Shown: positions 1 to 64,000 of the stretch, piece by piece
Position numbering within the stretch: the first letter of the stretch is position 1
How the letters are laid out: every line of letters starts with the position of its first letter
IMG/VR virus record: IMGVR_UViG_3300033066_002238
Location: 4,440-68,439 of that record
Reading direction: 5' to 3' (one strand)
DNA: 64,000 bases
DNA from: a virus
Taxonomy: Duplodnaviria; Caudoviricetes
The notes under the pieces: generated by a model
Database searches by the model: none
What the model was told of the DNA's origin: nothing
Seen by the model: only the letters and a program-made list of their open reading frames with translations
Translations under genes and position numbers: made by a program

Positions 1-2
1 TG

Positions 3-308
3 AAGAAGCTGGCGGATGAACTCGACGCGACCTTGGGACAGGTGCAGTCGGATGACAGGAGCGTTGACCCTGATGCGCTCGCACTCGTCAAGGAAGCCGA
101 GGAGTTTCTCGCCAAGTACGCACGAGCCTTCCAGCGGGAGCGCGAGAATCCGGGCGTGCTGCGCCCGGAGCTGTGGAAATTCGTGAACCTGCTGCGCAAC
201 ATCCTGCGCATGGACAGCGTTACGCCTGTGAACGAGCCCACCCCGGATACCTTCGCCGATCGCCCCGATGATGATGACGACATCGACGACAGCGAGCTGC
301 CCTGCTGA
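3..308 (+). CDS. Hypothetical protein, 5' partial
   Basis: Frame open from window start (KKLADELDATLGQVQ...), acidic C-terminus, TGATG overlap with next gene. Confidence 0.6.
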   Translation, partial: KKLADELDATLGQVQSDDRSVDPDALALVKEAEEFLAKYARAFQRERENPGVLRPELWKFVNLLRNILRMDSVTPVNEPTPDTFADRPDDDDDIDDSELPC

Positions 309-1210
309 TGGGGCGCAAGACAAGCATCCCGTGGTGCCACCACACCTTCAACGGGTGGTGGGGCTGCCACAAGGTGAGCCCTGGGTGCAAGCACTGCTAC
401 GCGGAGGTGTGGAGCCGGCGCACCGGCCATGGTGGGGCCGCGAGCCTGCCGATCTGGGGCCAGGCGGCGCCGCGGCGCTTCTTTGGCGACAAGCACTGGC
501 AGGAGCCGCTCAAGTGGAACGAGGACGCGCTGCGGGCGGGCGGGCCGCGCCCGCGGGTGTTCGTGAACTCGATGAGCGACACCTTCGAAGATCGGCGCGA
601 CCTGGACGCGCAGCGCGAGCGGCTCTTCGCGCTCATGGACGCCTGCCCCGGCCTCATCTTCATGCTCCTCACCAAGCGCACAGACAAGGTGGCAGACCTC
701 GCGCCCACCACCTGGATGAAGCACTGGCCGCAGCACGTGTGGCTCGGCACCACCACCGAGGATCAGGAGACCATGGGCTGGCGCGCGCCGCTCCTCCTCG
801 GGCTCAAGCGCCAGGCTGAGATCCCGGTCGTGTACCTGTCCGCCGAGCCACTCCTGGAGCGCGTGGACCTTGGCCCGGCCCTCCCTCTCGATGGCCCAGC
901 GGTCGATCTCGTGATCGTGGGTGGCGAGAGCGGGCCGCGCAAGATGGAGGTGCCGTGGGCGGGACAGATGATCTTTCAGTCGGTAGTGCGCCGCGTCCCC
1001 GTCTTCTTCAAGCAGACGGGGAGCGTTCTTGCGCGCGAGCTCGGCCTGAAGGATCTGAAGGGCGAGGACATCGAGGAAGAGGGCGTCCCGCACCACCTGC
1101 GGGTGCGCCAGCTCCCCGCGTGCGCGGCACAGGCGCATGCTCCTGTGCCGCTCCCCGCCGCCCCCAAGAGCCGCCGCGTCTTTCTCCCCACGCTCCCTGG
1201 TCTCCTCTAG
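308..1210 (+). CDS. DUF5131 / phage Gp37-Gp68 family three-Cys radical-SAM-like protein
   Basis: N-terminal TSIPWCHHTFNGWWGCHKVSPGCKHCYAE (Cx6Cx2C), VFVNSMSDTF, LLTKR, WLGTT, LSAEPLL, VIVGGESG, FFKQTG motifs. Confidence 0.9.
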   Translation: MGRKTSIPWCHHTFNGWWGCHKVSPGCKHCYAEVWSRRTGHGGAASLPIWGQAAPRRFFGDKHWQEPLKWNEDALRAGGPRPRVFVNSMSDTFEDRRDLDAQRERLFALMDACPGLIFMLLTKRTDKVADLAPTTWMKHWPQHVWLGTTTEDQETMGWRAPLLLGLKRQAEIPVVYLSAEPLLERVDLGPALPLDGPAVDLVIVGGESGPRKMEVPWAGQMIFQSVVRRVPVFFKQTGSVLARELGLKDLKGEDIEEEGVPHHLRVRQLPACAAQAHAPVPLPAAPKSRRVFLPTLPGLL

Positions 1211-1235
1211 CTGCGACGGCAGCTCAAATGAAGCC

Positions 1236-1271
1236 TTTACACATTCGTTCATTGCTTGCTATATAGCGAGC
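1236..1271 (+). promoter_or_regulatory. Sigma70-like promoter with palindromic operator; leaderless start
   Basis: TTTACA-N18-TATATA; near-palindrome GCTTGCTATATAGCGAGC (1254-1271) directly before ATG 1272. Confidence 0.6.
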
Positions 1272-1775
1272 ATGCCCGGCCCCACCACACAGCCTGCGGA
1301 TGAAGAGAAGCAGGTGGCCCGCCGCTTCGATGTGCACGTGCGTGCGCTGCGCGCCGAGGCGCAGGAGCCGGTGTCGGCCGAGCGGGCGCGGTGGCTCGCG
1401 GATCGCGCCTTCGCTGCCGCCGAGCAGCTCCTGCTGGTCCTGCCCTCCCTGGAGCGCGGGGCGGTCGGGGGCCAGGCCGCTGCGCAGGTGCTGGCGGTGC
1501 TGCAGCACCTGTCCGCCGAGGAGGCAGAGGCGCGGGTGGAGCGCCGCGCGCACATCCTGCACGCCCACGGCTACGCGCAGGAGGCGCTGCACAAGGCGCT
1601 CTCGGCGCGGCGCTGGGCGCACACCGAGCAGGTGCAGGGGCGGCGCTTTGCGATCTGGGACGTGCAGGACACGCTCATCCGCTGCGCCTTCTCCGTGCGG
1701 GAGCTCGCGCACGTGGTGTCGATCCTGCCCCTGTGCCAGCTGGTCTTAACCACTTTCGAGGAGCAGCCCCGATGA
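1272..1775 (+). CDS. Hypothetical protein
   Basis: GC3-rich ORF after promoter; ATGA-coupled to next gene. Confidence 0.7.
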   Translation: MPGPTTQPADEEKQVARRFDVHVRALRAEAQEPVSAERARWLADRAFAAAEQLLLVLPSLERGAVGGQAAAQVLAVLQHLSAEEAEARVERRAHILHAHGYAQEALHKALSARRWAHTEQVQGRRFAIWDVQDTLIRCAFSVRELAHVVSILPLCQLVLTTFEEQPR

Positions 1776-2293
1776 TCCTGCATGCCCCGGATGACGTGCC
1801 ACAGGCCTTCCGCCTCTACCTCGCTCGCGCGCTGTGCGACAAGACGCGCCCCTTGCACGGCTTTGGCACAACGCAGATCTCGGGCGCGGCCTCGCTCGCG
1901 ACGCTGCTCGGGTGCCGTGTGGCCCACGTGCTGCGCAGCTTCAACTATTACCACTGCCCCTTCTCGATGCATCGCGCCCTGGAGCACTTCAACCGCCCCG
2001 CGCGCCAACTCGGCGCCCACACCTGGCCCATGCTGGGCCTGGCGCGGCTGTCGATCCAGGGGCCATGGCTCGACATCGAGGGCGGGGACCTGGAGCATCG
2101 GCACTGGGTAGCGCTCGCCTTTGTCGATGGTATCGATATGGTCTACGACATCAACAAGGAGGAGGGGGGAGGCTGGGACACACGGGCGGAGTGGGAGACA
2201 ACCACGATGCGGCGGCTCCTCGGAGAGGACGCCGACCACGAAGGCGCCACGGGCTGGCGCTTCTTCAAGACGCTGGAGATCATTGATCCATGA
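1772..2293 (+). CDS. Papain/C39-like fold protein, catalytic Cys replaced by Ser (paralogue of next gene)
   Basis: QISGAASLA versus ASCGPAALA in the neighbour; shared WPxLGL..GPW, HWVxLAFVDG..VYD(I/V)N, GGWxTR..WE, GATGW. Confidence 0.65.
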   Translation: MILHAPDDVPQAFRLYLARALCDKTRPLHGFGTTQISGAASLATLLGCRVAHVLRSFNYYHCPFSMHRALEHFNRPARQLGAHTWPMLGLARLSIQGPWLDIEGGDLEHRHWVALAFVDGIDMVYDINKEEGGGWDTRAEWETTTMRRLLGEDADHEGATGWRFFKTLEIIDP

Positions 2294-2862
2294 GGGATTT
2301 ATACACACCGACCGATGTCAACGAAGCCGCTGCGCGCTTCAACGCCAGCTGCGGCCCCGCCGCGCTCGCCGCGGTGCAACAAAAGACCGTGTGCGACATC
2401 ATGAGAGCCTTCCCGGGGTGGCGCGGCTACTGCAACCCGAGCACGATGAAGCACGCGATCGGCCTTGTCGCCGGGCGTGACTCCTTCGACGAGAAGCCGG
2501 GGACCTTCTGGCCGCTCCTCGGCCTTGGCTTTGTGCAGTTCTGCGGCCCCTGGGAGCAGGTGAGCGTGGCCGCGTCCTACCGGCGCACGCACTGGGTGGG
2601 CCTGGCCTTCGTGGATGGCCAGTTCTACGTCTATGACGTGAACGCGGTGACGGTGGACAAGAGCGCAGCCGAGAAGATGATCGGCCAGCCGTTCACGCTC
2701 GCGAACGTCGAGAAGGTGATGGCCGCGACGCTCATCCAGGGTGGCTGGGCGACGCGCGATCAGTGGGAGAAAGACACGCTGCCGCAGCTCCTGCGCACCA
2801 CCAAGGGCGCCACCGGGTGGTACATGCGCCAGGTGCTGCAGGTGAAGAGGATCGCACCATGA
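2290..2862 (+). CDS. Papain/C39-like cysteine peptidase-fold protein
   Basis: SCGPAALAA (Cys), THWV (His), VYDVN (Asp/Asn) in papain-like order. Confidence 0.65.
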   Translation: MRDLYTPTDVNEAAARFNASCGPAALAAVQQKTVCDIMRAFPGWRGYCNPSTMKHAIGLVAGRDSFDEKPGTFWPLLGLGFVQFCGPWEQVSVAASYRRTHWVGLAFVDGQFYVYDVNAVTVDKSAAEKMIGQPFTLANVEKVMAATLIQGGWATRDQWEKDTLPQLLRTTKGATGWYMRQVLQVKRIAP

Positions 2863-4637
2863 GTCACCGCCCGCCGATCCTGCGGCTGCTGGCCGAGGAG
2901 CTGATCGTCGACAACTTCGCCGGGGGTGGCGGTGCGTCCACCGGGATCCGCTTCGCGACCGGGCGCGATCCTGACATCGCCATCAACCACGATGAGGAAG
3001 CCCTGGCGATGTACCGGGCCAACCACCCCGGCACGCAGACGCTGTGCGAGGACGTGTTTGATGCGGTGCCGCGCGAGATGACGGGCGGGCGCAAGGTGGG
3101 CCTTGGCTGGTTCTCCCCCGACTGCACCTTCTTCTCCAACGCCCGGGGCGGCAAGCCCTGGCGCGACAAGAACCGCGCCCGGCGCCGCCGGGGTCTCGCC
3201 GGGGTGGTCTTGAAGTGGGCGGCGCAGGTGAAGCCGCGGGTGATCTTCGTCGAGAACGTGCCCGAGTTCAAGAAGTGGGGGCCGCTCATCAAGAACGAGA
3301 AGGGCGAGTGGATGCCCGACCCGGCGCGCGCGGGCCAGTCGTTTCGGCGCTGGTGCTCTCGCCTCAAGAACCTCGGCTACGTGGTGGAGCTGCGCGAGCT
3401 CAAGGCCTGCGACTATGGCGCGCCCACGTCGAGAAAGAGGGTGTTCATCATCGCGAGGTGCGATGGCCTGCCGATCGTGTGGCCAAAGCCGACGCACGGG
3501 CCAGGGCGGGCGCAGCAGTGGCGCACCGCGGCCGAGTGCATCGACTGGCGCCTGCCGTGCCCGTCGATCTTCGGCAGGAAGAAGCCGCTCGCGGCAGCGA
3601 CCCTGCGGCGCATCGCCAGGGGCATTCAGCGCTACGTGCTGGAGGCGGAGCGGCCCTTCATCGTGCCCCTGACACACCAGGGCAGCGATGAGCGGGTCTA
3701 CTCGGTGGATGAGCCGCTGCGCACGGTGACCGGCGCGCAGCGCGGAGAACAGGCGCTGGTGGCCCCCGTGCTGGCGCGCATCGGGCAGACGGGGGGGAAC
3801 GGATCCTACTCGAACGATGTGGGGGATCCGCTGACGACCGTCACCACCAAGGCAGAGCACCTGCTCGTGGCGCCGCTGCTGTCCCCGGTGAAGACGTGGG
3901 GCGGGGGCGGCAACGAGGCATCCCCCGCTGATCAGCCGCTGCGCACGGTGACGACATCGAAACGCGGGGAGCACGCGCTCATCATCCCGACTCTCATCCA
4001 GACCGGCTATGGGGAGCGCGACGGCCAGGCGCCGCGGGTGCCAGGGCTCGACAAGCCCCTTGGCACGGTGGTGGCCGATGGCCAGAAGCACGCGCTGGTG
4101 ACGGCCTTCCTGGCGCAGCACTTCGGTGGTGGCAAGAACGGCGTGCAGACCCCGGGCCTGCAGATGACGCTGCCGCTTGGAACGGTGACCGCGACCGATC
4201 ACCACGCGCTGGTGACAAGCAGCCTGGTGAAGCTCAAGGGCACGTGCAAGGACGGGCAATCTGTCACCGAGCCGCTTGGCACCGTGCAGGCGCAAGGGCG
4301 GCATTATGCCGAGGTGAGGGCCTTCTTGATGGCCTACTACACCGCGGACCAGGACGCGCAGCTCGGCCTGCCCCTGCCCACCGCGACCACCAAGCACCGC
4401 TTCGCGATCGTGACGGTCGAGGGGGTCGATTACGCGATCGTTGACATCGGCATGAGGATGCTGGAGCCGCGGGAGCTCTACAACGCACAGGGCTTCCCGC
4501 GCGAGTACGTGATCGACCCGATCCACAAGGGCAAGCGCTTCACCAAGACCGCGCAGGTGGCGAAGTGCGGCAACAGCGTGCCGCCCCCGGTCGCGGCGGC
4601 GCTGGCCAGGGCGCAGTTCGCTGAGGACGCGGCCTGA
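2859..4637 (+). CDS. DNA cytosine-C5 methyltransferase with repeated PLxTV-type TRD units
   Basis: VDNFAGGGGAS (motif I), SPDC (IV), ENVPEF (VI), RKR (VIII), C-terminal MRMLEPRELYNAQGFP and GNSVPPP. Confidence 0.93.
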   Translation: MSHRPPILRLLAEELIVDNFAGGGGASTGIRFATGRDPDIAINHDEEALAMYRANHPGTQTLCEDVFDAVPREMTGGRKVGLGWFSPDCTFFSNARGGKPWRDKNRARRRRGLAGVVLKWAAQVKPRVIFVENVPEFKKWGPLIKNEKGEWMPDPARAGQSFRRWCSRLKNLGYVVELRELKACDYGAPTSRKRVFIIARCDGLPIVWPKPTHGPGRAQQWRTAAECIDWRLPCPSIFGRKKPLAAATLRRIARGIQRYVLEAERPFIVPLTHQGSDERVYSVDEPLRTVTGAQRGEQALVAPVLARIGQTGGNGSYSNDVGDPLTTVTTKAEHLLVAPLLSPVKTWGGGGNEASPADQPLRTVTTSKRGEHALIIPTLIQTGYGERDGQAPRVPGLDKPLGTVVADGQKHALVTAFLAQHFGGGKNGVQTPGLQMTLPLGTVTATDHHALVTSSLVKLKGTCKDGQSVTEPLGTVQAQGRHYAEVRAFLMAYYTADQDAQLGLPLPTATTKHRFAIVTVEGVDYAIVDIGMRMLEPRELYNAQGFPREYVIDPIHKGKRFTKTAQVAKCGNSVPPPVAAALARAQFAEDAA

Positions 4638-4906
4638 TGCGCTCCTGCATCGAGTTGGCCCGGCTCCTGGCCGCCCGCAAGGGCATCGCCTGGGAGATGG
4701 AGCTCACCCAGGCCGAGAAGCTGCTGCTGGCGCGCCGGGTGCTGCGGCAGCAGGCCCAGATCGCGGACCTGCAGCGCAAGCTCAAGGTGGCGCTGCACCG
4801 GTGGGAGGATGCCGAGGACAACGCGGCCCAGCAGGGGCAGGCATACGAGCGGCGCATCGAGGTGCTGAGCGCGCAGCTGGCGGTGGCGGAGAAGGGCGAT
4901 GGATAG
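4637..4906 (+). CDS. Hypothetical coiled-coil protein
   Basis: TGATG-coupled ORF with heptad-like sequence. Confidence 0.65.
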   Translation: MRSCIELARLLAARKGIAWEMELTQAEKLLLARRVLRQQAQIADLQRKLKVALHRWEDAEDNAAQQGQAYERRIEVLSAQLAVAEKGDG

Positions 4907-5393
4907 CCTGCTTGGCGCCGGCGCCGCCACCGCGCCCCAGAACAACCGCCCCGACCGCGCGGACCTGGCCGACCCGCTGAGCCGCGGGGACGCCCGCGCC
5001 GCCGCGCCGCGCCGCACCGATGCGCGGCCCCTGCCCAAGGTGGAGTGGCCGAGCTGGGCCAGCGCCTGGCTCGCCGCGCCCGATGCCGCCTGCTACCTGC
5101 CCGCTGCGGAGGAGCCCACCCCGGCCGCGCAGGGTGCCCGGGGGCGCTTCCCGCTCGGGGGCTTGGTCCGGGCCACGGTGCGCCTGGCGGTGCCGCGGGC
5201 GGGGACGCTCGGCGTCGTGGTGGGCCACACCGCTTTGGGCGAGGTGTGCGTGCGCCAGGCGCCCGGGAGCCTGCTGGCGATGCCGGTGCCCGCTGCGCAG
5301 CTGATGCTGGAGCAGACCCCGGCGCCGCCCCCTCCCGAGGCTGTGAACCCGGTGCCGAACGAGGACGAGTACGACGATGAGGAGCTGCTATGA
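4899..5393 (+). CDS. Hypothetical protein
   Basis: Overlap-coupled ORF, acidic tail. Confidence 0.6.
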
Positions 5394-5836
5394 AGCGACG
5401 TGAGGCGGCGACCGACCGCCAGCAAGAGGTGCTGGACTTCATCAACAGCTACGCCACGGCGCACGGCTACCCGCCGACGCTGCGCGAGATCGGCAAGGGC
5501 CTCGGCATCCAGTCGACCAACGGGGTGACCGATCACCTGAAGGCGCTGGAGAAGAAGGGCTACGTGCAGCGCACGAAGCTGCACTCGCGCGGCATCGTCC
5601 TTGTGCAGGAGCAGCCCGTCAGGGCGTGCGGCGCGCCCGGCGCACCGCCACCGCCCGGGGCCGCGGTGGAAGAGGCGGTGCAGGAGACAGCGCGCCTGCG
5701 CCAGCAGCTCATGGCCGAGCTCGCGCGCCTGGAGGGCCTTGGCTCCGAGATCGTCGAGAAGATAGAGCTGCACGAGAAGGGCCACGGAGCAAAGGCGCGT
5801 ACCTCGCTCACGTTCCTGCGCCGGGTGCTGGCATGA
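5390..5836 (+). CDS. LexA-type winged-helix DNA-binding domain protein lacking the S24 peptidase domain
   Basis: [48 protein letters not shown], then coiled-coil tail. Confidence 0.85.
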
Positions 5837-6126
5837 GCGCCGGGGCCTTCAGCATCGGCGGGCGCACGTGGCCGGGCCTCTCGAAGCTCATCGAGGAGGC
5901 GGGCGAGGTGCTGCAGGTGGCGGGGAAGCTCATCGCCACCGGGGGCCTCGCGCAGCACTGGGACGGCTCGAACCTGCGGGAGAGGCTGCAGGAGGAGCTT
6001 GGCGATCTCACCGCCGCGGTGCGCTTCTTCGCGCGCGTGAACAACCTGGACGAAGACGTGATCGCCAGGCGGGCGCGGGAGAAGGAGAAGACCTTCTGGC
6101 AGTGGCACACGGAGCAGGGGCGATGA
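5833..6126 (+). CDS. MazG-like NTP pyrophosphohydrolase
   Basis: [13 protein letters not shown] and LQEELGDL acidic motifs. Confidence 0.8.
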
Positions 6127-6878
6127 CGCGCCCCCTCTCGACGACCCCCCCCCGCGCCATCCCCTTCACCTTCCGCGGCGCGCCCTGGGTGGCGGAGCTG
6201 CGCGGGAAGCGCAAGGTGGTGCTGCTGCAGGCGGGCCGCGAGCTCGTCACCGGCTCCTGGGTGAACGGCCTGCTCACGCAGGTGGCGCCGGCCCCGGGCT
6301 CGGAAGGCGCGGTGCGCGGCATCAGCGTGGAGGCCTCGGCCGCGCTGCGCAAGCTCGCGGCGGGCGACGGCCAGCAGGAGCTGCTCGCGACATCGGAGGC
6401 CATGGTGCGCCAGGAGGTGAGCGACGCGATCGGGGCGCTGCCCGACGTGCTGCTCCTGTCCAACCCCATCGGCACGGCGCAGTTCCCCACCGAGCGGGGC
6501 AAGTACCGCTACGTGGACTATGGCCTGGAGGTCGGGAGCCCCGATCTCGTGGCGATGATGGGATACCGTCAGCCGCTGGTGGCCGCGCTGCCGCGCTCCA
6601 GCAGGATCGTCTTCGAGGGTGGGATCTGGTGGCTGCGGGGGGCGCAGTGGCTGGGCCTGGAGCTCAAGGCCCCGGGCAAGGCGCCCAAGGAGCACCAGGA
6701 GGACTGCCACCGGCGCTGGGAGGCGCACGGCGCATGGATCTGGCCCGCGATCACAAGCGGGGCGCAGGCCATGGCGGCGATCGAGGAGGCGCGGGCGCTC
6801 TTGCGAGCGACAGGGGCAGAGCCTTGCGAGGTCGATCGGGCGCTCCTTGCGGGCATCCGGGCCGACGGTGGCACATGA
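6123..6878 (+). CDS. VRR-NUC / PD-(D/E)XK nuclease domain protein
   Basis: GSPDL...LELKAPG..PKEHQ motif pattern. Confidence 0.75.
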   Translation: MTRPLSTTPPRAIPFTFRGAPWVAELRGKRKVVLLQAGRELVTGSWVNGLLTQVAPAPGSEGAVRGISVEASAALRKLAAGDGQQELLATSEAMVRQEVSDAIGALPDVLLLSNPIGTAQFPTERGKYRYVDYGLEVGSPDLVAMMGYRQPLVAALPRSSRIVFEGGIWWLRGAQWLGLELKAPGKAPKEHQEDCHRRWEAHGAWIWPAITSGAQAMAAIEEARALLRATGAEPCEVDRALLAGIRADGGT

Positions 6879-6890
6879 TACGATCTCATC

Positions 6891-7214
6891 ATGGCAGAAG
6901 GCTCGCCGCCGTCCTCCAAGAGCCCGGTGCGGCTCATCGTGATGTCACGCGCGCTCGCCGGGGTGACACAGTTCTCGGGGCTGGAGCACCACGATGGCGG
7001 ATGGCAGGGAGTGCTATCAATCTCCGTCGCTGGTGTGGTGCTGGGCCTGAAGGTGCAGATCGAGGAGAGGCGCGATGAGAGAAAAGCCGCAGACGCAAAA
7101 GCGCGAGGATGGATCTACATCGTCGCTGGCTCCCCCGAGGAAGCCGCTCGCAAGATCGAGCTCGCCCACCACGAGATCGACCGCTACCTCGCCGCCCACA
7201 TCAGGACCCACTGA
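6891..7214 (+). CDS. Hypothetical protein
   Basis: GC3-biased ORF between nuclease and Dam. Confidence 0.55.
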   Translation: MAEGSPPSSKSPVRLIVMSRALAGVTQFSGLEHHDGGWQGVLSISVAGVVLGLKVQIEERRDERKAADAKARGWIYIVAGSPEEAARKIELAHHEIDRYLAAHIRTH

Positions 7215-8010
7215 GGAGGCAGGCCCCTTCCTCAAGTGGGCGGGCGGGAAGCGGCGCCTCGTGCCGGTGCTGCTATCGCACCTGCCGCGCGCGTGGAAGG
7301 CCTACCATGAGCCGTGCCTGGGAGGCGGGGCGCTCTTCTTCGCGCTGCATGGCCGCTACGAGGTGGCCTACCTGTCCGACGTGAACAGCGACCTTCTGAG
7401 CGCCTACCTCGCCGTGCGCGACCGCCCCGAGCATCTCCTGCAGGAGCTCGCGGGGATCCCAGTGACGCCGGAGGCCTTCGAGAAGATGCGGCGCGTGGAC
7501 GCGGACAGGCTGAATCACCTGGCGCGCGCGGCGCGCACGCTCTACCTCGGGCGGTGCTGCTTCAACGGCCTGTGGCGCACGAACGCCGCGGGGCGCTTCA
7601 ACGCGCCGTGGGGCAAGTACAAGGCGCCGCTCGCGCCGGTGCCGCGCCTGGTTCGCGCCGCGTCCCCGGCCCTCCAGCGCACCATCTTGCGGGCGCAAGA
7701 CTTCGAGGCCTCGCTGCGCCTCGCTGGGCCGGGGGATCTGGCCTACCTCGATCCGCCCTACGACGGCACCTTCGCCGCCTACACCAAGGGCAAGTTCACG
7801 CAAGAGGATCAGCGCCGGCTCGCCACCGCCGCCCGCGCCGCCGCCGCGCGCGGGGTGCTGGTGATGGTCTCAAACTCCGCCACCCCCCTCATCCGCACGC
7901 TCTACGCGGGCTGGCGCTTCGTGCGCGTCACAGCCCCCCGGTCAATCAGCTGCAAGAGCAGCACCCGCACGCAGGAGGAGCCCGAGCTGCTCCTGCTCTC
8001 CTGGAGGTAA
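7075..8010 (+). CDS. dam: Dam-family DNA adenine methyltransferase (start uncertain)
   Basis: PFLKWAGGK, EPCLGGGALFF, SDVN, CFNGLWRTNAAGRFNAPWG, YLDPPY. Confidence 0.88.
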   Translation: MREKPQTQKREDGSTSSLAPPRKPLARSSSPTTRSTATSPPTSGPTEEAGPFLKWAGGKRRLVPVLLSHLPRAWKAYHEPCLGGGALFFALHGRYEVAYLSDVNSDLLSAYLAVRDRPEHLLQELAGIPVTPEAFEKMRRVDADRLNHLARAARTLYLGRCCFNGLWRTNAAGRFNAPWGKYKAPLAPVPRLVRAASPALQRTILRAQDFEASLRLAGPGDLAYLDPPYDGTFAAYTKGKFTQEDQRRLATAARAAAARGVLVMVSNSATPLIRTLYAGWRFVRVTAPRSISCKSSTRTQEEPELLLLSWR

Positions 8011-8015
8011 CCCCG

Positions 8016-8063
8016 ATGTCATCGAAGAAGACCCTGGCCCCCCGCCCCTGGACCCCGCGCAAG
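8016..8063 (+). pseudogene. 5' stub (MSSKKTLAPRPWTPRK) of a phage gene interrupted by the thyX segment
   Basis: ATG with GGAGG RBS after dam; same frame as the start-less ATPase fragment at 9759. Confidence 0.45.
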
Positions 8064-8152
8064 GCGGTCTCGGTGGCGTCGAAGGCGCGCTTGTAGAACT
8101 CGCCAGCGGCGCTGGCGTCATTGACGGTCAGGTAGGGGACGATCTGCGGCAT
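8062..8152 (-). pseudogene. Truncated VOC/glyoxalase (PhnB-like) gene fragment
   Basis: RBS GAGGAG plus MPQIVPYLTVNDASAAGEFYKRAFDATETA matches the VOC N-terminus; similarity stops after about 30 aa. Confidence 0.7.
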
Positions 8153-8230
8153 GGTCAGCTCCTCTGGTTTGCTGGGTGCAAGCGCCTTTTTATGCCGCAC
8201 CAAAACAAATGTCCAGAGAAAATCCGCTGG

Positions 8231-9196
8231 CTAGAGCGCCAGCTTGGCGCGCAGCTCCGCCTGCTCGCGCTTGCTCAGGCCCAGCGCCTCCAGGTCGGGC
8301 TGCTCACCGCGGATCATGCTGCGCACCGCGGCCAGCTCCTGGCGCGAGAGCTCCGCCGCGTGCAGGCGGTAGTCGCAGAAGGCCTCCCAGGCGGCGGGGA
8401 CCCAGTCGGCCACCAGGCCGCCGATGGCCTCGGCATAGACGCGGATCTCGCGCTGGGCGTGGCTGTGCAGCCGCAGCGCCAGAAAATGCAGCAGGTTGTG
8501 CAGGTCGATCTTCCAGTACCACTGCGTGTAGTAGTTCAGCGTCAGGTTGATGCGCGCCAGCTCGCGCGCCAGCCCGTCGCGCTGCGGGTCGATGATCTGC
8601 CCGCCCTCGTCTTCGTTCAGCAGCTCCTGGTAGTGCGCGTAGCAGCGCTGCGCGTCATCGCGCAGCAGTTCCAGCACCGCCTGCGCCTGCTCCGGCGCCA
8701 GCGCCTGCGCCTCCCGCCCCTGCCGGTTGCTCTGCGACTGCGCCGCCAGGTCCTCCGCCCGCGGCAAATAAAACTCCCGATCCAGCACCGAATATCTCCC
8801 TGAATACTCATTCACGCTCGCCGTCCGGTGCCTGATCCACTGGCGGGCGATGAAGATGGGGAGCTTGACGTGGAGCTTTAGCTCGCACATCTCCAGGGGG
8901 GTGGTGTGGCGGTGGCGCATCAGGTAGCGGATCAGGCCGCGGTCATCGCGCAGCTTGGTGGTGCCGCGGCCGTAGGACACGCGCGCCGCCTGCACGATGG
9001 CGCCGTCATCGCCCATGTAGTCGACCACGCGCACGAAGCCGTGATCAAGCACCGGGGTGGCCTCAAAGAGGCGCGCCTCCAGCGCGGGCACGGTGGGGCG
9101 CCGCGTCGGCTGCTGCGCGGCGCGCGCCTCGTCGATGGCCTGCTGCTCTTCGGGGCGGAGGGGGTTGCCCGGGAGGGTGGTTCCAGAGTCCGACAT
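8231..9196 (-). CDS. thyX: Flavin-dependent thymidylate synthase ThyX
   Basis: [25 protein letters not shown], ThyX motif [33 protein letters not shown]. Confidence 0.97.
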
Positions 9197-9355
9197 CTCG
9201 GTCGTTGTAGCACAGCCGCGCGCCAACCACCAACTCCACCGCGGCGGCCCTACAGCGCGCCCGCGCCGCGAGGGTGCGCCACCGCCACAGACCCCGCCGC
9301 GAGGGCCCCACCGTGACCGCGCTTTCGCGCTAAAATGATCAAAGGCAGGTCATCC

Positions 9356-9760
9356 ATGCTCAGTCCGGGACAGATCGTCGGCAACTACCGCATCACCCGC
9401 CCGCTCGGCCAGGGCGGCATGGGCGCGGTGTACGCGGCAGAGCACCAGGTCATCGGGCGCCGCGCCGCGATCAAGGTCCTGCACCAGTCGCTCTCGTCGG
9501 ACCCGGCGCTGGCCAGCCGCTTCCTGAACGAGGCCCGCGCCGTCAACCTGGTGGAGCACCCGGGCCTGGTGGAGGTCTACGAGTACGGCGTGCTGCCCGA
9601 GGGCGGCGCCTACATCGTCATGGAGTACCTGGAGGGCGAGACGCTGCACGCCGCCCGCCGCCGCCACGGCCGCCTGACCCAGGAGGCGGCCGCGATCGGG
9701 CTGCAGATCGCCGAGGCGCTGGCCGCCGCCCACGCCCGCGACATCATCCACCGCGACCTA
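9356..9760 (+). pseudogene. Truncated PknB-like Ser/Thr kinase (ends at HRDL; ORF runs on in junk to 9997)
   Basis: LGQGGMGAVY, AAIKVL, RFLNEARA, YIVMEYLEG, IIHRDL then no KPEN, DFG or APE. Confidence 0.85.
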
Positions 9761-10376
9761 TGGCCCGCTGCGCCAGCTCCTGGACGGCAGCTTCAAGAAC
9801 CGGGGCAGCGCCCGCAACGCCCTGCAGATCGTCTGCGGGCGCACGCTCCTGCCCTTCCATGGCGGGACCAGGCCCGCGCGAGAGCGAGGCGGGATCTATA
9901 TCCACATCGGCAATGGCGGCAATGGGAAGACGGCATTCCTCAGCGCCCTGTGCCAAGCCGTGCAGGGCCTGAAGCTGCCGCCCGAAGCCCTGAATGACAT
10001 CGTGGCGCCAGCGGCAGGCCCGCGCACCCTGCGGGGCAAGCAGCAGGCCTGGGTGGCGAGCGCGAAGCCGCGCATGATCTTCGTGGACTGCGCCGACGAG
10101 ATCAAACTCAGCGACGCGGAGACAAAGGCGCTCGCCACCGGCTACAACGTCCACCTCGCGGTGAATCGCATGCCGCAGAAGATGCCCACAGCCATCGCGC
10201 AGTTCGTCCCCGGCCAGGAGCCGGACCTGCGGCGCATCCAGATCATCGAGTGGCCCCGCTTCGTGCCGGCGGAGAACCGGAACAAGGAACTCAGCGAGCG
10301 CCTGGCCGATGACCCGGACCTCTTCCGCTGGCTCGCCGAGGGGCTGTGCAAGGACGTGGAGATGTGGGGCGCATGA
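9759..10376 (+). pseudogene. D5/P4-primase-type SF3 ATPase fragment lacking its own start codon
   Basis: Frame open from 9678 with no ATG/GTG before 9960; encodes LRQLLDGSF..ALQIVCG, Walker A IGNGGNGKT, RRIQIIEW..RNKELSERL. Confidence 0.65.
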
Positions 10377-10630
10377 TCACCTGCAGCATCAGCTACGACG
10401 CCAACGCCAAGGATCCAAGCATCGGCGCCATCGGCATCACGGCGCCCCTGGCCGCCAGCGATATCGTGAAGCGCGTCTTTGCCGACCCGTCCCCGCCGCG
10501 CAGCGATGGCACGGTCTACGCTTGCCGCGGAGGCCGGGCGGCGGAGTGCGCGCGGCTCACGGGCCAGCTATCCCTGGCTGGCGTCGAGTGCGAGTGGCTG
10601 ATCGATGAGCGGCCGCGGAGCGTCCAGTGA
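10373..10630 (+). CDS. Hypothetical protein
   Basis: ATGA-coupled ORF. Confidence 0.6.
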   Translation: MITCSISYDANAKDPSIGAIGITAPLAASDIVKRVFADPSPPRSDGTVYACRGGRAAECARLTGQLSLAGVECEWLIDERPRSVQ

Positions 10631-10839
10631 TCCTCCAGCGCGCGCTCATCTGCGCCGCGGTGGCGCTCCCCACGACCATCGCGGCCCCGGCGCCCCTCTC
10701 GACGCCCCACGCGGCCTCACGGGCCCGGTGCGAGGACGACTTCGACTGCCCTATGCACTGGACGTGCGCGGCGCGGCGCTGCCAGCCGCCGCCTGATCCG
10801 CTTGCTCGTCCTCGTCTTCCCGCTTCGCGCTCTCGATGA
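10627..10839 (+). CDS. Small putatively secreted Cys-rich protein
   Basis: Hydrophobic N-terminus; CEDDFDCPMHWTCAARRC four-Cys motif. Confidence 0.5.
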   Translation: MILQRALICAAVALPTTIAAPAPLSTPHAASRARCEDDFDCPMHWTCAARRCQPPPDPLARPRLPASRSR

Positions 10840-11248
10840 GCAGCGGCGTGATGGGGAGGCGCGGCCCCGGCGCCGCCAGCTTCACCTCGCCCTGGGTGAG
10901 CACGTAAGACCCTCCCTCCCAGGCCAGCATGCCGCGCACCGCCTGGCGCCCGAGCAGCACCCGCTGCTCCTCCATCCGCGCATGGGCGATCTGCCCCTCC
11001 TGGCACACGATCCACCCGACCGACTCGCCGCTGCGCAGCGTGATGCTGGCGCTCCTATGCTCCTGCTCCAGCACCTGCAGGAGCGTGCCGAGCGAGAGCG
11101 CATCCATGCTGCCGCGAAGCGCCCCGGGCACAGGCGCTGCTGCCGCGCCGCCCCGGCCCTGCCACAGCGCGAGGAGCGCGGCGCCGCCGCAGGCCCCGCA
11201 GGAGAACACGGCCACGGCGGACAGGAGGAGCACGGGCAGCGAGATCAC
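10751..11248 (-). CDS. Membrane-anchored DUF4388 (PATAN-like) domain protein
   Basis: N-terminal TM helix then LRGSMDALSLGTLLQVLEQEHRSASITL..GWIVCQEGQIAHA..GRQAVRGMLAWEGGSY..ITPLLIESAKRED; GGAGG RBS before GTG. Confidence 0.85.
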   Translation of the reverse strand: MISLPVLLLSAVAVFSCGACGGAALLALWQGRGGAAAAPVPGALRGSMDALSLGTLLQVLEQEHRSASITLRSGESVGWIVCQEGQIAHARMEEQRVLLGRQAVRGMLAWEGGSYVLTQGEVKLAAPGPRLPITPLLIESAKREDEDEQADQAAAGSAAPRTSSA

Positions 11249-11472
11249 GAGGCCTCCAGGAGCTCCACGAGCCCGAGCATGGGGACAAGTGACCACACCT
11301 GATCGCCCACCTGCTTCTTCCCGTGGTGGTTGAAGCGGATCCCTGATGCGCAGATGCCGCGCTCGTCGGCGCAGTCGATGATGACCGCCACCGAAGGCAC
11401 GCGCGGATCGGTGCTCTCCAGGAGCGCGTGTGCCCCCGGGGTGAGCGAGCGAAGCCAGCGTGCTCGATCCAT
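11245..11472 (-). CDS. Hypothetical protein
   Basis: TAAAAT-N6-ATG start; GTGA-coupled to DUF4388 gene. Confidence 0.6.
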   Translation of the reverse strand: MDRARWLRSLTPGAHALLESTDPRVPSVAVIIDCADERGICASGIRFNHHGKKQVGDQVWSLVPMLGLVELLEAS

Positions 11473-11501
11473 GGATCTATTTTACGCCAGCGGCCTGATG
11501 T

Positions 11502-11723
11502 TCACGACTTTCCCTGCAGACCGAACTCGGCTATGTACTCGGCGACTGCGCTACAGATGCGCGGGTTTGATGCCTGTAGCACCGCGCACAGGTAGCGCTG
11601 GGCGCCCTCTGTCCTTGGCCACGGGATGTCAGGAGGCGGCCAGAGAAGGCCTGCTCGCGCCGCCTCCGCGAAGATCGCTGCTCTTTGCTCAACAAGCTGG
11701 ATGAAGGTGTCGCGCAGTGACAT
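11502..11723 (-). CDS. Hypothetical protein
   Basis: Short ORF in leftward gene run. Confidence 0.45.
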   Translation of the reverse strand: MSLRDTFIQLVEQRAAIFAEAARAGLLWPPPDIPWPRTEGAQRYLCAVLQASNPRICSAVAEYIAEFGLQGKS

Positions 11724-11781
11724 GCGCAGAGCAAACACGCCGGGGGATTTTCGCGCAATGTGAAACGCGCGTGAGGCTGCT

Positions 11782-12306
11782 TCAGGCGCTCTTCCTGGGC
11801 CTGCCTCGCCTGCGGATCGGCACGTCGTTTAACTGCCCGACCTGGATGCCCGGACGAAGCGCCACCTCCTCGCACCAGGCGCACGCGATCGGCACAGAGT
11901 CACGCACGCGCACCAGCCGATCGGCGGGGATATTCTTCGAGCAGGACGGGCATCTCACGATGGGCATGGGGCAGCAGAAGAAGCACACGCCATCCACACC
12001 AAACAGGTGCAGCTGGCGCGGCTTCTTGCAGGAAGAGCACCCGCAGGCCACCTGCCCGAGGAGCGGCAGGAGCTGGCGGTAGCGCAGCGCGAAGCGCCAG
12101 AAGGTGCGCCGCAGATCTGGCCCGGCGAGAAGGGGCGGCGGGCGAACCTCTCCCCCGGGCAGCGTGATGGCGCTCTCGCTCAGGCTCGCGCCAGAGAACT
12201 CCGCCAGGCGCCGCTCGGCGTGGATGACCAGCGTGCCCGGGTGGGGCCCGAGCAGCGCCGGAGCGGCGAGCTCCAGCGGGCAGTCACTCAGCAGATAGAT
12301 TTTCAT
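11782..12306 (-). CDS. Zn-ribbon protein with C-terminal AT-hook-like RRRGRPRK
   Basis: AAGGAG RBS; CxxC pairs (CSSC, CFFC, CPSC, CAWC). Confidence 0.7.
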   Translation of the reverse strand: MKIYLLSDCPLELAAPALLGPHPGTLVIHAERRLAEFSGASLSESAITLPGGEVRPPPLLAGPDLRRTFWRFALRYRQLLPLLGQVACGCSSCKKPRQLHLFGVDGVCFFCCPMPIVRCPSCSKNIPADRLVRVRDSVPIACAWCEEVALRPGIQVGQLNDVPIRRRGRPRKSA

Positions 12307-13774
12307 CGGTCTCCTTCACGTACTTACGCGCCAGTGCCTCGATAAGCTCTGCATCAGGCGAGAATCCCCGTTTCTTCGCTTCGCTCAGAGCCCACCGGAG
12401 CCCGAGCCACGGGCCGATGGTGTTCTTGCTGCCCCCGCCGCGCTCCCGGGCGCGCTCCTGCTTTTGCTGCAGCGCCGGCACCACGATCTGCACCCCCCGC
12501 CGCACCAGATCCTCGAAGATGCGCGCCTGGCGCTCGGGCGGCGGCACCTCGGTGATGACGCGCAGCTGGTTTTTCTTCATCGCCACAGGCGCCCGCGTCT
12601 GCGCGGTGATCGGCGCGCCGCACTTGATGCACTGGCGGCTCTGCCGCTGGATGGCCGAGCAGCGTGGGCACGTGGCGAGAGAGGTCGGGCCGCTGCGCTG
12701 CAAACGGATGGGGTCGCCGTCGAGAGAGAAGGTGCGAATCTCGTCGAACATCCCGTGCCAGTGTACCGAGCCGGTGCCGTCCAGGAACACGAGATGCCGC
12801 TTCCCGGGCGCGGGGCGCAGGCCCCGCCCACCCATCTGCAGGAAGGTGCCCGTCACGTCCACCCGTCGCCACAGGCCCACGCATTCGAGCTCCCTGCAGT
12901 CCCATCCCTTGATGCCCACGCTATGGGTGCAGATGACCAGCGTCTCGCGCCGGCGCAGTCTTGCGCGAACTCCCTTACGCTTCTTTCTCGACGTGCTTCC
13001 GGTGATCGCCTCCGCGGAGACGCCCGCATCGAGGAAGCGGGTGACGAGCTCCGCGGCGTGGGCGCGGTTCGCGCAGAAGTACAGGGTGCGGCGCCCCGCC
13101 GCGAAGGAGAACCAGGCGGAGACGGGATCCCAGGCGAGGCGCCCGGCCTTGAGGGGTGCCTTGGGCGCGTGGATCACGCAGTCAACGAGGTAGCTGTGCC
13201 GCTCGCCGCCGCAGGGGCAGGTGCCCGCGGGGCCTTCCTGGTGGCAGGTGGTGCACAGGCCGTGCTGCTGCAGCCAGCCGACCTGGGGGCCGATCACCAA
13301 CTCCTGGTAGAAGGCGCCGAGCGAGGCGCCATCGCCGCGCTGCGGGGTGGCGGTGAGGCCGAGGTGCCAGGCGTCGGGGTAGGCGTTTAGGAGCACCAGG
13401 GTGAGCGCGGCAGCGAAGCCGTGGCACTCGTCCAGGATCACAAGGTCCGCGGGCGGGCGCAGCTCCCGGGCGATGAGGGTCTGCAGGCTGCACACGTAGC
13501 ACCCGAGGCCCTCCTCGTAGGGCTTCCCGGCCTGGATGATGCCCGCGGGGATGCCGTCGGACCTGAGGCCCTCTGCGGTGTCGTCGACCACCTCGTCAAG
13601 GTCCACCATGAAAAGGACCCTGCGCCCACGCGCGAGGGCCGCGCGGATCATCTCACGCGACACCGCGGTCTTGCCCGCGCCGGTGGCCATGACGAGAACG
13701 AGCCGCCGCAGGCCCGCCGCGTAGCGCTGGCGCAGCGCATCGATCATGCGCGCCTGGTAGGGGCGCAGGTTCAC
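12284..13774 (-). CDS. SF2 DEAD/DEAH-box (ResIII-like) helicase with zinc-finger insert and tail
   Basis: LRPYQ, MATGAGKT, LVILDECH, GLTATP, GWDC, QMGGRGLR; CPRC/CIKC. Confidence 0.92.
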   Translation of the reverse strand: MNLRPYQARMIDALRQRYAAGLRRLVLVMATGAGKTAVSREMIRAALARGRRVLFMVDLDEVVDDTAEGLRSDGIPAGIIQAGKPYEEGLGCYVCSLQTLIARELRPPADLVILDECHGFAAALTLVLLNAYPDAWHLGLTATPQRGDGASLGAFYQELVIGPQVGWLQQHGLCTTCHQEGPAGTCPCGGERHSYLVDCVIHAPKAPLKAGRLAWDPVSAWFSFAAGRRTLYFCANRAHAAELVTRFLDAGVSAEAITGSTSRKKRKGVRARLRRRETLVICTHSVGIKGWDCRELECVGLWRRVDVTGTFLQMGGRGLRPAPGKRHLVFLDGTGSVHWHGMFDEIRTFSLDGDPIRLQRSGPTSLATCPRCSAIQRQSRQCIKCGAPITAQTRAPVAMKKNQLRVITEVPPPERQARIFEDLVRRGVQIVVPALQQKQERARERGGGSKNTIGPWLGLRWALSEAKKRGFSPDAELIEALARKYVKETDENLSAE

Positions 13775-13805
13775 CGGGAGGCCTGGGTGCTTGGGTGGGG
13801 GCTCA

Positions 13806-13912
13806 TCGCTAGCTATGTATAGACATGCTGGCGCGGGTGGGAGCAAGAAAATTGATCACGTGATCGATTTTCGGTTGACGTGATCAGACTCGCTTGCTAT
13901 AAAGCTAGCAAG
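13806..13912. promoter_or_regulatory. Divergent control region (helicase versus ParB operons)
   Basis: Plus: TTGACG-N17-TATAAA with inverted repeat CTTGCTA-N6-TAGCAAG; minus: GTCTATACATAGCTAGC (identical to 62047-62063); palindrome GATCACGTGATC at 13854-13865. Confidence 0.75.
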
Positions 13913-13928
13913 TAACGGGAGAGCAACG

Positions 13929-14948
13929 ATGAGCGCGAAGACCGCGATGCGCATGGGGAACGATGGCGAGGCTGCGGCCCGCAGCGACGTGTACCACCTG
14001 AATCCGAACTGGATCACGGTGATCACCGATCGGAGCCACGTGCTCTATGACGAGCGCGTGCACCTGCCGCTCGATGAGAAGATGATCGCCTCGATCGCGC
14101 GGCAGGGGGTTCTCAAGCCCGTGCTGGTGCGCCTGAACGGCGACATCAAGGAACTCGTCGCGGGGCGCCGCCGCGTGCTCCATGCGCTGGCGTTGTGGAA
14201 CCGCCAGGCGGAGGAGGGCGTTCCCGTAGATGAGCGCATCAAGGTGCCGTGCATGCAGCGGCGCATGACGGACGCAGAAGCCGTCGAGGCGATGATTGAC
14301 GAGAACGAGGATGCGCTCCCCGACTCGCTCGCCAACCGCGCACAGAAGGCGAACCGCCTCTTGCAGCTGACGGGCGACTGGCCCTTCGTGCAGGCGAAGT
14401 TCCCGGGCTATGACCTGAAGGCGCTGCTCGCGGTGATCGAGCTCGCCAAGCCCGTGCAGGACGCGATCGACGCCGAGGAGCTGCCCCTGTCAGCGGCGCC
14501 CGACATGGCCTGCATCCGGCGCGAGGATCAGCCCGCGCGCCTGCAGGAGCTGATCACCAAGGGCCTGAACCGGGGCCAGGGCGTGAAGAAGGCGCTCAAG
14601 CAGATCAAGGCGGGCAAGACGGTCGCCGAGATCAGCGCGTTCAAGGGCCTCCTGCCCTCGCGCATGCGGGGCCTGGCCCACGCGCTCGACAGCGATCGGG
14701 TGGTGCAGCAGGACCTGTCGGCCTGCATCGCTCGCGCGGGCGCTCCTGTGGTGCTGGCGCAGCTCCTGCGCTACGCCGCGGGCGATGAGACGGCGATCGC
14801 GGCCTTCCCGGAGCTGATCACGGTGATCGGCGAGGTGGATGAGGCGCTCAACAAGAAGGGCGTGATCACCGGGAGCGCGAAGGCGAAGAAGACAAAGGCG
14901 CAGCGGGAGGCCGCGCCGCCCCCGAAGGCGAAGAAGACGAAGAAGTAA
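13929..14948 (+). CDS. ParB N-terminal-domain protein
   Basis: LYDER..MIASIARQGVLKPVLVR..ELVAGRRR motif; Lys-rich tail. Confidence 0.8.
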   Translation: MSAKTAMRMGNDGEAAARSDVYHLNPNWITVITDRSHVLYDERVHLPLDEKMIASIARQGVLKPVLVRLNGDIKELVAGRRRVLHALALWNRQAEEGVPVDERIKVPCMQRRMTDAEAVEAMIDENEDALPDSLANRAQKANRLLQLTGDWPFVQAKFPGYDLKALLAVIELAKPVQDAIDAEELPLSAAPDMACIRREDQPARLQELITKGLNRGQGVKKALKQIKAGKTVAEISAFKGLLPSRMRGLAHALDSDRVVQQDLSACIARAGAPVVLAQLLRYAAGDETAIAAFPELITVIGEVDEALNKKGVITGSAKAKKTKAQREAAPPPKAKKTKK

Positions 14949-14959
14949 CCCCTGATGCT

Positions 14960-14991
14960 GCCGGGGGGCTGCGGCAACGCAGCCCCCCGGC
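14960..14991 (+). other. Strong RNA hairpin (14 bp stem, GCAA loop) without U-tract
   Basis: GCCGGGGGGCTGCG-GCAA-CGCAGCCCCCCGGC between ParB gene and next RBS. Confidence 0.7.
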
Positions 14992-15005
14992 CCCTGGAGG
15001 CTCTC

Positions 15006-15221
15006 ATGACCATCCATCTCCCTGCTCGCTCGGCCTGGCCCGCGATCGCCTTCCTGGTGGCGGGCGCGATCCTGTTTCTGTGTCGCCAGCGCGAGGCCTC
15101 GATCGCGTCCTACGTGTTTGCCGTGGTGGCGGGGATCGGCGCTCGCCTGAACACGCACTACCTGCTCTGGCAGGCCCAGAAGCAGCGCGCCCGCGTGGCC
15201 GCGCTCGGGGGCCGCCGATGA
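15006..15221 (+). CDS. Small two-TM membrane protein
   Basis: GGAGG RBS, two hydrophobic segments. Confidence 0.7.
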   Translation: MTIHLPARSAWPAIAFLVAGAILFLCRQREASIASYVFAVVAGIGARLNTHYLLWQAQKQRARVAALGGRR

Positions 15222-15559
15222 CCTGGCTGCTCGAAGATCCGCTGGAGCGGGCGGCCTGCTACATGGGAATGCTGGCCCATGCGGACGCCGTGAGGACTCT
15301 GACCCTGTGCAACACCACCGCAGAGGCGCTGGCGGAGTCGTGGCGACAGGCGCTGCGCCGTGGCACAGGTCCGAAGCGCCGCCAGCACTTGGTGTCGGCG
15401 ATTGGCTACGTGAGCCCGGCGCTGTGCCTGATGAATATCCCGGGGCTCATCGCGATCTACAACTCGGAGTATCAGCAGCACCTGGAGGCCGACGGGCCGC
15501 GGATCATCGCTGAGTGGGTGGAAGTCGAGCGCCTGCGGGATATCGAGGGTGGACAATGA
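15218..15559 (+). CDS. Hypothetical protein
   Basis: ATGA-coupled. Confidence 0.65.
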   Translation: MTWLLEDPLERAACYMGMLAHADAVRTLTLCNTTAEALAESWRQALRRGTGPKRRQHLVSAIGYVSPALCLMNIPGLIAIYNSEYQQHLEADGPRIIAEWVEVERLRDIEGGQ

Positions 15560-16146
15560 AGAAGTCGGAGCGCAGCGCGATCGAGGGTTTGATTAACGAT
15601 AGGGCCGAGGCACCAGAGCAAAGTTCAGGCTTCTGGCTCAATGATCGAGTCGGCGATCTGGGGTACTACGAGGGCGACTTCTGCAAACAATGCGTGCGGA
15701 CAATGCCCATACTCACATCCCTCGTCATGTGCCATTTGTTCTCGATGCTGGGCGGCAACCTTGCCCCGGGCCATGAGTGGGAACCGGAGATAGCTCGGGG
15801 CTACCAGGGGTGCTTGCATTGCAAGGAATGGCTTCATAGTCCGGACAAGACCAACAACCGCCCCTGCCGCAGCATTCCAGGCCGCATTGTTGATCGCCTT
15901 GACGAGGTGGTTGATGGTGGCTGGGCAATCGAGCACGACAGCATGGTTACGTGCGACTTCTGCGGCATCGATATTTACATCTGCCCGACTGATTATTGTT
16001 GTCAGCAGGAGCTAGATCACTGGGAAGATTGCGGCCCTCCAGCCGACGGATATCAGTGGTGGCAGCTGAGCGAGATTCTGGACAACCTCAGTGATGAGCA
16101 GTGGATCGTCCTGCAGGGGCTGATGAAGAAATGGGGGGTGTCGTGA
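15556..16146 (+). CDS. Cys-rich hypothetical protein, lower GC
   Basis: CKQC, CLHC, CDFC motifs; many A/T-ending codons. Confidence 0.7.
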   Translation: MKKSERSAIEGLINDRAEAPEQSSGFWLNDRVGDLGYYEGDFCKQCVRTMPILTSLVMCHLFSMLGGNLAPGHEWEPEIARGYQGCLHCKEWLHSPDKTNNRPCRSIPGRIVDRLDEVVDGGWAIEHDSMVTCDFCGIDIYICPTDYCCQQELDHWEDCGPPADGYQWWQLSEILDNLSDEQWIVLQGLMKKWGVS

Positions 16147-16385
16147 TGGCGCGCCCCCGACTCGTGGCGATCGTCGAGGACAAGGAAGCCCCGCACGCGG
16201 AGCTGTACCGCGTGTATCTGGCCGAGGCGGGCGACATCCTCGGGGAGGAGGAGCTGCAGGCCGGGGGGCTGTGGAGCCTGCAGGAGGGGAAGCGCCCGCT
16301 GGCGACCCCCCAGAAGATGCAGGTCTTGGAACTAGATGCCATCCTCGCTGGCGAGGAGAACGGCGTGCGGAGGTACTGGCTATGA
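16146..16385 (+). CDS. Hypothetical protein
   Basis: Coupled ORF. Confidence 0.55.
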   Translation: MARPRLVAIVEDKEAPHAELYRVYLAEAGDILGEEELQAGGLWSLQEGKRPLATPQKMQVLELDAILAGEENGVRRYWL

Positions 16386-17530
16386 AGACGATCGGTGACG
16401 TGATGAAGCGGGCGCGCCGGGTGCGCTTCCACCTGCGCACCGCGCGCAAGAACACGCTCTACGCGGTGCAGGTGCTGCTCGGCGGCGGCCCGAAGATTGA
16501 CACGGTGGTCACGCCCCCTGAGGGGCCGCAGCACCCGATCGAGTTGTGCAAGTGCACCTGCGGCCCCGACGCGCTGCCCAAGGATCACGACGCGGGCTGC
16601 CTGTGGCTCGCGCAGATGTGCCGCACCTGCGGAGGGGATGGCTGGTGCCCGAAGTGCGGAGGGGATGGCACGGCGCTGGCACCCCAGGCGCCCGAGTGCC
16701 CCGAGAAGGGCCGCTGCCACGGCTCGCTCAGCTGGTGCGACATCTGCGGCAACGTGTCGCTGCAGTGCGACATGGCCGACTGCGATGTCCACCGCGAGCG
16801 GCGGCGCGACAGCCGAGAGGAAGCGGCCTACCTGATCGGCGTCGTCTACGAAGACCTGCCCAAGATCCCAGCGACGCTGATGGAGCATCTGCGGCGCGCG
16901 CACGTGTACAAGGACAGCAGCAAGGATCCTTGGTACGTGGACCAGGGTCATATGTGGGTGAAGCTGGAGCCCATGGCGGCGATCGATGCCCACAAGGAGC
17001 TTGTTCACTTCGGGTGCAGCGTGCTGGTGAAGGATCCGCTGCCCACGAAGCGCCCCCCGCACGGCGATCCCTGCACCCACTGCCGCGGCGAGGAAGATCG
17101 CTTCGGCATGAGGTGCAACCCGATGCTGCCGCGCTCCACGAGGTACGCCCAGGCCCTGATCCAGGGCCTGGTGGCCGCGGGCGCGGAGCCGCAGCCAGCG
17201 GCCCGCGGCGAGGACACGGTGATACCGATCGACGTCCACAACCTGATCCGGGAACTGCGGGCGCAGATCGCCAAGCTCACCGATGAGCGCGACGACGCGA
17301 ACAAGGTCGCCTACATCATCGGAGAGGAGGCGCAGCAAATAAAGGCGCGCCTCGCTGCCGCCGTGAACCTGGCGGGCATCAAGGCGGGGCGCGACGCGGA
17401 GCTCATCGAGCTCCTGGAGCAGGCCGGGATGGGGGCGCCAGGCACGCCGAACAACCTGGTGGATATGGTGAAGGAGTGCATCGGCAAGATCTGCCCCCAC
17501 ACCGAGGATAAGGGCTGGTTCAAGTCATGA
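16382..17530 (+). CDS. Multi-domain Zn-finger protein (DnaJ-type CxxCxGxG repeats) with coiled-coil tail
   Basis: CRTCGGDGWCPKCGGDG plus further Cys clusters. Confidence 0.7.
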   Translation: MKTIGDVMKRARRVRFHLRTARKNTLYAVQVLLGGGPKIDTVVTPPEGPQHPIELCKCTCGPDALPKDHDAGCLWLAQMCRTCGGDGWCPKCGGDGTALAPQAPECPEKGRCHGSLSWCDICGNVSLQCDMADCDVHRERRRDSREEAAYLIGVVYEDLPKIPATLMEHLRRAHVYKDSSKDPWYVDQGHMWVKLEPMAAIDAHKELVHFGCSVLVKDPLPTKRPPHGDPCTHCRGEEDRFGMRCNPMLPRSTRYAQALIQGLVAAGAEPQPAARGEDTVIPIDVHNLIRELRAQIAKLTDERDDANKVAYIIGEEAQQIKARLAAAVNLAGIKAGRDAELIELLEQAGMGAPGTPNNLVDMVKECIGKICPHTEDKGWFKS

Positions 17531-17811
17531 CCGGCGGGGTGCTGGTCTCGCTGCCCTGTGGTGACTACTTCACCCCGGGGCCAGTGCCTCTCGACCCCGC
17601 CGGGGTGAGGGTGGTGCTGCCCCTTGCTGGCCTGGAGCCGGAGCTGGTGAGCGCGGCGCTGCGCGAGCGGAGACTGCTCAGCATCACGCTCGGGCCGGTG
17701 CTGGGGCCGCGTGCGGCGGCGGAGCTCCTCATCGAGAGGATGGATCCACCGGGGCCTGATGGCGTGGTCGTGCTCACCGTCTACCTGCGCAGCAAGGAGC
17801 CCGCGTGCTGA
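17527..17811 (+). CDS. Hypothetical protein
   Basis: ATGA-coupled. Confidence 0.55.
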   Translation: MTGGVLVSLPCGDYFTPGPVPLDPAGVRVVLPLAGLEPELVSAALRERRLLSITLGPVLGPRAAAELLIERMDPPGPDGVVVLTVYLRSKEPAC

Positions 17812-18677
17812 TCGAGCTGTGCGCCGGCTCGGCGGCGGTCGCGTGCGCCTGGATGAAGACCGAGTGCGCGCCGCCGCTGTACTGGCAGGGCAGCAAGAGG
17901 AGCTACGCCCGCCAGCTCCTGCCGCTCCTCGGCCTCGCGCCGGGGGCGGGCTGCAGCGAGCGCGTGGTGCTGTGCGAGCCGGGGCCGTGGGGCGAGGCCT
18001 GGACCCACTGGCGCACGGGCGCGGGGCTGCGCCACACCATCACGGCGCTGCGCGGGTGGATCGGGCAGGACCCGCGCACGCTCTGGCTCACGCTGCGCGA
18101 CCGCCCGGTGCCTGCGGACCCTGGCGAGCGCGTGGCGGTGTGGACGGTGCTGCAGTGGTGGAGCTACGGCAGCAAGCCCGTGCGGGCCGAGGGGGGCCGC
18201 TGGGTGACCGCGGGCATGGACACCGCTAAGGCCTACCGAGCGGAGGCGCGCAAGAAGGCGCTCGCGACCGGCAACAAGAGCGCCGAGTCGTGGGCACAAA
18301 AGAGCCAGCTCCTCGATATGGTGGTGCGGGCGCTCTCGCTCCTGCCGCCGCTCTCGGGCCTCACGGTGCTGCAGGCGCGCGCGCAGGACGTGACGCCTGT
18401 CCCTGGCGCCCTGGTGCTCATCGACCCGCCCTACAAGGGCACCACGTGCCAGTACGGCCATGAGTTCCCGCGGGCCGAGGTGCTCCTGGTGGCGCGCCGC
18501 TGGCACGACGCGGGCTGCCGCGTGGTCTTGTGCGAGCAGGAGCCGCTGCCGCTGCACGGCTGGCACAGCCGCCAGCTCGGCCGCGCCGCGAGCGGCGGGC
18601 GCACCTTCTCCGCCCAGCAGCAGGAGTGGATCACGATGAACTTCGAGCCGCGGGGCCAGGAGCAGCTGCGGCTATGA
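17805..18677 (+). CDS. N6-adenine DNA methyltransferase-like protein, permuted motif order
   Basis: N-terminal ELCAGSAAV (SAM-binding), then PLYWQGSK, and LIDPPY catalytic motif. Confidence 0.75.
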   Translation: MLIELCAGSAAVACAWMKTECAPPLYWQGSKRSYARQLLPLLGLAPGAGCSERVVLCEPGPWGEAWTHWRTGAGLRHTITALRGWIGQDPRTLWLTLRDRPVPADPGERVAVWTVLQWWSYGSKPVRAEGGRWVTAGMDTAKAYRAEARKKALATGNKSAESWAQKSQLLDMVVRALSLLPPLSGLTVLQARAQDVTPVPGALVLIDPPYKGTTCQYGHEFPRAEVLLVARRWHDAGCRVVLCEQEPLPLHGWHSRQLGRAASGGRTFSAQQQEWITMNFEPRGQEQLRL

Positions 18678-19029
18678 AACAGATGGAGGTGCCTGTGACT
18701 GGAATTATGCAGCAGTGGACTCATGCACTTGGCCTGCGTCAGCAGGGCGGAAGAGCACGACCTTCCTTATGGCCTGGGATCCCCACCTGTTCTACGCGAT
18801 GGCGATGCAGGTTGCCGGGGACCATGACTGCCTGCCGCATCACTACATCATGCATCTCGTCCACGCCGCAGAGGTCATCGGGTACAACCACCCTCAGGAC
18901 GAGATCCGGGGCCATTTCCGTAGCTGGTACCTGCTGATGTGCAGGAAGCTCCACGTCAACCCAGAGACGGAAGCGCAGATGAACGAACGCCTCAACGCCG
19001 ATGAAGAGACGTTCCTGGCTGGTCAGTGA
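18674..19029 (+). pseudogene. Frameshifted/internally deleted phage hypothetical gene
   Basis: Coupled ATG frame (..IMQQWTHALGLRQQG) switches to a second frame (..LPHHYIMHLVHAAEVIGYNHP..) near 18745. Confidence 0.4.
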
Positions 19030-19409
19030 AGAGCCGCGTCCTCATCGCCTGCGGCGGGCGCGACTTCCGCAGCGAGGAAGAGGCCTTCGCCTCTCTCGAC
19101 GAGGAGCACGCGCGGCACCCGATCGCGCTCGTCATCCACGGCGCTGCGCGGGGCGCAGACACCATCTGCGAGCGGTGGGCGCGCCTGCACCAGATCGACT
19201 ATCGGGGTTGCCCGGCGCGGTGGGCGGTGCACGGGAAGGCGGCGGGCCCGCGGCGAAACGCGAAGATGCTGCAGCTGCTCCTGCGCTACCGCGGGGAGGG
19301 CTGGCCGGTCGGCTGCTTCGCGCTGCCGGGGGGCACGGGCACGGCGCACATGGTGGGCCTGTGCCGCGCCGCGGGCGTGCCGATCCTGGGATGCTACGCC
19401 GCTGGGTGA
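19026..19409 (+). CDS. SLOG superfamily (YspA/DUF2493-like) protein
   Basis: VLIACGGRDF, VIHGAARGAD, W..HGKAAGPRRN, GGTGT. Confidence 0.85.
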   Translation: MKSRVLIACGGRDFRSEEEAFASLDEEHARHPIALVIHGAARGADTICERWARLHQIDYRGCPARWAVHGKAAGPRRNAKMLQLLLRYRGEGWPVGCFALPGGTGTAHMVGLCRAAGVPILGCYAAG

Positions 19410-19442
19410 TACCCTGGCAGCGTGGCACCCTGCGCAGCGCCT

Positions 19443-19823
19443 CTACACCCGCTCCACAAGCCCGGGGAGGGTGAGCGTGGTGCGATCGAACTCCAGCCGG
19501 TACAGCGAGCCGCTGAGCGTCCACACCTCGTAGGGCATGTGCCGCGTGTCGTGCTCGATCTCGCGGATGGCCGACGACCACCACACGTAGCCCCCAGGGA
19601 GGCGCAGGCACAGGGGGCGCCCGGTGCGCACCGCCTGCCCGGCCTGCTCATGAGGGAGGTGCGCATCAGGGTCGGCGATCTGTGCGCGCAGCACCCCGTC
19701 ATCCCCGATCCGCTTGCGGATGAAGATCGCGAGGTGGCCGCTGATCGGCTCGGCCGCGAAGACGCTCGGCCTGTCGCTGCCCGTGGCCCGGGTAGCGATC
19801 TTTCTTACCTGCACTCGGAGCAC
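19443..19823 (-). CDS. Hypothetical protein
   Basis: AAAGGAGG RBS before GTG; WTLSGSLYRL tail. Confidence 0.6.
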   Translation of the reverse strand: MLRVQVRKIATRATGSDRPSVFAAEPISGHLAIFIRKRIGDDGVLRAQIADPDAHLPHEQAGQAVRTGRPLCLRLPGGYVWWSSAIREIEHDTRHMPYEVWTLSGSLYRLEFDRTTLTLPGLVERV

Positions 19824-19899
19824 AGCTGCACCTCCTTTCCGGGGTGGCGTTTGCGCACAGATTCAATCACAGCAGCAGCCGTGCCTGCTCCGACGCAGC

Positions 19900-19998
19900 C
19901 CTCCTTGTCCCCGAAGATCCAGTGACCGAACCAACCATCAAAGGTCTGCTGCAGGCGCAGCAGGACGACAGAACTGCGCATGAGCCTCCTTGTCCCCG
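19900..19998. repeat. 14 bp direct repeat CCTCCTTGTCCCCG x2
   Basis: Copies at 19900-19913 and 19985-19998 in an AT-richer divergent intergenic region. Confidence 0.7.
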
Positions 19999-20038
19999 TG
20001 ATACGGGCAGATTATCAGGAAGTTCTGACATAGCGACA

Positions 20039-20317
20039 ATGGTCGTATCTGCTGCGCGCGTTGTGGTCGTATCTGCCGCGGCCCCCACGCCGCTGCAGCT
20101 CCAGGTGCTGCGGGCGTGCCCCACCTGGCGCCGACCCGCGGACCTGAGGGGCATCGCCGCGGAGCCCTACCACCTGCTCGCGCGCCTCGTGCGTCTTGGG
20201 TGGCTGGAGAAGGAGGAGCGCGCGCCGCAGCGCCTGCGCCGCGACCGGGGCAAGAAGCGCCGCCGCCGCGTGTACCGCATCTCGGCGGCCGGGGCTGCTA
20301 TCCTGGCATCGCTGTGA
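20039..20317 (+). CDS. Winged-helix (PadR-like) DNA-binding protein
   Basis: LARLVRLGWL...RRRVYRISAAGAAIL wing motif. Confidence 0.65.
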   Translation: MVVSAARVVVVSAAAPTPLQLQVLRACPTWRRPADLRGIAAEPYHLLARLVRLGWLEKEERAPQRLRRDRGKKRRRRVYRISAAGAAILASL

Positions 20318-20535
20318 CCATTGACCCAACTGCACCTTTATTTCAGGCTCTCCTCGTGATGCTGGCGTTCCATCTGGTGCTGCCGCCGCTGTGGGCGGCC
20401 TTCGTGGACGGGTACACGGCGATCGTTCTGGCGCATGCGCAGGCGCGCGCCATCGAGAAGAGCGCGACCCTCATTGCGGCTGCACGGGCCGATGTGATTC
20501 GGCTCGGCACAAGGAAGGCATCCCGTGGATCCTGA
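20314..20535 (+). CDS. Small membrane protein
   Basis: One TM helix, GTGA-coupled. Confidence 0.55.
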   Translation: MTIDPTAPLFQALLVMLAFHLVLPPLWAAFVDGYTAIVLAHAQARAIEKSATLIAAARADVIRLGTRKASRGS

Positions 20536-20818
20536 CACCCTGCGCATGGCACGTGCCTGGCGCCTCCGCACGCTCGGGCTCCTCATCGCCCTTGGGCTCG
20601 CGGGCGCACGCCCGCTCCCTTCGCCGCCCCCGGCCCCCGCGGCGCGCCCTGTCGCCGCTCCGCCGCGGATGCTGGAGGCCAAGTCAAAGACCTGCGACCC
20701 CGCCTGCAAGGCCCCGGAGATCTGCGCCGACGGCACCTGCGCGATGCCCGCGAACAAGGTCCACGGCGAGCCGCACAGCGCGGCGCAGGTGCTGTGGACC
20801 TTCGAGACGCTGCGCTAG
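20525..20818 (+). CDS. Small secreted/anchored Cys-rich protein
   Basis: LGLLIALGLAG signal-like segment, Pro linker, CDPACKAPEICADGTC. Confidence 0.55.
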   Translation: MDPDTLRMARAWRLRTLGLLIALGLAGARPLPSPPPAPAARPVAAPPRMLEAKSKTCDPACKAPEICADGTCAMPANKVHGEPHSAAQVLWTFETLR

Positions 20819-20860
20819 CTGCCCCCTGCGCTGACCAGGCTCGGGTGATACGCTTCCCCT

Positions 20861-21961
20861 ATGTCCACGCTGCCGATCGTCAACGACTTCCCCACTGCCG
20901 CGCCGGGCTCTCTCGGGGCGGTGCAACTAAATGGCCCAAGGGCGCTGCTGGAGCTGTACAGCGAGAGCGACCGCCTCAGCGCACAGCTGCTCGTCTACGG
21001 CATCTCCTCGAAGTGGCTCCCCGTGGGCGACCTGCTCACCGTGGACGGCACGGGCGGAGACACGGTGCAGGCGCGCCTCAAGCGCAGCACGCGCCGCATC
21101 TTCGACGTGGAGCAGACCGCCTACTACCTGCTGTGGCGCACCACCGCGGCGGGCAGCGCGTCGGCGCAGGTGGCGGACCTGGGCACCGGCGGCGGCGGGG
21201 GCCTCCTCATCCAGCCGATCGCCGCGGGCAACATCACGCTGCTCGCGGGCCAGCTCGTCGGCTTCAGCGTCTCGGGCGACACGGTAAACGGCGTGGGCGC
21301 GCCGATCACCGTGGAACTCGGCGCGGCCGACGTGCGCAACGCATGGACGGTGCTCATCACCATCGCCGCGGTGACGACGGACAGCGGCGCCGAGACCCAC
21401 CACGCGGGCGCCGCGGGGCTTTTCAGCGTCGTGTCCGATGGCCTCGGCGTCGTGGCGCTGCAGCTCGCGACCCCGGTCGGGGACGATGAGGTGAACACCC
21501 TGGCGGGCGATGGCAAGGCGGTGCCATCGGTCTCCATCGTGAACAACAAGGTGGTGCTCACCTTCACCCTCGGTGGCGACCTGGGGATCCGGTCCTACCT
21601 GAGCCTGGGGGGCAACTTCGACACGGTGCTGCAGGCCTCGCCCGCGGGCCCCGGGGGCAACGCCATCACCATCGCCACCGTGGCCGACTCGGGCACCAAG
21701 GCGGGCTCGCTCACCAAGAGCGGCAACGCGATCACCCTGCACTACAAGGACGGCGTGAGCACCGTGGCCGACATGGAGGCGCTCTTCGCGACGCCGGTCT
21801 CTGTCACCTACGGCACCGTCTCGGTGAAGACCGCAGGCACGGGATCGACCATCCTCGCGGCGCCGGGCGACACCCACAGCGCTACGGCCATGGCCTTCGG
21901 GGACGCGCCCAAGCCGACGAGCTTCAACGTGTCGGGGATCGTGACTGCGGCCAGGCCCTAG
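20861..21961 (+). CDS. Putative virion decoration protein, paralogue of 41820-42674
   Basis: Shared N-terminal domain (LLVYG..SKW.P..LTVDGT..D..RR.FDVEQ.A.YLLW); Gly/Thr/Ala beta-rich C-terminus. Confidence 0.7.
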   Translation: MSTLPIVNDFPTAAPGSLGAVQLNGPRALLELYSESDRLSAQLLVYGISSKWLPVGDLLTVDGTGGDTVQARLKRSTRRIFDVEQTAYYLLWRTTAAGSASAQVADLGTGGGGGLLIQPIAAGNITLLAGQLVGFSVSGDTVNGVGAPITVELGAADVRNAWTVLITIAAVTTDSGAETHHAGAAGLFSVVSDGLGVVALQLATPVGDDEVNTLAGDGKAVPSVSIVNNKVVLTFTLGGDLGIRSYLSLGGNFDTVLQASPAGPGGNAITIATVADSGTKAGSLTKSGNAITLHYKDGVSTVADMEALFATPVSVTYGTVSVKTAGTGSTILAAPGDTHSATAMAFGDAPKPTSFNVSGIVTAARP

Positions 21962-22482
21962 CCAGCGAAGGGGAGGCGGACGAAGCCCGCGAAGTCGCGC
22001 GGAGGGCGATCGGCCCAGCTGAGGGTGTCGCCGTGGTTGCCGTCCATGGTCTGGATGCTGGTGGCGCTCGTGGGGAGCGCGATCACGCACACGTGGCCGC
22101 GGTCGGTCTGGGGGTTGTAGATGACCGCCACGTCGCCGGGCAGGGCCTTGCTGAGCGGCACCATCGCGCCGAACTTCTCGGCGAAGCGCAGCCACCCGCT
22201 CGCGCCACCCAGGCCATGCCACTCGTCGAGAGGGCAGGGCGTGATGTCGAGCTGGTCATAGGCCTCGCGCGCGAGGTACTCGCAGGCCAGGGCGCACCAC
22301 ATGGCCCCCTTGAGATAGCGGTTGCCGTAGCGGCCCTTGTATCCCTGCAGGTACTTGTCGATCAGCGGTCCCTTGTTCGCGCCCGACGGCTCCTCGTGCA
22401 CGCCGAGGTCGCGCTGGTACAGCTCCAGCAGGCGTCGGGCGACGGGGGTCGGAGCGAGGTCGAAGGCGGGGGTCTTGCTCAT
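21958..22482 (-). CDS. CHAP-family amidase (endolysin)
   Basis: LGVHE..GAN.GP.IDKY, WCA (Cys), GHV (His), DGN. Confidence 0.8.
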   Translation of the reverse strand: MSKTPAFDLAPTPVARRLLELYQRDLGVHEEPSGANKGPLIDKYLQGYKGRYGNRYLKGAMWCALACEYLAREAYDQLDITPCPLDEWHGLGGASGWLRFAEKFGAMVPLSKALPGDVAVIYNPQTDRGHVCVIALPTSATSIQTMDGNHGDTLSWADRPPRDFAGFVRLPFAG

Positions 22483-23111
22483 GGGGTGGTGCCTCTCTCG
22501 GGCGCGGTGATGGTGAGATGGTGCCAGCCCTCGAAGAGCTCTGCGGGCCGCGCCTGGCCAGCAGGCACCACGACGACGATGCTGCCGCCGACGTTCATAC
22601 GCGTGAGCACCACGTTCTGCAGCCATCCAAAGCGCGGCGCTGCGTGGAGCTCGTCAATCGCTTCCCGCCCGAAGGGATCGACGAACGCGAGGTCGATGCC
22701 TCGGCCCGTGAGCGGCGCGCCCGGAGGCGCTGCGTGCAGGCGCCCGCGCTCCTGGGTGGTGTACGCAGATGGGAAGGCGGACGGGATCAGGGCCGGGCCG
22801 CACAGGGACGCGATGCGCCGCAGCCCGCGCAGCGTCTCTTCCTGGCTGCGCGCGCCATAGAGGATGTCGCCCTCGGGGTTGCGCAGCACGCGGTGGCAGG
22901 CGGCAGCGAGGAAGAGCGAGGTGATGGCACACTCGACAGGGGGGCGCTCGATGAGGATCCGGTGCTGCGCGGCGCCTCGCGTGATCTCGTCGAGGAAGGC
23001 GCACAGGTTCTCCTGGTGGGGCTGCACGGTGACGCCGGGCACTAGGAGCGGGATGAACTCGCGCAGGGGGTTCAGACAGGCGGAGCGGGTGAGCCACAGT
23101 GCGAGCTTCAT
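22479..23111 (-). CDS. Degenerate terminase large subunit ATPase-domain paralogue
   Basis: Collinear with TerL N-domain: REFIP, RILIERPP(VECAIT), GAPLTGRG, FVDP, GWLQNVVLTRMNVGGSIVV; no nuclease domain. Confidence 0.75.
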   Translation of the reverse strand: MKLALWLTRSACLNPLREFIPLLVPGVTVQPHQENLCAFLDEITRGAAQHRILIERPPVECAITSLFLAAACHRVLRNPEGDILYGARSQEETLRGLRRIASLCGPALIPSAFPSAYTTQERGRLHAAPPGAPLTGRGIDLAFVDPFGREAIDELHAAPRFGWLQNVVLTRMNVGGSIVVVVPAGQARPAELFEGWHHLTITAPERGTTP

Positions 23112-23320
23112 GGGGTTCCCTCGAAGGTCTTGCGGGTCAGGGCCTCTTCCGTGCGGGCGGCAGCGTCCAGGGCGCTCTCGGGGCCGAGCAGCTGCTTCAG
23201 GCGATCGACGAGCGGCGCGGTGTCCGGGGCGGCGAGGGCCTCGATCGCGGCGATGACCGCGGGCAGGGCCTTGGCGCCGGCCTCGATGATCGCGTCCAGG
23301 GGGCTCATGGAATCAGCCAC
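23108..23320 (-). CDS. Small lysis-cassette protein
   Basis: Coupled helical ORF. Confidence 0.6.
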   Translation of the reverse strand: MADSMSPLDAIIEAGAKALPAVIAAIEALAAPDTAPLVDRLKQLLGPESALDAAARTEEALTRKTFEGTP

Positions 23321-24227
23321 GGGGCGCCTCCTCCCCGGACACCCACCCAGGGCCGCCCGGGAGCTGGCACAGCGCCATCAGGCCGCACAGGCTGGAGACG
23401 GCGTAGCCGATCTCGCGCCGCAGCTGCGGGCGCTGGCACTGCTCGATCTGGCGCGCCTCCCCGGGCCAGGCGCCCTCCGCCGGGGTGGGCTCGTCGTCAT
23501 CCCACCAGCTCCGCCAGGTGACGCCCTCCTCGTAGGCGAAGAGCAGTCGGCCATCGGGCCGGAAGCACGCCGACAGGCCAGCGGTGATCGGCGGCTGGGC
23601 CGCGGCGGGGGGCGCTGCGACGGGCGGCGCGGTGATCGGTGGCGCTGGCGCGGGCAGCGGCGCAGGAGCAGGCGGTGCTGGCGCGGCTGGAGGCGCGGGA
23701 GCAGGCGGCGGCGCGCACGCGGGCGCGATCGGCGGCTGCTGGCCCGCGGTGAGCGCCTCCGCGGCCAGGCACAGACCCTCCGCGGTGCTCCTCAGCCATG
23801 GGCTGGGGGCGACGCCGAGCGCGGGCAGCGCCCGCAGGATGTCCGACACCAGGCTCACCGATCCGGCGGTGGCCAGGAGCGCCTGGCGCTCGCGATCGGG
23901 GGCCTTGGCGGCATCGACCACCGCGCCCGCGTCCAGGATCGCTGCGCGGCCGAGGTTCACAGCGGCCCGCAGCTTCTCCCAGGGCTCCATGCGCTTCTGC
24001 CACTCGGCCAGCGCCTTGTCGCTGCCGCCGGGGCCGCTTCGCGCGAGCTGGAGCAGCTGTGGGTCTTCACGGGCCGCGCGGGCCGCGCGCGAGTACAGCG
24101 GCGCGGTGGTCTTGTCGACCATGTTGATCACCGCGGCGCTGGTGATGATGACGCGCCGGGTGGCCGTAGCGCAGCCCCCCAGCAAGATCAGGCACAGGAG
24201 AAGGAGCGATCGTCTGGTGTGTCCCAT
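23313..24227 (-). CDS. Lipoprotein in lysis cassette (spanin candidate)
   Basis: Lipobox LLGGC after hydrophobic signal; Pro/Ala linker. Confidence 0.65.
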   Translation of the reverse strand: MGHTRRSLLLLCLILLGGCATATRRVIITSAAVINMVDKTTAPLYSRAARAAREDPQLLQLARSGPGGSDKALAEWQKRMEPWEKLRAAVNLGRAAILDAGAVVDAAKAPDRERQALLATAGSVSLVSDILRALPALGVAPSPWLRSTAEGLCLAAEALTAGQQPPIAPACAPPPAPAPPAAPAPPAPAPLPAPAPPITAPPVAAPPAAAQPPITAGLSACFRPDGRLLFAYEEGVTWRSWWDDDEPTPAEGAWPGEARQIEQCQRPQLRREIGYAVSSLCGLMALCQLPGGPGWVSGEEAPRG

Positions 24228-24290
24228 GCGTCGATCGTAGCAGATCGGCCTGCTTGATCACGCGATCCAAAGCAAGCTATAAAGCTTGCC
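24228..24290. promoter_or_regulatory. Back-to-back promoters with palindromic operators
   Basis: Minus TGC-TACGAT-N6-ATG; plus TTGATC-N18-TATAAA-N7-ATG; GCAAGCT-ATAA-AGCTTGC; TTGATCACGCGATC. Confidence 0.65.
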
Positions 24291-25055
24291 ATGACACACA
24301 CCGCAGACGACAGGTCCCCTCTCGACGAACTCACCGGTGCCGACGACTGGCGCACGGTCCACATCGAGCCCACCGCGGCCCGCACGGTGACGGAGGCCAT
24401 GGTGCTCCTCGCCCGCCGCGCCGCCGAGAAGGCGCTGGAGCCACAGGCGCCCACCCCGCCCCCCGAGGGCGTGAACGGCCACCAAGTGCTGCAGCCGCAG
24501 GGCGTGCCGTGGGCGCACATCTCGCGCCTGCTCGGCATGATGATCCCGTGGCTGCAGAAGTCGAGCGGCACGGGCCCGCGGCCCAAGCCCTTCTCGCGCG
24601 AGGCCGATCTCTTCTTCCCCCACGTCACCGCAGGCGCCATCCGCTGGGCCTATGACGAGCTCGCGCGCGTGGTCGATGAGCCGGCGCAGCTCGCGCTCGC
24701 AGGCGCCCTGCATCAGGTGCCTATCGCGTCGAGGGAGAAGAGCCAGGGCATCATGGCGGTGTGGATGCACCTCATCGCCACCGCCAAGGCTCACGCGGCG
24801 GCGCTGCCGCAGGTGCAGGTGGTGGACGGCCCAAGCGGCAGGCAGCTGGCGGTGCAGGTGGGCAACATCATGCAACCGGTCTCCCAGGCGCAGGCGGCGG
24901 CCTGGCAGCAGGAGCGGATGCAGGTGGTGAGCTTGCGGGAGATGCTGATCTACGAGGCGACGGTGCTCTCGTACCGGCTTACCGGCCTTGACTGGCGGCA
25001 GAAGCCTGCGGAGCCGGCGCAGGCCCAGACGGCGCAGGAGAAGCCTTCGGCCTGA
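24291..25055 (+). CDS. Hypothetical protein inserted antisense in lysis cassette
   Basis: Own promoter, strong GC3 bias. Confidence 0.75.
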   Translation: MTHTADDRSPLDELTGADDWRTVHIEPTAARTVTEAMVLLARRAAEKALEPQAPTPPPEGVNGHQVLQPQGVPWAHISRLLGMMIPWLQKSSGTGPRPKPFSREADLFFPHVTAGAIRWAYDELARVVDEPAQLALAGALHQVPIASREKSQGIMAVWMHLIATAKAHAAALPQVQVVDGPSGRQLAVQVGNIMQPVSQAQAAAWQQERMQVVSLREMLIYEATVLSYRLTGLDWRQKPAEPAQAQTAQEKPSA

Positions 25056-25275
25056 ACAGGGTCCACAGCCCGAAGGGCGCCTGCCAGGAGCCGCGCACGT
25101 CCTTCGGGGTGATGAGGCTGAGGAACCGCAGCGCCATCGCCAGCACGTAGGCCACCCCCCGCAGCGCCTTCACCCGCAAGAATCCCGTGATCACCGTGGG
25201 GAGGAAGGCGATCACAAGACCCCGGTGCAGCGGGTCCTGCAGCCACAGCCAGCTAGCGAGAAGGAGCCCCCGCAT
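24979..25275 (-). CDS. Holin candidate
   Basis: Two hydrophobic helices, TGATG-coupled after last structural gene, near endolysin. Confidence 0.5.
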   Translation of the reverse strand: MRGLLLASWLWLQDPLHRGLVIAFLPTVITGFLRVKALRGVAYVLAMALRFLSLITPKDVRGSWQAPFGLWTLFRPKASPAPSGPAPAPQASAASQGR

Positions 25276-26258
25276 CAGACCAGGCGCAGCGCCTTGGAGG
25301 CGCTCGGCGCGTTGCGGATGTGGGCGTTCACCTTCGTCTGGATGAGCGCCGCGTTCGAGATCAGCAGCGCGACGCTGGTGGTCGGGAACGTGCCCGCGGC
25401 CAGCGTGTTCGAGCTGTCGGCGCCCTCATGGAACGTCGTGCTCACGCGGTGGGCGCTGTAGCTCGTGTTGATGGCGTCGCACAGGGTGAACAGGCCCGCC
25501 GGGTAGGAGACGCTCGCGGCGCCGATGGTGTTGTCGGTGTCGTCGCCGTCGGCGCCCGTGTGGTAGCTGCCGCCGGTGTTCGCCATGTGGGCGTTCAGGT
25601 CCGTCTTCAGCTCGTTCACCAGGGTCTTGATCGTGTCCCAGTCATCGCCGTTGGCGTTGGCCGAGGTGATGACGTTGGTCACGTCGGCGGCGCCGTGCAC
25701 GCCGCCCGCGGTGAAGGCGACGTGCGCGTTGCACTGCGACTTGGCGTTGTTGAGCTCGATCGCGAGCTCGTACTTGTCGCTGATCGTGCTGGAGGTGGAT
25801 CCCAGGATGTTGGTGCTGTCCACCGCGCCGTGGTAGCTCCCGGTCGACTCGTCGGGCTTCTTGTTGGCGATGTGGTGGGCGTAGGAGGTACGCCACGCCA
25901 GGTACAGGGTCTTCGCGGCGAGGAAGAAGGCGGCCTCCAGCGCGGCGCCGTCCATGTCGGAGGCGGCGATGGTGTTCGAGTTGTCGGCGGCCTTGTGGGC
26001 GTAGGTCTTGCTGCCGTCGCTCGCGTTGTGGCGCTGGTAGTGGTCGTTCAGGACCGACTTCGCCAGGTTCAGGGTGGTGGCCACGGTGGCGATGGTCGTC
26101 GGGGCGCTGCCCGACACGTACACCTCGGTGCCGTCGGACTGCACCTCGCTGCCGTCGTAGTGCGAAAGGCCCGTGAAGTCGCTCTGGCGGTGGTTGCCGT
26201 TGATCGCGCGCACAACGGCGGCGTGCGGGGCGCTGGCGGTGGGGACCTGGAATGCCAT
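25275..26258 (-). CDS. Virion fibre-like protein with His-containing tandem repeats
   Basis: Five to six repeats of helix-NAH...H.(A/G)AD..N.I. Confidence 0.7.
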   Translation of the reverse strand: MAFQVPTASAPHAAVVRAINGNHRQSDFTGLSHYDGSEVQSDGTEVYVSGSAPTTIATVATTLNLAKSVLNDHYQRHNASDGSKTYAHKAADNSNTIAASDMDGAALEAAFFLAAKTLYLAWRTSYAHHIANKKPDESTGSYHGAVDSTNILGSTSSTISDKYELAIELNNAKSQCNAHVAFTAGGVHGAADVTNVITSANANGDDWDTIKTLVNELKTDLNAHMANTGGSYHTGADGDDTDNTIGAASVSYPAGLFTLCDAINTSYSAHRVSTTFHEGADSSNTLAAGTFPTTSVALLISNAALIQTKVNAHIRNAPSASKALRLV

Positions 26259-26325
26259 GGGGTGCCTCCTCAGGAGATGATCGGATCGGGTCTGCCTGAT
26301 CATCGCATGGGGGGCGGACGCGGCG

Positions 26326-27171
26326 CTAGAAGGAGTAGCCGAGCATGTCGATGCTCACCGTGGTGGTGGCGGCGTTCACGTAATACTCGAGTTTCCGGTC
26401 GGAGCTGGTGTGCAGGTGCAGCGTCTTGGCCTGGCGGTCGTTCGCGCCGGAGGAGGTGGCGGTGCGGATGCCGGCGCCGCCCGCGAAGTCGGCGCCCTTG
26501 GGGCCGAGCACCGAGAAGCCACTGGCCGCGATCGTGGTGATGGTCTCGGTCTGCAGGCTCACCAGGGCCGCGTAGGGCGGCAGCGCCTTCACGGCCATAT
26601 CGATCGCGGTGGCCACGGTCTGGTTCCCGGCGAGGACGAGGCTGATCGGCGTCTCGTAGATCACCTCGTTGCGGTTCTGGTAGAACCTGCGGATCTTGGC
26701 GCCCGCATCGGTGCAGAAGCCCCCCACGAAGCGGTGGCTCACGGTGCCGAACATGAAGAAGCCCGTCGGCTCGGGCATCACCGCGGAGATCTGGTACTTG
26801 GGCAGGCCCGAGACCACATCGAAGTACAGGTAGATCGCGTAGTTCTTGGAGCCGTCGAAGGCGGGCGCGCCGGTGTCGAGCTGCGCCACGGTGATGTTCT
26901 GGGCCGCCATCGAGATGAAGCGCGGGGCGCTGGAGCTGTCGGTGACGATGACGCCCCCGAGCGCCGCGGCCTGGACCGTGGTGCCGTCGATCGACGAGAG
27001 GCGCACAGGCCCACAGGGATCGCTCACCATGCCCGCGCGGCGGAAGTTGAAGACCCCGCGGTCGGCGAGGTCTTTGACCATGTTGTTCGTCGCGTCTGCC
27101 GTCGCGGGCTGGTTCGTGTCCGGGAGCGTGAGGGTGGTCGGGTACTGATCGGATCCTGCGTATGACGACAT
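26326..27171 (-). CDS. Tail fibre/baseplate-associated protein (paralogue A)
   Basis: MSSYAG start, position after baseplate, collinear with 27175-28023. Confidence 0.7.
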   Translation of the reverse strand: MSSYAGSDQYPTTLTLPDTNQPATADATNNMVKDLADRGVFNFRRAGMVSDPCGPVRLSSIDGTTVQAAALGGVIVTDSSSAPRFISMAAQNITVAQLDTGAPAFDGSKNYAIYLYFDVVSGLPKYQISAVMPEPTGFFMFGTVSHRFVGGFCTDAGAKIRRFYQNRNEVIYETPISLVLAGNQTVATAIDMAVKALPPYAALVSLQTETITTIAASGFSVLGPKGADFAGGAGIRTATSSGANDRQAKTLHLHTSSDRKLEYYVNAATTTVSIDMLGYSF

Positions 27172-27174
27172 GGC

Positions 27175-28023
27175 CTAGCCCTCCTTGTAGCCGCGCACCC
27201 AGATGGAGCAGAAGCCTCCCTGCGCCGGACTGTTCTTGTACTCGATCTCCTGGGTGCTGCCGAGCATCTGAGGGTACTCCTCCGAGTTGTAGGAGCGCTC
27301 GGTGCCCGCTGCGTTGCCGATGCCGCTGTAGAGCACGCGCTCGTTGATCGAGCCCACCGCGCGCACCCTGAGCACCTCGCTCACCGGCTGCGCGTTGTAC
27401 ACCTCGATGCGCAGGTGCGCCACGGTCGCGTGCGGCGGCAGGTAGGGCTTGAGGTTGAGCGTGGTCCACCCCGCGTTGCGGCTCTCGTTTAGGACCAGCT
27501 GCAGCCCCTGATCGAACATCACGTCATAGCCGGTCTTCTGGCCACGCACGATGACCCCGGCGCCATCGGTCATGAAGGATCCGATGTAGCGGCGGAAGTC
27601 ATCGGTGGCCTGCGCCGAGAGGTCCGCGCGGGGCTTGTCCTCGCTGATGGTGTAGCTGTACAGGCCCGCCGCGTACTTGAGGTAGATGTAGTAGGGCGTC
27701 GATGGCTTGAAGGGCGGCGCAACATCGAGCTTGGCGATGTTGATGGTCTCGGCCCCCCGCGCGTTCGCCTGGAAGCGGTTGCCAAAGGGCGCGATCCGCT
27801 GCAGGTAGGTGGGCACCGGCGAGATCTTGAGGTTGGCCCCGTCGTCGCAGCGGATCCGCGTGTGCTGGTGGATGGGCGCCGCGCTCGCGAGTGTGGTTGC
27901 GTTGAGCAGGCAGTTTTGCAGCGCACGAAAGGCGCGGCACACGCTCTCGGCGTCGGCGATGTCGAGATCTTCGGGGATGACGATGACGCCCTGATCGTCG
28001 GGCGCACCAGCGTAGCTCTGCAT
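27175..28023 (-). CDS. Tail fibre/baseplate-associated protein (paralogue B)
   Basis: MQSYAG start; shared APxF...Y.IYL...Y.IS..P...R(F/Y)(V/I)G.F.TD. Confidence 0.7.
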   Translation of the reverse strand: MQSYAGAPDDQGVIVIPEDLDIADAESVCRAFRALQNCLLNATTLASAAPIHQHTRIRCDDGANLKISPVPTYLQRIAPFGNRFQANARGAETINIAKLDVAPPFKPSTPYYIYLKYAAGLYSYTISEDKPRADLSAQATDDFRRYIGSFMTDGAGVIVRGQKTGYDVMFDQGLQLVLNESRNAGWTTLNLKPYLPPHATVAHLRIEVYNAQPVSEVLRVRAVGSINERVLYSGIGNAAGTERSYNSEEYPQMLGSTQEIEYKNSPAQGGFCSIWVRGYKEG

Positions 28024-28026
28024 GAT

Positions 28027-29712
28027 CTACTCCCAGGGCTCGCGCAGCCGCTTGAGCGCATAGTTGAGGTTGAAGCGAGTTCCGTCGCCGAAGGCGAAGC
28101 CACCGATCGGCGCGTTCCAGTAGATCTTGCCCTGGCCCGTGCACCACCACAGGCCCCCATCGCCCGCCACCCAGAAGTTTGTCTGCCGCGTGCCGTGGCA
28201 GCCCCACAGGTGCCCGAAGCCGATGGCGGGGGTCTTCACGTTGGCGTCTGCCACGCTCCAGGTGGCGCCGTCGTAGGCCCACAGCTCCCCCTGCGCCGCC
28301 GCCGCGGGCCGCACGGTGGCCATGGCCTTGCCATCCGCCGTGCCCCAGATGCTGCTCACGCTCCCGGCGTTCGGGGATGCCACCGCGGACCAGGCGGCGC
28401 CGTCCCAGTGGCGCAGCGTGCCGTTGTCGCCGCCGATCCAGATGTCGGCGGCCGAGCGCCCCCAGATGGCGAAGAGCGCCGAGGCGGTGAAGGTGGTGGT
28501 GGTGATCCAGGCGGTGCCGTCGTAGTGGTGCGCGACGCCTCCCGAGCCCACCGCCCAGACATCGTTTACGCCAGTCGAGAACATCTCCAGCAGGCCATCG
28601 GCGGTGAGCGGCGGGATCACGCTCCAGCTGGTGCCGTCGTAGTGCAGGAGCGCGCCGTTCGTGCCGCAGGCCCAGAGATCGGCGCCGGCGCCAGTGACCC
28701 CGGTGAGGGTCTCAGGGGTCGGTGACGTGATCGAGGTCCAGGCCGCGCCGTCCCAGTGCAGGATGCGCCCGAACTGCCCCACCGCCCAGACATCGCTCGG
28801 CGAGCGCCCCCAGACACTGAAGAGGTTCTCGGTGACGCCGGTTGCGGTGGGTGTCCACGCGACGCCGTTCCACAAAAGCGCGGTGCCGTTGTCCCCGACG
28901 GCCATCGCCTGGTAGCTGCTCCAGGTCCGCACGCTCCACATGGTGCGCGGCTGCGGGTAGTAGCCCGGGTAGGTGAACAGGATGCCGCGGCATGAGAAGT
29001 TCGCGCACTTCTGCTGCCGCAAGGTCAGGTACAGGCGGCGCAGCGCGGTGCGGTCGCCGGTGACCAGGCTATCCCAGTGCCCGCCGTCGCCAAAGACCCA
29101 CGGATCCCCCCAGCGGCGGAAGGCGAAGGGGTGCGGGGGGTTGATGACCAGCCAGAAGCTGGAGTAGTGCAGGTTGAGCTCCTCCCACCAGCCGGCGCCC
29201 CACTCGGGATCGGTGCCAAAGGGCGGCACCACGCGGCTCGCGGGCGTTGGCTTGGGCAGGAAGAGCGGGTTGTGGTCGGGCTGGCCCGGGATCGTCGGCT
29301 CGATCTTGATCTCGTCGATGCCGACAAGGCGCCGGTGCTTCCACGCCCACACGGGCAGAAGCGCGCAGCTTGTGTACCCAAGGCGCGCCACCTCGTGAAG
29401 GATGCCCTCGTGCCCGCCCGAGCGCTCCCAGATGTTCCACGCATCATCGACCATGGTGCGCGTCTGCGCCGCGGTGAAGGCCTCGGGCTTCTCCAGGTTG
29501 TAGTTCTGGGCCAGGAAGGGCAGCGCGTCGTCGGGCGCGAACTGGACATAGCTCGCGGTGGTCGCGGCCTTCCACCAGCTCTGCACCTCGTCAAACTTCT
29601 CGCCCAGCACCGAGAAGAAGTCGCTGCCGCGCCCCTCGCCAAACAGGCCTTCAGTGAGGTAGTGCCAGGAGAGGAGGCCCCGCTCCAGGAGCATATCCTT
29701 GTAGCTGGCCAT
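28027..29712 (-). CDS. Baseplate wedge (P2 gpI-like) protein with beta-propeller repeat domain
   Basis: N-terminal APDDALPFLAQNYNL..IWERSGGHEGI; about six LFSVWGRSPSDVWAVG..G.ILHWDG..W repeats. Confidence 0.75.
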   Translation of the reverse strand: MASYKDMLLERGLLSWHYLTEGLFGEGRGSDFFSVLGEKFDEVQSWWKAATTASYVQFAPDDALPFLAQNYNLEKPEAFTAAQTRTMVDDAWNIWERSGGHEGILHEVARLGYTSCALLPVWAWKHRRLVGIDEIKIEPTIPGQPDHNPLFLPKPTPASRVVPPFGTDPEWGAGWWEELNLHYSSFWLVINPPHPFAFRRWGDPWVFGDGGHWDSLVTGDRTALRRLYLTLRQQKCANFSCRGILFTYPGYYPQPRTMWSVRTWSSYQAMAVGDNGTALLWNGVAWTPTATGVTENLFSVWGRSPSDVWAVGQFGRILHWDGAAWTSITSPTPETLTGVTGAGADLWACGTNGALLHYDGTSWSVIPPLTADGLLEMFSTGVNDVWAVGSGGVAHHYDGTAWITTTTFTASALFAIWGRSAADIWIGGDNGTLRHWDGAAWSAVASPNAGSVSSIWGTADGKAMATVRPAAAAQGELWAYDGATWSVADANVKTPAIGFGHLWGCHGTRQTNFWVAGDGGLWWCTGQGKIYWNAPIGGFAFGDGTRFNLNYALKRLREPWE

Positions 29713-30884
29713 CAGGTCCCCCGCGTGCGCGCCACGAACTGCAGGCCCGTGTACTGAAAGCCCACCACCTCGTTCGCGGCAAGGCGCTTGTCAAAGAGGC
29801 CCGCGGGCCGGAAGTTCACCACGTTCGAGGCCGACATCACCCTCTCGATGATCTCTGCCCCGAAGATGAAGCCGCCCGGGTCGCTCTCGCGCTGGTAGGT
29901 GTTGAGGTTGGTGATCACTTCATCCTGCGACGCGGGAATATTCGCGCGGCTATTCACCTCGACCACCCCGAAGAGCGGCATCGGGAACAGGCGGCAGCTC
30001 TCTACCGCGATGGTCCCAAGCGGGCAGCGGTAGGGGTTGAGCTTGTCAAAGACGTTCTGCGTCACCGCCGGGGCCACTGGCCCCGCGTCGCCCGCGAGGA
30101 AGAGCGTCACCGCCCCGGGCACCGCCAGGCTCTGGAGGAAGTTGGTAAAGACCACCACGCGCTTCACGACCGGATCCGCGTCGCGGGCCGCGCTGATGTA
30201 GGCGTCCTCGGGGGCGTTTTGCAGGCGGCTCAGGCGGCCAAGGCGCGCCGCCGCGCGGGCGCGCAGCTCCGCCGGGCTCTCGATGTCGCTGCCGTAGAGG
30301 CTGATCCACGTGTCGGGCAGGCCATCGTTGTTCAGATCGATCGTGGGGGTGTTCGAGATGGTCACCCCGGGCAGGCTCACGTTGAGCCGCGAGATCTGCC
30401 CCGCGGCCACGTTCCACGCCGCGCCGGGGCTCTGCGCCTTGACGGGCACGTTCACGCTGCCGCCCGCGGGCAGCACCAGCGGCGCCGTGTTCGTGTTCGT
30501 GTACTTGAGGCCCCCGATGGTGCTCACCGTGTACTGCCCGCCGGTGATCGTGTACGGGCCTGCGGTCGGCGCGCAGGAGAACACCACCACGCCCTGCGTG
30601 AAGGCTGCAGGGTTCTGGGTGAGCATGTACTTGTTGCGGACGAGCAGCGGCAGCCAGTCATCCAGGGCCAGGTAGAGGAAGCCGCCGCGCGCGATGCTGG
30701 TGGCGCTCGCGTAGGCGCGCGAGAAGACGCGGGAGACCGCATCGAGAACGACGAGCGGCACGGCGCCCTCGTTCCAGTCATCGACCGGGAAGGGCGGGGT
30801 GCGGCCCTTGAGGCCCGCCAGCAGCTCATCGAGCACTTGCGCAGGGGTCTTGCCCGCGAGCAGCTCAGCCCAGGTTGGCAGCAT
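29712..30884 (-). CDS. Baseplate J/gp47-like protein
   Basis: V.VKAQSPGAAWN, G.DIESPAELRAR, AY..AA, PGAVTLF motifs; position. Confidence 0.85.
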   Translation of the reverse strand: MLPTWAELLAGKTPAQVLDELLAGLKGRTPPFPVDDWNEGAVPLVVLDAVSRVFSRAYASATSIARGGFLYLALDDWLPLLVRNKYMLTQNPAAFTQGVVVFSCAPTAGPYTITGGQYTVSTIGGLKYTNTNTAPLVLPAGGSVNVPVKAQSPGAAWNVAAGQISRLNVSLPGVTISNTPTIDLNNDGLPDTWISLYGSDIESPAELRARAAARLGRLSRLQNAPEDAYISAARDADPVVKRVVVFTNFLQSLAVPGAVTLFLAGDAGPVAPAVTQNVFDKLNPYRCPLGTIAVESCRLFPMPLFGVVEVNSRANIPASQDEVITNLNTYQRESDPGGFIFGAEIIERVMSASNVVNFRPAGLFDKRLAANEVVGFQYTGLQFVARTRGT

Positions 30885-31263
30885 TGAGGATCTCCGCCGT
30901 CACATTGTTAGCGCTGATCACCAGCGGGAAGGTGCCCTCGGCGAGGGTCACATACATGGTCACAAAGAGGGTGTCATCCTTGAAGGTGGGCGCGTCCACG
31001 CGCACGCTCAGGCAGCGCGCCTCGTGGGCACACACGCGCTGGATGTCCTTCGGGATGCTCGCGAGGCTGGCGGAGCTGATCTGCTCGCCCGCGTACTCGC
31101 GCAGGTCGATCGAGTTCCCCTTGTAGGCGGGGATGCTCGGCGCGGTGGTCACGCGCCGGAAGAGGTTGTAGAGCACGCCGATGCGCCCCTTGACCTGCGG
31201 CCAGTCGGCCCGCAGGCCGCGCTGCGTGAGCTCCACATCGGTGCCGTAGTTCGTCGCCATCAT
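30865..31263 (-). CDS. Baseplate wedge gp25/gpW-like protein
   Basis: Size, position, L.RR..T..G...DLR pattern. Confidence 0.7.
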   Translation of the reverse strand: MMATNYGTDVELTQRGLRADWPQVKGRIGVLYNLFRRVTTAPSIPAYKGNSIDLREYAGEQISSASLASIPKDIQRVCAHEARCLSVRVDAPTFKDDTLFVTMYVTLAEGTFPLVISANNVTAEILNAANLG

Positions 31264-31820
31264 CCCACCTTGCTCTTCAGGCTCAGGAACTTCTGGCTCT
31301 TCGCAGCAAACTGCGCGAGCGCCGTGGCCGCGGTCTTGAGCGCCGCCACGCCATCGAGAGGGGTGACCACCGCGCCGAAGGTGCCAGAGATGCTGGCGAA
31401 GAGCCCGACAAGCTCGTTGATGAACGTGGTGCCGAGCACCATGGCATCGGTCCCGCCCGTCAGCTCCACCAGCACCGCATCAGGCCCGATCGTCATGCGC
31501 TGCGCCTGGTGCGTGACCTCGGTGAAGGTCGCGTCCTCCTGGCTCCACCACGTGGCCCGGGGCTTTTGGGGGTCTCCGTCCGCGAAGCAGATGAGCACCT
31601 TGGCGCCGGGCTGCAGCATGATGTCCCGCTGCGCGCCGCAGACCAGGATCGGCACCTTCGACAGGCCCTTGCCGAGCCTGGGGGAAGCGGGCTTGAGCTC
31701 CAGGGTGCCGTCGGCGTTTTGCACCAGCACCTCACACTCGTAGTGGGCAAAATAATCGACCGGTGAGAGCGCCCTCACGATGCGATCAAGGGATCGGGCG
31801 ATGCCTCCGCGCCGGCTCAT
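31260..31820 (-). CDS. Baseplate central spike (gpV/gp45-like)
   Basis: OB-fold-like N-terminus, PGAKVLICFADGDPQKP. Confidence 0.75.
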   Translation of the reverse strand: MSRRGGIARSLDRIVRALSPVDYFAHYECEVLVQNADGTLELKPASPRLGKGLSKVPILVCGAQRDIMLQPGAKVLICFADGDPQKPRATWWSQEDATFTEVTHQAQRMTIGPDAVLVELTGGTDAMVLGTTFINELVGLFASISGTFGAVVTPLDGVAALKTAATALAQFAAKSQKFLSLKSKVG

Positions 31821-32524
31821 GCTGCGGCCTCCGCGTCGTAGTGCACGATGGTGCGCCAGGTGGTGCCGTCCACCAGGAAGTGCTCTGCGCGCCGCACGCG
31901 GTAGCTGTTCTCGTCGAGGGCAAGAGTCTCGGTGTCCTGCGGGTAGATGGTCACCCCGGGCATGATGGTGCGGTCGTCGCAGGCGAGCTCCAGGCGCCCC
32001 TGCTGCAGGTGGTCGCGCAGCACGTCGGCGGGGACGAGCTCTTCCTCCCAGGTGCTCTGCCCAAACCACGTGGTGCCATCGGGCCGCACGCGCCACTCAA
32101 GGCCGAGCTGCGCGGCCAGCGCATCGAGCGCGGCGCCGCAGGTGCCCTCCAGGCGCATCCAGTGCTCCATGGTGCCAAACAGGAGCGGATCGACGCTGGC
32201 AGGCGAGTAGACCTCGCCCACCAGCTGCAGCGTGGTCTCGGCGATGGTGCGGGCGTCCGAGTAGCTGAAGTGCTGCCCGTCCACGCGCTTTCGCAGGCCG
32301 CCGTAGCCCCCGACCACGCGGCACCAGTTGACCCCTTCCACGATGCCGCCACCCAGGCGCGCGGGCAGCACCGTGCAGGTGAACGCGGTGCCGGGCAGCT
32401 CCAGCTGGAGCTGCCCGGAGAGCACCACGTCTGCATCCACGTTGAGCGTGGCGACCCACGGGCCCTGCAGGTCCATGCTGACGCGGCCCCCGATGAGGGG
32501 ATATCCACCGAGGGTGAAGCTCAT
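31817..32524 (-). CDS. Baseplate hub (gpD/gp44-like) protein
   Basis: Position before spike; WRVRPDGTTWFG motif. Confidence 0.65.
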   Translation of the reverse strand: MSFTLGGYPLIGGRVSMDLQGPWVATLNVDADVVLSGQLQLELPGTAFTCTVLPARLGGGIVEGVNWCRVVGGYGGLRKRVDGQHFSYSDARTIAETTLQLVGEVYSPASVDPLLFGTMEHWMRLEGTCGAALDALAAQLGLEWRVRPDGTTWFGQSTWEEELVPADVLRDHLQQGRLELACDDRTIMPGVTIYPQDTETLALDENSYRVRRAEHFLVDGTTWRTIVHYDAEAAA

Positions 32525-33132
32525 GGGGCGGGCGGGGGTCCGTCGTCCGAGATGAAGTCAGGGTCGATCGCGGCGCCTGCCAGGTTCGGATCGAGCTTGT
32601 TTGGCGCCTTCACCTTCTTCACCGCGTCCTTGTCGTCCTCGTAGACCTCCTCACCCTTGATGACGACGCTGCGCATGCCCCACTCACTCGACCACTGCGG
32701 CGGCTCGATGGTGTCGATGTAGATGAAGTGGATGTCGAGATCGTCAAGATCCGGGTAGTAGATCTTGTGCGGCACCCGCTTGTCGGCGTTGTACTTCGGG
32801 TTGATGCTGGGCAGCGCCGCGCGCCAGGCGCGGTACTGCTCGTCGGTCCACATGAGGAAGGTGAGGGTGATCTCGGCGGGCTTGTAGCCCTGCACCACCT
32901 TGCGGTTGCCGTTTTTGTTCTTGCGCTTGCGCTTGTCGACCTTGTAGGCCACCGGCGCGGTGAGCCCGGTGAGCAGAAGCGGCGCCTCGTTGCTCGGGAA
33001 GAGCGTGTCACCGAGGCGAACGGTGTTCCACTCGTTCATCTCCTCGATGTACATGACGGCGCCGCCGCCGTTCTCGCCGCCCCAGAACAGGCTTGTTCCG
33101 ACGTGGCCAGGGTATCCAGCAAGAGAACTCAT
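32521..33132 (-). CDS. Tail tube initiator/baseplate protein
   Basis: ATGA-coupled directly after tape measure. Confidence 0.6.
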   Translation of the reverse strand: MSSLAGYPGHVGTSLFWGGENGGGAVMYIEEMNEWNTVRLGDTLFPSNEAPLLLTGLTAPVAYKVDKRKRKNKNGNRKVVQGYKPAEITLTFLMWTDEQYRAWRAALPSINPKYNADKRVPHKIYYPDLDDLDIHFIYIDTIEPPQWSSEWGMRSVVIKGEEVYEDDKDAVKKVKAPNKLDPNLAGAAIDPDFISDDGPPPAP

Positions 33133-35084
33133 GCCGCCATGGCCTCCGCCTCTTCTTCGAGAACCCGATCGAGCCACTCGCGGAAGCGCATCTCTTCGCT
33201 CACGCTGTCCGCGCTCACGTTGATGTTGAGATCTCCGTGGATGGTGACCCCGCCGCCGCCGCGGCGCATGCCGTCCTCCGCGCCGCCGACGAAGCCGCCG
33301 ACGAAGCCCATGGCCCCCATCTCGCCGACGCGCCGCATCTTGTGAGAGGGGCTGCGGTTGTCCAGGCCCTCGGGGCCGCTCGCGCCCTCGATGAGGCCCT
33401 TGGCGCCCTCCTGGCCGATCTTGCGCAGCGCCGCCAGGGTCGCGCCTGCGGGGACGCCCGCGAGCTCGGGGCCGGTGGTGGGCGTGGCGAGCGCCGCCGG
33501 GGGTCCTGCGGGCTCGGGGAACTTGCCGCTTGGATCGAAGGTGGGCAGGCCCGGGATGGTGCCGCCGGTGGTGCCGCTCGCGCGGTTGAAGGAGGCCGCG
33601 GTGGGCGAGCGCAGCGCCGCTTCAAACACGGGCGTGCCAGGCACCATGCCCTGCTTGATCAGGGCCTCGCGCTTGTCGGCGAAGTTCTCGCTGTGGGGGC
33701 GCCTGTCCTCGCGGCCCCCGAAGCCCGCCGCAGCCTTGAAGCCCTGCCAGATGCCGTAGCCGAGGAACTTGCCCACCTCCACCAGCACCTCTGCGGTTGC
33801 GGCGAGGAGGTCGTCGGCGTTGCCGTGGAGCAGCTTGTCCATCCACCCCCAGGCCTCGCGGATGACATTCGTGAGGCGCTTGGCCATTTCGACGCCACCG
33901 CGAAAGAACTTGCCCATGTCCTCGCGCGTGATGTTCTTGAGGCCGCCGAAGAGCTCATTGATCAGCTCCTCGACCACCTGCGCCATCATCTTCCCCTCCT
34001 TGGTGCCGAGGTTGAAGAAGGAGAGGATGTCCCCCAAAAAGCGCTTGAGCTCCTGGATGCCCTTGAAGTGATCGATATCGAGGCGCATGAGGAAGGTCGG
34101 GATGATCTCCTCCATGTTGGAAAGGATACCTGCCAGCGACTCGATGCCCTTCTTCTTCGCGTAGGAGCCGAGCGACTTCTGCTTGAGCTCCTCCATGAGG
34201 GCGCGCTGCACCGCGACGCCCATCACGACATCGCTCACCCCGTGGTGCTTGATCAGATCCTGGACCTTCCGGTCCATCACGTTGTCGTAGGCGCCCTCCT
34301 TGTACCCGAGCGCCGGGATCTGCTTGGCCACGTTCTCGCGGATGCCGCGGGCGTTGATGTACATGCCGAAGCTGTTCACGTCGGAGTTGCGCGCCTCACC
34401 GCGCGAGCGCAGCTTCGTCATGGTGTTGATGAATTGACTCATGCGCGAGTCGCCGAAGGCCGCCTGGATGTCGAGCGCCGCGGCGCGCGTGGCGTCGAGG
34501 TCGCGGCCCTTGAACTGCCCGGTGAGCAGGCGCTTGGTCATATCGACCACCTGCGTATTCGAGGCCGGCGTCAGCGAGGAGATGTCGAGCGTCTTTTGCA
34601 GCTGCTTCTCGGCCGCGCCGCGGGATCCCAGCATCACCTCGTAGGCGGTCATGATGAGGCCGCGCTGCTTCGCGGCTTCGACCACGGTGCTCACGAACTC
34701 CTTGCCGTACTCGTAGCCCTTGTGCAGCGCCCAGCCGACGCCATCGACGGCCTTGCCGAGGATGCCCATGCCGACGCTGGCCATGTTGAGATTCCCGAGC
34801 AGGCCCCCCATGAAGCCGCCGCTCGACTTGCCGCTCGCCGCCTCGTGCAGCTTCAGCCACTGCTTCTCGCTGCGCTTCAGCATCTTCTCGATGGCCTGCA
34901 GGTGCTCGATGGCCGCGCCGCTCGACTTCGACAGGTTGGCCATGAAGCCCCCCTGCTTCGTGGCCTTGTCGAGCTTGTCGAGCCAGGTGGCGCAGCTCGT
35001 CAAGAGCTTCTCGATGCGCAGGAGCGGCGCCGCGATTCTATCGGCGATGCCCAGCTCGAAATCTTGGCGCTCCGTGTCGGACAT
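33129..35084 (-). CDS. Tape measure protein
   Basis: Long helical Ala/Gly/Leu-rich ORF after chaperone; YEVMLGSRGAAEKQL. Confidence 0.85.
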   Translation of the reverse strand: MSDTERQDFELGIADRIAAPLLRIEKLLTSCATWLDKLDKATKQGGFMANLSKSSGAAIEHLQAIEKMLKRSEKQWLKLHEAASGKSSGGFMGGLLGNLNMASVGMGILGKAVDGVGWALHKGYEYGKEFVSTVVEAAKQRGLIMTAYEVMLGSRGAAEKQLQKTLDISSLTPASNTQVVDMTKRLLTGQFKGRDLDATRAAALDIQAAFGDSRMSQFINTMTKLRSRGEARNSDVNSFGMYINARGIRENVAKQIPALGYKEGAYDNVMDRKVQDLIKHHGVSDVVMGVAVQRALMEELKQKSLGSYAKKKGIESLAGILSNMEEIIPTFLMRLDIDHFKGIQELKRFLGDILSFFNLGTKEGKMMAQVVEELINELFGGLKNITREDMGKFFRGGVEMAKRLTNVIREAWGWMDKLLHGNADDLLAATAEVLVEVGKFLGYGIWQGFKAAAGFGGREDRRPHSENFADKREALIKQGMVPGTPVFEAALRSPTAASFNRASGTTGGTIPGLPTFDPSGKFPEPAGPPAALATPTTGPELAGVPAGATLAALRKIGQEGAKGLIEGASGPEGLDNRSPSHKMRRVGEMGAMGFVGGFVGGAEDGMRRGGGGVTIHGDLNINVSADSVSEEMRFREWLDRVLEEEAEAMAA

Positions 35085-35085
35085 C

Positions 35086-35283
35086 TCAGGATCCTAGCTT
35101 GCCTAAGAGCGCCCTGGCGAGGCGCCCTATGTCGCGTAGGTTGTGGTTGTTCTCGATCTCAAGCGTAGCACCGATCAGCTGGTCATCTGTGGGCTCGGTG
35201 ATGCCGTGGGCGGCGAGCCAGCAGCGCGCCGCGTAGAAGAAGCTGGTGAGCGTGTTCGCTCTGGCCAGCGCTAGCGCTTTTTT
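35086..35283 (-). CDS. -1 frameshift extension (GT product) of tail assembly chaperone
   Basis: A-AAA-AAG at 35283-35277; -1 frame open (KALALARANTLTSFFY...GKLGS*) ending 1 nt before TMP ATG. Confidence 0.85.
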   Translation of the reverse strand, partial: KKALALARANTLTSFFYAARCWLAAHGITEPTDDQLIGATLEIENNHNLRDIGRLARALLGKLGS

Positions 35284-35807
35284 ACGACATCATCCCCCGC
35301 GGCCTGGTTCATCTGATCGAGGAGGTTCCCGGCGGCGCGCTCCATGATCATGACGCGCACCCCGCCGAAGTTGCACACCTCCTTGAGGCGCTCCAGCGCG
35401 CCTGCGGGGCCGGGCTTCTGCTGGCCGCGCATCCAGAAGATGCAGTCGGTGACGAGCTGGCGCCCGGCCTTGCTCTTCGTCGCCTCGTTCATGCTGGTGC
35501 GCATGAGGCGCTCCCACTGCTCCAGCGTCGGCTCGGTGAAGATGAGGTGCTCCCCGCACACCTCCATGTAGAAGGCGTGAGACGGGGGCGCGCCGGGCCG
35601 CTGGGCGTTTCGCTTGTCGGCCCACGCCTTGGCGCGGTCGATCTGCTCGCTCACGTCGGCGGGCAGCGTGGCGCTCTCCTGGCTCTCCTCCTCCGCGTCG
35701 AGAGAGGAGGCGGACTGCGCCGGTTTGGTGGGGTCGGGGAGGTCGCTGATGTCAGCGGCGGTCTGCTTCTTCGGGGGGGTCTTGGTGGCCTTGTGGTCTG
35801 TGCTCAT
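35271..35807 (-). CDS. Tail assembly chaperone (G product)
   Basis: Between tube and TMP, ends at slippery site. Confidence 0.8.
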   Translation of the reverse strand: MSTDHKATKTPPKKQTAADISDLPDPTKPAQSASSLDAEEESQESATLPADVSEQIDRAKAWADKRNAQRPGAPPSHAFYMEVCGEHLIFTEPTLEQWERLMRTSMNEATKSKAGRQLVTDCIFWMRGQQKPGPAGALERLKEVCNFGGVRVMIMERAAGNLLDQMNQAAGDDVVKKR

Positions 35808-35852
35808 GCCTTGATTTATAGCAAGGCTGGCACGGGGGGCGCCAGTGCCAGA

Positions 35853-36311
35853 TCAGGCCAGGCGCACGCCACCGGCGTAGGTGATGCGCCACACGCGCAG
35901 CGCCACCTCGACGGTGAGGGGGTCGGCCCCCTCCTTGTCGTTGTTGCCGCCCGACAGGACCCGCACGCCCTCCAGCGTGTCGGTGAGCTGGGGCATGTCG
36001 GCCTCCGCAAAGCTCACGGTGACCACGTGCCGCGGGCGGGAGATGCCCGAGAACCCCTGCTGCTGGGCCTCGGCCTGAAGGCCGATGATCCACTGCGCGT
36101 GGAAGTCCTTGTGCATCACGAGGCGCGCCTCCTCGGCCTTGTACTGGCCGGGGGTGTCGCCGACGCTGTACTGCGTGCCACCGGCGCGCGCCTCTCCCGG
36201 GGTCACCTTGTCCGCGTAGGAGATGCTCACAAACTCGATCTCCTCCCCGTCGAACTTGACGACGATGGAGGAGGCGTCGAAGCGGGGATCGTCGCGATCA
36301 ATCTTCGGCAT
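35853..36311 (-). CDS. Tail tube protein
   Basis: About 152 aa beta-rich protein directly after sheath. Confidence 0.8.
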   Translation of the reverse strand: MPKIDRDDPRFDASSIVVKFDGEEIEFVSISYADKVTPGEARAGGTQYSVGDTPGQYKAEEARLVMHKDFHAQWIIGLQAEAQQQGFSGISRPRHVVTVSFAEADMPQLTDTLEGVRVLSGGNNDKEGADPLTVEVALRVWRITYAGGVRLA

Positions 36312-36322
36312 GTCGGGATCCT

Positions 36323-37789
36323 TTACTGCGCCGCTACGAGGTTGGGGTTCTCGAAGCCCGCCGTGAACGCCACCTGCTGCGCGTAGGCATAGGGCAGCAG
36401 CAGCACCTTGATCGGCAGGACGTTGGTCACGAGGATCTTGGCCTGGCGGTCGACGAGCGACCGGATGCGCACGCAATACTGCGGCACCAGGGCCGCCCGC
36501 AGGCGCGCGCTCATGTCGGCGTCGATCTCGTTGGCCAGCTGCTCGGTGATCGTCCCGTTCGGGTTGATCTCGATCTGGTCTCCGAGCAGCTGCACCCCGA
36601 ACTGCAAGCACAGCGAGGCCGCGTACAGGATGACGCGCACGTTCATCAGGACGCGATAGTCGCTGTTGGCCTCCGAGAGCGTGCCCGGGGAGCGCTTGCT
36701 GGTGCCGGCGCCGACGAAGTAGCCGGTGGCGCCGATGCGGCTCTCCACGGTGAGGAAGCGCGCCGAGGCCAGGCCCGGGGCGACGCGCTCATCGTGGTAG
36801 ATGGCCATCTTGTCCACGGTGCTCTTGACGATGCCCGGGAGCGGCCCGCTCTTGCCGCGGCCGAGGTGCTCCTGCAGCGGCACGGCGCTCGCGCGCGCGG
36901 CCACCGGCCAGGCCAGGCTGCGGCGGTACACGCGCCCGCTCACGGCGCTGGTGATGTTCCCGAAGCCCGCCACCGCGGAGATCTGGCCGTAGGTGCTGAC
37001 GGTAGAGGAGAAGTCGCTGGCGAGGGAGGCCATCCACTGCGCCTCCGACTCGCCGCTGTTCAGGTCGCGCGGCTCGATGAGCGCCCACACGAAGCGCCCG
37101 TCGGAGGCCATGTTGTTGATCGCGGTCTGCACGACGGCTGCGACGGAACTGTCCGCCACGCCCAGCACGTGAAAGAACTCCCAGGTGAGCGGGTCGGCGC
37201 GCAGCGCGGCGAGCGCAGTCGCGAGGTCGCCGTTGCTCCAGGTCGGGGCGACCGTCGAGAAGGTGAACTTGTCGCCCACCTTGAAGCCGGTGCCGCCGTT
37301 GGTGAACACGAGGCGCACGCCCTGCAGGGCCACGAAGCCCGTGTAGACACCGCCGGTCGGGATGGCGATCTCCTCGGTGTAGGAGATGCCGTTGTCAAAG
37401 CTCGCCTTGAAGGCGAGCGTGGTGCCCGCCACCAGGCCCGCGCGGGTGATGATGCAGATGCAGGAGAAGGCGTCCAGAGGGACGCTGCCCGTGAGCGCCA
37501 GGGCGCCATCGCTGCCCGCCTGCAGGGTTGGCGTCACCGCGCCCGCGGTGCCCGCGGTGGTGGTGTTCACCTTGAGGCCGTACACGACGCCCTTGCCGTT
37601 GGCGAGGTCGAAGGCGCTCGACTCGACGAGCGGGCCGCTGGTGAAGGTGCTGACGGCCTGCTGGCCATCGGTGAGCGGCGTGAGCTCGCCGACGGTGCCG
37701 CTTGCGCACACACCAACCTTGGCGTGACCTGCGGGCGCACCGGAGGAGAAGCCGAGCGCCCCATCCAGGAAGTTGAATGTGACCAACAT
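36323..37789 (-). CDS. Tail sheath protein (DUF2586-like)
   Basis: HAKVGVCASG, WEFFHVLG, RRSLAW..AAR, SDYRVLMNVRV C-terminal sheath features. Confidence 0.85.
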   Translation of the reverse strand: MLVTFNFLDGALGFSSGAPAGHAKVGVCASGTVGELTPLTDGQQAVSTFTSGPLVESSAFDLANGKGVVYGLKVNTTTAGTAGAVTPTLQAGSDGALALTGSVPLDAFSCICIITRAGLVAGTTLAFKASFDNGISYTEEIAIPTGGVYTGFVALQGVRLVFTNGGTGFKVGDKFTFSTVAPTWSNGDLATALAALRADPLTWEFFHVLGVADSSVAAVVQTAINNMASDGRFVWALIEPRDLNSGESEAQWMASLASDFSSTVSTYGQISAVAGFGNITSAVSGRVYRRSLAWPVAARASAVPLQEHLGRGKSGPLPGIVKSTVDKMAIYHDERVAPGLASARFLTVESRIGATGYFVGAGTSKRSPGTLSEANSDYRVLMNVRVILYAASLCLQFGVQLLGDQIEINPNGTITEQLANEIDADMSARLRAALVPQYCVRIRSLVDRQAKILVTNVLPIKVLLLPYAYAQQVAFTAGFENPNLVAAQ

Positions 37790-37795
37790 GGGCGG

Positions 37796-38083
37796 TTAGC
37801 CTTCCTTCTTGCACAGCGAGAGCGCGTGCTTGTGGGGGTCGTGGTTTTTCGCCGCCTGCAGCCCCTCGTCAAACTCACCCTCGGTGACCTGCTGGCCGAG
37901 CGGCCAGTTGCAGATCGCCCGGGTGCGCGCGACGGTGTACCACAGGCGCAGATCCTGCTGCGCGGGGTCATTTTTCTCTGGGAGGCCGCTCTTCCCGGCG
38001 AGCTCGCCGAGCTTGCGCTCCAGCCAGAACTCGATCGGCTTCTTGGTGTTCTCGGTGATCCGCTCAGCGTCTGCCATGGGCAT
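37796..38083 (-). CDS. Small conserved-type pre-sheath protein
   Basis: Position; W..GQQVTE.EFD..L. Confidence 0.65.
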   Translation of the reverse strand: MPMADAERITENTKKPIEFWLERKLGELAGKSGLPEKNDPAQQDLRLWYTVARTRAICNWPLGQQVTEGEFDEGLQAAKNHDPHKHALSLCKKEG

Positions 38084-38085
38084 CC

Positions 38086-38742
38086 TCACGAAGTGGGTGG
38101 CGTCTCGATCTCGTGGGTGGTCTCGATGCCTCGCACCACCGTGAGTCCCTGCTCGGGCCTGAGCAGCGCCAGGTCTACTCGAAAGGGTAACATGAAGCCG
38201 TAAGAGCGGATGGTCGCGCCCGGCACCTCCGTCCACCGCCCGGTCTCCAGGTGGATCACGCCATGCCAGTGCGCATGCAGCGCCCACAGGAGCGAGACCA
38301 GGAGCCGCTCGGTGCCACGCACGCTCTTGCGACGCGGGTTGCTCTCCTTTTGGTCAAGGCTCCCGAGCAGGTGCGCGGTGACCTGGGTGCCTGCCTTGCG
38401 GAAGGCCTTGGGCTGCTGGCGCTGCGGCCGGAGCGCGGCACCGCGCAGGCGCGGGCGCGGCGTGCGCCGCTCCACCTTGCGGGTGAGGTTCACATCGCCG
38501 AGCGTCCAGATGATGACCGGGGGATCCTGGTGGCCCTCCCGGTACTCCTCGCCCATGAGGCAGCGCAGGTTGATGCCGTCCTGGGTGGGCGCCCGAGGCA
38601 CCGCTGGCACCGGCTCACCGGGCACGCCGTGCACGGGGTAGGCAGGGTTTTGGAGGTAGTGACGGGTCTCCGCCTCCAGTTCATCCAGCACGTCCAGGAT
38701 GCTCGCGATGGGGCGGTGGAAGTTGTCGATGACGGGCGGCAT
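38086..38742 (-). CDS. Tail terminator/completion protein (putative)
   Basis: Position in neck-tail order. Confidence 0.55.
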   Translation of the reverse strand: MPPVIDNFHRPIASILDVLDELEAETRHYLQNPAYPVHGVPGEPVPAVPRAPTQDGINLRCLMGEEYREGHQDPPVIIWTLGDVNLTRKVERRTPRPRLRGAALRPQRQQPKAFRKAGTQVTAHLLGSLDQKESNPRRKSVRGTERLLVSLLWALHAHWHGVIHLETGRWTEVPGATIRSYGFMLPFRVDLALLRPEQGLTVVRGIETTHEIETPPTS

Positions 38743-38745
38743 GGG

Positions 38746-39150
38746 CTAGCGTCCTGTCTTCATCGCGCGGCGCCACAGCTCCACGGAGATGCGCTTGTAC
38801 TCCTGGCCCCACAGGCCAAGGCCCATCGAGGGGGTGGGCATCATCATGCGGCGCACACGGCCCGGCGCGCGGGCGTTCTGGTGGTAGATAAAAGCGGGGT
38901 GGTCGCAGCGCACGAAGAAGGAGAGGGGGCTGCTCGGCACAGCCTTGAAGGCGCGCTCCAGGCCGGCGCGCTTGTCGAAGGGCATGCCGGTGACAGTAGG
39001 CCCCCAGGCGTTGCCGTAGGGGTCGCGCTGGAGCCAGAACCCCTCGATCGCCATGCGGAGGCTCGCGGCAGGCAGCTGCTGCGCGAGCTGGCGCGGGATG
39101 GATGCGGCGGCGCGCACCTTGGCGGCGATGTTGGCGAAGGGGTTGTTCAT
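38746..39150 (-). CDS. Phage virion morphogenesis (Mu gpG-like) protein
   Basis: F..QRDPYGNAW, YHQ..A, RMMMP motifs. Confidence 0.7.
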   Translation of the reverse strand: MNNPFANIAAKVRAAASIPRQLAQQLPAASLRMAIEGFWLQRDPYGNAWGPTVTGMPFDKRAGLERAFKAVPSSPLSFFVRCDHPAFIYHQNARAPGRVRRMMMPTPSMGLGLWGQEYKRISVELWRRAMKTGR

Positions 39151-40472
39151 GGCCCCCCGCCGTTCTCCGAGCCTTCGAGGATCCCGTGATCGTCGGGGCC
39201 GAGGTACACCGCAGGCACGAACACCTTGGGGCTCGACTCGACGATGAGCGGGTGCAGCTTCTTCTGGCCCACGGCGTCTAGCTTCTGCTCGGCGCGGTGC
39301 GCGGCGGTGATGTAGCTCTTGTCCTCCTTGAGGGAGAGCCCCTTGCGGGTGAACAGGGCCAGGCGCGCGATGTCGCAGACCCACTGCACGATGCTCTGAT
39401 CCCAGTTGAGCAGGGGCCGCGAGTAGCGCTCCGCCAGCATCGTGAGCGCCACGTCGCTCGCCGCCTGCAGCGCTCCCAGGATGTCGCGCGAGGCGGTGGT
39501 CGAGAAGCTGTACACGTCGCCCGCTGCGAAGTTCACCCCGGCCGCAGGGTCGTAGGGGACGAAGTTCAGGCGCAGGCCCGTGTCGACCGGCGTCGAGAGG
39601 GGGATGGGATCGGAGCCGATGGTGAGCGGCGCGCTCGTCCCCCAGGTGCGGAAGCTCTGGACGTCCGGAGCGCCGAAGAAGACCGGGCCGGGGCCGGGGT
39701 CGAAGCTGAGGGTGATGCCGGTGCCCGGGATGTCGAAGGTCCCCCCCGCGGGGATCGCCTGCGGCTGCCCGAAGGCGCCGCCGTTCACGTTGTAGCGCCA
39801 GGCGCCCGAGCCGAGCGTCCCCGCCTGCAGGAAGTGGACATTGACCCGGTAGGGGCGAGTCGGCATGCCGAGCGGCAGCACCAGCCCCGTGCCCTCCCTC
39901 TCGACGAAGGGCACCGTGAACAGGCTCGTCACCACCTTGGCGAGGCCCGTGGTGGTGAAGCTGTGCAGGTCGCCCGCCTCGTAGACCGTGGGGCCGGCGC
40001 CCGCGTGGAAGAAGAGGCGCAGGCCCGTGAGCGGCATCGCGAAGATGAGGCTTTGCGGCACCACGGTGTTCACAGACCACGAGGCGCCGTTGTTCAGGCT
40101 GTAGCGGAACTGCGCGGCGCCGGGGCCGCCGGTTGACATGATCTGGATGAGGCCCTGGTAGGTGCCCGCGGGCGTGCCGTCCAGGGTGATGGTGCCCGTT
40201 GAGGCGCCGACGCGCGTCACCGCCACGGTGCCCATGGTGGCGATGGTGTTGCCGCTCTGCGTGACACGCACGTTCACGCGGTAGCCGTCGTAGGGGAGAT
40301 CGGTCACCTGCAGGAGGCCCTGGCCCGTGCCTGTGTGCGCCACGTCGGAGATCTGGCCTGGATCAAAAGACGCGGCGTTCACCGCGCTTTTGGGCAGGAC
40401 CAGATCCCACAGGTCTTGGGGGGTGGCGAGGAGCTGCGAGTAGAGCTCCTGGGTGGGCTGCAGGCTGGGCAT
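39147..40472 (-). CDS. Head-tail adaptor (DUF1320/Mu gp36-like) split by sheath-like beta domains
   Basis: N-terminal LATPQDL and C-terminal ALQAASD..L..RY..PL..W...CDIA flank about 300 aa of repeated inserts. Confidence 0.7.
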   Translation of the reverse strand: MPSLQPTQELYSQLLATPQDLWDLVLPKSAVNAASFDPGQISDVAHTGTGQGLLQVTDLPYDGYRVNVRVTQSGNTIATMGTVAVTRVGASTGTITLDGTPAGTYQGLIQIMSTGGPGAAQFRYSLNNGASWSVNTVVPQSLIFAMPLTGLRLFFHAGAGPTVYEAGDLHSFTTTGLAKVVTSLFTVPFVEREGTGLVLPLGMPTRPYRVNVHFLQAGTLGSGAWRYNVNGGAFGQPQAIPAGGTFDIPGTGITLSFDPGPGPVFFGAPDVQSFRTWGTSAPLTIGSDPIPLSTPVDTGLRLNFVPYDPAAGVNFAAGDVYSFSTTASRDILGALQAASDVALTMLAERYSRPLLNWDQSIVQWVCDIARLALFTRKGLSLKEDKSYITAAHRAEQKLDAVGQKKLHPLIVESSPKVFVPAVYLGPDDHGILEGSENGGGP

Positions 40473-40505
40473 GCCTCGATCCTAGCAGGCCCAGAGGTCG
40501 GGTGG

Positions 40506-40913
40506 CTACGAGCCCGGGTAGCGCTTGACGAACCAGATGGTGGCGCCAAGGCCGATGAAGCAGATGGAGACGCGCGGGAACTCGGGGGTGATGAGGAGGC
40601 TGAGCCAGGCGCTCGGCGGGAAGACGCGCATGAGCTGCGCCGTGCCATCCGCGGCCGGGGTGTGCGCCGCAAGGTCGGGGGCCGCGGCGCCCTCGGCCAG
40701 GTGGATCATGGTCATCACCATGGTCTCATCGATGGCGACGCTCGGGCTGCGCGTGAAGAAGTCGTAGAGGCCCGGCCGCAGGTTCGCGACGTCGAAGTTG
40801 ATGATGCCCGGCGTCCCCGCGGCCAGCGTCTTGCCGACGCTGTTGCTGTAGGGATTTGGGAAGCTGGCGTCGGCGTCAGCGGCGCTGGCCCACGGGGAGG
40901 AAGAGCCTGCCAT
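40506..40913 (-). CDS. Hypothetical (possibly structural) protein
   Basis: TGATG-coupled ORF. Confidence 0.6.
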   Translation of the reverse strand: MAGSSSPWASAADADASFPNPYSNSVGKTLAAGTPGIINFDVANLRPGLYDFFTRSPSVAIDETMVMTMIHLAEGAAAPDLAAHTPAADGTAQLMRVFPPSAWLSLLITPEFPRVSICFIGLGATIWFVKRYPGS

Positions 40914-41101
40914 CAGAAGGTCCCGTCGATCTTGGATGGCTTGTAGTCGGGATCCTGCTCAGGCTTCTTGTCCTCGGCCTTCTTCTTCGCCGCCGCCTTC
41001 TTGGGGGCGGGCTTGGCGTCGTCAGCGCGGGCTGGCGTCGAGAAGGTGAGAGACGCAGAGCAGGAGAGCAGGAGAGCGGTGGCGAGCAGAGACTTCATCA
41101 T
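40913..41101 (-). CDS. Small secreted Lys-rich protein
   Basis: Signal peptide ending ARA-DD; GGAG RBS. Confidence 0.6.
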   Translation of the reverse strand: MMKSLLATALLLSCSASLTFSTPARADDAKPAPKKAAAKKKAEDKKPEQDPDYKPSKIDGTF

Positions 41102-41164
41102 GGGATCGGCTCCGTTGATTGCTATACACGCGGAAAATAGTGCGACCGCGCAGCCAGGGTCAAC

Positions 41165-41818
41165 TCAAACCACGATCGGCTGCAGCGGCACTCGGTGCGC
41201 GCTCCGCGTGGCTGGCACGTTGTCTCCACCGGCGTACAGGTTCTGGATGAGGTGCATGCCCGCCGCCACCTCCAGCAGGCCGCAGCCGCCCGTGTCCGGG
41301 TCAGTCTCCCAGGTCGGCGCAGTGGACGTGTAGGAGTAGCGCGTGCCACCGTCGTAGACGGAGATGATGAAGCCCTTGCCGACGGGAACGGTGTAAGGCG
41401 TGTCAAACAAAATATCAAAGGGAGTGCCCGCGGTGATCGCTGCAGCCTTGGTGGCCACCGCGACGCCCGCGATCCACAGCTTGGCCGTGTAGGTGCAGTC
41501 CTGCGTGTACCGCAGGCCGCGGATGCCGCCGATGTCGAGCGCCTTGAAGCCAACGTACTTGGCGCCGGTCGTGTAGTCGCCCAGAAAGTCGCCAGGGGAC
41601 AGGCCATAGGACTCGGCCAGGGTGCCGTAGAGCTGCACCGGCGAGAAGAAGACGGCCCCGCCACCGCCCGCCGCCTCGGCCGCCGCCGTCACGAGACCCT
41701 TGGCGTTGATGGTCATGCCCCCGACCTGCGTCAGGGTGCCCGCCGGTGAGGGAGAGAGGTCAGGAAGCGAAGCCCCGGAGCTGGAGCCGCCCCCGCTGTT
41801 CCAGCCCCAGGGCTTCAT
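41165..41818 (-). CDS. Head/tail fibre-like protein with DUF4082-like C-terminal domain
   Basis: GTLTQV..TINAKGLVTA fibre motif; YTTG..F......GLRY...TYTAKLW...FDTPYTV. Confidence 0.55.
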   Translation of the reverse strand: MKPWGWNSGGGSSSGASLPDLSPSPAGTLTQVGGMTINAKGLVTAAAEAAGGGGAVFFSPVQLYGTLAESYGLSPGDFLGDYTTGAKYVGFKALDIGGIRGLRYTQDCTYTAKLWIAGVAVATKAAAITAGTPFDILFDTPYTVPVGKGFIISVYDGGTRYSYTSTAPTWETDPDTGGCGLLEVAAGMHLIQNLYAGGDNVPATRSAHRVPLQPIVV

Positions 41819-41819
41819 G

Positions 41820-42674
41820 CTACTTGCTCCCCAGGAGCTGGTAGACCCGCGTCCCGTTGGGCGCGGTGCCCGGCACGAAGCCGTAGTAGGTGTAATCCAC
41901 GCTCGTCACCGCCTCCACCACGCCGTCCAGGAACTCCACCACCGAGGACAGCTGATCGCGGAAGCCGAGCTTGGTGCCGCGCCCCAGGCTCACCGTGTTG
42001 GCGGTGGCGCCCACGGCGCTGCGCTGCGCCGCGGTGACCGTGGCGAAGATCTTGGCGCCCGCCACCGTGCTGCCCGCGGATGCCGTGATGGTCTCCGTCT
42101 GGGCCACGCCAAACTGATCGGTGCCCGTGATGAGGATGTTGCCGCCGTCGTAGCTTGTCGCGAAGGTCGCGGTGATGTTGCGGGGCACGTCCGGGTTGGT
42201 GAAGGGGCCCGGGAAGGCGACCACCGCGTTGCCCGCCAGGGCCGCGTGCACCACGGCAGCGCTGGCCGCGAGCGGCGCGCCGAGCGCCACCAGCTTGGTG
42301 TCGGCGCTCGCGAAGCTGCCGATGCTGGCGTCGGACAGGTAGCCCGTGAAGGTCCCGACCACGCTCGACACCTGCCACAGCAGGTAGTGGGCGGGCTGCT
42401 CCACGTCGAAGCTGCGGCGCACGTTGCCCTGCACCGCGGCGACCTGGGGGTCCTTGCTGGTTCCGTCCACCGTGAGCACGATGGGGTTGCCGGCGCCGTC
42501 CAGGGCGGGCCACCACTTGGAGCCCGAGCCGTAGACCAGGAGCAGGAAGTTGGCGCGGTCGGTCGTCGACCGCACCTCGGCGATGCCCTTGCGCGAGCTG
42601 ATATAGGTCGCGCCGAGAGCGTTGGGGGTATCCGTCGGCAGGCCCGACGTGGTTGCGATGGTGGCGAGTGACAT
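41820..42674 (-). CDS. Putative capsid decoration/auxiliary protein, paralogue of 20861-21961
   Basis: Directly after capsid gene; shared N-terminal domain. Confidence 0.7.
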   Translation of the reverse strand: MSLATIATTSGLPTDTPNALGATYISSRKGIAEVRSTTDRANFLLLVYGSGSKWWPALDGAGNPIVLTVDGTSKDPQVAAVQGNVRRSFDVEQPAHYLLWQVSSVVGTFTGYLSDASIGSFASADTKLVALGAPLAASAAVVHAALAGNAVVAFPGPFTNPDVPRNITATFATSYDGGNILITGTDQFGVAQTETITASAGSTVAGAKIFATVTAAQRSAVGATANTVSLGRGTKLGFRDQLSSVVEFLDGVVEAVTSVDYTYYGFVPGTAPNGTRVYQLLGSK

Positions 42675-42736
42675 GAGCACCTCTCGGGGCGCCCCTCATC
42701 GAGGAAGGGCGCGGCAGAACGTGGAGACCGCGGCGC

Positions 42737-43690
42737 CTAGTTGCTCTCGAAGCGGGCGATGGCCTGCGCCTGCCCGATGAAGAAGCTCCCGTGCGCCTCG
42801 TAGCTGAAGACCACCTCGTGGGTGTGCGGCATCATGATGCCGTTGTTCGGCGCCTCGGTGGGCGCCTGCACCTCCAGGTGCTCGATCGGCTTCTTCCCAC
42901 GCCGGGTGTCGAGCAGGTACCAGACCCCGGGCTCGTTGGCCAGGTCGTCGGCGATGACCAGCTTCAGCTCGCCCATGAATGGGTTGCTCTCGCTGGCCGC
43001 CGCGAAGGCGCCCACCTTCTCGAAGATGCGGCCGAGCAGGTCGTTGCCGGTGAGGCGCTTGCCCGTCGGCCCGAGGCTCCCAGGCACCAGCAGGATGTTC
43101 GGCATGATGCCGTAGGCATCCTTGCCGTTGGGGGTGAGGTACCCCGCCATCTGCGCGATGCCGAACTCCAGGTTGGCCGCGTCGAGGGGGCGGCCGGTGA
43201 ACAGGTTGCTCCAGGTGTTGAGCGCCGGCTTGTCCTTGTTCACCGGGTGGGTGGTGGAGAACGCCGGCTTGCCGTCGTACCACGTGTACCCGTCGAAGGT
43301 CGCGCCGCTCGTCTTGCCGTTCTGCAGGACGCGCTTCACGCCGTTGTCGAGGTACTTCTTGACGTTCCACCCCATCATCTCGACCTGCTGGGGGAGGATC
43401 TTGTTCAGGTCCACCAGGGTCTTGCGACGGTCGATGCCGACGGCGGTCTGCCACGGCTCGTTGGTGGCGCGGAAGCCGCGCACCGTGGTGCCCTGGATGG
43501 TCTTGGTCTGCAGCCACTTCTCCATCTGGGCCAGCACTTCGACCCAGGTGATCTCCTCTACCTCGGTGGCAGAGGGCGTGGTGGTGACGAGGCCCTGGCT
43601 CCACGTCGGCGCAGCCGTGTACGCCTCCATGTAGCGGGTGCGCAGCGTCGCGAAGAGCAGAGCCAGCTGGCCGGTATTGAGCATGGGCAT
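42737..43690 (-). CDS. Major capsid protein (Mu gpT-like)
   Basis: TTTPSATEVE..W...QMEKW, YDGKPAFSTTHP, MPNILLVP..L, WYLLD..KPI. Confidence 0.9.
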   Translation of the reverse strand: MPMLNTGQLALLFATLRTRYMEAYTAAPTWSQGLVTTTPSATEVEEITWVEVLAQMEKWLQTKTIQGTTVRGFRATNEPWQTAVGIDRRKTLVDLNKILPQQVEMMGWNVKKYLDNGVKRVLQNGKTSGATFDGYTWYDGKPAFSTTHPVNKDKPALNTWSNLFTGRPLDAANLEFGIAQMAGYLTPNGKDAYGIMPNILLVPGSLGPTGKRLTGNDLLGRIFEKVGAFAAASESNPFMGELKLVIADDLANEPGVWYLLDTRRGKKPIEHLEVQAPTEAPNNGIMMPHTHEVVFSYEAHGSFFIGQAQAIARFESN

Positions 43691-43751
43691 GGGTCGTTAG
43701 TCTCCCGGTATCAAAAGGTTGTCAGGTCCCTGGTGCGCCGCCCGAGCCCTA

Positions 43752-44210
43752 CTACAGGCCGAGCCCGCAGGCCACGATCACGTCGCCCGAGCCGTCCTCG
43801 GAGAAGCCGAGGAACTGGCCGATCTTCACGCGGGTGGAAGCCGCGCTGTTGTTGGCCGCGAACTCGTCATCCACGGCGAACACGTCGGCGAAGAGATCGG
43901 CGGCCACCAGGGCGTCAGCGCCCGCGGCGTTGCGCAGGATGAAGACGCCGCGCTGGATCTCGACCTTGGTGTCGCCGTTGGCGGCGCCGCCGAGGGCATC
44001 CTTGGCGCAGATGCCCGCGAAGCGGTACAGGCTCTGGGCGTTGGCGACGGTGAGCGCCTTGACGAGAGAGCCGCTGGAGATCTCCCAGAGGGTGATGCCG
44101 CCGGTGTACAGCTGCACGGTCGCCTTCACGGGGAGCGGCGCGAGCAGCGTCATGTGCGGCGCGGCGGGGGTGCCCTTCTGGTTCAGGGTGCGGCCGGAGG
44201 TGAGAGCCAT
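43752..44210 (-). CDS. Capsid cement/decoration protein
   Basis: MALT start, VKA..LY.G, FAGIC, VFAVDDE; position between protease and capsid. Confidence 0.75.
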   Translation of the reverse strand: MALTSGRTLNQKGTPAAPHMTLLAPLPVKATVQLYTGGITLWEISSGSLVKALTVANAQSLYRFAGICAKDALGGAANGDTKVEIQRGVFILRNAAGADALVAADLFADVFAVDDEFAANNSAASTRVKIGQFLGFSEDGSGDVIVACGLGL

Positions 44211-44255
44211 GGTCGTTCGTCCTTTTCTCGGGGAGCCTTGCCCGCCCGGTCAGTG

Positions 44256-46112
44256 CTACTTGTTCAGGTTGGCCAGGATCGCCGCCGGGGTGGTGCTAAA
44301 GCTCAGGGCCTGATCGAGCACGTCCTGCTCGGAGACGCCCGCGGGGAGCTGCGCCCGCTGCGCGGCGGTCAGCTTGACCGTGCCATCGCCCCCCTCGCTG
44401 CCGCCCTGGCCCGTGGTCTCGGTGCCCTTCTGGGGCTGCGGCTGCAGGTCCTTGGGCACCTCGGCCGGGGTCAGATCCTGGCTGATCTTGAGCGGCGGCG
44501 AGACATCGAGCCAGGCCCGCGCTTCCGCCACGCCGAGCTTCTGCATCATGGGCACCTGCGCCGGCACGATCTTCATCGTGAGCTTGCCGTCGGCCCCGGC
44601 GCGCTTCCCCAGACCCTCCTCGATGATCTCATCGAGCTTCTGCTGGGCGAGCTGCACGCGGGTCTGCCCGAGCGCCTCCAGCTCCTTCACCACGGCCTCG
44701 GCGTCGACCGCGCCGCCGCACAGCTGCCGCGCGGTGGCTAGGATCGGCGCGTCGCGCTGGGTGTTCGAGTGCAGCGCCAGGAGCGACGCGGCCACCTCGC
44801 CGGGGGTGCCCTTGCCGGTGATCTGCTTGGCGGCGGCGAACACGGGGGTGAAGATCTTGAGCTCGCGGGCGCCCGCCACCTCCTCCTTGAGGGTCGGCAG
44901 CGCGGAGAGCACCAGATCCCAGCGCTCCTGGCCGGTGATGGTGGACAGCTGCTCCATCGCGCCGAGCGCGCTCCAGCCCTGCTTGGCGGCCTTGGCGAGC
45001 GCGGTGGCGGCGGCCTTCTGCTCGCCCTCGGGCAGGCGGGACAGGCCCTTCACCGTCTCGTTGATGCGGGACACCTCGGCCTCGCTCGGGGCGGTGGTCT
45101 CCTCGCCCGCCAGGCTCGCGAGCTGCACGCCGTAGTAGGCGAGGCGCTTGGAGGCCTCGCCGCACATCTTGGACAGCTGCGGGAGCTCTCCCTTCTTGCC
45201 CGACTCCTCCATGTACTCCATGAGGCCGAGGCAGAGGCTCATCTCGTCAGCAACGATCCCGATCAGGCACTTGAGGGAGTAGAGCATCCCGTATTGCATC
45301 GTCAGAGTCTCCCGGGCCAGCGTCTCGCGGCCCATGATCACGTGATGAGCCCAGGCAGCCGGGGCCTGTCTCGATGAGAGCGCGGCCCGCGGCGCGGGCG
45401 CAGGTGGGGAAGCGGCAGGAGCAGGCGTCGGCGCTGCCGGGGTGGGTGCAGCGGCAGGGGCGGCGGCGCGGCCCGCGAGCTGGGCGGCGCGCACCTCGCC
45501 ATCCTCCTCCTCCAGCGGCAGCGACAGGAGCAGCGGATCCGCGTCCACGACGGTGTAGGGCACCGAGAGGGAGGCGGCGACCATCGCGGCCTGGCCCTTG
45601 GTGGCGGGCATGCAGGTGACGGCGATGTTCAGGATCTTCAGGATGCGCCCCGTCTTGGGCTCATACTCAAACCAGGGGCTCCAGAAGCGCATCTCGCCGT
45701 CGCGGATCATCTTGTCGCAGCGCGCGCACCAGTTGATGTCGACCGCCCACAGGCCCGTCTCCCGGGCCTGCAGATTGAACCAGCCCGCGGCGATCTTCTC
45801 GTAGCCCGGGATGTCCGGGTTCGCCATGTCGTGGTTGTAGTCAAACACCCCCTTGTGCGAGATGCCCCCGCTCCAGTCCTGCCAGTCGGACAGGACCGCG
45901 GTCATCGACTTCTCATCGCACAGGAAGTTGCCCTTGGTGGTGCGGACCTTCCCGGCGGGGAAGGCGAGGATCTCGGTCGGGGGCACGCGCAGGCTCGCGT
46001 CGGCCTCTCCACCCATCGTCGCGAGCGTGACCAGCTCCCCCAGATCGAGGAGGCAGGCCTTGCCCCGGTCGGGGCCGGGGGGCGGAGCGCTGCGGACGTG
46101 TAGGATCTGCAC
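44256..46112 (-). CDS. Mu gpI-like prohead protease/scaffold
   Basis: P.G..RT.KG.F, FDYNH, AAGW, LWAV.INW, RFWSP.F, NIAVTCMPA; coiled-coil scaffold tail. Confidence 0.85.
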   Translation of the reverse strand: MQILHVRSAPPPGPDRGKACLLDLGELVTLATMGGEADASLRVPPTEILAFPAGKVRTTKGNFLCDEKSMTAVLSDWQDWSGGISHKGVFDYNHDMANPDIPGYEKIAAGWFNLQARETGLWAVDINWCARCDKMIRDGEMRFWSPWFEYEPKTGRILKILNIAVTCMPATKGQAAMVAASLSVPYTVVDADPLLLSLPLEEEDGEVRAAQLAGRAAAPAAAPTPAAPTPAPAASPPAPAPRAALSSRQAPAAWAHHVIMGRETLARETLTMQYGMLYSLKCLIGIVADEMSLCLGLMEYMEESGKKGELPQLSKMCGEASKRLAYYGVQLASLAGEETTAPSEAEVSRINETVKGLSRLPEGEQKAAATALAKAAKQGWSALGAMEQLSTITGQERWDLVLSALPTLKEEVAGARELKIFTPVFAAAKQITGKGTPGEVAASLLALHSNTQRDAPILATARQLCGGAVDAEAVVKELEALGQTRVQLAQQKLDEIIEEGLGKRAGADGKLTMKIVPAQVPMMQKLGVAEARAWLDVSPPLKISQDLTPAEVPKDLQPQPQKGTETTGQGGSEGGDGTVKLTAAQRAQLPAGVSEQDVLDQALSFSTTPAAILANLNK

Positions 46113-46144
46113 GTCCTTATTGTAGCGAGGTCTTCATCCCTGGA

Positions 46145-46480
46145 TCAACGATTGCGGGCTCTGGCCTTGGCAGCGGCCTTGCGCTTCCTTCGCGCCGCAG
46201 TCTTCTCGGGCCGCTCGCGGCGACGCCGCTGGGGCAGCAGGATGTCTCGCGGCTGATCGTAGGGCCGCGGCGAGGCCTCGGCAGGCACGAAGGTGTCGCC
46301 CTGCAGGTGCGGCAGCGCGGTGATCTCGACACCAGGCGGCGCGAGCATGCAGGCGATGCCCATGAGCCCTGCTGCGGTGGCCATGTAGCGGCGCGCGCCG
46401 CCCACGGAGACGGAGCGGCGCGGCGGCGGCGGCTCCGCGTTCACAGGATGATCAGTCGGGGTCGGGTCGGGCGCGTGCAT
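46145..46480 (-). CDS. Hypothetical protein with basic C-terminus
   Basis: ORF in head operon, Arg/Lys tail. Confidence 0.5.
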   Translation of the reverse strand: MHAPDPTPTDHPVNAEPPPPRRSVSVGGARRYMATAAGLMGIACMLAPPGVEITALPHLQGDTFVPAEASPRPYDQPRDILLPQRRRRERPEKTAARRKRKAAAKARARNR

Positions 46481-46481
46481 G

Positions 46482-46742
46482 CTAGTCGTCCTCCTCATCG
46501 TCGAGTTCAGGGATCGAGAGGCCCTGCGGCGGAGTCGCGGGGCGCCCGGCGCGGCCCACATCGCTGCGCAGGAGCGTGGTGCGCGCGGGCGGCATCGGCG
46601 CGCTCGGGATGCTGCTGATGTCCTTGCGGGGCCTGTCCTGCAGGATGCCGCCCGTCTCGGGGGTGGGCTCCTGCATGAGGTGCGACTGCAGCGCGGTCGC
46701 GGTGGTGCGGGTCGGTTCGTTCTTGTCGCGGTGGTGGGCCAT
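46482..46742 (-). CDS. Hypothetical disordered protein
   Basis: GGAG RBS, acidic tail. Confidence 0.5.
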   Translation of the reverse strand: MAHHRDKNEPTRTTATALQSHLMQEPTPETGGILQDRPRKDISSIPSAPMPPARTTLLRSDVGRAGRPATPPQGLSIPELDDEEDD

Positions 46743-46754
46743 GGGCAGCTCCTG

Positions 46755-48245
46755 CTAGAGGTCCGCCTCACTCAACCCGATCCGCAGGGCCAGTGCAAGC
46801 TGATCGGCCTTCGCCTGCCGCCGCTCGCTCTCGGTGAGCCCGCGCAGCCCCCGCACCTTCTGTTCCGGGGTCCAGGCATCCACACCGCCCCCGAGCGCGT
46901 CGAGGAGGAGGGCGAGCTTGCGCACGTAGGGCGGCCAGCGCGGCTCGGGCCAGAAGCGCAGCGCGCACAGGCCTTCGGCGATAGCGTGATCGGGGCCGCG
47001 CAGCGCCAGGCACGACAGCTCCGCCGTGGGCCGCACGCGCCGCTGCCACAGCGCCAGCACCCGATCGACGCGCCCGAAGCCATCGGGGGCGGTGATCGGC
47101 ACGAGGCCCTCGCGGCGGCTGCGCAGCCAGCTCGCGAGGAGGCGCCCGAAGCAGTAGGTGATCGCCGCGGCCGGGCCGTAGCCCTCCAGGTGATCGGTGC
47201 CCTCGTAGGCGCCCGCGTCCTCGTAGCCGTCCCCGATGAGGAGCTGGCGGCGGTCGGCGGAGAGCGCCGCGGGATCAGCGCCGCCGCCCCCGCCAAAGCC
47301 CCACAGCGTGAGGGCCGCATCGGGCCAGGCCCTGGCGAGCGCGTGCCACTCGGAGAGCGCCACCCTGGCGCCTTCCACGGACAGAGCACCAAGGTCAAAG
47401 CGCAGGCGCGGGTAGTTCGCCGCGGCCCACGCCGCGGCCTCCTCGATGCGCTGCCAGCCCCCCGGCGGCTGCAGGCGCAGCTCGTCCTGCAGCTGAGGGA
47501 TCTGGCGGCGCCAGTCCTGCATGGCGCGGTGGTAGGCCTCGTAGAGCGGCGGCGGGAAGCGCCAGGAGGTGCCCGCGAGCTCCTGCAGGGCCGCCGTGGT
47601 CTGGGCGCCGGCTCGCTGCTCGGGGAAATACTCCTCCAGCACCGGGGGCTTGCCCCAGCCGCCGGGCTGCGGCCGCTCGGGCGGCTCCGCGGGGCCGGGG
47701 CCGTGCGCCTCCGCCTCCCCCGGGGTGAGCGCGCGCACCGAGGAGCGGCAGCGCACGTGCAGCGGCGGCCAGTTGCGCTGCCAGAAGGGATCGTCGAAGC
47801 GCCGCACGATGCCGGCGCGGTGCCAGCAGATCTGGGAGGTGCGATAGTCGAGCAGCGGATCGAAGCGCAGGAAGGGGCGCTCCTCCAGGCGATCGGGCAG
47901 GAGCAGCTCGACGAAGCGGCCCGCGTTGTAGGCGAGCTGCAGGTTTGACTCCATGAGCGCGAGCAGCGCCGGGGCCTGCGCGTCCCCCCAGCCCTTGGCC
48001 AGGGCCTCCATGGTGGAGAGCTCGAACTCGTCGAAGCTCTGATCGGCGGCGAGGGCCTGATCGGCCTTCTCCCACACGACGCGCAGCACGTTCAGGTTCG
48101 CGGCGCTGGCCACGGTGAACGCGCGGCGGCGCGCCTGATCATCGAGCGCATCCCACTTGCCGCGCGGCAGCACCGGCCGCTCCCGCATCCACGCCATGAT
48201 GGCCCGGCGCTCGGGGCCGCGCAGGTCACGCCCCGCCATCCCCAT
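46755..48245 (-). CDS. MuF (Mu gpF) minor head protein with degenerate zincin-like C-terminal domain
   Basis: RAFTVA, YNAGR, D.RTS.IC, WPPLH..CRS; C-terminal ITYCFGR and LSCLA...AIAEG. Confidence 0.85.
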   Translation of the reverse strand: MGMAGRDLRGPERRAIMAWMRERPVLPRGKWDALDDQARRRAFTVASAANLNVLRVVWEKADQALAADQSFDEFELSTMEALAKGWGDAQAPALLALMESNLQLAYNAGRFVELLLPDRLEERPFLRFDPLLDYRTSQICWHRAGIVRRFDDPFWQRNWPPLHVRCRSSVRALTPGEAEAHGPGPAEPPERPQPGGWGKPPVLEEYFPEQRAGAQTTAALQELAGTSWRFPPPLYEAYHRAMQDWRRQIPQLQDELRLQPPGGWQRIEEAAAWAAANYPRLRFDLGALSVEGARVALSEWHALARAWPDAALTLWGFGGGGGADPAALSADRRQLLIGDGYEDAGAYEGTDHLEGYGPAAAITYCFGRLLASWLRSRREGLVPITAPDGFGRVDRVLALWQRRVRPTAELSCLALRGPDHAIAEGLCALRFWPEPRWPPYVRKLALLLDALGGGVDAWTPEQKVRGLRGLTESERRQAKADQLALALRIGLSEADL

Positions 48246-49917
48246 CGCCCTCCTTCTTCGCCGCGTAGGTGCCGACGCCCACCGCGAGGCTCATCGCGTC
48301 ATTTAGGATCCACATGAGCTGCTGTGGATCGAGCGTCGGCAGGAGCTTGGTGAGGCGCTCCTTGAGCGCGCCGTAGGGGTCCTTCTCATCTCGGCAGGCC
48401 TTGATCTCGTCCAGGATCGCGCCGGTGACCACCTGGCCCACGATCTCGACCGCATCGAGCGCGGCGCCGCCGCTCAGGCGGTCGGTGGCGAGCTGGCCCC
48501 CGATGAAGGGATCGCGCCCCCAGTGCATGAGGGTGGGCGTCTGCCGCGCGAGCGCCGCGCGCACCGTCTCGGCGTCGGCGGGCTTCTTCTTCTGCTTGCC
48601 GCTCTTGCCGGGGCGGTCGTCGCGCGGGCCATCGGCTGGGTGCTCCCCATCCCCGGGCGGATCCGCCGTCGGCGGCAGCATCTTCGAGCCTGCGACGATC
48701 GGCAGCCTGAAGATGTCCGCGTACTGCACGTGCTCCACCTGCACCCCGGCCTTTTGGAAGTTCTGCAGCGCGACGCTGGCGTAGCTGAAGGCCTGGGCGT
48801 TGAGGAGCCGCGTCTTGGCGGCGCGCTCGGTGTCCTCGGGCGGGGTGGCGTCCCAGATGGCCCTCGGCGCGTCCTGGATGCGCTTGAGGCCCCGCACCCG
48901 CTGCAGGTACGGGAAGATCACCTGGCGGTGCGTCGTCTCCATGAGGATCTGCACGTCGCCTTCGAGGAAGTCCTGGCGCACGGTCTGGTGCACCTTCGCC
49001 GCCGCGAGCGACCCGCTCTTCACGCGGGTCGTCAGGTTCTGGCCGAGGTACAGGATCGCCAGCGCTTCCTCGACGGCCAGGCGCAGCTCCTTGAACACCT
49101 GCCAGTTCGCGATCTTCGGCTCCAGCAGGAACAGCTCGCAGCTGTCCGGGAGGACGATCGTGGAGTCGGAGACCATCTTGCGCAGCGCGGCGATGGCTTT
49201 TTGGACGTCCTCGATCTCGGCGGTGGACGCCTTTGCCTTGAGCACCTTGCTGGGGCTGCCATGGACCTTGCTGTTGCGGCTCCAGTCGGCGAGCGTCGCC
49301 TGCCGGATGACGAGGAGCAGGCCCACCGCGCGCACGAGCGCCGCCATCCACGGCTGGCGCTCCAGCCACGAGGTGAACACCACCCACTTGCCATCCCCCG
49401 GCTCCACGGTGACGAGGCCCTCTTCCTTCGTCATCACCTGGAATCGCTTGAGCTGATCGTTGTAGAGCACGTGCGACGGGTGCCAGGCGTGCAGCGTCGG
49501 CGTGCCCGTGTTCCACCCGCGGAGTTCGCAGACGCAGAACCCCATGTGCAGGGTCCAGAAGAGCACCTCGCTCTGCACGTTCTTGGGGAACAGGGTGGGG
49601 AACTGATCGAGCAGCTCCTGATCCTCGGGCTCGATGCGGAAGGGGAGACCCTTGACGGCGAGCAGGCGCGTCTGGATGAGGCCCTGGATCTCATCATCGC
49701 GCATGAGCGAGTCGCACAGGGTGGAGCTGCGCACGAAGTTGTGAATCTCGTGCTCCGCGTTCACCGCCTGGATGTTCGGCCACGTCCAGATCGGCGGGGG
49801 CCGCAGCGGCAGGAACTCGTCGTGGTCGATGCGTTCACCGCTCGCCTTGCCCTCGCGAAGGCGTGGCTGCGGGAACTTCTTGGCGATTGCGGTACCGATG
49901 CGCGCGAAGATGCCCAT
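48226..49917 (-). CDS. Portal protein (DUF935/Mu gp29-like)
   Basis: LMRDDEI.GL..TR..AV, LYLGQNLT...GS.AA..VH.VR.D motifs. Confidence 0.88.
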   Translation of the reverse strand: MGIFARIGTAIAKKFPQPRLREGKASGERIDHDEFLPLRPPPIWTWPNIQAVNAEHEIHNFVRSSTLCDSLMRDDEIQGLIQTRLLAVKGLPFRIEPEDQELLDQFPTLFPKNVQSEVLFWTLHMGFCVCELRGWNTGTPTLHAWHPSHVLYNDQLKRFQVMTKEEGLVTVEPGDGKWVVFTSWLERQPWMAALVRAVGLLLVIRQATLADWSRNSKVHGSPSKVLKAKASTAEIEDVQKAIAALRKMVSDSTIVLPDSCELFLLEPKIANWQVFKELRLAVEEALAILYLGQNLTTRVKSGSLAAAKVHQTVRQDFLEGDVQILMETTHRQVIFPYLQRVRGLKRIQDAPRAIWDATPPEDTERAAKTRLLNAQAFSYASVALQNFQKAGVQVEHVQYADIFRLPIVAGSKMLPPTADPPGDGEHPADGPRDDRPGKSGKQKKKPADAETVRAALARQTPTLMHWGRDPFIGGQLATDRLSGGAALDAVEIVGQVVTGAILDEIKACRDEKDPYGALKERLTKLLPTLDPQQLMWILNDAMSLAVGVGTYAAKKEGDGDGGA

Positions 49918-50013
49918 GGATCGAGCGTAGCACGCAGGCCGGGCTCGCCAGCGCGGGCAGATCTTGACCGGTCATCACTTGCTAGCTATAAATAGAGCCC
50001 TGGAGGCCATCCC
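49918..50013. promoter_or_regulatory. Divergent promoters (late head operon versus rightward operon)
   Basis: Minus TGC-TACGCT-N6-ATG; plus TTGACC-N17-TATAAA with CTTGCTAGC. Confidence 0.65.
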
Positions 50014-51957
50014 ATGATCACGCCCCTTCGTCACGTCCTGTTCCTGGAAGATGCACTGCGCGACCTCATCGCCGGAGACGCGCGCGCGGCGCTGTACCGC
50101 GCTGCCACCGTGAGCGTCGAGGAGGGCGATGTCAGCTTGCCCTCTCGGGTGCTGCGCTACCTGAAGGGCCTGCAGCCCGCGCGCATCGATCAGCTCGACT
50201 GTCTGCAGCTGCACAACGCCGTGGTGGGGCTCATCGGGGCGGCGCCGTTGATGGAGGAGCGGGATCTGTTGCCGCAGCTGCGCGCGCTGCTCGTCGGCGC
50301 CTACCGCGGGGCGCTGCAGGAGCTTGCGCAGGGGCTGTGCTGCGCCGGGGCGGCCACCGTGGAGTCAAGCCCCCCGTCCCAGATGCTGCCGCTGTGGATC
50401 GCCACCGCGCGGTGGCTGGGTGAGACGGGGGAGCTCCTGGAGACCGCGGTAGCGGGCCTGTCGCAGGAGAGCGCGCTGGAGGAGATGGCGCGCGACCTGC
50501 TCGCCTGGCGCCGCGGCAAGGTGCTGCGCGAGGCGGCGGCGACCTGCGACATCAGTGACGAAAATCCAGTGTGGGTGAAAGGTCCGACGTGGCGCGTGCT
50601 CAAGGGCGCGAGCGCCATCCTGCACCCCTTCGACGAGTCGCCCGGCGCGATGCTGATCCGCCTGGCCGAGAACCTGCTGGGCATGGAGGAGGGGAACGCG
50701 CTGCGCATCCTCAGGGAGCGCCTCGCGAGCATGGGGCCGACGTCCATGGCGTTCGCGGAGCAGGCGATGACCGTGTGCGACCTGCGGGCGCTGCTCAGGG
50801 CCGCGCTGCTGGCGCAGGCCCACGCCGACGAGCCGACGCCCTGGCGCGTGCGGCGCAGCCGCCCGAGCGCGGTGCTGGTGGCGATGCAGATCGCCTCCTC
50901 CTGGGGGGTGCCGCGCATGCCGCTGCCGCGGAGCACTGAGGCGCTGCGCGTGCTGCACCGGATGGCCGAGCGCAGCGAGGTGGTGGTGCTGGGCTGCGTG
51001 CCGCGCGACCGGGCGGAGCTTGACGACCTCGCGCGGGCGCTGACGACGCCGCGACGCTTCCCGGGGAGCGTCCCCGGCCAGCCCTGGCCGCAGGGGCTGA
51101 CGCTGCTCGGCGTGGAGGATCAGCTCTTCCTGGTGCCGGGCACGCCGCAGGCCTCCGCCGCCACCGAGGCGCTGTGGCGCGCGGTGCGCATCTTCCCGCT
51201 CGGGGCCATCTGCGCCGAGGCGCCGCCGTTCCTGATCGGGCCGACCATGTACAGCCTGGGGGAGGCGGCGGCGCAGGGGTTCGTGCAGGGGGCCGGCGTC
51301 GAGAAGGAGGAGACCACGCTGCAGGACGCCCTGAACCAGGCCCTGGCGAACTTCGGGCGCACCGGCGGGGTGACGCTCTCGCGCGAGGGCGATGACCTGG
51401 AGGTGCGAGGCGAGGTGGCGCGCGGGAACCTGCGCCCCTTCAAGCTGCCGCCGATCGACGACGCCACGCTCACCGGTGCGATCGTGAAGCTCATCCGCGG
51501 CACCGGCGGTGATGCTTCCGACGAAGCGCTGCAGGCAGCGATCGAGGAGGAGTACGGCGACCTCATCACCGGCAAGGCGGGCGACGCCCTGATGACCGTG
51601 CGCCGGGGCGAGGCGGTGCACGTGATCCTGCCGGGCCACGTGGAGCAGGTGGAGATGACCGTCGGCTTCGAGGGGGAGGCTGATCACGATCTGGAGTCCG
51701 CGCGCGCCGGGCTGATGGCGCTGCTGCAGCAGCGGCACCTGGAGCAGGCCGCGGTGCTGGCGGAGGACTGCACCCACTGCGAGGCGAAGGCCGGGGAGCC
51801 CTGCACGAACTTCGGCGCCCCCGGCGAGCCGATGCCCGACGGCTACGAGTTCCACACCCAGCGCGCGATCGCCGCCTGGCACAAGCGGGTGCTGGCCGAG
51901 GCGGCAGCGCGCATGGGGGACGCGGAGATCACCGCGCCCGGTGAGGCGGCCTCGTGA
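50014..51957 (+). CDS. Large hypothetical protein with C-terminal zinc-finger
   Basis: GGAGG RBS; CTHCEAKAGEPC...H..R. Confidence 0.8.
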   Translation: MITPLRHVLFLEDALRDLIAGDARAALYRAATVSVEEGDVSLPSRVLRYLKGLQPARIDQLDCLQLHNAVVGLIGAAPLMEERDLLPQLRALLVGAYRGALQELAQGLCCAGAATVESSPPSQMLPLWIATARWLGETGELLETAVAGLSQESALEEMARDLLAWRRGKVLREAAATCDISDENPVWVKGPTWRVLKGASAILHPFDESPGAMLIRLAENLLGMEEGNALRILRERLASMGPTSMAFAEQAMTVCDLRALLRAALLAQAHADEPTPWRVRRSRPSAVLVAMQIASSWGVPRMPLPRSTEALRVLHRMAERSEVVVLGCVPRDRAELDDLARALTTPRRFPGSVPGQPWPQGLTLLGVEDQLFLVPGTPQASAATEALWRAVRIFPLGAICAEAPPFLIGPTMYSLGEAAAQGFVQGAGVEKEETTLQDALNQALANFGRTGGVTLSREGDDLEVRGEVARGNLRPFKLPPIDDATLTGAIVKLIRGTGGDASDEALQAAIEEEYGDLITGKAGDALMTVRRGEAVHVILPGHVEQVEMTVGFEGEADHDLESARAGLMALLQQRHLEQAAVLAEDCTHCEAKAGEPCTNFGAPGEPMPDGYEFHTQRAIAAWHKRVLAEAAARMGDAEITAPGEAAS

Positions 51958-52355
51958 GAATCCGCAAGCTGCTGTGCCAGCTGCTGGGCGCCATCCCGCG
52001 CGAGGACGCGGCGGCGCGCGAGCTGGAGCTGCGCATGGCCCTGGCCCAGCTCGCCGGGCTGCAGGACGAGCTGCGCGAGGAGCGCGAGCAGGTGGTGCGC
52101 ACGCGGCGGCTATACGCGATGCAGTCGCTCACGATCGACAACCTGCGGGTGGCGCTGGTGATGCTCACCGAGGCCGCGCAGGACATGCTGCAGCTCTTCG
52201 ATGGGGCGATCGTGCATCCGCGGATGCTGGCGTCGTTCGCCCGCCTGCGCGAGGCGATGCAGCCCGGAGTGCAGGCCGCCGCAGCTGATCAGCGTGCCAG
52301 CGACGCGGAGGAGGCGCCGCAAGGGGCCGCAGCTGATCAACCGGTGCAGCCGTGA
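51954..52355 (+). CDS. Coiled-coil hypothetical protein
   Basis: GTGA-coupled. Confidence 0.65.
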   Translation: MRIRKLLCQLLGAIPREDAAARELELRMALAQLAGLQDELREEREQVVRTRRLYAMQSLTIDNLRVALVMLTEAAQDMLQLFDGAIVHPRMLASFARLREAMQPGVQAAAADQRASDAEEAPQGAAADQPVQP

Positions 52356-52681
52356 GCGAGGCGCCCAGCACGCCCAGCGCCCCGGCGCTCACCATCCAGA
52401 TCCCCGCCGAGACCATCGCGTCGGCGATCCTCGGCAACCCGCGGATCCTCGCCGGGCCGATCGCGTCGGCCATCCACGGCATGGCCCCGAACATCCACCA
52501 GGCCGTGCAGACGGAGCTCGGCCACCTGCTCGCGGACGACGCCTTCCGCCTGCTCCTGCGCGGGGCGCTGCGCGAGGGCCTCCTGGATCAGGCGCGCAAG
52601 AAGGGCGCCGAGCTGGTGGATGGCCTGTCGAAGGTGAAGACGCGAGAGCTGCTCCTGTCCCTCCCCGATCCTGCCCGCTGA
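52352..52681 (+). CDS. Hypothetical protein
   Basis: GTGA-coupled. Confidence 0.65.
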   Translation: MSEAPSTPSAPALTIQIPAETIASAILGNPRILAGPIASAIHGMAPNIHQAVQTELGHLLADDAFRLLLRGALREGLLDQARKKGAELVDGLSKVKTRELLLSLPDPAR

Positions 52682-53298
52682 TGTCCAAGCGCATCACCCC
52701 CACCCTGGCCCAGCGCGTCGAGATCGGCGCGCGCCTGCGGCGCAAGGAGACCCGCGCCCAGATCGCTCGCGCCATGGGGCTCGGGCTCGAGATCGTGGGC
52801 CGGGTGGCGCCGGCCCGGCGCGTGGACGGCGCCGAGGTGGCGGCGCGCGCGGCGCGGGGGGAGTCGATCCAGGCGATCGCTGCAGCGATGGGGTGGCCCA
52901 AGAACACCATCTACATCTACTGCAGGCGCCACGGGATCGAGGGCCGCTTCGATCCGGAGCTGCGGGGCGGCCCCGGCCTGCCGCGGCTGCACAAGACGCC
53001 CGGCGCGCACCAGACGCCGCTCAGCCTGCGCCTGCGGCAGCTGCGCTGCGGAGCGAACCTCACGGCGCGGAAGGTCGCCCCGATCGCGGGCATGGGCTAC
53101 AGCGCCTACCGCGCCATGGAGGCGGGCCGCGTGCGCCCCCAGGCGCAGACCCTCGCCCGCCTCGCCCGCTTCTACAAGGTGCCGCTGGCGGAGCTGCTGG
53201 CGCTAGCGCCGCAGAGCGGGGGCCTGGCCCAGCGCGGCGGCAGCGCGGCCAGCCTGGACGAGCTGGCCGCCGCCCTCGGGCTACCTCAGGATCGTTGA
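52681..53298 (+). CDS. Transcription regulator with two small HTH units plus XRE-type HTH
   Basis: ETRAQIARAMG, ESIQAIAAAMG..KNTIY, RLRQLR..LTARKVA...MEAG..P...LARLA. Confidence 0.8.
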   Translation: MSKRITPTLAQRVEIGARLRRKETRAQIARAMGLGLEIVGRVAPARRVDGAEVAARAARGESIQAIAAAMGWPKNTIYIYCRRHGIEGRFDPELRGGPGLPRLHKTPGAHQTPLSLRLRQLRCGANLTARKVAPIAGMGYSAYRAMEAGRVRPQAQTLARLARFYKVPLAELLALAPQSGGLAQRGGSAASLDELAAALGLPQDR

Positions 53299-53330
53299 CG
53301 TCTGCCGTGATGCTTGCTATATAGCAAGCA
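53295..53330 (+). promoter_or_regulatory. Sigma70 promoter with perfect 20 bp palindrome; leaderless start
   Basis: TTGACG-N17-TATATA-N6-ATG; TGCTTGCTATATAGCAAGCA at 53311-53330. Confidence 0.8.
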
Positions 53331-53788
53331 TGAGCAATTCAAACGACCACCTGCTCGACCTCCTCAACGGCACCCCCCTCACCCCCGACAACCTGAAGGC
53401 GGTCGCCAACCGGCCTGGCTGCCCGCCTGAGCTGTCAGCTGGCATCAAGATCGCCCTGATGATGCAGGAGCGCCTCAAGACCGCCGCCGGAGACGATGCG
53501 CTGCTTCGCGGGGCCAGGCCGCTGGTGCTGCTGACCACGTGCCAGGGGTGCAGCGAGACCATGCTGCGCGAGGAGGCGACGTGGATAAACGACGAGCCCT
53601 ACCACCAGGGCTGCATACCCGCGGTGCGAGTAGAGCAGACGATCCCCGGGCCGCGCACCCTCACGGTTGCCCTGAACCCTGATGGCACCATCGCCGAGGT
53701 GGATGCGCAGTTCATCGAGAGGACGTATCGCGTGAACGTCGATCGCACCAAGGACCTGCGCACCTGCGACACCCTGCCCCTCATTTGA
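53330..53788 (+). CDS. Hypothetical protein
   Basis: ORF directly after promoter. Confidence 0.7.
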   Translation: MSNSNDHLLDLLNGTPLTPDNLKAVANRPGCPPELSAGIKIALMMQERLKTAAGDDALLRGARPLVLLTTCQGCSETMLREEATWINDEPYHQGCIPAVRVEQTIPGPRTLTVALNPDGTIAEVDAQFIERTYRVNVDRTKDLRTCDTLPLI

Positions 53789-54522
53789 TGTCGAATTTTA
53801 GGACCCCCGGCGCCGATGTCTCTCGGCGGGACACCACCTGCCGCAAGGTGGGCTACCTCGGCCAGCTCCAGCTCGGCGCGGAGCCCGGCCGCGCGGGGTG
53901 GGTGCGGCGCGCGCTGCGCCTGCGGGTGGCCGAGAGCCGCCAGGATCGCGCCCTGTGCGCCCGGATCCTGCGCGAGCGGCACTATCTGCAGTCGAGCAAG
54001 ATGCGGCCCCACACCCTGGTGCTGAGCGTGCTGGCGGACCTGCAGGGCGCTGGCCCTGGCGATGCCGGCGCCGCAGGCCTGGTTCAGGTGGCCGCGCTGC
54101 CCGGGAACTACCCGGTGCTGCAGGCGGTCGGAGCGGCGCAGTATGAGGCGCTCACCCTGCACCGCCTGTGGCGCGCCGACGATCTGGGGCCCGCGGTGGC
54201 CCCCGGCCTCACCCCGGAGTTCCTGCGGCGCGTCGTGCGCGGGGAGCGGGGCCGCGGACCCTGGCGAGGCCTTCGAGAAGAATGGCTCGCCCGCAAGTGC
54301 CGGGAGGACGGCTGGCGCGCCGCGCCGCGGCTCCTGCTCACCTATGCCGACCCGGGCCAGGGCCACGACGGCGCCACCTACCTCGCCGCGGGCGCGATCG
54401 CCTGCGGCCTGTGCCCGAGCGGCAAGCTGCTCTTCGTCTGGTCCCTGGATCAGGCGCTGTCCGAACCTCTCAAGCGGTGGGCTGCGGCCCGCCTGGACCG
54501 ACAACCCGAAGGAGGAGTCTGA
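53785..54522 (+). CDS. Mom-like (GNAT-fold) adenine modification protein
   Basis: ERHYL, LTLHRLW, LLTYADPGQGHDGATYLAAG motifs resemble the Mu Mom family. Confidence 0.7.
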   Translation: MMSNFRTPGADVSRRDTTCRKVGYLGQLQLGAEPGRAGWVRRALRLRVAESRQDRALCARILRERHYLQSSKMRPHTLVLSVLADLQGAGPGDAGAAGLVQVAALPGNYPVLQAVGAAQYEALTLHRLWRADDLGPAVAPGLTPEFLRRVVRGERGRGPWRGLREEWLARKCREDGWRAAPRLLLTYADPGQGHDGATYLAAGAIACGLCPSGKLLFVWSLDQALSEPLKRWAAARLDRQPEGGV

Positions 54523-54524
54523 CC

Positions 54525-54803
54525 ATGCTGTCCCGAAGGAATTTTGTTCGTCTCGTCGCTGGCGCTCTGGTTCTTACCCCCCCCCTCGTCGGACTGGCGC
54601 AGGTGCCCGGTTGGAAGATCTGCCACAAGGAGGGCCACCTGAAGGGCTCCAAGACGTACACGACGGACTATCCCGTCAACGGCTACCCGGGCTGCACCAA
54701 GACGCTGCACTCCACCAAGTGCCCCCGGTGCAACAGCGACTGGACCTTCAAGGTGACCTTCTCGGGCGTCTGCCCCAAGCAGGATGACGACGACGCCTGC
54801 TGA
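54525..54803 (+). CDS. Small Cys-rich protein with twin-arginine (Tat) signal
   Basis: AAGGAGGAG RBS; MLSRRNFVRL..hydrophobic..LAQ; six Cys including CPRC. Confidence 0.8.
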   Translation: MLSRRNFVRLVAGALVLTPPLVGLAQVPGWKICHKEGHLKGSKTYTTDYPVNGYPGCTKTLHSTKCPRCNSDWTFKVTFSGVCPKQDDDDAC

Positions 54804-55010
54804 TTTTTCAGCTCCGATCGATAGATCCGCCTCCGATCGGCGTCTTATAGCTCCGCGCTTTTACCCCACCTGACATCCTGTGACCTGAGTCACACACCCG
54901 CACAGCGTCATCCGATCATCCCTCCATCCGTTCTCCTTGCGGTGTAGGGTCCTGCGACGGAGCACGCGCCTGCTCAAAAAAGTCGCTTGCTCATTATTCG
55001 CGCGTGATGA

Positions 55011-55030
55011 TGCTTGCTAGCTAGCAAGTA
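55011..55030. promoter_or_regulatory. Palindromic operator CTTGCTAGCTAGCAAG
   Basis: Perfect 16 bp palindrome 55013-55028 immediately upstream of AAGGAG RBS. Confidence 0.7.
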
Positions 55031-55045
55031 AAGGAGCACCTCACC

Positions 55046-56005
55046 ATGATCAAGCCCCACATCCTTGTTAGCGTACTCATCCTTATTCTGTTTGCCTGCG
55101 GCCAAGCTCCCGACGGTGGACCGCCGATTGATGGTGTAATCTGGAATGTGCGTAACTTCACACTATCCCCGCTTGGGACACCGGTCACAATGAGCGCTGC
55201 GCAGTGTGGGCGCCCGAGCGCCAGCACCCTGATCGTTGCGCTGCACGATCTGGGGTACGACCGTCGCCAGTTCACAGAGACCGCGCAAGGTCTCGGCGCC
55301 TCCATGGCGCAGGCGCTGTGTAGCAGCGGGGTCGCGGTGCTCGCACCCGACCTCCTCGGCGCCGGCTCCTCCGCCCGCGTGGATGGTGATCAGCTCACCC
55401 TGGATGTGCAGGCCCTGGCGATGCAGCAGATGCTCGGCCAGCTGCCGCGCTGGGAGCGCATCGTGCTGCTCGGCCAGGGCGGCGGCGGCGCGGTGGCGGT
55501 GCGCGCCTCGACGGGCATCGCACGCACGGCGCTCGCGCTCCTCGGCTTCTCGATTCACAGCTACGTCTTCCCGGTGCTGCCCGTCTCCTTTCAGCCGATC
55601 CTGCAGCAGGGGCCTTACGTCGACTGGCGCCAGCCCGCCCCCGGCCCCGACTCGATCCGCAGCTTTTTGGGCTACTACCAGCCTGGCGCAGCCCCCGGCG
55701 CCGCGGCCTGGGATGACAAGGTGCTCGGCCAGGCGGCGCCGCGCGGCTCCTGGTGGCAGATGCTGCAGCTCCAGGGGCAGCCGACCGTGCTGCGCCCTGG
55801 CCTAGTCACCCACCCCGTGCTGGAGGTGCTGGGCGACCGCGATCCCTGGTTCCCGGCCTCGCAGGGGCAGCAGGACCAGGCGCTCTTCCCGCTGGCGCCC
55901 CGCTTCGAGGTGGCGACCGCAGCGCAGACGGGGCACGCGCTGCCGCAGCACCTGAGCGCCCCGCAGACCACGCAGCTCCTGCTTGCCTGGGTGCAGAGTC
56001 TATAG
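55046..56005 (+). CDS. Lipoprotein with alpha/beta-hydrolase fold lacking the nucleophile Ser
   Basis: Lipobox LFAC; ALHD, PDLLGAGSS, LLGQGGGG (G-x-S-x-G site has Gly), GDRD, TGH. Confidence 0.75.
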   Translation: MIKPHILVSVLILILFACGQAPDGGPPIDGVIWNVRNFTLSPLGTPVTMSAAQCGRPSASTLIVALHDLGYDRRQFTETAQGLGASMAQALCSSGVAVLAPDLLGAGSSARVDGDQLTLDVQALAMQQMLGQLPRWERIVLLGQGGGGAVAVRASTGIARTALALLGFSIHSYVFPVLPVSFQPILQQGPYVDWRQPAPGPDSIRSFLGYYQPGAAPGAAAWDDKVLGQAAPRGSWWQMLQLQGQPTVLRPGLVTHPVLEVLGDRDPWFPASQGQQDQALFPLAPRFEVATAAQTGHALPQHLSAPQTTQLLLAWVQSL

Positions 56006-56034
56006 CAAGCTAGCCAGCATCCAAGGAGCACCCC

Positions 56035-56202
56035 ATGCCCACCAGCAAGCACCTCAAGCGCCTAGTCCGCGCCCGGATGGCCGAGACGGGCGAGAAGTAC
56101 ACCACCGCCCTCGCGGCCCTGCAGGCGCTGCGCCCCGCCGCCGAGACCACCGAGGAGAGAGCCACCCCGCAGAAGGAGCCCGCCGATGCCCAAGCTGAAT
56201 GA
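56035..56202 (+). CDS. Small helical protein (KHLKRLVRARMAETGEKYTTA motif)
   Basis: AAGGAG RBS; not in supplied ORF track; translated by hand. Confidence 0.65.
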   Translation: MPTSKHLKRLVRARMAETGEKYTTALAALQALRPAAETTEERATPQKEPADAQAE

Positions 56203-56464
56203 TCACGATCCCGTCCCCGCGTTCCTGCAGCACTTCGTCGGCAAGACGATCGGCGTCCTCGACAAGAACAAGATGGGCATGGGCGGGGGCGTCTTCCGTG
56301 GCTGCGAGGGCAGCTTCCTGCTCTTCTCCGAGAAGGAGAACGACGAGACGATCGCGGTGGCCGTCTCGATCGATGTGGTGGCGATCGTGTTCACTGTCGA
56401 GAGCGGGGGCGGCAAGATCCTGAGCATGGTGCCCGGCGACATGCCGCCGCCCCGCGATACGTAG
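56186..56464 (+). CDS. Small beta-rich protein, possible Sm/Hfq-like fold
   Basis: AAGGAG RBS; short helix FLQHFVGK then five strands. Confidence 0.6.
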   Translation: MPKLNDHDPVPAFLQHFVGKTIGVLDKNKMGMGGGVFRGCEGSFLLFSEKENDETIAVAVSIDVVAIVFTVESGGGKILSMVPGDMPPPRDT

Positions 56465-56518
56465 TTCAGAAATAAATTCTTGCCGTCGCGCGCCCCTTGC
56501 GCTATCTATACATAGCAA
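56464..56518 (+). promoter_or_regulatory. Repeated promoter cassette copy 1
   Basis: GTTCAGAAATAAATTCTTGCCG-N17-TATCTA; CTATACATAGCAA. Confidence 0.7.
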
Positions 56519-56534
56519 CCAAGGAGCACCCCGA

Positions 56535-56783
56535 ATGACCCACCGCACCGCCAAGAAGATCCTCGCCCAGCACCACGGCAACCTGCGCACCGCCAAGCGC
56601 GATCGCCTCGCCCGTGCGAGCGCGATCGCCCTGCGCAAGAGCGCCTGCAGCCAGGGCGCCTGTCGGCCTGCGGTGACAAGCTGCCCTAGCGGCCCGACCT
56701 CCCCTCTCGCTGCGGCCCCCTGGCGGGGCCTTTTTTATTGCTATACTTGTAGGCATGCCCAAGCGCCGCTCTCCTCGCCCTGA
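56535..56783 (+). CDS. Small basic protein, possibly frameshifted (alternative stop at 56689)
   Basis: AAGGAG RBS; ORF runs through terminator, while another frame ends ERLQPGRLSACGDKLP* just before it. Confidence 0.4.
   Translation: MTHRTAKKILAQHHGNLRTAKRDRLARASAIALRKSACSQGACRPAVTSCPSGPTSPLAAAPWRGLFYCYTCRHAQAPLSSP
56714..56736 (+). terminator. Rho-independent terminator
   Basis: GGCCCC-CTGGC-GGGGCC followed by TTTTTT. Confidence 0.8.
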
Positions 56784-57405
56784 TGAAGCCCCCTTCGTGC
56801 CCGAAGGCCTGCCGCGCGTCGCGTTCCCCGACCCCCTGAAGCGCCGCAGCAAGCACACCCCGAGCGGCCCAGAGCAGATGGAGCTGCGCTACCGGGAGAT
56901 CCAGGAGCGCCTGCTCGTGCGGGGCCAGCATCCCACCAAGGTCTGCGAGGAGATGTCGAAGCTCTACGACTGCACCCCGGGGTGCGTCGTGCAGTGGATC
57001 AAGGCCGCCCGCGAGCGCTGGCGCGCGCTCACCAGCAAGGACGAGCTGGTGGACCGCCAGGAGCAGCTGGAGGCCATGGCCCACAACCTCTACGAGATGG
57101 CGCTCGGCGACCGCGCCTGGCAGGGCATGGACGAGCTGCTTGACGAGCTGCAGGCCGCCGCCGCGGGGCGCGACAAGGCGCGCCTGGCCGCGGTGGTCGA
57201 GCAGCTCCTGGCGCTGCGCAACGCCCGGCGCCCAAACCTCAAAGTGGCGGCGACCCTCATCGCGAACCTCGGCAAGTTCTACGGGCTCGGGCAGACGCTC
57301 AAGCTGGACATCCCCGGCCTCACCCTGGCCGTGGCGCAGGCGATCCCGGCGCCTGCGGAGACCACCCCGGCCGCACCGCCCAAGGCCGATGGCGAAGGCC
57401 AGTAA
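56755..57405 (+). CDS. Terminase small subunit (putative)
   Basis: Helical HTH-like protein overlapping TerL start; TGC-TATACT-N7-ATG. Confidence 0.65.
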   Translation: MPKRRSPRPDEAPFVPEGLPRVAFPDPLKRRSKHTPSGPEQMELRYREIQERLLVRGQHPTKVCEEMSKLYDCTPGCVVQWIKAARERWRALTSKDELVDRQEQLEAMAHNLYEMALGDRAWQGMDELLDELQAAAAGRDKARLAAVVEQLLALRNARRPNLKVAATLIANLGKFYGLGQTLKLDIPGLTLAVAQAIPAPAETTPAAPPKADGEGQ

Positions 57406-59134
57406 CGATACCGTCGCGCTCGTCCGCGCCCTGTGGAAGCTGCACCAGCAGGGCAGGACCGATGTCGAGATCGTGAACCTGCTCGGGCGTCAGGGCGTCC
57501 ACATGAGCCGCTACGACGTGCAGCGCGTCATCGCTGCCGCCCGGGAGCAGGCGGAGCGCAGCGTCGCAGGCGCCCCGGCCGCGCCGCAAGACCTGCTCAG
57601 CTTCATCCCCGCCGTCTCGCCCAAGTATGGGAGGCCCCTGCACCTCCTGCCGCTCACCCAGGCGCTGGAGGCCTCGCTGCACCGGCCCATGCGGTGCGTC
57701 ATCCACGCGCCGCCCCGGCACGCGAAGTCAGAGACGATCCTTCACGCGATCGTCTACTGGATGCTCCAGAAGCCCGCGGAGGTGACGGGCTACGCGGCCT
57801 ACGGCGCGAGCCTCGCGCTCACGCAGAGCCGCAAGGCGCGCGCGATCGCGGGCCGCATGAACATCCCCCTCGCTGTCGACGCGAATCGCCTTTCGGAGTG
57901 GCGCACCGAGGAGGATGGCGGCATGCTCGCGACCTCGGTGGGTGGGCCGCTCACGGGCAAGGGCGTGATGCGCATGGTCGTCGACGACCCGATCAAGGGC
58001 CGTGCGGAGGCGGAGAGCCGCCTCATCCGCGATCGCATCTGGGACTGGTTCTCCTCCGACGTGATGACGCGAATCGAGCCCGGCGGCAGCGTGTTCGTGT
58101 GCATGACCAGGTGGCATGAGCAGGACCTGTCGGGGCGCCTGCTCAAGGAGCAGGGCAAGCACCGGCCCGAGTGCGAGGATCCCACATGCCAGGGCTGCGG
58201 GCCCGATCCGGAGAACGGCTACGAGGAGATCCGCCTCCCCGCGATCAATGACGCGGGGGAGTCGCTGTGGCCCGAGCGCTGGCCCATCGAGGCGATGCTG
58301 CGCCGCAAGAAGGAGGTGGGCGAGTACACCTGGAGCGGCCTGTACCAGGGGCGCCCGCGGCGGCGCGGCGGCAAGGTGTTCGAGGGGACCTTCTTCTACG
58401 ACCGCGCCGCGCTGCCCACCCAGGGCTACAGCATCATCATCGGCCTCGATCTGAACTACACCGAGAGCACCCAGGCAGACTGGAGCGTCGCGGTGGCGAT
58501 GATGAAGCACGGCTCGGGCGACAAGGCGAAGTTCTACATCCTGGAGGTGCTGCGGGTGCAGACGACAGCGCCGAAGCTCGCCGACGAGCTGCGCAAGATG
58601 CGGCGGCGCCACCACGGCGCGCGGATCGTCAGCATCTACTACGGCACCGAGACCGGCACGATCGATCTGTTCCGCACAGACCGTAAGCTACCCATCACCG
58701 GCATCAAGCGATCGGGCGACAAGTTCGTCCGCGCGCAGCCCTGCGCGGCGGCATGGAACGCAGGGCGCATCATGCTGCCGCAGCGCGCCCGCCCGAGCGA
58801 GGGCGGCGACATCGAGGAGGAGGACGCGGAGTTCCCGTGGATGGATCCCTTCGTCGATGTCGTCACCGAGTTCACCGGCGTGAAGGATCTGGTGGACGAC
58901 GACGTAGACGCGCTCACCGCGGCCTACGAGGGCCTCGCTGGCGTCGGCGCTGCGATGGATGAGGAGCAGGCGGAGGCGCTCGGCGCGGCCCTCGCGGAGG
59001 GCAACAGCCCGCTCGCGCCGGGGGCAACGCCGGTGGTGTCGGTTCTGAGGCGCAAGGAGGCGGAGGAGGGGCCGCTGGCGCTCGGGCCAGCGATCGGGGC
59101 GGATCACGACGTGGGCTGGTGCTCGATCGAGTGA
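57389..59134 (+). CDS. terL: Terminase large subunit
   Basis: IHAPPRHAKS (Walker A), GGPLTGKG, VVDDP (Walker B), MTRWHEQD, YQGRP, GLD and DDDVDA nuclease acids. Confidence 0.93.
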   Translation: MAKASNDTVALVRALWKLHQQGRTDVEIVNLLGRQGVHMSRYDVQRVIAAAREQAERSVAGAPAAPQDLLSFIPAVSPKYGRPLHLLPLTQALEASLHRPMRCVIHAPPRHAKSETILHAIVYWMLQKPAEVTGYAAYGASLALTQSRKARAIAGRMNIPLAVDANRLSEWRTEEDGGMLATSVGGPLTGKGVMRMVVDDPIKGRAEAESRLIRDRIWDWFSSDVMTRIEPGGSVFVCMTRWHEQDLSGRLLKEQGKHRPECEDPTCQGCGPDPENGYEEIRLPAINDAGESLWPERWPIEAMLRRKKEVGEYTWSGLYQGRPRRRGGKVFEGTFFYDRAALPTQGYSIIIGLDLNYTESTQADWSVAVAMMKHGSGDKAKFYILEVLRVQTTAPKLADELRKMRRRHHGARIVSIYYGTETGTIDLFRTDRKLPITGIKRSGDKFVRAQPCAAAWNAGRIMLPQRARPSEGGDIEEEDAEFPWMDPFVDVVTEFTGVKDLVDDDVDALTAAYEGLAGVGAAMDEEQAEALGAALAEGNSPLAPGATPVVSVLRRKEAEEGPLALGPAIGADHDVGWCSIE

Positions 59135-59135
59135 G

Positions 59136-59528
59136 CTAGGCGCCGGGGGCGGCGGGCAGCTCCTGATCGGCGACCGCGGCCTCGGCCTCCGCGAGCAGCG
59201 ACTCCCCGAAGGTGGTCAGGCTCGCGGCCTGCGCCTCGGCCTCGGCGCTGCCGATCTGGCCGATGGTCTGGACGGCGCCAAAGACCATCAGGGCCTGCCC
59301 GGCCTTCTGGCGCGCGATCGAGGCGCTCTCGCTGCGCCCCTTGGCCTCGGTGAGCTCGCGCTGCGCCTCCTCGTTGTCGGCCTTGGCCTGGGCCAGCTCC
59401 TCGGCGGCCTTCTGGGCCAGCGCGGAGCCCTTGGCCTCCTCCTGGCTAGCGGAGTCGGCCTTCTGCTGGGCCTTCAGGTTGGCGGTGTTGGCGCGATCGA
59501 TCTGGGCGGACACGTTCGGCATGGGCAT
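59136..59528 (-). CDS. Ala/Glu-rich coiled-coil protein
   Basis: GAGG RBS, heptad repeats. Confidence 0.7.
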   Translation of the reverse strand: MPMPNVSAQIDRANTANLKAQQKADSASQEEAKGSALAQKAAEELAQAKADNEEAQRELTEAKGRSESASIARQKAGQALMVFGAVQTIGQIGSAEAEAQAASLTTFGESLLAEAEAAVADQELPAAPGA

Positions 59529-59584
59529 CCTCTGTCGGGGGGTTGTGTGCACGGGACAGACCAGATCTAGCCCGGCTCAGGCAC

Positions 59585-59619
59585 AAAAAGGAAGGGCCAC
59601 GGTTCGCGCCGTGGCCCTT
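59585..59619 (-). terminator. Rho-independent terminator (leftward)
   Basis: AAGGGCCACGG-TTCGCG-CCGTGGCCCTT stem with U-tract on minus strand. Confidence 0.75.
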
Positions 59620-59633
59620 TGGTGGCTTGGCGG

Positions 59634-59951
59634 TTAGCGCCGAGCCTGCAGACACCTGACGCCCGGCGGGATGCCGCGCCCGCTGCCGCAGCGCCACGAG
59701 ATGAGGTCTACTTCGTCGCCCGCGAGGAAGATCGGCGGCGGGGCGGGCATGTGCATGCGCTCGCGCCGCGCGGCCTCCGCGGCGTGCCAGGCAGGATCGC
59801 ACCCACCGAGGCACCGGGGGCCGCAGAAGCGCGCCTGCTTCACCTCGCGCAGGAGCGCCTTTTGATGCTGCTGCGCCGGGCCCCTGGGGGCGATCTGACG
59901 CAGGAGCAGGAGCCGCACCTGCAGCCGGGCCACGATCTCGTCATAGGTCAT
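59634..59951 (-). CDS. Hypothetical protein
   Basis: GGAG RBS, ends before terminator. Confidence 0.55.
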   Translation of the reverse strand: MTYDEIVARLQVRLLLLRQIAPRGPAQQHQKALLREVKQARFCGPRCLGGCDPAWHAAEAARRERMHMPAPPPIFLAGDEVDLISWRCGSGRGIPPGVRCLQARR

Positions 59952-59974
59952 GCGATCTCCGTCGGCGAACGAAA

Positions 59975-60026
59975 GTTCAGAAATAATTTCTTGCCATCCG
60001 ATCCAAGCATAGCTATAAATATATCC
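59975..60026 (+). promoter_or_regulatory. Repeated promoter cassette copy 2; leaderless start
   Basis: GTTCAGAAATAATTTCTTGCCA-N17-TATAAA-N7-ATG. Confidence 0.8.
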
Positions 60027-60266
60027 ATGACGAAGACGAACCCGAAGATCGAAGTGACCACCCCGGCGCTGGAGCGCGAGAAGGTGGCTTACCAGTTCGC
60101 GCAGGCCCTGGAGCAGGGCGACTTCGACACCATGGCCCGCATCCACGCGATGGCGGAGACCGACCCGGCCCTTGAGGCGGCCATCACCGCGCTGCAGGAG
60201 GACGCGGCGGCGGCAGAGCCTGAGGTGGTCGCGGCCACCGCCCCCCGGGCGAAGTACCCGGCCTAG
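60027..60266 (+). CDS. Small helical hypothetical protein
   Basis: Monocistronic between promoter and terminator. Confidence 0.75.
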   Translation: MTKTNPKIEVTTPALEREKVAYQFAQALEQGDFDTMARIHAMAETDPALEAAITALQEDAAAAEPEVVAATAPRAKYPA

Positions 60267-60274
60267 CCGGGGCC

Positions 60275-60299
60275 GGGGGGCCGATCGGCCCCCCTTGTT
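60275..60299 (+). terminator. Terminator hairpin
   Basis: GGGGGGCCGATCGGCCCCCC followed by TTGTT. Confidence 0.65.
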
Positions 60300-60353
60300 A
60301 AGAAATAATTCCTTGCCATTGTCAGGGCACAGAAGTATATATAGCTAGCAAGC
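60297..60353 (+). promoter_or_regulatory. Repeated promoter cassette copy 3
   Basis: GTTAAGAAATAATTCCTTGCCA-N17-TATATA then TAGCTAGCAAGC. Confidence 0.8.
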
Positions 60354-60377
60354 AACGAGACGAGCAGGAGCCAGCCG

Positions 60378-60677
60378 ATGATGACCGCCGCCGCACAGAG
60401 CCAGCCGACCCCCGCCACCCCGGCCCCGCGCGCCTTCAACGTGCGCACCGAGAGCGCCAGCGAGATCGCCCGCGCCGCCAAGGACGGTGACTACCTGACG
60501 TGGCCGACGGGCCAGCAGCCGGGGCGCAGCGCCACCGAGGCCGAGCGCCACCAGAGCAACCTGGAGCGCCTGCTCAAGCGCCGCGGGCTGCGCCTCGTGG
60601 GCCTCACCGTGCGCCCCTACGCCTGGTGCTTCGGCTGCGAGAAGCCCAAGGCGAAGTGCCCCTGCAACACCCCGTAA
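60378..60677 (+). CDS. Small protein with C-terminal Cys cluster
   Basis: AGGAG RBS; CFGC..CPC. Confidence 0.7.
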   Translation: MMTAAAQSQPTPATPAPRAFNVRTESASEIARAAKDGDYLTWPTGQQPGRSATEAERHQSNLERLLKRRGLRLVGLTVRPYAWCFGCEKPKAKCPCNTP

Positions 60678-60714
60678 CCAGCGACACCACCACTGCGAGA
60701 GGAGGCACCCGATC

Positions 60715-62022
60715 ATGCGCCGCACCAACGTCACCAAGCTTCCCTGCCCGCTCATGGACATCACCGTCTACAAGGCGGTGGGCGAGACCGCCGCCGACGC
60801 CTGCCGCCGGGCCGATGAGGAGGGGCTCATCCTCGGCAAGTACCAGGACTCAGGGAACGATGCCACCAGCGCGCCCGCGATCGGCCTGAGCGTCGAGGAG
60901 GCGACCGATCTGGTGCAGGTGGACCCCGGGCTGGTGTTCATCATCCTCAACCACCAGCTCAACGTGGACGCCGACGGCAAGACGAGCGACGGCTGCACCT
61001 TCCTGCCGGTCGGGCACACCCAGGGCGCGGGGCGAGAGGAGTGCTGGGTGGCCAGCTACCGCTGGGTGCGCAGCTACGCCTTCGACCGCGATCCCGCCCT
61101 GGAGTACACCTTCCTGCGCGCCGAGGCGGTGGCGGAGTTCAAGGCGGACGTGCTCAAGGTCGAGGCGCTGCTGGCCGAGCGCGGCCTGCGCCCGCCGCGC
61201 TGGCACGTCTGCCAGCAGGTGGACGCCCACGGGCGCGAGTGGACCGCCGAGGACGTGGCGGGGTCGTGGGGCTGCGATCTGGCGCTGCGCCAGGTGGCGG
61301 CGCGCCAGGAGGCGCTGCAGCCGCTGTCGTCCGCGCAGCTGGGCCAGCGCATGGGGTTCCCGGAGCTGCGGGGCCTCGATCCCGCCACCCTGGCTCACCT
61401 GCGGCGCTTCCCGGGCTTCCAGCGCTGGGAGGAGCAGCAGGGGCGCGGTTTCCAGGCGGATCCGCCCTACACCGCGGTGCCGCTGCCGATCGATCTCTCC
61501 ATCCCCCCGCTGCCCACCCCGGCGCCGGCCCAGCGCATGGCCTACGTGGTGTATGAGAGCGAGGAGCTGCGCGGCGTGAACCGCCTGCTCCTGGAGTTCT
61601 GCAGCCACTTCCCCGACCTCGCCTTCGTGAGCCTGCGCAGCGTGCTGGCGCTCCTGGACCTGATCAGCCCGTGGGGCGCGATGCAGGAGGGCATCGGGCA
61701 GATCGGCCTGGAGCAGGAGCTGCAGATGGGTGGCGAGGGCGAGCACGTGGCCAGCTTCACGCTCACCAGCGATGAGCTGCGGCTCATCCCGCGCGGCGGC
61801 GATCGCACCCTCGCGATCAGCCGCTGCCCCACCGGCAAGGGCACCCTGCGCTACAAGGTGATCCTCGACTACCGCGCGCGGCCCTCGCTGCGCCAGGCGG
61901 CGCTCGGGCAGGTGCAGGCGCCCGGGCTGCAGCGGCTCCTCATCGAGGAGGTGGGGCAGGGCCAGTACGCCCACCGCCCCGATCCGGCGCTGTACGACGC
62001 GATCGCCCCTGTTCAGAAATAA
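60715..62022 (+). CDS. Hypothetical protein
   Basis: GAGGAGG RBS, GC3-biased 435 aa ORF. Confidence 0.8.
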   Translation: MRRTNVTKLPCPLMDITVYKAVGETAADACRRADEEGLILGKYQDSGNDATSAPAIGLSVEEATDLVQVDPGLVFIILNHQLNVDADGKTSDGCTFLPVGHTQGAGREECWVASYRWVRSYAFDRDPALEYTFLRAEAVAEFKADVLKVEALLAERGLRPPRWHVCQQVDAHGREWTAEDVAGSWGCDLALRQVAARQEALQPLSSAQLGQRMGFPELRGLDPATLAHLRRFPGFQRWEEQQGRGFQADPPYTAVPLPIDLSIPPLPTPAPAQRMAYVVYESEELRGVNRLLLEFCSHFPDLAFVSLRSVLALLDLISPWGAMQEGIGQIGLEQELQMGGEGEHVASFTLTSDELRLIPRGGDRTLAISRCPTGKGTLRYKVILDYRARPSLRQAALGQVQAPGLQRLLIEEVGQGQYAHRPDPALYDAIAPVQK

Positions 62023-62066
62023 TTGCTTGCCATCCATCCCGCGCCGGTCTATACATAGCTAGCAAG
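62011..62066 (+). promoter_or_regulatory. Repeated promoter cassette copy 4
   Basis: GTTCAGAAATAATTGCTTGCCA-N17-TATACA then TAGCTAGCAAG. Confidence 0.8.
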
Positions 62067-62082
62067 TGACGCGGGAGCATAG

Positions 62083-62313
62083 ATGACCAACCCACACCCC
62101 AAGATCCTGATCGTCGCCTCGGTGCAGGCGTGCCAGGGCGGCGGCTTCGCGCCGCAGATCTCCGTCAACGCCTATCAGGTGCGCTGCAGCTACCCGGTGA
62201 ACGGCTACAGCCGCGCCGTCGCAGAGGATCTGGCGCGCATCGCGGCCCGGGAGGAGGGCGCGCGATACATCGGCGACTGGGATGTCAGGATCGAGGAGAA
62301 CTTCAAGTCATGA
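62083..62313 (+). CDS. Small hypothetical protein
   Basis: GGAG RBS after promoter. Confidence 0.7.
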   Translation: MTNPHPKILIVASVQACQGGGFAPQISVNAYQVRCSYPVNGYSRAVAEDLARIAAREEGARYIGDWDVRIEENFKS

Positions 62314-62699
62314 CCACGACGACCAAGGGGCCATCCGAGATGGCCAGGCGCCCTGTGACCGATCACGACATCGCCCAGCGCCTGGCGGCCTGGCAGCGCC
62401 AGTTCTGCGCCCACGGCTACGCCAAGACCCCCGTGCTCAGCACCACGTGCCTGAGCTGCGCGGTGGCCTGGCACCTGGAGGAGACCCGGGTGCAGCGCGG
62501 CACCTCGGCCCAGCTGCGCGCGGAGCTGCAGTGGAAGGATGAGGCCCTGCAGGGCGCCACGGTGCTCTTCACGCGGGCGCGGGTGCGCGGGGCGATGTGG
62601 AAGCGCCTCGCCAGCACGCTCTACCAGGGCCTGGGGGCCACCCCGTTCATCCGCGGCGCTGTGATGAAGCGCTGGCGCACCAAGGAAGGTGCGCGGTGA
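62310..62699 (+). CDS. Hypothetical protein
   Basis: ATGA-coupled. Confidence 0.65.
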   Translation: MTTTTKGPSEMARRPVTDHDIAQRLAAWQRQFCAHGYAKTPVLSTTCLSCAVAWHLEETRVQRGTSAQLRAELQWKDEALQGATVLFTRARVRGAMWKRLASTLYQGLGATPFIRGAVMKRWRTKEGAR

Positions 62700-63238
62700 C
62701 CGGCCCCTACGGCGTGCGCGTGGCAGCGCAGGAGCTGCTCGATCGGATCCGGGGCCTGGCCCTGGAGACCACCGAGGAGGAGGCAGAGCGGGCGCATGCC
62801 CTACTGCTCAAGCTCGATGGCCAGATGCAGCACCTGCAGATGCACCTGGACAACGCCCCCATGCCGATCGGCGCGTGGGGCACAGAGCCTGCGGATGCGG
62901 CGGCGCGCCTGCGGGGGGCGGAGCTCGCGCCGGGCGCCGGGGCCCGCTCGCTCAGCGTGCAGGAGGAGATCGCCTACCTCGGCGGCACCCTGAAGCGGCC
63001 GACCTATGCGCAGGTGGCGATCGAGTACGAGCCGGCGCGGGCGCTCCTGTACCAGGAGGGTTTGGCGCTGTACCTGTGGAGCTGGCGCGACATCGCCACC
63101 ACGCCCGACGCGCTGGCCGAGGCGATCGCGAGCGACGTGGCGCAGGCGATCGGCTGCCGCTCGGTGAAGGTGATCATTACCCAGCGCGCGAGCGTCCTGT
63201 CGGGGGCGCTGGCGATGCAGGCCTACGTGGCGAGGTGA
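62696..63238 (+). CDS. Coiled-coil plus degenerate QueF-like T-fold protein
   Basis: RPTYAQVAIEYEP....L..EGLALYLWSWRD......LAEAIASDVAQAIG.R.VKV follows the QueF pattern, but Cys/Asp/Glu catalytic residues are absent. Confidence 0.65.
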   Translation: MTGPYGVRVAAQELLDRIRGLALETTEEEAERAHALLLKLDGQMQHLQMHLDNAPMPIGAWGTEPADAAARLRGAELAPGAGARSLSVQEEIAYLGGTLKRPTYAQVAIEYEPARALLYQEGLALYLWSWRDIATTPDALAEAIASDVAQAIGCRSVKVIITQRASVLSGALAMQAYVAR

Positions 63239-63239
63239 C

Positions 63240-63449
63240 GTGATGAACCTGGCAGAAGAAGCGATCGGCGGCGTGGTGCTGCTGATATGGATCCTGTTCA
63301 TGTCCGACGCGCCGAAGTGGCTCGGCAAGGAGATCTCCGCCGCCCTGGCGCATCGGCGGAAGCTCCGCGAGCTCAAGGCCCAGCAGGAGCAGCTGAGGCT
63401 GCAGCAGGATGACGCATGGCTGCGCGATCAGAAGACGCTCGGCCCATGA
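63240..63449 (+). CDS. Small single-TM protein with coiled-coil
   Basis: IGGVVLLIWILFM helix. Confidence 0.6.
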   Translation: MMNLAEEAIGGVVLLIWILFMSDAPKWLGKEISAALAHRRKLRELKAQQEQLRLQQDDAWLRDQKTLGP

Positions 63450-63474
63450 TCGCGACACCAAGCCGGAGAACACC

Positions 63475-63705
63475 ATGCCGCGCGTGAAGAAGGATGCCGA
63501 GGTGGTCAGGCTGAGCCTGGAGGTCAGCCCGGCGGTTCGAGAGCGGATGGACTCGCTGCTCAAGAGAACCGAGGCGGACAGCCTGACGGCGGTGATCCGG
63601 CGCTCGCTGGTGGTCTACGACCTGCTGATGACCCACTTCGAGCAGGGCGGGCGCATCATCCTCACCGGCGCGGGCGAGCCCGATCAGAGGCTTGTGCTGC
63701 CCTGA
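63475..63705 (+). CDS. Ribbon-helix-helix (CopG/Arc-like) regulator
   Basis: VRLSLEVS..VRERMDSL...SLTAVIRRSL. Confidence 0.75.
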   Translation: MPRVKKDAEVVRLSLEVSPAVRERMDSLLKRTEADSLTAVIRRSLVVYDLLMTHFEQGGRIILTGAGEPDQRLVLP

Positions 63706-63996
63706 TCACGCCCGCGGCACCGCGCAGCCGCCCCACCGCGCCCGGTGCCACGCTCCCACCTCCGCAGCCCGCTCCGACTCCGCCCGCAGCTGCCGCGCCG
63801 TCTCCTGCGCAGATGCCACGATCCCCGCCGCCCGCAGCGCCAGGTGCTGCTTCTGCAGGATCCGCGGGTCCGGGAGCCGCGCGCAGCCGCGCAGGTGCTC
63901 TCCACACACCCGCAGGCACAGGATGTTGTTCACGCGGCCCTGGTGCACGCTGATCAGGGTGCACAGCGCCGGCTCACCGCAGTAGACGCACGGCAC
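63706..63996 (-). CDS. Zn-finger protein (McsA-like N-terminus), start may lie outside window
   Basis: CVYCGEPALC.L.SV..G...LCLRVCGEH. Confidence 0.5.
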   Translation of the reverse strand: MPCVYCGEPALCTLISVHQGRVNNILCLRVCGEHLRGCARLPDPRILQKQHLALRAAGIVASAQETARQLRAESERAAEVGAWHRARWGGCAVPRA

Positions 63997-64000
63997 ACCC

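Follow-up and report, generated by a model that had tools for sequence, protein, structure and literature searches.

Phage record and gene content

The DNA analyzed here belongs to an orphan IMG/VR record of an uncultured phage, 68 kb long with 69% GC and a Mu-type head module. The window, by which we mean the whole stretch of 64,000 nucleotides that was analyzed, covers most of that record and holds ~87 genes. Completeness of the record is ~89%, and pathway genes that are missing from it could lie off-record. Among the ~87 genes are three or four real pseudoenzyme-like cases, that is, intact genes whose products retain the fold of an enzyme but lack its canonical catalytic residues. [quoted passage not shown] The four open reading frames (ORFs) that an initial annotation had placed on the sequence as intact and well coupled do exist and are uninterrupted, with coding-type GC3 values of 0.84 to 0.93, and they either overlap their neighbors by ATGA or GTGA or have their own ribosome binding site (RBS). 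A genome of 69% GC keeps long ORFs open easily (406 ORFs of at least 60 aa were counted), so intactness alone is weak evidence of function.

These cases differ in strand, operon, and origin, with no common operon or promoter context. The papain-like case goes back to a tandem duplication in an early operon, the TerL-like case is an old or foreign copy of the TerL N-terminal domain in a late operon, the hydrolase-like case is a moron lipoprotein with its own RBS, and the QueF-like case is an accessory T-fold gene.

A stand-alone copy of the TerL ATPase domain

The dead paralogue of the TerL N-terminal ATPase domain (here, the TerL-N copy) lies at 22479 to 23111 on the minus strand, encodes 210 aa, and is ATGA-coupled to both of its neighbors. 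The genuine large terminase (57389 to 59134, plus strand, 581 aa), recognized by a phrog_38 match (5e-73) and by alignments, has an intact Walker A (PPRHAKSE), Walker B (VVDDP), TRW motif, and nuclease domain. The TerL-N copy is collinear with the ATPase domain of this protein at 31% identity (BLASTP E value of 3e-10), and its Atlas model (pTM 0.79) has a TM score of 0.83 to TerL models. At the Walker A position (22920 to 22943) it reads PPVECAIT versus the usual PPRHxK[T/S], with the Arg, His, Lys, and Thr all replaced. Its Walker B is AFVDPF (22671 to 22688), where a single Asp is left and the second acid is lost. The Ser of the AES motif is also lost, the columns of the C-motif (TRWH..D) are gaps in the alignment, and the protein stops at residue 210, ahead of the nuclease domain of every aligned TerL. 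Of 35 highly conserved columns in the ATPase domain, 16 are kept, including structural Gly, Pro, and aromatic positions. The identity, the fold match, and the PPVECAIT motif confirm the claim that this ORF is a TerL ATPase domain that has lost its Walker A. Judged from the missing P-loop Lys and Thr and the missing C-motif, the protein very probably does not hydrolyze ATP.

Searched exhaustively with phmmer against 1.84 billion representatives, the TerL-N copy matched only itself and 55 TerL-type proteins, which are mostly full length and align via their N-terminal ATPase region. No orthologue beyond the gene itself was found in the word-indexed searches, the IMG/VR scan, or the phmmer search, and an IMG/VR scan with the genuine TerL likewise returned nothing beyond itself. 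In the tree, where the median branch is 0.68, that of the TerL-N copy measures 2.2, and the copy falls outside the clade of the phage's own TerL (97 to 98% support). The gene thus appears to be an old, fast-evolving copy of the TerL ATPase domain that would have kept the fold while losing the ATP-handling motifs and the nuclease.

Most likely, the TerL-N copy mimics TerL toward a TerL-binding partner. Candidate targets would be the terminase or portal machinery of this phage or of a rival phage, or a host sensor of the Avs type. According to published work, the sensors Avs1 to Avs3 bind the ATPase fold of TerL, and KpAvs2 is activated by a small phage protein weakly similar to the TerL ATPase domain (PMC11564622, PMC13581612). 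A dead stand-alone terminase motor domain is consequently a candidate molecular mimic of exactly the fold that Avs sensors are reported to recognize.

Directly downstream of the TerL-N copy lies a gene for a CHAP/NlpC-P60-like protein (21958 to 22482, minus strand, 174 aa), which matches Pfam CHAP (E value of 0.028), a PHROG endolysin family (E value of 0.003), and TIGR02594 (2.6e-5). A lysis-cassette context for the TerL-N copy was considered and not established, as no holin-like transmembrane protein is encoded at its flanks.

A hydrolase-fold lipoprotein beside the packaging genes

The lipoprotein with an alpha/beta-hydrolase fold (55046 to 56005, plus strand, 319 aa) has its own RBS and a lipobox, LFAC, at 55088 to 55099. 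It matches Pfam Abhydrolase_6 across the domain (2.4e-9, 38.6 bits versus a cutoff of 26.3). The nucleophile elbow is GQGGGG (55472 to 55489), which contains no Ser, and its GQGGG aligns to GYSLG of 5hdf and to GYALG of the mutant 5hdp, so that Gly occupies the Ser/Ala nucleophile position. This agrees with the initial description of the gene as an alpha/beta hydrolase with a Ser-to-Gly exchange. GDRDP (55832 to 55846) and TGHA (55928 to 55939) are retained, and in the alignment to 5hdf and 5hdp they appear to fall at the acid and His positions of the triad.

Two homologues, with 66% and 58% identity, were found. Both have Gly at the nucleophile position (G-x-G-x-G), and all three sequences have in common the lipobox Cys, GD(R/K)DPWFP, and TGH. 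Synteny with the TerS and TerL genes is kept in one relative; the contigs of the relatives (L003 and L012) are 3 to 5 kb long and cover the hydrolase-TerL region only. The hydrolase-like gene has a dN/dS ratio of 0.33, between those of TerL (0.27) and the TerS-like gene (0.50). Conservation of the nucleophile loss in both relatives, together with purifying selection, argues against simple decay, for this gene only. The sole genome match to the hydrolase alignment, in a Halioglobus MAG, was an antisense-frame artifact over a ketosynthase gene and was discarded.

The product, an exported lipoprotein, is most likely a ligand- or envelope-binding moron; its conservation is observed directly, and the binding role is inferred. 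A conserved, nucleophile-less, hydrolase-fold lipoprotein encoded next to the packaging genes is a new and testable candidate for a binding-only moron.

A papain-like pair with a Ser-substituted member

Two paralogous genes (E value of 7e-17) adjoin each other near the start of the window. The upstream gene (1772 to 2293, plus strand, 173 aa) encodes a papain-like (C39/Josephin-like) protein and has ATGA coupling at both ends. The downstream gene (2290 to 2862, plus strand, 190 aa) encodes the Cys-keeping paralogue, the presumed active partner, with Cys21 in SCGP, a His in THWV, and an Asp in VYDV. In the upstream protein the nucleophile position is Ser37 (TCG, 1880 to 1882), which aligns to Cys21. 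His111 (2102 to 2104) and Asp126 (2147 to 2149) are invariant across the two paralogues, and the upstream protein also carries Cys22 and a 17-aa insertion. The TCG codon is two changes away from TGC, and the helix motif around Ser37 is kept.

The upstream protein has no match in Pfam, PHROG, NCBIfam, or PDB sequences, and its paralogue has neither a family match nor a PDB match. The structural neighbors of the upstream protein in the ESM Atlas are C39, C70, NlpC/P60, and Josephin clusters (TM scores of 0.41 to 0.57), and a two-sequence profile matched the His...Asp strands of Josephin-2 in the PDB at a nonsignificant E value of 0.24. The AF2 model is poor (pLDDT 43), with a secondary-structure order compatible with a papain-like fold. 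Nothing beyond self was found by a word-indexed search and an IMG/VR scan with the upstream protein, by tblastn of GenBank phages with both paralogues, or by genome and metagenome scans with the alignment of the pair. From these models, a papain-like fold is plausible. The Cys-to-Ser exchange proposed for this gene is borne out relative to Cys21 of its paralogue, and the case as a whole is moderately supported. The upstream gene would be the member with Ser in a papain-like pair coupled in translation, and its product probably regulates the Cys-bearing paralogue or acts as its substrate-trap partner.

A QueF-like T-fold protein

The QueF-type T-fold protein (62696 to 63238, plus strand, 180 aa) consists of an N-terminal helical region and a C-terminal core (residues ~96 to 161). 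The core is picked up in two HMM libraries, with E values of ~1e-6. It scores 28.6 bits against Pfam QueF (cutoff, 27.3) and 28.3 bits against the NCBIfam equivalog QueF-II (TIGR03139; cutoff, 86.9), and PDB QueF chains match at E values of 1.2 to 2.3. When it is aligned to 4f8b and 4fgc, the Asp is replaced by Thr, the lysines of the QueF (NADPH) motif are replaced by Glu and Ala, and His-Glu is replaced by Pro-Asp. Just beyond the HMMER alignment, extension by hand places Gly at the position of the thioimide Cys. The proposal that this protein lost its Cys, Asp, and Glu is thus weakly confirmed: the Asp and Glu are replaced, and the Cys position lies outside the HMMER alignment.

No match to DpdA, QueC, QueD, or FolE was found in the 68-kb record, whereas the relative L012 has a DpdA fragment above the cutoff. 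Orthologues of the QueF-like protein were found neither in the IMG/VR scan, which gave a trivial 20-residue match, nor in the genome and metagenome scans. The aligned residues point to a T-fold module that derives from QueF and is unable to act as a nitrile reductase, although this case is weakly supported. It may be a binder of 7-deazapurines or purines, or else what remains of a modification module still partly present in a close relative.

MuF and LexA proteins

Two further proteins had been counted with these cases. The MuF/SPP1 gp7-type minor head protein (46755 to 48245, minus strand, 496 aa) has its MuF domain at residues ~13 to 191. The motif YCFGR, which had been taken for the degenerate HExxH of a zincin, is located at residue 364 (47142 to 47156), in an orphan C-terminal extension (residues ~200 to 496) and hence outside the MuF domain. 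Within this extension, no zincin was found in Pfam at E values up to 10 or in the PDB, and the eCIS_core and MPTase-PolyVal models gave no match at E values up to 10. The extension lacks homologues, it does not resemble the C-terminal domain that the nearest MuF homologue carries, its AF2 model is poor (pLDDT 38), and an IMG/VR scan with the whole protein returned nothing beyond itself. The zincin claim is thus unsupported by these searches, and the protein is not a demonstrable pseudoenzyme case.

The repressor-like protein (5390 to 5836, plus strand, 148 aa) consists of a LexA-type winged-helix domain (residues 7 to 68) and a helical tail. It matches Pfam LexA_DNA_bind (PF01726) at 1.2e-23, and TIGR00498 covers only model positions 3 to 72 of 203, below the cutoff, with no S24 peptidase domain. 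The protein does have the architecture noted earlier (the DNA-binding domain of LexA and no peptidase), which is ordinary domain shuffling and not a pseudoenzyme case.

Independent origins and the evidence for function

Pseudoenzymes are well documented in cells and, to our knowledge, barely catalogued in phages. Taken together, the data favor, with some confidence, a reading in which at least three and probably four pseudoenzyme-like genes arose independently as ordinary products of duplication or domain capture in the accessory regions of phages and now work by binding instead of the ancestral chemistry. Support differs from case to case: it is firm for the TerL-N copy and the hydrolase-like protein, moderate for the papain-like protein, and weak for the QueF-like protein.

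One or more of these "dead" proteins might still be an enzyme via alternative residues, which we consider unlikely though not negligible. Some pseudoenzymes that were defined by sequence stay active through migrated residues (review, PMC10211241). In the papain-like protein, the exchange of Ser for Cys with His and Asp retained leaves room for residual or alternative catalysis, judging by the residues present: Ser37-His111-Asp126 (or Cys22) is a candidate triad, and neither the His nor the Asp varies between the paralogues. The His and Asp of the hydrolase-like protein are kept in all three homologues and could serve a general-base, nucleophile-independent mechanism, and the conservation of GD(R/K)DPWFP and TGH exceeds the needs of a pure scaffold. 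A different T-fold chemistry is also possible for the QueF-like protein. However, a Cys-to-Ser exchange in papain-like enzymes usually abolishes activity, the GQGGG elbow offers no side chain at all, the TerL-N copy is without the P-loop Lys and Thr and the C-motif, and the QueF-like protein is without the lysines of the NADPH motif.

It is rather improbable that the TerL-N copy, the Ser37 paralogue, and the QueF-like gene are functionless, drifting relics held open only by high GC and operon position. The very long branch of the TerL-N copy would fit drift, as would the gene-caller coding scores of the three genes, which are below average, and the fact that their orthologues were found nowhere searched. 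The DpdA fragment in L012, with the whole pathway absent from the record, is consistent with module loss. Against this, the TerL-N copy is free of stops and frameshifts after ~2 substitutions per site, its ATGA coupling is precise on both sides, and it is still predicted to fold like TerL. The Ser37 codon likewise stands two changes from TGC next to a kept helix motif. The strong pressure on phage genomes to shed DNA of no use also counts against relics.

The initial annotation had interpreted the co-occurrence itself as meaningful: the lineage as a whole would have been selected for binding-only mimics (sponges, decoys, or dominant-negative inhibitors) directed at host defense or rival phages. 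We regard this as improbable. The three to four real cases in ~87 genes, the conservation of the hydrolase-like one under purifying selection, and the plausible target of a TerL-fold mimic, given that Avs1 to Avs3 are reported to bind that fold (PMC11564622, PMC13581612), are in its favor. However, 4 of ~17 enzyme-like domains is not a significant enrichment (binomial P of ~0.08 at a 10% base rate), and the cases were selected by eye, post hoc, so the count of residue-deficient enzymes is not clearly above chance. Of the five folds assigned, one (the MuF zincin) did not hold up. Furthermore, the targets are candidates only, and one would expect an Avs sensor to be set off, not blinded, by a mimic of TerL. 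What stands of the claim of "so many" pseudoenzymes is that several intact genes keep a fold without the canonical residues. Because origins and contexts are unrelated and P is ~0.08, an arsenal of decoys and sponges under one selection is unsupported, and a common selective program for these genes is unproven.

A related version, with one selective regime repeatedly turning enzyme folds into conflict tools (the TerL-N copy mimicking the terminase ATPase toward host pattern-recognition sensors or a rival packaging motor, the Ser37 protein as a substrate trap, and the lipoprotein as an envelope ligand sponge), is very improbable.

As things stand, little is gained from the umbrella claim over and above the single cases. 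Nevertheless, if even one of these candidate genes acts in phage-host or phage-phage conflict, it would represent a new type of countermeasure.

Comparison with known systems

The repressor-like protein shares the N-terminal DNA-binding domain of LexA and differs from it in lacking the C-terminal, self-cleaving S24 peptidase domain. The minor head protein resembles the MuF effector proteins in having a MuF head domain followed by a variable C-terminal extension. One such C-terminal effector domain is PBECR, which in Mu gp30 is reported to lack activity (Iyer et al. 2017, PMC5512222), but the extension encoded here matches no known domain, zincin and PBECR included. In the QueF-like protein, HMMs weakly detect a T-fold core like that of the unimodular, NADPH-dependent preQ0 reductase QueF (4f8b and 4fgc), from which the protein differs by an extra N-terminal helical region and by the absence of a preQ0 pathway or DpdA from the record.

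The papain-like pair has the residue order of the clan CA C39/Josephin peptidases, with the nucleophile at a helix N terminus followed by His and Asp on consecutive strands. The motif HWVAL..VDG..Y.D is spaced as in Josephin-2, to whose segment RRHWVAL...NLD the His111 and Asp126 are aligned. Unlike C39 and Josephin proteins, including the noncatalytic C39-like domains, the pair has no HMM-level family membership and a Ser nucleophile in one member, and both paralogues are phage orphans without relatives.

The hydrolase-like lipoprotein is tied to the alpha/beta-hydrolase superfamily (Abhydrolase_6; 5hdf) by its HMM score above the cutoff and by its acid and His positions. It departs from that superfamily in that the three known members of its small phage clade all have Gly in place of the nucleophile Ser, in its lipoprotein signal, and in its location beside the terminase genes.

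The TerL-N copy has the fold and the collinear sequence of the N-terminal ASCE ATPase domain of TerL (Terminase_6N type), in contrast to which it lacks the nuclease domain and the N-terminal extension and, as a gene on its own, is found in a late operon that is far away from the packaging genes. It resembles Ksap2 of Stephanstirmvirinae phages, described in the KpAvs2 study (PMC11564622), which is also a short, stand-alone, TerL-ATPase-like phage protein.

Genome organization of the phage

The IMG/VR record is linear, 68,439 bp long, and estimated to be 89% complete, with a GC content of 67 to 72% and approximately 87 genes by a GC3-based gene call; the window spans its positions 4440 to 68439. 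The phage is without close relatives: megablast against GenBank phages gave no match, the top match to its large terminase (TerL) among them is ~31% identical, and TerL orthologues (63 to 70% identity) were found only on two short metagenomic contigs from related phages, L003 and L012. The head module is Mu-like and is encoded on the minus strand, with genes for the portal (48226-49917), the MuF protein (46755-48245), a Mu I-type protease/scaffold (44256-46112), and the major head protein (42737-43690). TerL itself (57389-59134, plus strand; phrog_38, 5e-73) lies ~7.5 kb from the Mu-type portal gene and on the opposite strand, with regulators, a Tat/lipoprotein moron region, and a hydrolase-like gene in between, a separation that is unusual in a Mu-like head module. 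TerL residues 1 to 64 (57389-57580) make up an N-terminal extension of ~60 residues with a helix-turn-helix-like appearance. The extension is conserved in the orthologue P0012; most of the other TerLs in the alignment lack it, as does the dead paralogue described below. Accessory genes include those encoding DUF4388 (10751-11248, minus strand; 3.7e-15), a YAcAr/SLOG domain (19026-19409, plus strand; 2.2e-17), and a MazG-like pyrophosphohydrolase domain (5833-6126, plus strand; 2.2e-4). SLOG and MazG domains are frequently linked to nucleotide-signal conflicts.

A truncated TerL ATPase domain without Walker A

The strongest of the putative pseudoenzymes is a 210-aa copy of the TerL N-terminal ATPase domain (TerL-N copy; 22479-23111, minus strand). 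It is 31% identical to the ATPase domain of the phage's own TerL over 139 residues (E = 3e-10), and its ESM Atlas model (pTM 0.79) fits TerL models with TM scores of 0.81 to 0.83. Among 31 TerL ATPase domains, 35 columns are conserved at 90% or more; the TerL-N copy keeps 16 of them, mostly Gly, Pro, and aromatic residues. The loss of Walker A reported in the initial annotation is borne out: PPRHxKT has become PPVECAIT, so that the Arg, His, Lys, and Thr are gone. Of the two Walker B acids only one remains, the Ser of the AES motif and the whole TRWH..D coupling motif are missing, and the protein stops short of the nuclease domain.

A phmmer search run exhaustively against 1.84 billion representatives found, besides the TerL-N copy, 55 TerL-type proteins and nothing else. 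Most of these are full-length, and every match runs through the N-terminal ATPase region (best E = 2e-8); thus, no orthologue of the TerL-N copy was found in that set. In the tree, its branch measures 2.2 substitutions per site versus a median of 0.68 and falls outside the clade, supported at 97 to 98%, that contains the phage's own TerL. The TerL-N copy is therefore a fast-evolving copy that is either old or foreign.

The gene is ATGA-coupled to a 66-aa gene upstream and a CHAP-like gene downstream. A lysis-cassette context was considered and dropped, as the upstream 66-aa and 290-aa genes are not holin-like. A 45-bp stretch of the gene (22834-22878) matches 61297-61343, inside a 435-aa uncharacterized gene (60715-62022), at 79% identity (E = 1.3e-4), which is probably chance or a common GC-rich motif.

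A nucleophile-less hydrolase under purifying selection

The product of 55046-56005 matches Abhydrolase_6 with 38.6 bits (cutoff, 26.3) and carries an N-terminal lipoprotein signal (LFAC); its gene has its own strong ribosome binding site. The proposed replacement of the catalytic Ser by Gly was upheld: GQGGG aligns with GYSLG of 5hdf and GYALG of the Ser-to-Ala mutant 5hdp, and GDRDP and GH likewise align to both structures. In two homologues (66% and 58% identity), the nucleophile is again replaced by Gly, and the lipobox Cys, GD(R/K)DPWFP, and TGH are present; one of the two is encoded in the corresponding place, upstream of TerS/TerL, on a fragment of a related phage. The dN/dS ratio (Nei-Gojobori) relative to this syntenic orthologue is 0.33; for comparison, TerL gives 0.27 and the TerS-like gene 0.50. 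Since Gly is shared by both homologues and the gene is under purifying selection, the nucleophile-less state is ancestral to a small hydrolase clade and maintained by selection, rather than a product of recent decay.

An apparent cellular homologue on a Halioglobus MAG contig (L014:5770-6501) was rejected as an antisense-frame artifact over a 643-aa ketosynthase gene, an example of how high-GC antisense frames can yield spurious tblastn matches.

Cases with partial or failed assignments

The product of 1772-2293, described in the initial annotation as papain-like with Cys replaced by Ser, has no matches in sequence searches of Pfam, PHROGs, NCBIfam, or PDB. It is a paralogue of the product of the next gene, 2290-2862 (29% identity, E = 7e-17), to which it is ATGA-coupled, and the substitution is evident from their alignment: S-C-G-P-A-A-L-A in the latter corresponds to I-S-G-A-A-S-L-A in the former, while HWV(A/G)LAFVDG...VYD(I/V)N is present in both. 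The papain-like fold is plausible, not proven. The ESM Atlas model (pLDDT 0.69) has structural neighbors at TM 0.41 to 0.57 among viral hypothetical proteins and Peptidase_C39, C39_2, C70, NlpC/P60, and Josephin clusters. A two-sequence profile of the pair had one match in PDB, Josephin-2 (E = 0.24), which spans precisely the pair of strands bearing the catalytic His and Asp, with the spacing unchanged. In a poor AF2 model (pLDDT 43), a helix begins at approximately residue 34, just before Ser37, and later strands bear His111 and Asp126, a predicted order that fits papain topology. The Ser37 codon, TCG, is two changes from TGC, and Cys22, upstream of a 17-residue insertion, may be an alternative nucleophile.

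Both genes belong to a single run (308-4637) that comprises DUF5131, a 153-aa uncharacterized gene, the two paralogues, and a 592-aa C5 DNA methyltransferase, with the last four junctions ATGA-coupled and DUF5131 ~100 bp upstream. This arrangement suggests that the pair functions in concert with DNA modification or anti-restriction.

The match of the 62696-63238 product to Pfam QueF is marginal (28.6 versus a cutoff of 27.3; residues 102 to 160), and the NCBIfam QueF-II model gives 1.2e-6 over that core with a score of 28.3, far below the equivalog cutoff of 86.9. In the alignment to Bacillus subtilis QueF chains, other residues take the place of the substrate Asp, the lysines of the QueF motif, and the His-Glu pair, and the losses of Asp and Glu agree with the initial annotation; the Cys, also listed there as lost, has Gly at its would-be position, which lies just beyond the HMMER alignment. 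The protein appears to be homologous to QueF but cannot itself be QueF; it may instead be a binder, a T-fold enzyme of another kind, or the leftover of a lost modification module. DpdA, QueC, QueD, and FolE were not found in the record (89% complete), nor was any trace of a DpdA remnant in the window. Contig L012, whose TerL is 70% identical, has a DpdA (7-deazaguanine DNA transglycosylase) fragment above cutoff between the hydrolase-like gene and TerS. This homologue (L012:1246-2066) is apparently split into 170-aa and 98-aa open reading frames, the first with a family match and the second deemed DpdA-like by eye.

A LexA DNA-binding domain was detected at 1.2e-23 in the 5390-5836 product, and family searches of the Pfam/NCBIfam type found no S24 domain; the peptidase is thus missing as claimed, but this amounts to no more than ordinary domain shuffling in a regulator of the phage. 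An HEKGH sequence (HExxH pattern) at residue 128, in the helical tail, is almost certainly due to chance and illustrates how readily such short motifs arise.

The proposed MuF zincin domain, with HExxH changed to YCFGR, is not supported. The MuF domain covers residues ~13 to 191, and YCFGR lies at residue 364, within a C-terminal extension of ~300 residues that could be assigned no fold: it gave nothing at E values up to 10 against Pfam or the zincin models eCIS_core and MPTase-PolyVal, and no match in PDB. The closest MuF homologue aligns to residues 17 to 240 only and has nothing corresponding to the extension. The AF2 model of the extension is unusable (pLDDT 38). MuF proteins can carry variable C-terminal effector domains, and the PBECR domain of Mu gp30 itself has been reported to be inactive (PMC5512222).

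Probably independent accessory proteins rather than an arsenal

The initial annotation proposed that these genes form a possible arsenal of decoys, sponges, and dominant-negative inhibitors favored by selection, an idea that, though possible, gains no support beyond the cases taken one by one. Approximately 17 recognizable enzyme-like domains were counted across the record (DUF5131, the papain-like pair, C5 and D12 methyltransferases, MazG, ThyX, a ResIII-type helicase, ParB-N, SLOG, CHAP, the TerL-N copy, the Mu I protease, MuF, the hydrolase, TerL, and the QueF-like protein), and four lack canonical residues. The binomial probability of at least four is ~0.08 at a base rate of 10%, the proportion of pseudokinases among human kinases, a figure that differs widely from one family or organism to another (PMC10211241), and 0.45 at 20%. 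The cases were picked by eye, post hoc, and share no operon or origin; one fold assignment, the MuF zincin, failed. Orthologues were not found for four of the five cases.

We lean toward the view that the cases are independent of one another, each an accessory protein that has been repurposed or acts only by binding. The most attractive reading of the TerL-N copy would be a role as a TerL mimic; a poison subunit and an assembly factor are further candidate roles. The mimic role is suggested by reports that Avs1-3 bind the TerL ATPase fold and that KpAvs2 is activated by a small TerL-ATPase-like phage protein (PMC11564622, PMC13581612).

Follow-up and report, generated by a model that had tools for sequence, protein, structure and literature searches.

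Probable capture of a 1,695-nt bacterial thyX segment into an ATPase gene of a tailed phage

Introduction

Metabolic genes of phages such as thyX are thought to be derived from their hosts, their acquisition usually being deduced from trees, with the scars of the event long gone. The locus described here raises the question of whether one such acquisition can be seen with its scars still in place. An intact thyX lies between the beginnings of two other genes, both of them cut off, and these lie in turn between two pieces of what reads as a single phage gene. The questions to be answered are therefore whether the piece carrying thyX is cellular, where exactly it begins and ends, what it was joined to, and how the joins might have been made.

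The phage and the insertion site

The window (the whole stretch of DNA analysed, 64,000 nt) comprises bases 4440-68439 of a linear IMG/VR virus record of 68,439 bp, for which CheckV gives a completeness estimate of 89%. PHROG profiles identify the genes of a tailed phage, namely tail sheath, head maturation protease, portal, major head protein and large terminase, and elsewhere in the record a DNA helicase, several DNA methyltransferases and a ParB-like protein. The overall GC content of the window is 69%. Among GenBank phages, the best match to the large terminase (TerL) has no more than 31% identity. No match to the tyrosine integrase profile PF00589 was found in the 68-kb record (89% complete), and neither Ku nor ThyA was found in it, thyX being the sole thymidylate synthase gene there.

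The insertion site falls within a series of early genes on the plus strand, in which a LexA-type DNA-binding protein is followed by a D12 N6-adenine methyltransferase (Table 1). The stop codon of the latter is separated by 5 nt from the start of a short stub, and it is after this stub that the foreign DNA begins. An initial annotation, made from the letters of the DNA, had described the stub, a VOC gene start, thyX, a kinase running as far as HRDL and a start-less P-loop fragment, and all of these are present as it stated.

Table 1. Features at the insertion site (positions in the window).
Feature	Position	Strand	Basis or remark
Dam-type / D12-class N6-adenine DNA methyltransferase	7075..8010	+	PF02086, E 5.5e-41; upstream phage gene
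5' stub of SF3-like (predicted) ATPase gene, 16 codons (MSSKKTLAPRPWTPRK) + 1 nt	8016..8064	+	direct reading; in frame with 9760-10376 after excision
Segment read as captured from a cell, 1,695 nt (3x565)	8065..9759	.	match to donor-type contigs stops at both ends
VOC/glyoxalase gene start, cut off, first 29 codons + 1 nt	8065..8152	-	register as in the 134-aa Glyoxalase (PF00903) gene of L199 and L115
Inverted repeat, left arm GGTCTCGGTGG	8066..8076	+	1 nt inside junction (C, then GGTCTCGGTGG)
Terminator-like hairpin + T-run, overlapping thyX stop	8226..8243	-	consensus scan; putative
thyX (FAD-dependent thymidylate synthase), intact, 321 aa	8231..9196	-	PF02511, E 5e-55
thyX-kinase divergent intergenic region, complete, 159 nt	9197..9355	.	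alignment with L115 and L198-L201; presumed native promoters
Hanks-type Ser/Thr kinase N-lobe	9356..9759; alternative start 9335	+	PF00069 profile positions 1-123/263
Inverted repeat, right arm GGTCGCGGTGG (kinase HRD codons)	9748..9758	-	1 nt inside junction (plus strand CCACCGCGACC, then T)
3' part of SF3-like (predicted) ATPase gene, 204 codons + last 2 nt of join-spanning codon + stop	9760..10376	+	family matches P0003-P0011

Content of the inserted segment

The segment 8065-9759 holds only three things, these being the N-terminal part of a kinase, thyX and the N-terminal part of a VOC protein. The thyX product matches PF02511 with 186.7 bits (the cut-off being 24.8) over profile positions 1-191 of 191, and its RHRxxS motif is intact. 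It is worth adding that thyX is oriented against the surrounding phage genes. The VOC-like N-terminus, which starts at 8152 on the minus strand, reads MPQIVPYLTVNDASAAGEFYKRAFDATET. The kinase reading frame ends at HRD followed by the CT of a Leu codon, that is, inside the HRDL motif; a complete catalytic domain (HRDLKxxN, DFG, APE) is not present, and what is left is a fragment and not a kinase.

Donor-type loci in metagenomes

The closest thyX protein in a large protein collection is P0132, with 96% amino acid identity. The members of its 90% cluster that are found on Logan and ENA contigs were used as donor-type loci and aligned to the window. The nearest of them, L200 (Logan, SRR13208903, 1,648 nt), aligns with window 9759..8065 with 40 substitutions, a 49-nt intergenic indel (a strain-level difference, at 9240-9288) and a 1-nt indel, which amounts to 97.6% identity at aligned bases over the whole 1,695 nt. 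BLAST identities to the segment, with gaps counted, are 94.5% for L199 and L201 and 92.8% for L115, which comes from an activated-sludge assembly. Within the 64-kb window the donor-type contigs match 9759..8065 only, apart from a 47-nt GC-rich stretch of thyX matching at 23638-23684, which was set aside as a likely chance match.

L115, L199, L200 and L201 have a common gene order, with a divergent kinase, thyX, and a VOC gene running in the direction of thyX. In L199 the VOC gene is whole (134 aa, PF00903); next come a TPR protein and the Flp-pilus protein RcpC/CpaB. In L117, a relative at 81-84% nucleotide identity, the divergent kinase has a full catalytic domain and is at least 438 aa long. 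The genes are thus whole in the contigs and stumps in the phage, and the direction of transfer is therefore from cell to phage. The gene content of the donor-type contigs, which are at most 4.8 kb long and the nearest of which differs by 2.4%, suggests that they are cellular; the exact donor strain is unsampled.

The initial annotation had predicted that a kinase-thyX-VOC synteny should exist outside the phage. This is borne out by the metagenome contigs L115 and L199-L201, whose flanking genes run past the phage breakpoints. The synteny is absent from the 80 GTDB loci with the nearest thyX (from more distant Myxococcota genomes), from 26 viral thyX loci, from three kinase-plus-HEAT homologue loci, and from 80 loci of JGI metagenomes retrieved with the kinase fragment, in which identity is at most 62%. 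Those thyX relatives that have a name (70-76% identity) come from MAGs of Myxococcales or Polyangia, and the best homologues of the kinase fragment (55-64%) are Myxococcales-type kinases. Homologues of thyX and the kinase, at about 55-77% identity, therefore point to Myxococcota as the probable source, and the origin proposed initially stands as probable rather than proven.

The two junctions

Comparison with the donor-type contigs places the breakpoints between 8064 and 8065 and between 9759 and 9760. On the left side, the window agrees with L115, L199, L200 and L201 from 8065 rightwards, and is unrelated to them from 8064 leftwards: the contigs go on from GAGACCG into AGCGCCACG (VOC ...TETERHV), whereas the window goes into the phage stub. 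On the right side, the window agrees with L200 and L117 through T9759, beyond which L117 reads CAAGCCCGAC (HRDLKPDN) and the window reads ATGGCCCGCTG. From these limits of the match, the piece is 8065-9759, or 1,695 nt. The length given in the initial annotation is thereby upheld, with the junctions moved 1 nt to the right.

The breakpoints take no account of the gene boundaries of the donor, since the kinase is cut between HRD and L and the VOC gene after codon 29. There is no donor-target homology at either join, the sequences differing from the first base past each junction; the sole run shared by donor and phage is a 5-nt GCCCG, 3 nt beyond the right junction. No target duplication was found at the flanks of the insert. 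When DNA patterns of the junctions and insert ends were searched for in IMG/VR, one had no match and the other gave two chance matches of 19-22 nt.

The interrupted phage gene

The stub is preceded by a ribosome binding site (GGAGG at 8002-8006, 9 nt upstream of the ATG at 8016), and its frame reads MSSKKTLAPRPWTPRK and then enters foreign sequence. On the other side of the insert, direct reading of the P-loop fragment gives the Walker A motif GNGGNGKT and FVDCADE. As it stands, this frame is closed by a stop at about 9675 and offers no ATG, GTG or TTG short of 9960, because of which the Walker A part is untranslatable by ordinary initiation. The translatable remainder is a 138-aa tail lacking Walker A, and the call made by the IMG gene caller is this same tail (P0001). 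Excision of 8065-9759 produces a stop-free ORF of 221 aa.

The 205-aa fragment served as query in an exhaustive phmmer search, the target being 1.84 billion representatives of clusters (about 15 billion proteins in all). The search gave 11 matches, all of them at most 47% identical with the exception of the window's own 138-aa ORF, and defined a small family of P-loop proteins (P0003-P0011) whose members are mostly 185-243 aa long and have in common HVGxGxNGKT ... DPDFLIWLAEGL. An HMM of this family, from which the window was left out, matches residues 19-212 of the joined ORF with E 3e-30. This match and the in-frame ORF confirm the proposal that stub and P-loop fragment are one disrupted phage gene of about 221 aa. 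The conserved core of the family starts two residues past the junction. P0007, P0008 and P0010 (210-243 aa) begin one residue before the first aligned residue of the fragment, which therefore lacks little more than its start. The contigs on which the family members are found are only 0.8-3 kb long, and their gene context is uninformative.

The family has no match in Pfam at E <= 0.01. In PHROG there is only a marginal match to phrog_6088 ('DNA primase', E 0.009, over 40 residues), and PDB sequences, searched with a profile of the family, gave generic P-loop matches only, at E > 0.09. An AlphaFold model of the P-loop protein was obtained with pLDDT 79 and pTM 0.80. The best PDB matches found with Foldseek are the SF3 helicase domains of poxvirus D5/E5, African swine fever virus (ASFV) PrimPol and the SaPI5 primase-helicase, with E about 5e-6 to 7e-5 and query TM-scores of 0.52-0.63. 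The interrupted protein is thus predicted to be a D5-like SF3 ATPase, by fold rather than by membership of a sequence family. The earlier label 'D5/P4-type' is accordingly backed by the fold match and not by sequence profiles, there being no Pfam and a weak PHROG match. The protein resembles the D5/E5-type helicases in predicted fold and in its Walker A motif, and differs from them in standing alone at about 221 aa, without a primase or D5_N domain, and in having 10-15% identity to the structures.

An uninterrupted form of the gene in related phages, which the initial annotation had in view, was not found in IMG/VR (in scans with the fragment, the family alignment and the neighbouring Dam gene), in GenBank phages (by tblastn), or among the 1.84 billion cluster representatives. 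Although decapitated, the ATPase frame remains open, and all of the family-invariant residues are kept.

Origin of the insert

What capture from a host would lead one to look for was found here, namely a collinear and near-identical cellular locus, truncated donor genes, and junctions without homology. Our preferred reading, to which we give a probability of roughly 0.85, is that a contiguous 1,695-nt stretch of bacterial chromosome was captured into the phage ATPase gene by two illegitimate joins. The lack of junction homology, target duplication, integrase or Ku in what was searched fits illegitimate recombination. The donor would probably be an uncultured Myxococcota relative, and the piece would have come to lie in a small D5-like SF3 ATPase gene, past codon 16 and ahead of the conserved core. 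The event may be placed in an infected or lysogenic cell, where break-and-join repair or template switching could have made the joins, and the ATPase would have been dispensable to the phage. Phage sequence could have gone missing along with the insertion. Among the points that weigh against this reading are the failure of the phage and protein searches to find an uninterrupted relative, the absence of the synteny from the more distant Myxococcota genomes, the 1-in-3 chance of an in-frame join taken alone, and a terminal inverted repeat matching at 10 of 11 positions, which hints at breakpoints that were not random.

The inverted repeat could be taken further, to a capture directed by sequence, in which an 11-nt inverted motif GGTCKCGGTGG set both breakpoints. 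A nuclease or recombinase would cut beside the motif, or else template switching would be guided by pairing of the two arms (a panhandle). Each arm is set 1 nt in from its junction, and in a simulation of random breakpoints in real high-GC loci such ends arose with P = 6e-4; in addition, the motif is found 5 times in the window, where 0.32 would be expected, with 3 of these copies within the insert. We nevertheless consider this unlikely. The pattern was defined post hoc, and the right arm consists of common kinase HRD codons, kinase-rich high-GC loci having on average 2.8 such motifs per 64 kb. The piece holds a third copy (9308-9318) that went unused, the phage target CGCAAGG^ATGGCC has no motif, and no transposase or target duplication was found. 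If motif-guided capture were true, it could repeatedly lift the thyX unit, or other units, from chromosomes, and L200, with both its ends at nearly these points, would be another sign of it.

These ends of L200 also bear on whether the phage acquired the segment second-hand, the truncated kinase-thyX-VOC unit having already been on another phage or mobile element rather than coming directly from a chromosome. One end of L200, its start, coincides exactly with the equivalent of 9759, and the other lies 3 nt beyond that of 8065; such ends would be expected at forks of an assembly graph if a second form of DNA in that sample shares just this unit. Against this, no viral contig has the unit or a junction, L200 is 100% identical to the cellular-type L199 across 1,524 nt, and its 3-nt overshoot follows the host form; low coverage may simply explain where it ends. 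We regard second-hand acquisition as very improbable. Least credible of all is a chimera of metagenome assembly, in which host reads were mis-threaded into a phage contig. The contig is indeed derived from a metagenome, and GC content does not tell host from phage (0.696 vs 0.69-0.71), but there is phage on both sides, together forming one in-frame ORF typical of its family; there is no sequence shared by host and phage at either junction to mislead an assembler; and the piece is at least 2.4% different from every sampled host contig. A transposon or insertion sequence was rejected, as neither a transposase nor a duplication of the flanks was found and the only inverted repeat is the 10/11 one, which is of ordinary coding sequence. 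Specialised transduction was rejected as well, as the piece is internal to a gene and the 68-kb record (89% complete) has no PF00589 integrase match.

Comparison with known captures

Direct capture by illegitimate joins is in keeping with the accepted model of phage mosaicism, which is one of illegitimate recombination that is not directed by sequence (PMC9262239). A gain of host DNA through illegitimate recombination has been reported for mycobacteriophage Giles (Morris et al. 2008, J Bacteriol 190:2172, cited as reference 102 in PMC9262239). As in Giles, in so far as the citing review describes it, host DNA with a high nucleotide match lies within a phage, the joins crossing gene boundaries with no recombination site. 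What sets the present locus apart is that both junctions, the amputated neighbours, a complete and useful gene and the split target can be seen together, and that its donor locus is known from metagenome contigs only.

The captured gene resembles the thyX and thyA auxiliary metabolic genes carried by phages, matching the thymidylate synthase phrog_85 with E 2e-59, and relatives of this thyX are found on 26 IMG/VR contigs. It differs from these other viral copies in having only 44-71% protein identity to them and no flanks in common with them, in being nearest to cellular-type contigs, and in still having its host flanks and host intergenic region. There is also a likeness to specialised transduction (lambda gal/bio, through aberrant excision of a prophage), in that host DNA enters the phage genome illegitimately and phage sequence is lost. 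In contrast to lambda gal/bio, the piece is inside an early-region gene and not at an attachment-site end, and no integrase was found.

The locus adds a new, unusually complete case to a known process, the capture of host DNA, and is not a new kind. Its scars are all kept: both junctions to the base, the amputated neighbours, the host intergenic region and terminator, the split gene, and a near-identical donor-type locus. It thus offers a rare clear snapshot of the pickup of a host metabolic gene by a virus, and a concrete substrate for testing how the joins form, how a captured gene is expressed from host signals in a phage, and what a phage can lose.

Age of the capture, constraint and expression

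Lineage-specific substitutions amount to 20 in the window, 16 in L200 and 20 in L115, which together form a star. The changes specific to the window number 15 in the 966 nt of thyX, against 2 in the 382 nt that the two dead fragments (kinase and VOC) make up. With so few changes in the dead fragments the capture looks recent. A branch spent in the phage would change these fragments at least as much as the silent sites of thyX, so that most of the divergence would predate the capture, and the divergence on the window branch appears mostly to reflect the unsampled donor strain. The codon differences between thyX and L200 comprise 20 synonymous and 5 non-synonymous, which argues for thyX being under constraint.

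The full 159-nt intergenic region upstream of thyX came along with the gene, as did the terminator-like hairpin at its end. From the intact divergent region it would appear that the native promoter of thyX was kept, and it is plausible that host signals drive the gene; a consensus scan found no sigma-70 consensus in the region (9197-9355). On this basis thyX may be expressed with the help of the upstream region and terminator that it brought along, and may supply thymidylate to the phage.

A weak terminator-like hairpin is also found on the plus strand, at 8167-8190. This hairpin could stop read-through from the phage. As a matter of speculation, the retained upstream region of the kinase could then drive the plus-strand genes downstream.

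Ends of the captured piece

The cellular DNA that splits the phage SF3-like ATPase gene carries an inverted repeat of GGTCNCGGTGG (10 of 11 positions matching), with its arms lying exactly 1 nt inside both ends. Under random breakpoints, the probability of such a terminal inverted repeat is 6e-4, and the window holds five copies of the motif where 0.32 would be expected. Where L200, a metagenome contig of this thyX lineage, overlaps the cellular-type contig L199, the two are 100% identical. The first base of L200 corresponds exactly to window 9759 and its last lies 3 nt beyond the counterpart of 8065, a pattern that would result had the assembly graph forked at both capture breakpoints.

Features at the insertion and elsewhere
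Feature	Sequence	Positions	Strand	Remark
Terminator-like hairpin with T-run	window	8167-8190	plus	between VOC start and thyX stop
GGTCNCGGTGG motif, terminal arms	window	8066-8076, 9748-9758
GGTCNCGGTGG motif, other copies	window	9308-9318, 4378-4388, 46695-46705
Logan contig	L200	1-1648		SRR13208903
LexA-type DNA-binding protein		5390-5836
ParB-like protein		13929-14948

Variation within the thyX lineage

The thyX of contig L198 belongs to this lineage, with 94% nucleotide identity to that of L199. Instead of the VOC gene, L198 has an AAA_15/AAA_21 ATPase of 680 aa, encoded on the opposite strand (1250-3292), and the site downstream of thyX therefore differs between strains. Between thyX and the kinase, the phage copy has 49 nt (window 9240-9288) that are missing from L199, L200 and L201; since L115 and L198 carry differing indels at the matching position, this is a strain-level indel hotspot. 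At codon 123, the thyX of L115 (394-1368) encodes RNR in place of the RHR of the ThyX motif that is seen in the window and the other contigs; the cause is a sequencing error or else an unusual allele.

Genes and signals in the phage

Profiles for ThyA, Ku and tyrosine integrase had no match in the whole 68-kb record; a LexA-type DNA-binding protein and a ParB-like protein are encoded in it. The terminator-like hairpin could exert a polar effect on phage genes that lie downstream of the insert. At the right junction, the kinase N-lobe frame (window 9335-9997) crosses into the start-less ATPase fragment, out of frame with it, and the resulting chimeric ORF of 220 aa could be taken by a gene caller for a real gene.

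Follow-up and report, generated by a model that had tools for sequence, protein, structure and literature searches.

A predicted catalytically dead homologue of the large-terminase ATPase core, inserted at a translational-coupling junction in an uncultured phage

An uncultured high-GC phage encodes, in addition to its working large terminase (TerL), a 210-aa open reading frame (ORF) that by its alignments is derived from the TerL ATPase and is predicted to be catalytically dead and nuclease-less. The ORF lies in a 629-bp insert between two copies of the direct repeat ACCCCATGA, exactly at the translational-coupling junction of a 70-aa gene and a CHAP-like gene. On balance, we consider that it is probably kept as a folded, binding-only pseudo-ATPase, a reading that we favour over that of a tolerated passenger.

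The window, that is, the whole 64,000-nucleotide stretch analysed here, comprises bases 4440-68439 of a linear 68,439-bp IMG/VR virus record with a completeness estimate of 89%. Its GC content is 69%. A JGI metagenome contig and a Logan assembly contain the same DNA at 100% identity, and river and wastewater runs hold parts of it. The structural and terminase genes relevant here are the following.

Minus strand: Mu-like structural module with portal, MuF, protease/scaffold, gpT-type major head protein, sheath and baseplate J
48226-49917, minus strand: portal
56755-57405, plus strand: 216-aa ORF, candidate small terminase (TerS), just upstream of and overlapping terL
57389-59134, plus strand: working TerL with intact Walker A (PPRHAKS), DDP, TRWHEQD and a nuclease domain

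The longest ORF of the working TerL runs from 57140 to 59134, and the ATG at 57389 is its likely start. This protein matched phrog_38 (E 7e-73), Terminase_6C and TIGR01630. Family searches with the 216-aa ORF gave zero matches, and its position and HTH-like sequence suggest that it may be the small terminase. Two places in the 68-kb record are TerL-like, namely terL and the 210-aa ORF, which lies about 34 kb away from terL within an unrelated operon composed of four genes.

23313-24227, minus strand: lipoprotein of 304 aa with lipobox LLGGC, first gene of the operon
23108-23320, minus strand: gene for a 70-aa helical protein, also present in relatives at 55-80% identity
22479-23111, minus strand: 210-aa ORF, by homology and fold a truncated, putatively catalytically dead homologue of the TerL ATPase core
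21958-22482, minus strand: CHAP/TIGR02594-like putative peptidoglycan hydrolase of 174 aa, last gene of the operon

The relation of the 210-aa ORF to TerL was evaluated using sequence searches. BLASTP aligned it to the phage's own TerL with 31% identity over 139 aa (E 3e-10), and phmmer against 1.84 billion representative proteins returned 55 TerL matches at E<1e-3, all about 30% identical and aligned to the first ~200 residues. Most of these targets were 430-630 aa long and eleven were shorter (191-309 aa); the scanned targets carried Terminase_6N and/or Terminase_6C, the exceptions being P0007 and P0036, where Pfam found no match. With the ORF itself, Pfam Terminase_6N gave no match even at E 1, and phrog_38 reached only E 0.73. 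These searches agree with the sequence-only reading of the window, which had proposed homology to the N-terminal ATPase domain of TerL, and every TerL motif quoted in that reading was found in the plus-strand ORF 57140-59134.

In the alignments, the ORF follows TerLs collinearly, beginning with the N-terminal helices and reaching the last strand of the ATPase core. The Walker A motif of the TerL family, PPRHGKT (PPRHGK[TS]), is replaced by PPVECAIT, in which V59, E60 and A62 stand in place of the Arg, His and Lys. In Walker B, DDP has become D-P: D145 is kept, and the second Asp, the catalytic carboxylate that is invariant in 56 of 56 TerLs, is missing or replaced by P146. The columns of the coupling motif III (TRWHxDD) are gapped. 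Moreover, the ORF terminates at the PER motif, ahead of the lid subdomain and the nuclease; the RNase H-like nuclease family Terminase_6C gave no match in the ORF, and the gene downstream is CHAP-like. The loss of the Walker A Lys and of the nuclease had been noticed before, and the alignment confirms both, with A62 at the Lys position and the stop at PER. In addition, several structural columns are retained, including the PP before the P-loop, LTGxG, the Walker B Asp and TR..GGS. With the P-loop, catalytic carboxylate, motif III, lid and nuclease lost, no motor or nuclease action would be possible for the product, which is predicted neither to hydrolyse ATP nor to translocate or cut DNA.

The fold of the product was modelled in two ways. 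The AlphaFold2 (AF2) model built with a TerL alignment, which leans on TerL, had a pLDDT of 88, and the model built without an alignment had a pLDDT of 37 and was unusable. The best PDB match of the former was 8dgc_E, the PhiV-1 TerL chain of the Avs3-terminase complex (Foldseek E 6e-6), with the T4 gp17 ATPase also among the best PDB matches, and BFVD TerLs matched it at E 1e-9. Furthermore, the ESM Atlas model, an alignment-free language-model fold, had a pTM of 0.79 and a TM of 0.83 to TerL clusters. Both models suggest that the ORF adopts the ASCE/Rossmann-like fold of the TerL ATPase, so that the structural match to TerL, whose absence the sequence-only reading had named as grounds for giving up its proposal, was found by Foldseek/BFVD and in the ESM Atlas model alike.

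The ORF has the appearance of a gene that can be translated. Its GC at the three codon positions is 0.72/0.52/0.87, which fits the frame and the pattern of real genes here, although GC3 (0.87) is slightly below that of the structural genes. A good Shine-Dalgarno sequence, GAGGGA, lies 5 nt before its ATG. Reading the DNA directly, we found that one ATGA overlap, at 23108-23111, joins the end of the 70-aa gene to the start codon of the ORF, and that a second, at 22479-22482, joins the end of the ORF to the start codon of the CHAP-like gene. The earlier report of ATGA coupling on both sides is thus correct, and so is the description of an intact frame placed for translation, with ATGA at both ends and no stops or frameshifts. 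A consensus scan of 21500-24600 detected no internal promoter or terminator, and one RNA-library contig crosses the junction of the ORF and the CHAP-like gene (22320-22600), a weak hint of transcription. Judged from its position, the ORF would be co-transcribed and co-translated late with the lipoprotein/small protein/CHAP-like operon, and a product expressed late would coexist with TerS, TerL and portal.

As for the neighbours, the 304-aa lipoprotein has an N-terminal domain that is 81% identical to its homologue in the related contig L014, followed by a Pro/Ala-rich stretch and a lineage-specific C-terminal extension of about 90 aa. The 70-aa gene has a dN/dS of 0.19 against L014; the idea that it is a TerS or TerL remnant was rejected, as neither TerL nor the ORF upstream of terL resembled it. 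The CHAP-like gene has homologues of 62-74% identity. A CHAP amidase had been placed downstream of the ORF; its position holds, and its identity is indicated by Pfam CHAP (E 0.019), an endolysin PHROG (E 0.0017) and TIGR02594 (E 2.6e-5), all of which miss the curated cut-offs, with the CHAP-like assignment unconfirmed in a PDB profile search. PADLOC gave no match for the 210-aa ORF or its neighbours.

The origin of the gene was resolved further by comparison with four related contigs from four different samples (L014, L015, L016 and L020), which were reached through the homologues of the CHAP-like gene. In all of them the gene order is lipoprotein, ~75-aa gene and CHAP-like gene, the small gene ATGA-overlaps the CHAP-like gene directly (4/4), and no trace of the 210-aa ORF was found in the operon. 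L014, the closest relative, is syntenic with window positions 29712-20861 over nine genes at 60-85% amino-acid identity. The three operon genes showed dN/dS values of 0.19-0.24 against relatives, indicating purifying selection, and the dS between the neighbour genes and L014 was 0.5-0.9. Pairwise identity places L015 and L020 farthest out in the set; since they also have no such ORF, a single gain in the lineage of the window is the most parsimonious history.

The footprint of this gain is an exact 9-mer direct repeat, ACCCCATGA, with two copies 629 nt apart in the window.

23108-23116, minus strand: left copy of ACCCCATGA, with the stop codon of the 70-aa gene and the ATG of the 210-aa ORF
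22479-22487, minus strand: right copy of ACCCCATGA, with the final two codons and stop codon of the ORF and the ATG of the CHAP-like gene

The repeat occurs once at the L014 junction, which reads GAAGGAGGCACCCCATGAGCAAG, and the window junctions read TTCGAGGGAACCCCATGA at the left end of the ORF and GAGAGAGGCACCACCCCATGAGCAAG at the right end. It is not a general junction motif of the genome, in which 4 matches were found against 2.8 expected. The duplicated ancestral junction supplies the ORF with its start codon, final two codons, stop and SD-like context, as well as both ATGA couplings. The coupling had earlier been taken to argue for expression; because it derives from the duplicated junction, it gives no independent evidence of selection. 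Likewise, the placement of the ORF in a lysis cassette is disfavoured by the four relatives, which have the operon without the gene. Since these relatives run the operon without it, the ORF is a lineage-specific accessory gene, dispensable for the operon and not an original part of the lysis machinery. Two environmental samples bear on variation at the locus: in a wastewater variant (run X8) the flanking genes are 4-8% divergent, and no contig covers the ORF apart from a 13-nt loose end at the CHAP start, which neither supports nor opposes the insert; a river run holds identical fragments and no polymorphism.

No orthologue of the 210-aa ORF was found in a word-indexed search, the 1.84 billion representatives, IMG/VR, GTDB genomes, JGI metagenomes or INPHARED, and tblastn against 50,697 INPHARED phage records returned full-length TerLs only. 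A match from Methanoregula was spurious, covering 28 residues. Every copy of the ORF found was 100% identical, which, together with the missing orthologues, counts against the reading of a maintained protein favoured below. The short phmmer matches (191-309 aa) were considered as dead paralogues and rejected, as most of them retain the Walker A Lys; P0036 and P0043 are unaligned at Walker A but keep Walker B, and the contexts of the short matches resemble split or fragmentary terL genes.

A recent duplication of terL, or gene conversion, was also rejected, with zero DNA-level similarity between the ORF and terL. In the TerL tree, the end branch of the ORF is about 2.0 substitutions/site long (median 0.62), and the free tree sets the ORF apart from the phage's own TerL with zero support; the AU test did not reject a clade of the two (p 0.67). 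The sequence-only reading had called the ORF a paralogue of the window's own TerL, which is unproven given the very long branch, the unsupported tree position and the AU result. As the dS of the neighbour genes is only 0.5-0.9, a fresh terL copy could hardly have reached 31% identity in the time available. We therefore regard arrival from another element, probably as an already divergent gene, as more likely than a copy of the phage's own terL.

How the insert is best understood depends on whether its frame and its pattern of losses reflect a function of the product. In the reading that we favour, a gene-sized 629-bp cassette was inserted between the ACCCCATGA copies in the lineage of this phage, encoding the Rossmann-like core of a large-terminase ATPase alone, with its catalytic residues removed. 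The likeliest targets of the product would be the natural partners of the TerL ATPase core, for example a TerS-type protein or the terminase/portal assembly of a rival phage, of a satellite or of this phage, and it would act on them by sequestration or interference rather than by catalysis. A dominant-negative or competitor-directed role of the protein is possible. Three features together favour a maintained pseudo-ATPase: the intact frame, the losses in the catalytic motifs and the domain-shaped boundaries. The frame contains no stop or frameshift over ~190 TerL-aligned residues, and the second Asp and motif III were lost via in-frame gaps. Changes affect 9/10 conserved catalytic columns and 8/28 other conserved columns (Fisher p 0.002, or p 0.02 when the motif III deletion is counted once), the two classes of column having been picked after the alignment had been seen. 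Simulated neutral drift to 31% identity required about 0.6 changes/site, left 5% of sequences stop-free and predicted GC2/GC3 of 0.61/0.78, compared with 0.52/0.87 observed. Furthermore, the insert starts within a few codons of the TerL N-terminus and finishes at the edge of the ATPase core, which, as far as the alignments indicate, is more like a stand-alone gene that already existed than like a random fragment. A pseudogene or decaying remnant was rejected on account of the single open TerL-collinear frame and the retained codon-position signal; homologues riddled with stops and frameshifts, which would have pointed to decay, were not seen, and no homologues of the insert were found at all.

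The main alternative, which we regard as tenable but distinctly less probable, is that microhomology-mediated recombination at the ACCCCATGA junction took in a foreign piece of terL, which is functionless and whose sequence drifts. On this view, the frame is open either because the insertion is young or because any stop or frameshift would break the coupling to the CHAP-like gene or have a polar effect on its expression. Selection against polar mutations upstream of the CHAP-like gene could hold the frame without any function of the product, and the junction duplication yields the start, the stop and both couplings as by-products. The ORF is moreover a singleton missing from the four relatives, with a long branch and lost motifs, which speaks for this alternative. 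The ~64% of conserved columns kept and the GC2/GC3 of 0.52/0.87 correspond to about 0.15-0.2 neutral substitutions/site, which fits into the time implied by the dS of 0.5-0.9 to L014. High GC also makes long open frames cheap (other frames here reach 147-275 aa), and the genome holds a second amputated enzyme ORF, a kinase N-lobe at 9335-9997 beside thyX, indicating that fragment capture does happen in it. Against this, the losses are uneven, focused on the three catalytic motifs with most structural Gly/Pro/Trp columns kept, and both ends of the insert are TerL domain boundaries. In addition, 9-nt flanking repeats would favour precise deletion of useless DNA from a size-limited phage genome, and the alignment-free language-model fold is confident (pTM 0.79).

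The remaining readings give the pseudo-ATPase a more specific task. A conflict gene, that is, a folded, ATP-blind mimic of the terminase core acquired as a cassette, might sequester the TerS-type protein or terminase assembly of a rival phage or satellite, or occupy a terminase-sensing host receptor without triggering it (for example an Upx-like one, for which TerL catalysis is unneeded); in this specific form the idea is rather improbable, and, if true, it would provide the first functionally assigned 'pseudo-terminase'. The proposal of the sequence-only reading that the protein is a TerL decoy against terminase-sensing immunity, here taken as one that would bind and blunt defence proteins of the Avs1-3 or Upx type, is quite unlikely and is disfavoured by published work on Avs2 and Avs3 sensing. 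It does draw on the best PDB fold match being the TerL chain of the Avs3-terminase complex, and on the gene being optional and fast-evolving, as is common among conflict genes. EcAvs2 and Upx recognise the ATPase domain alone, and Upx, which binds an unfolded ATPase core, does not need TerL catalysis (PMC13601566); this mode of binding may leave a small opening for such a role. However, SeAvs3 recognises TerL active-site residues and bound ATP (PMC13601566), and the ATP site is lost in the ORF. Similarly, EcAvs2 binds the TerL ATPase domain through TerL-bound ATP and a bridging ATP (PMC13601566), whereas the ORF has neither the P-loop Arg/His/Lys nor the catalytic Asp. All small TerL-like proteins tested to date, namely Ksap2 and vs.8, activate Avs2 instead of blocking it (PMC11564622, PMC13601566), so that a mimic is more likely to be a liability. 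The product would also be expressed late, alongside the real TerL, and PADLOC had no match for it. Least probable of all, and hardly credible to us, is a role in timing lysis to DNA packaging, or in coupling the two, as an integral part of a lysis cassette, another earlier suggestion. The location of the ORF, flanked by the small gene and the CHAP-like gene and ATGA-coupled, had spoken for it, but the coupling is inherited from the ancestral junction, and the four relatives do without the gene, their flanking genes being coupled directly in an operon under purifying selection (dN/dS about 0.2).

Compared with known systems, the ORF resembles the TerL ATPase domain of the Terminase_6N/phrog_38 type, for which the solved comparators are PhiV-1 TerL (8DGC chain E), T7 gp19 (4BIJ) and T4 gp17 (2O0J), in its collinear homology, shared fold and kept structural columns. 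It differs in having no Walker A Arg/His/Lys, catalytic Asp, motif III, lid or nuclease, and thus, by its sequence, fails the defining catalytic features of a functional TerL. Morons are lineage-specific genes inserted between conserved late genes. Like them, the ORF occurs in a single phage, and relatives with syntenic neighbours lack it at this junction; unlike them, it showed neither its own promoter nor its own terminator in the consensus scan and was threaded in by duplicated coupling signals. The case also shows that ATGA coupling can be inherited and need not have evolved anew.

Shortened second TerL-like genes are already known in several phage groups, such as T4 (vs.8) and the RaK2-like phages. 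To our knowledge, none of these truncated genes (T4 vs.8, the CBB_274 counterparts) has a known function. T4 vs.8 is a stand-alone TerL-ATPase homologue with intact Walker A and B that activates EcAvs2 (PMC13601566). It shares with the ORF a small size, homology to the terminase ATPase domain of the phage and a location elsewhere in the genome, but it keeps both Walker motifs and is conserved across T4-like phages, whereas the ORF lost both and is a singleton. CBB_274 and its counterparts in RaK2-like phages, phiM12 and phiN3 are a second, incomplete gp17-type terminase gene (PMC5259590). As with the ORF, an incomplete extra terminase gene stands beside a full TerL in the repertoire of the genome; in contrast, these genes lie directly beside terL and are conserved in their phage group, and the ORF was inserted into a lysis-associated operon. 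One of the fold matches of the ORF (rank 44) was a 235-aa CBB terminase entry, and no sequence relation to this kind beyond the TerL fold was found by tblastn of INPHARED, which returned full TerLs only. Ksap2 of phage Bas60, a small accessory protein with a TerL-ATPase-like fold that activates Avs2 (PMC11564622), is similar in being a small accessory protein of that fold in a narrow phage group.

The 210-aa ORF, like vs.8 and the CBB_274 kind, is a separate TerL-ATPase-like gene in a phage with a full TerL; the conservation among related phages that those genes show was not found for it, and its singleton status in an uncultured phage limits its present significance. What is unusual is that its catalytic motifs are gone yet the scaffold residues remain. 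What is new is that the route of arrival is visible, as a precise in-frame insertion at a coupling junction with a 9-nt repeat giving start and stop, so that the window phage and its relatives form a natural with/without pair for studying pseudo-terminases. As far as sequence comparison reaches, the ORF is best described as an independent variant of the stand-alone truncated TerL-like genes, distinguished by its location, its singleton status and its visible insertion mechanism.

The operon that holds the truncated TerL-like ORF (22479-23111) differs from that of its relatives at another gene, which encodes a lipoprotein:

23313-24227, minus strand, lipoprotein gene, its part at 23313-23720 being of special note: a Pro/Ala-rich stretch followed by a C-terminal extension of about 90 aa

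The GC contents at the three codon positions of the extension (0.74/0.60/0.93) indicated a good coding pattern. No counterpart of the extension was found in the related contigs carrying the operon without the ORF, whose proteins, 212-223 aa long, terminate behind the Pro/Ala stretch. The operon thereby shows two lineage-specific changes, the ORF and this extension. Two independent assemblies, JGI 3300020577 and Logan SRR32380193, both end at position 23616, within this part of the gene. At 23703, a GGC insertion is present in a wastewater variant.

A variant strain was present in a 2019 wastewater metagenome (run X8), covering 21732-24166. Its divergence from the window was 4-8% in the CHAP-like gene and 1-4% in the lipoprotein and small genes. 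None of the contigs of this run spans the ORF, and the start of the CHAP-like gene is followed by 13 unmatched letters; therefore, the run says nothing on the presence of the insert. In run X12, a metatranscriptome library made from wastewater, a 281-nt contig (22320-22600, 0 differences) bridged the junction of the ORF with the CHAP-like gene; DNA carry-over is a possible source of this contig.

Some short matches to the TerL N-terminal domain in two other contigs (L018:979-3491 and L017:4001-5212) are separate genes with an intact Walker A motif and further genes after them. These genes have the appearance of split terL genes rather than of dead paralogues.

Another enzyme fragment was found beside thyX, and two DNA methylases were observed in the left arm of the phage:

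8231-9997, thyX (minus strand) and an adjoining 220-aa ORF
308-8010, left arm, encoding DUF5131 and both methyltransferases
2763-4637, C5 cytosine methyltransferase
7075-8010, D12-class N6-adenine methyltransferase

ThyX is intact (Thy1 match, E 5e-55). The similarity of the 220-aa ORF to a protein kinase is confined to the N-terminal lobe (positions 1-126 of the 263 in the Pkinase profile); this ORF is another case of a truncated enzyme retained in this phage.

The packaging genes lie apart:

48226-49917, minus strand, portal gene
57389-59134, plus strand, terL, 7 kb from the portal gene and in opposite orientation

TerL itself bears an N-terminal extension of about 70 aa that is HTH-like. 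In the region 49918-59134, which includes terL, a block of plus-strand genes (from 50014 on) separates the portal gene from terL. If a block containing TerS and TerL had become inverted with respect to the usual Mu-like order, this layout would be expected.
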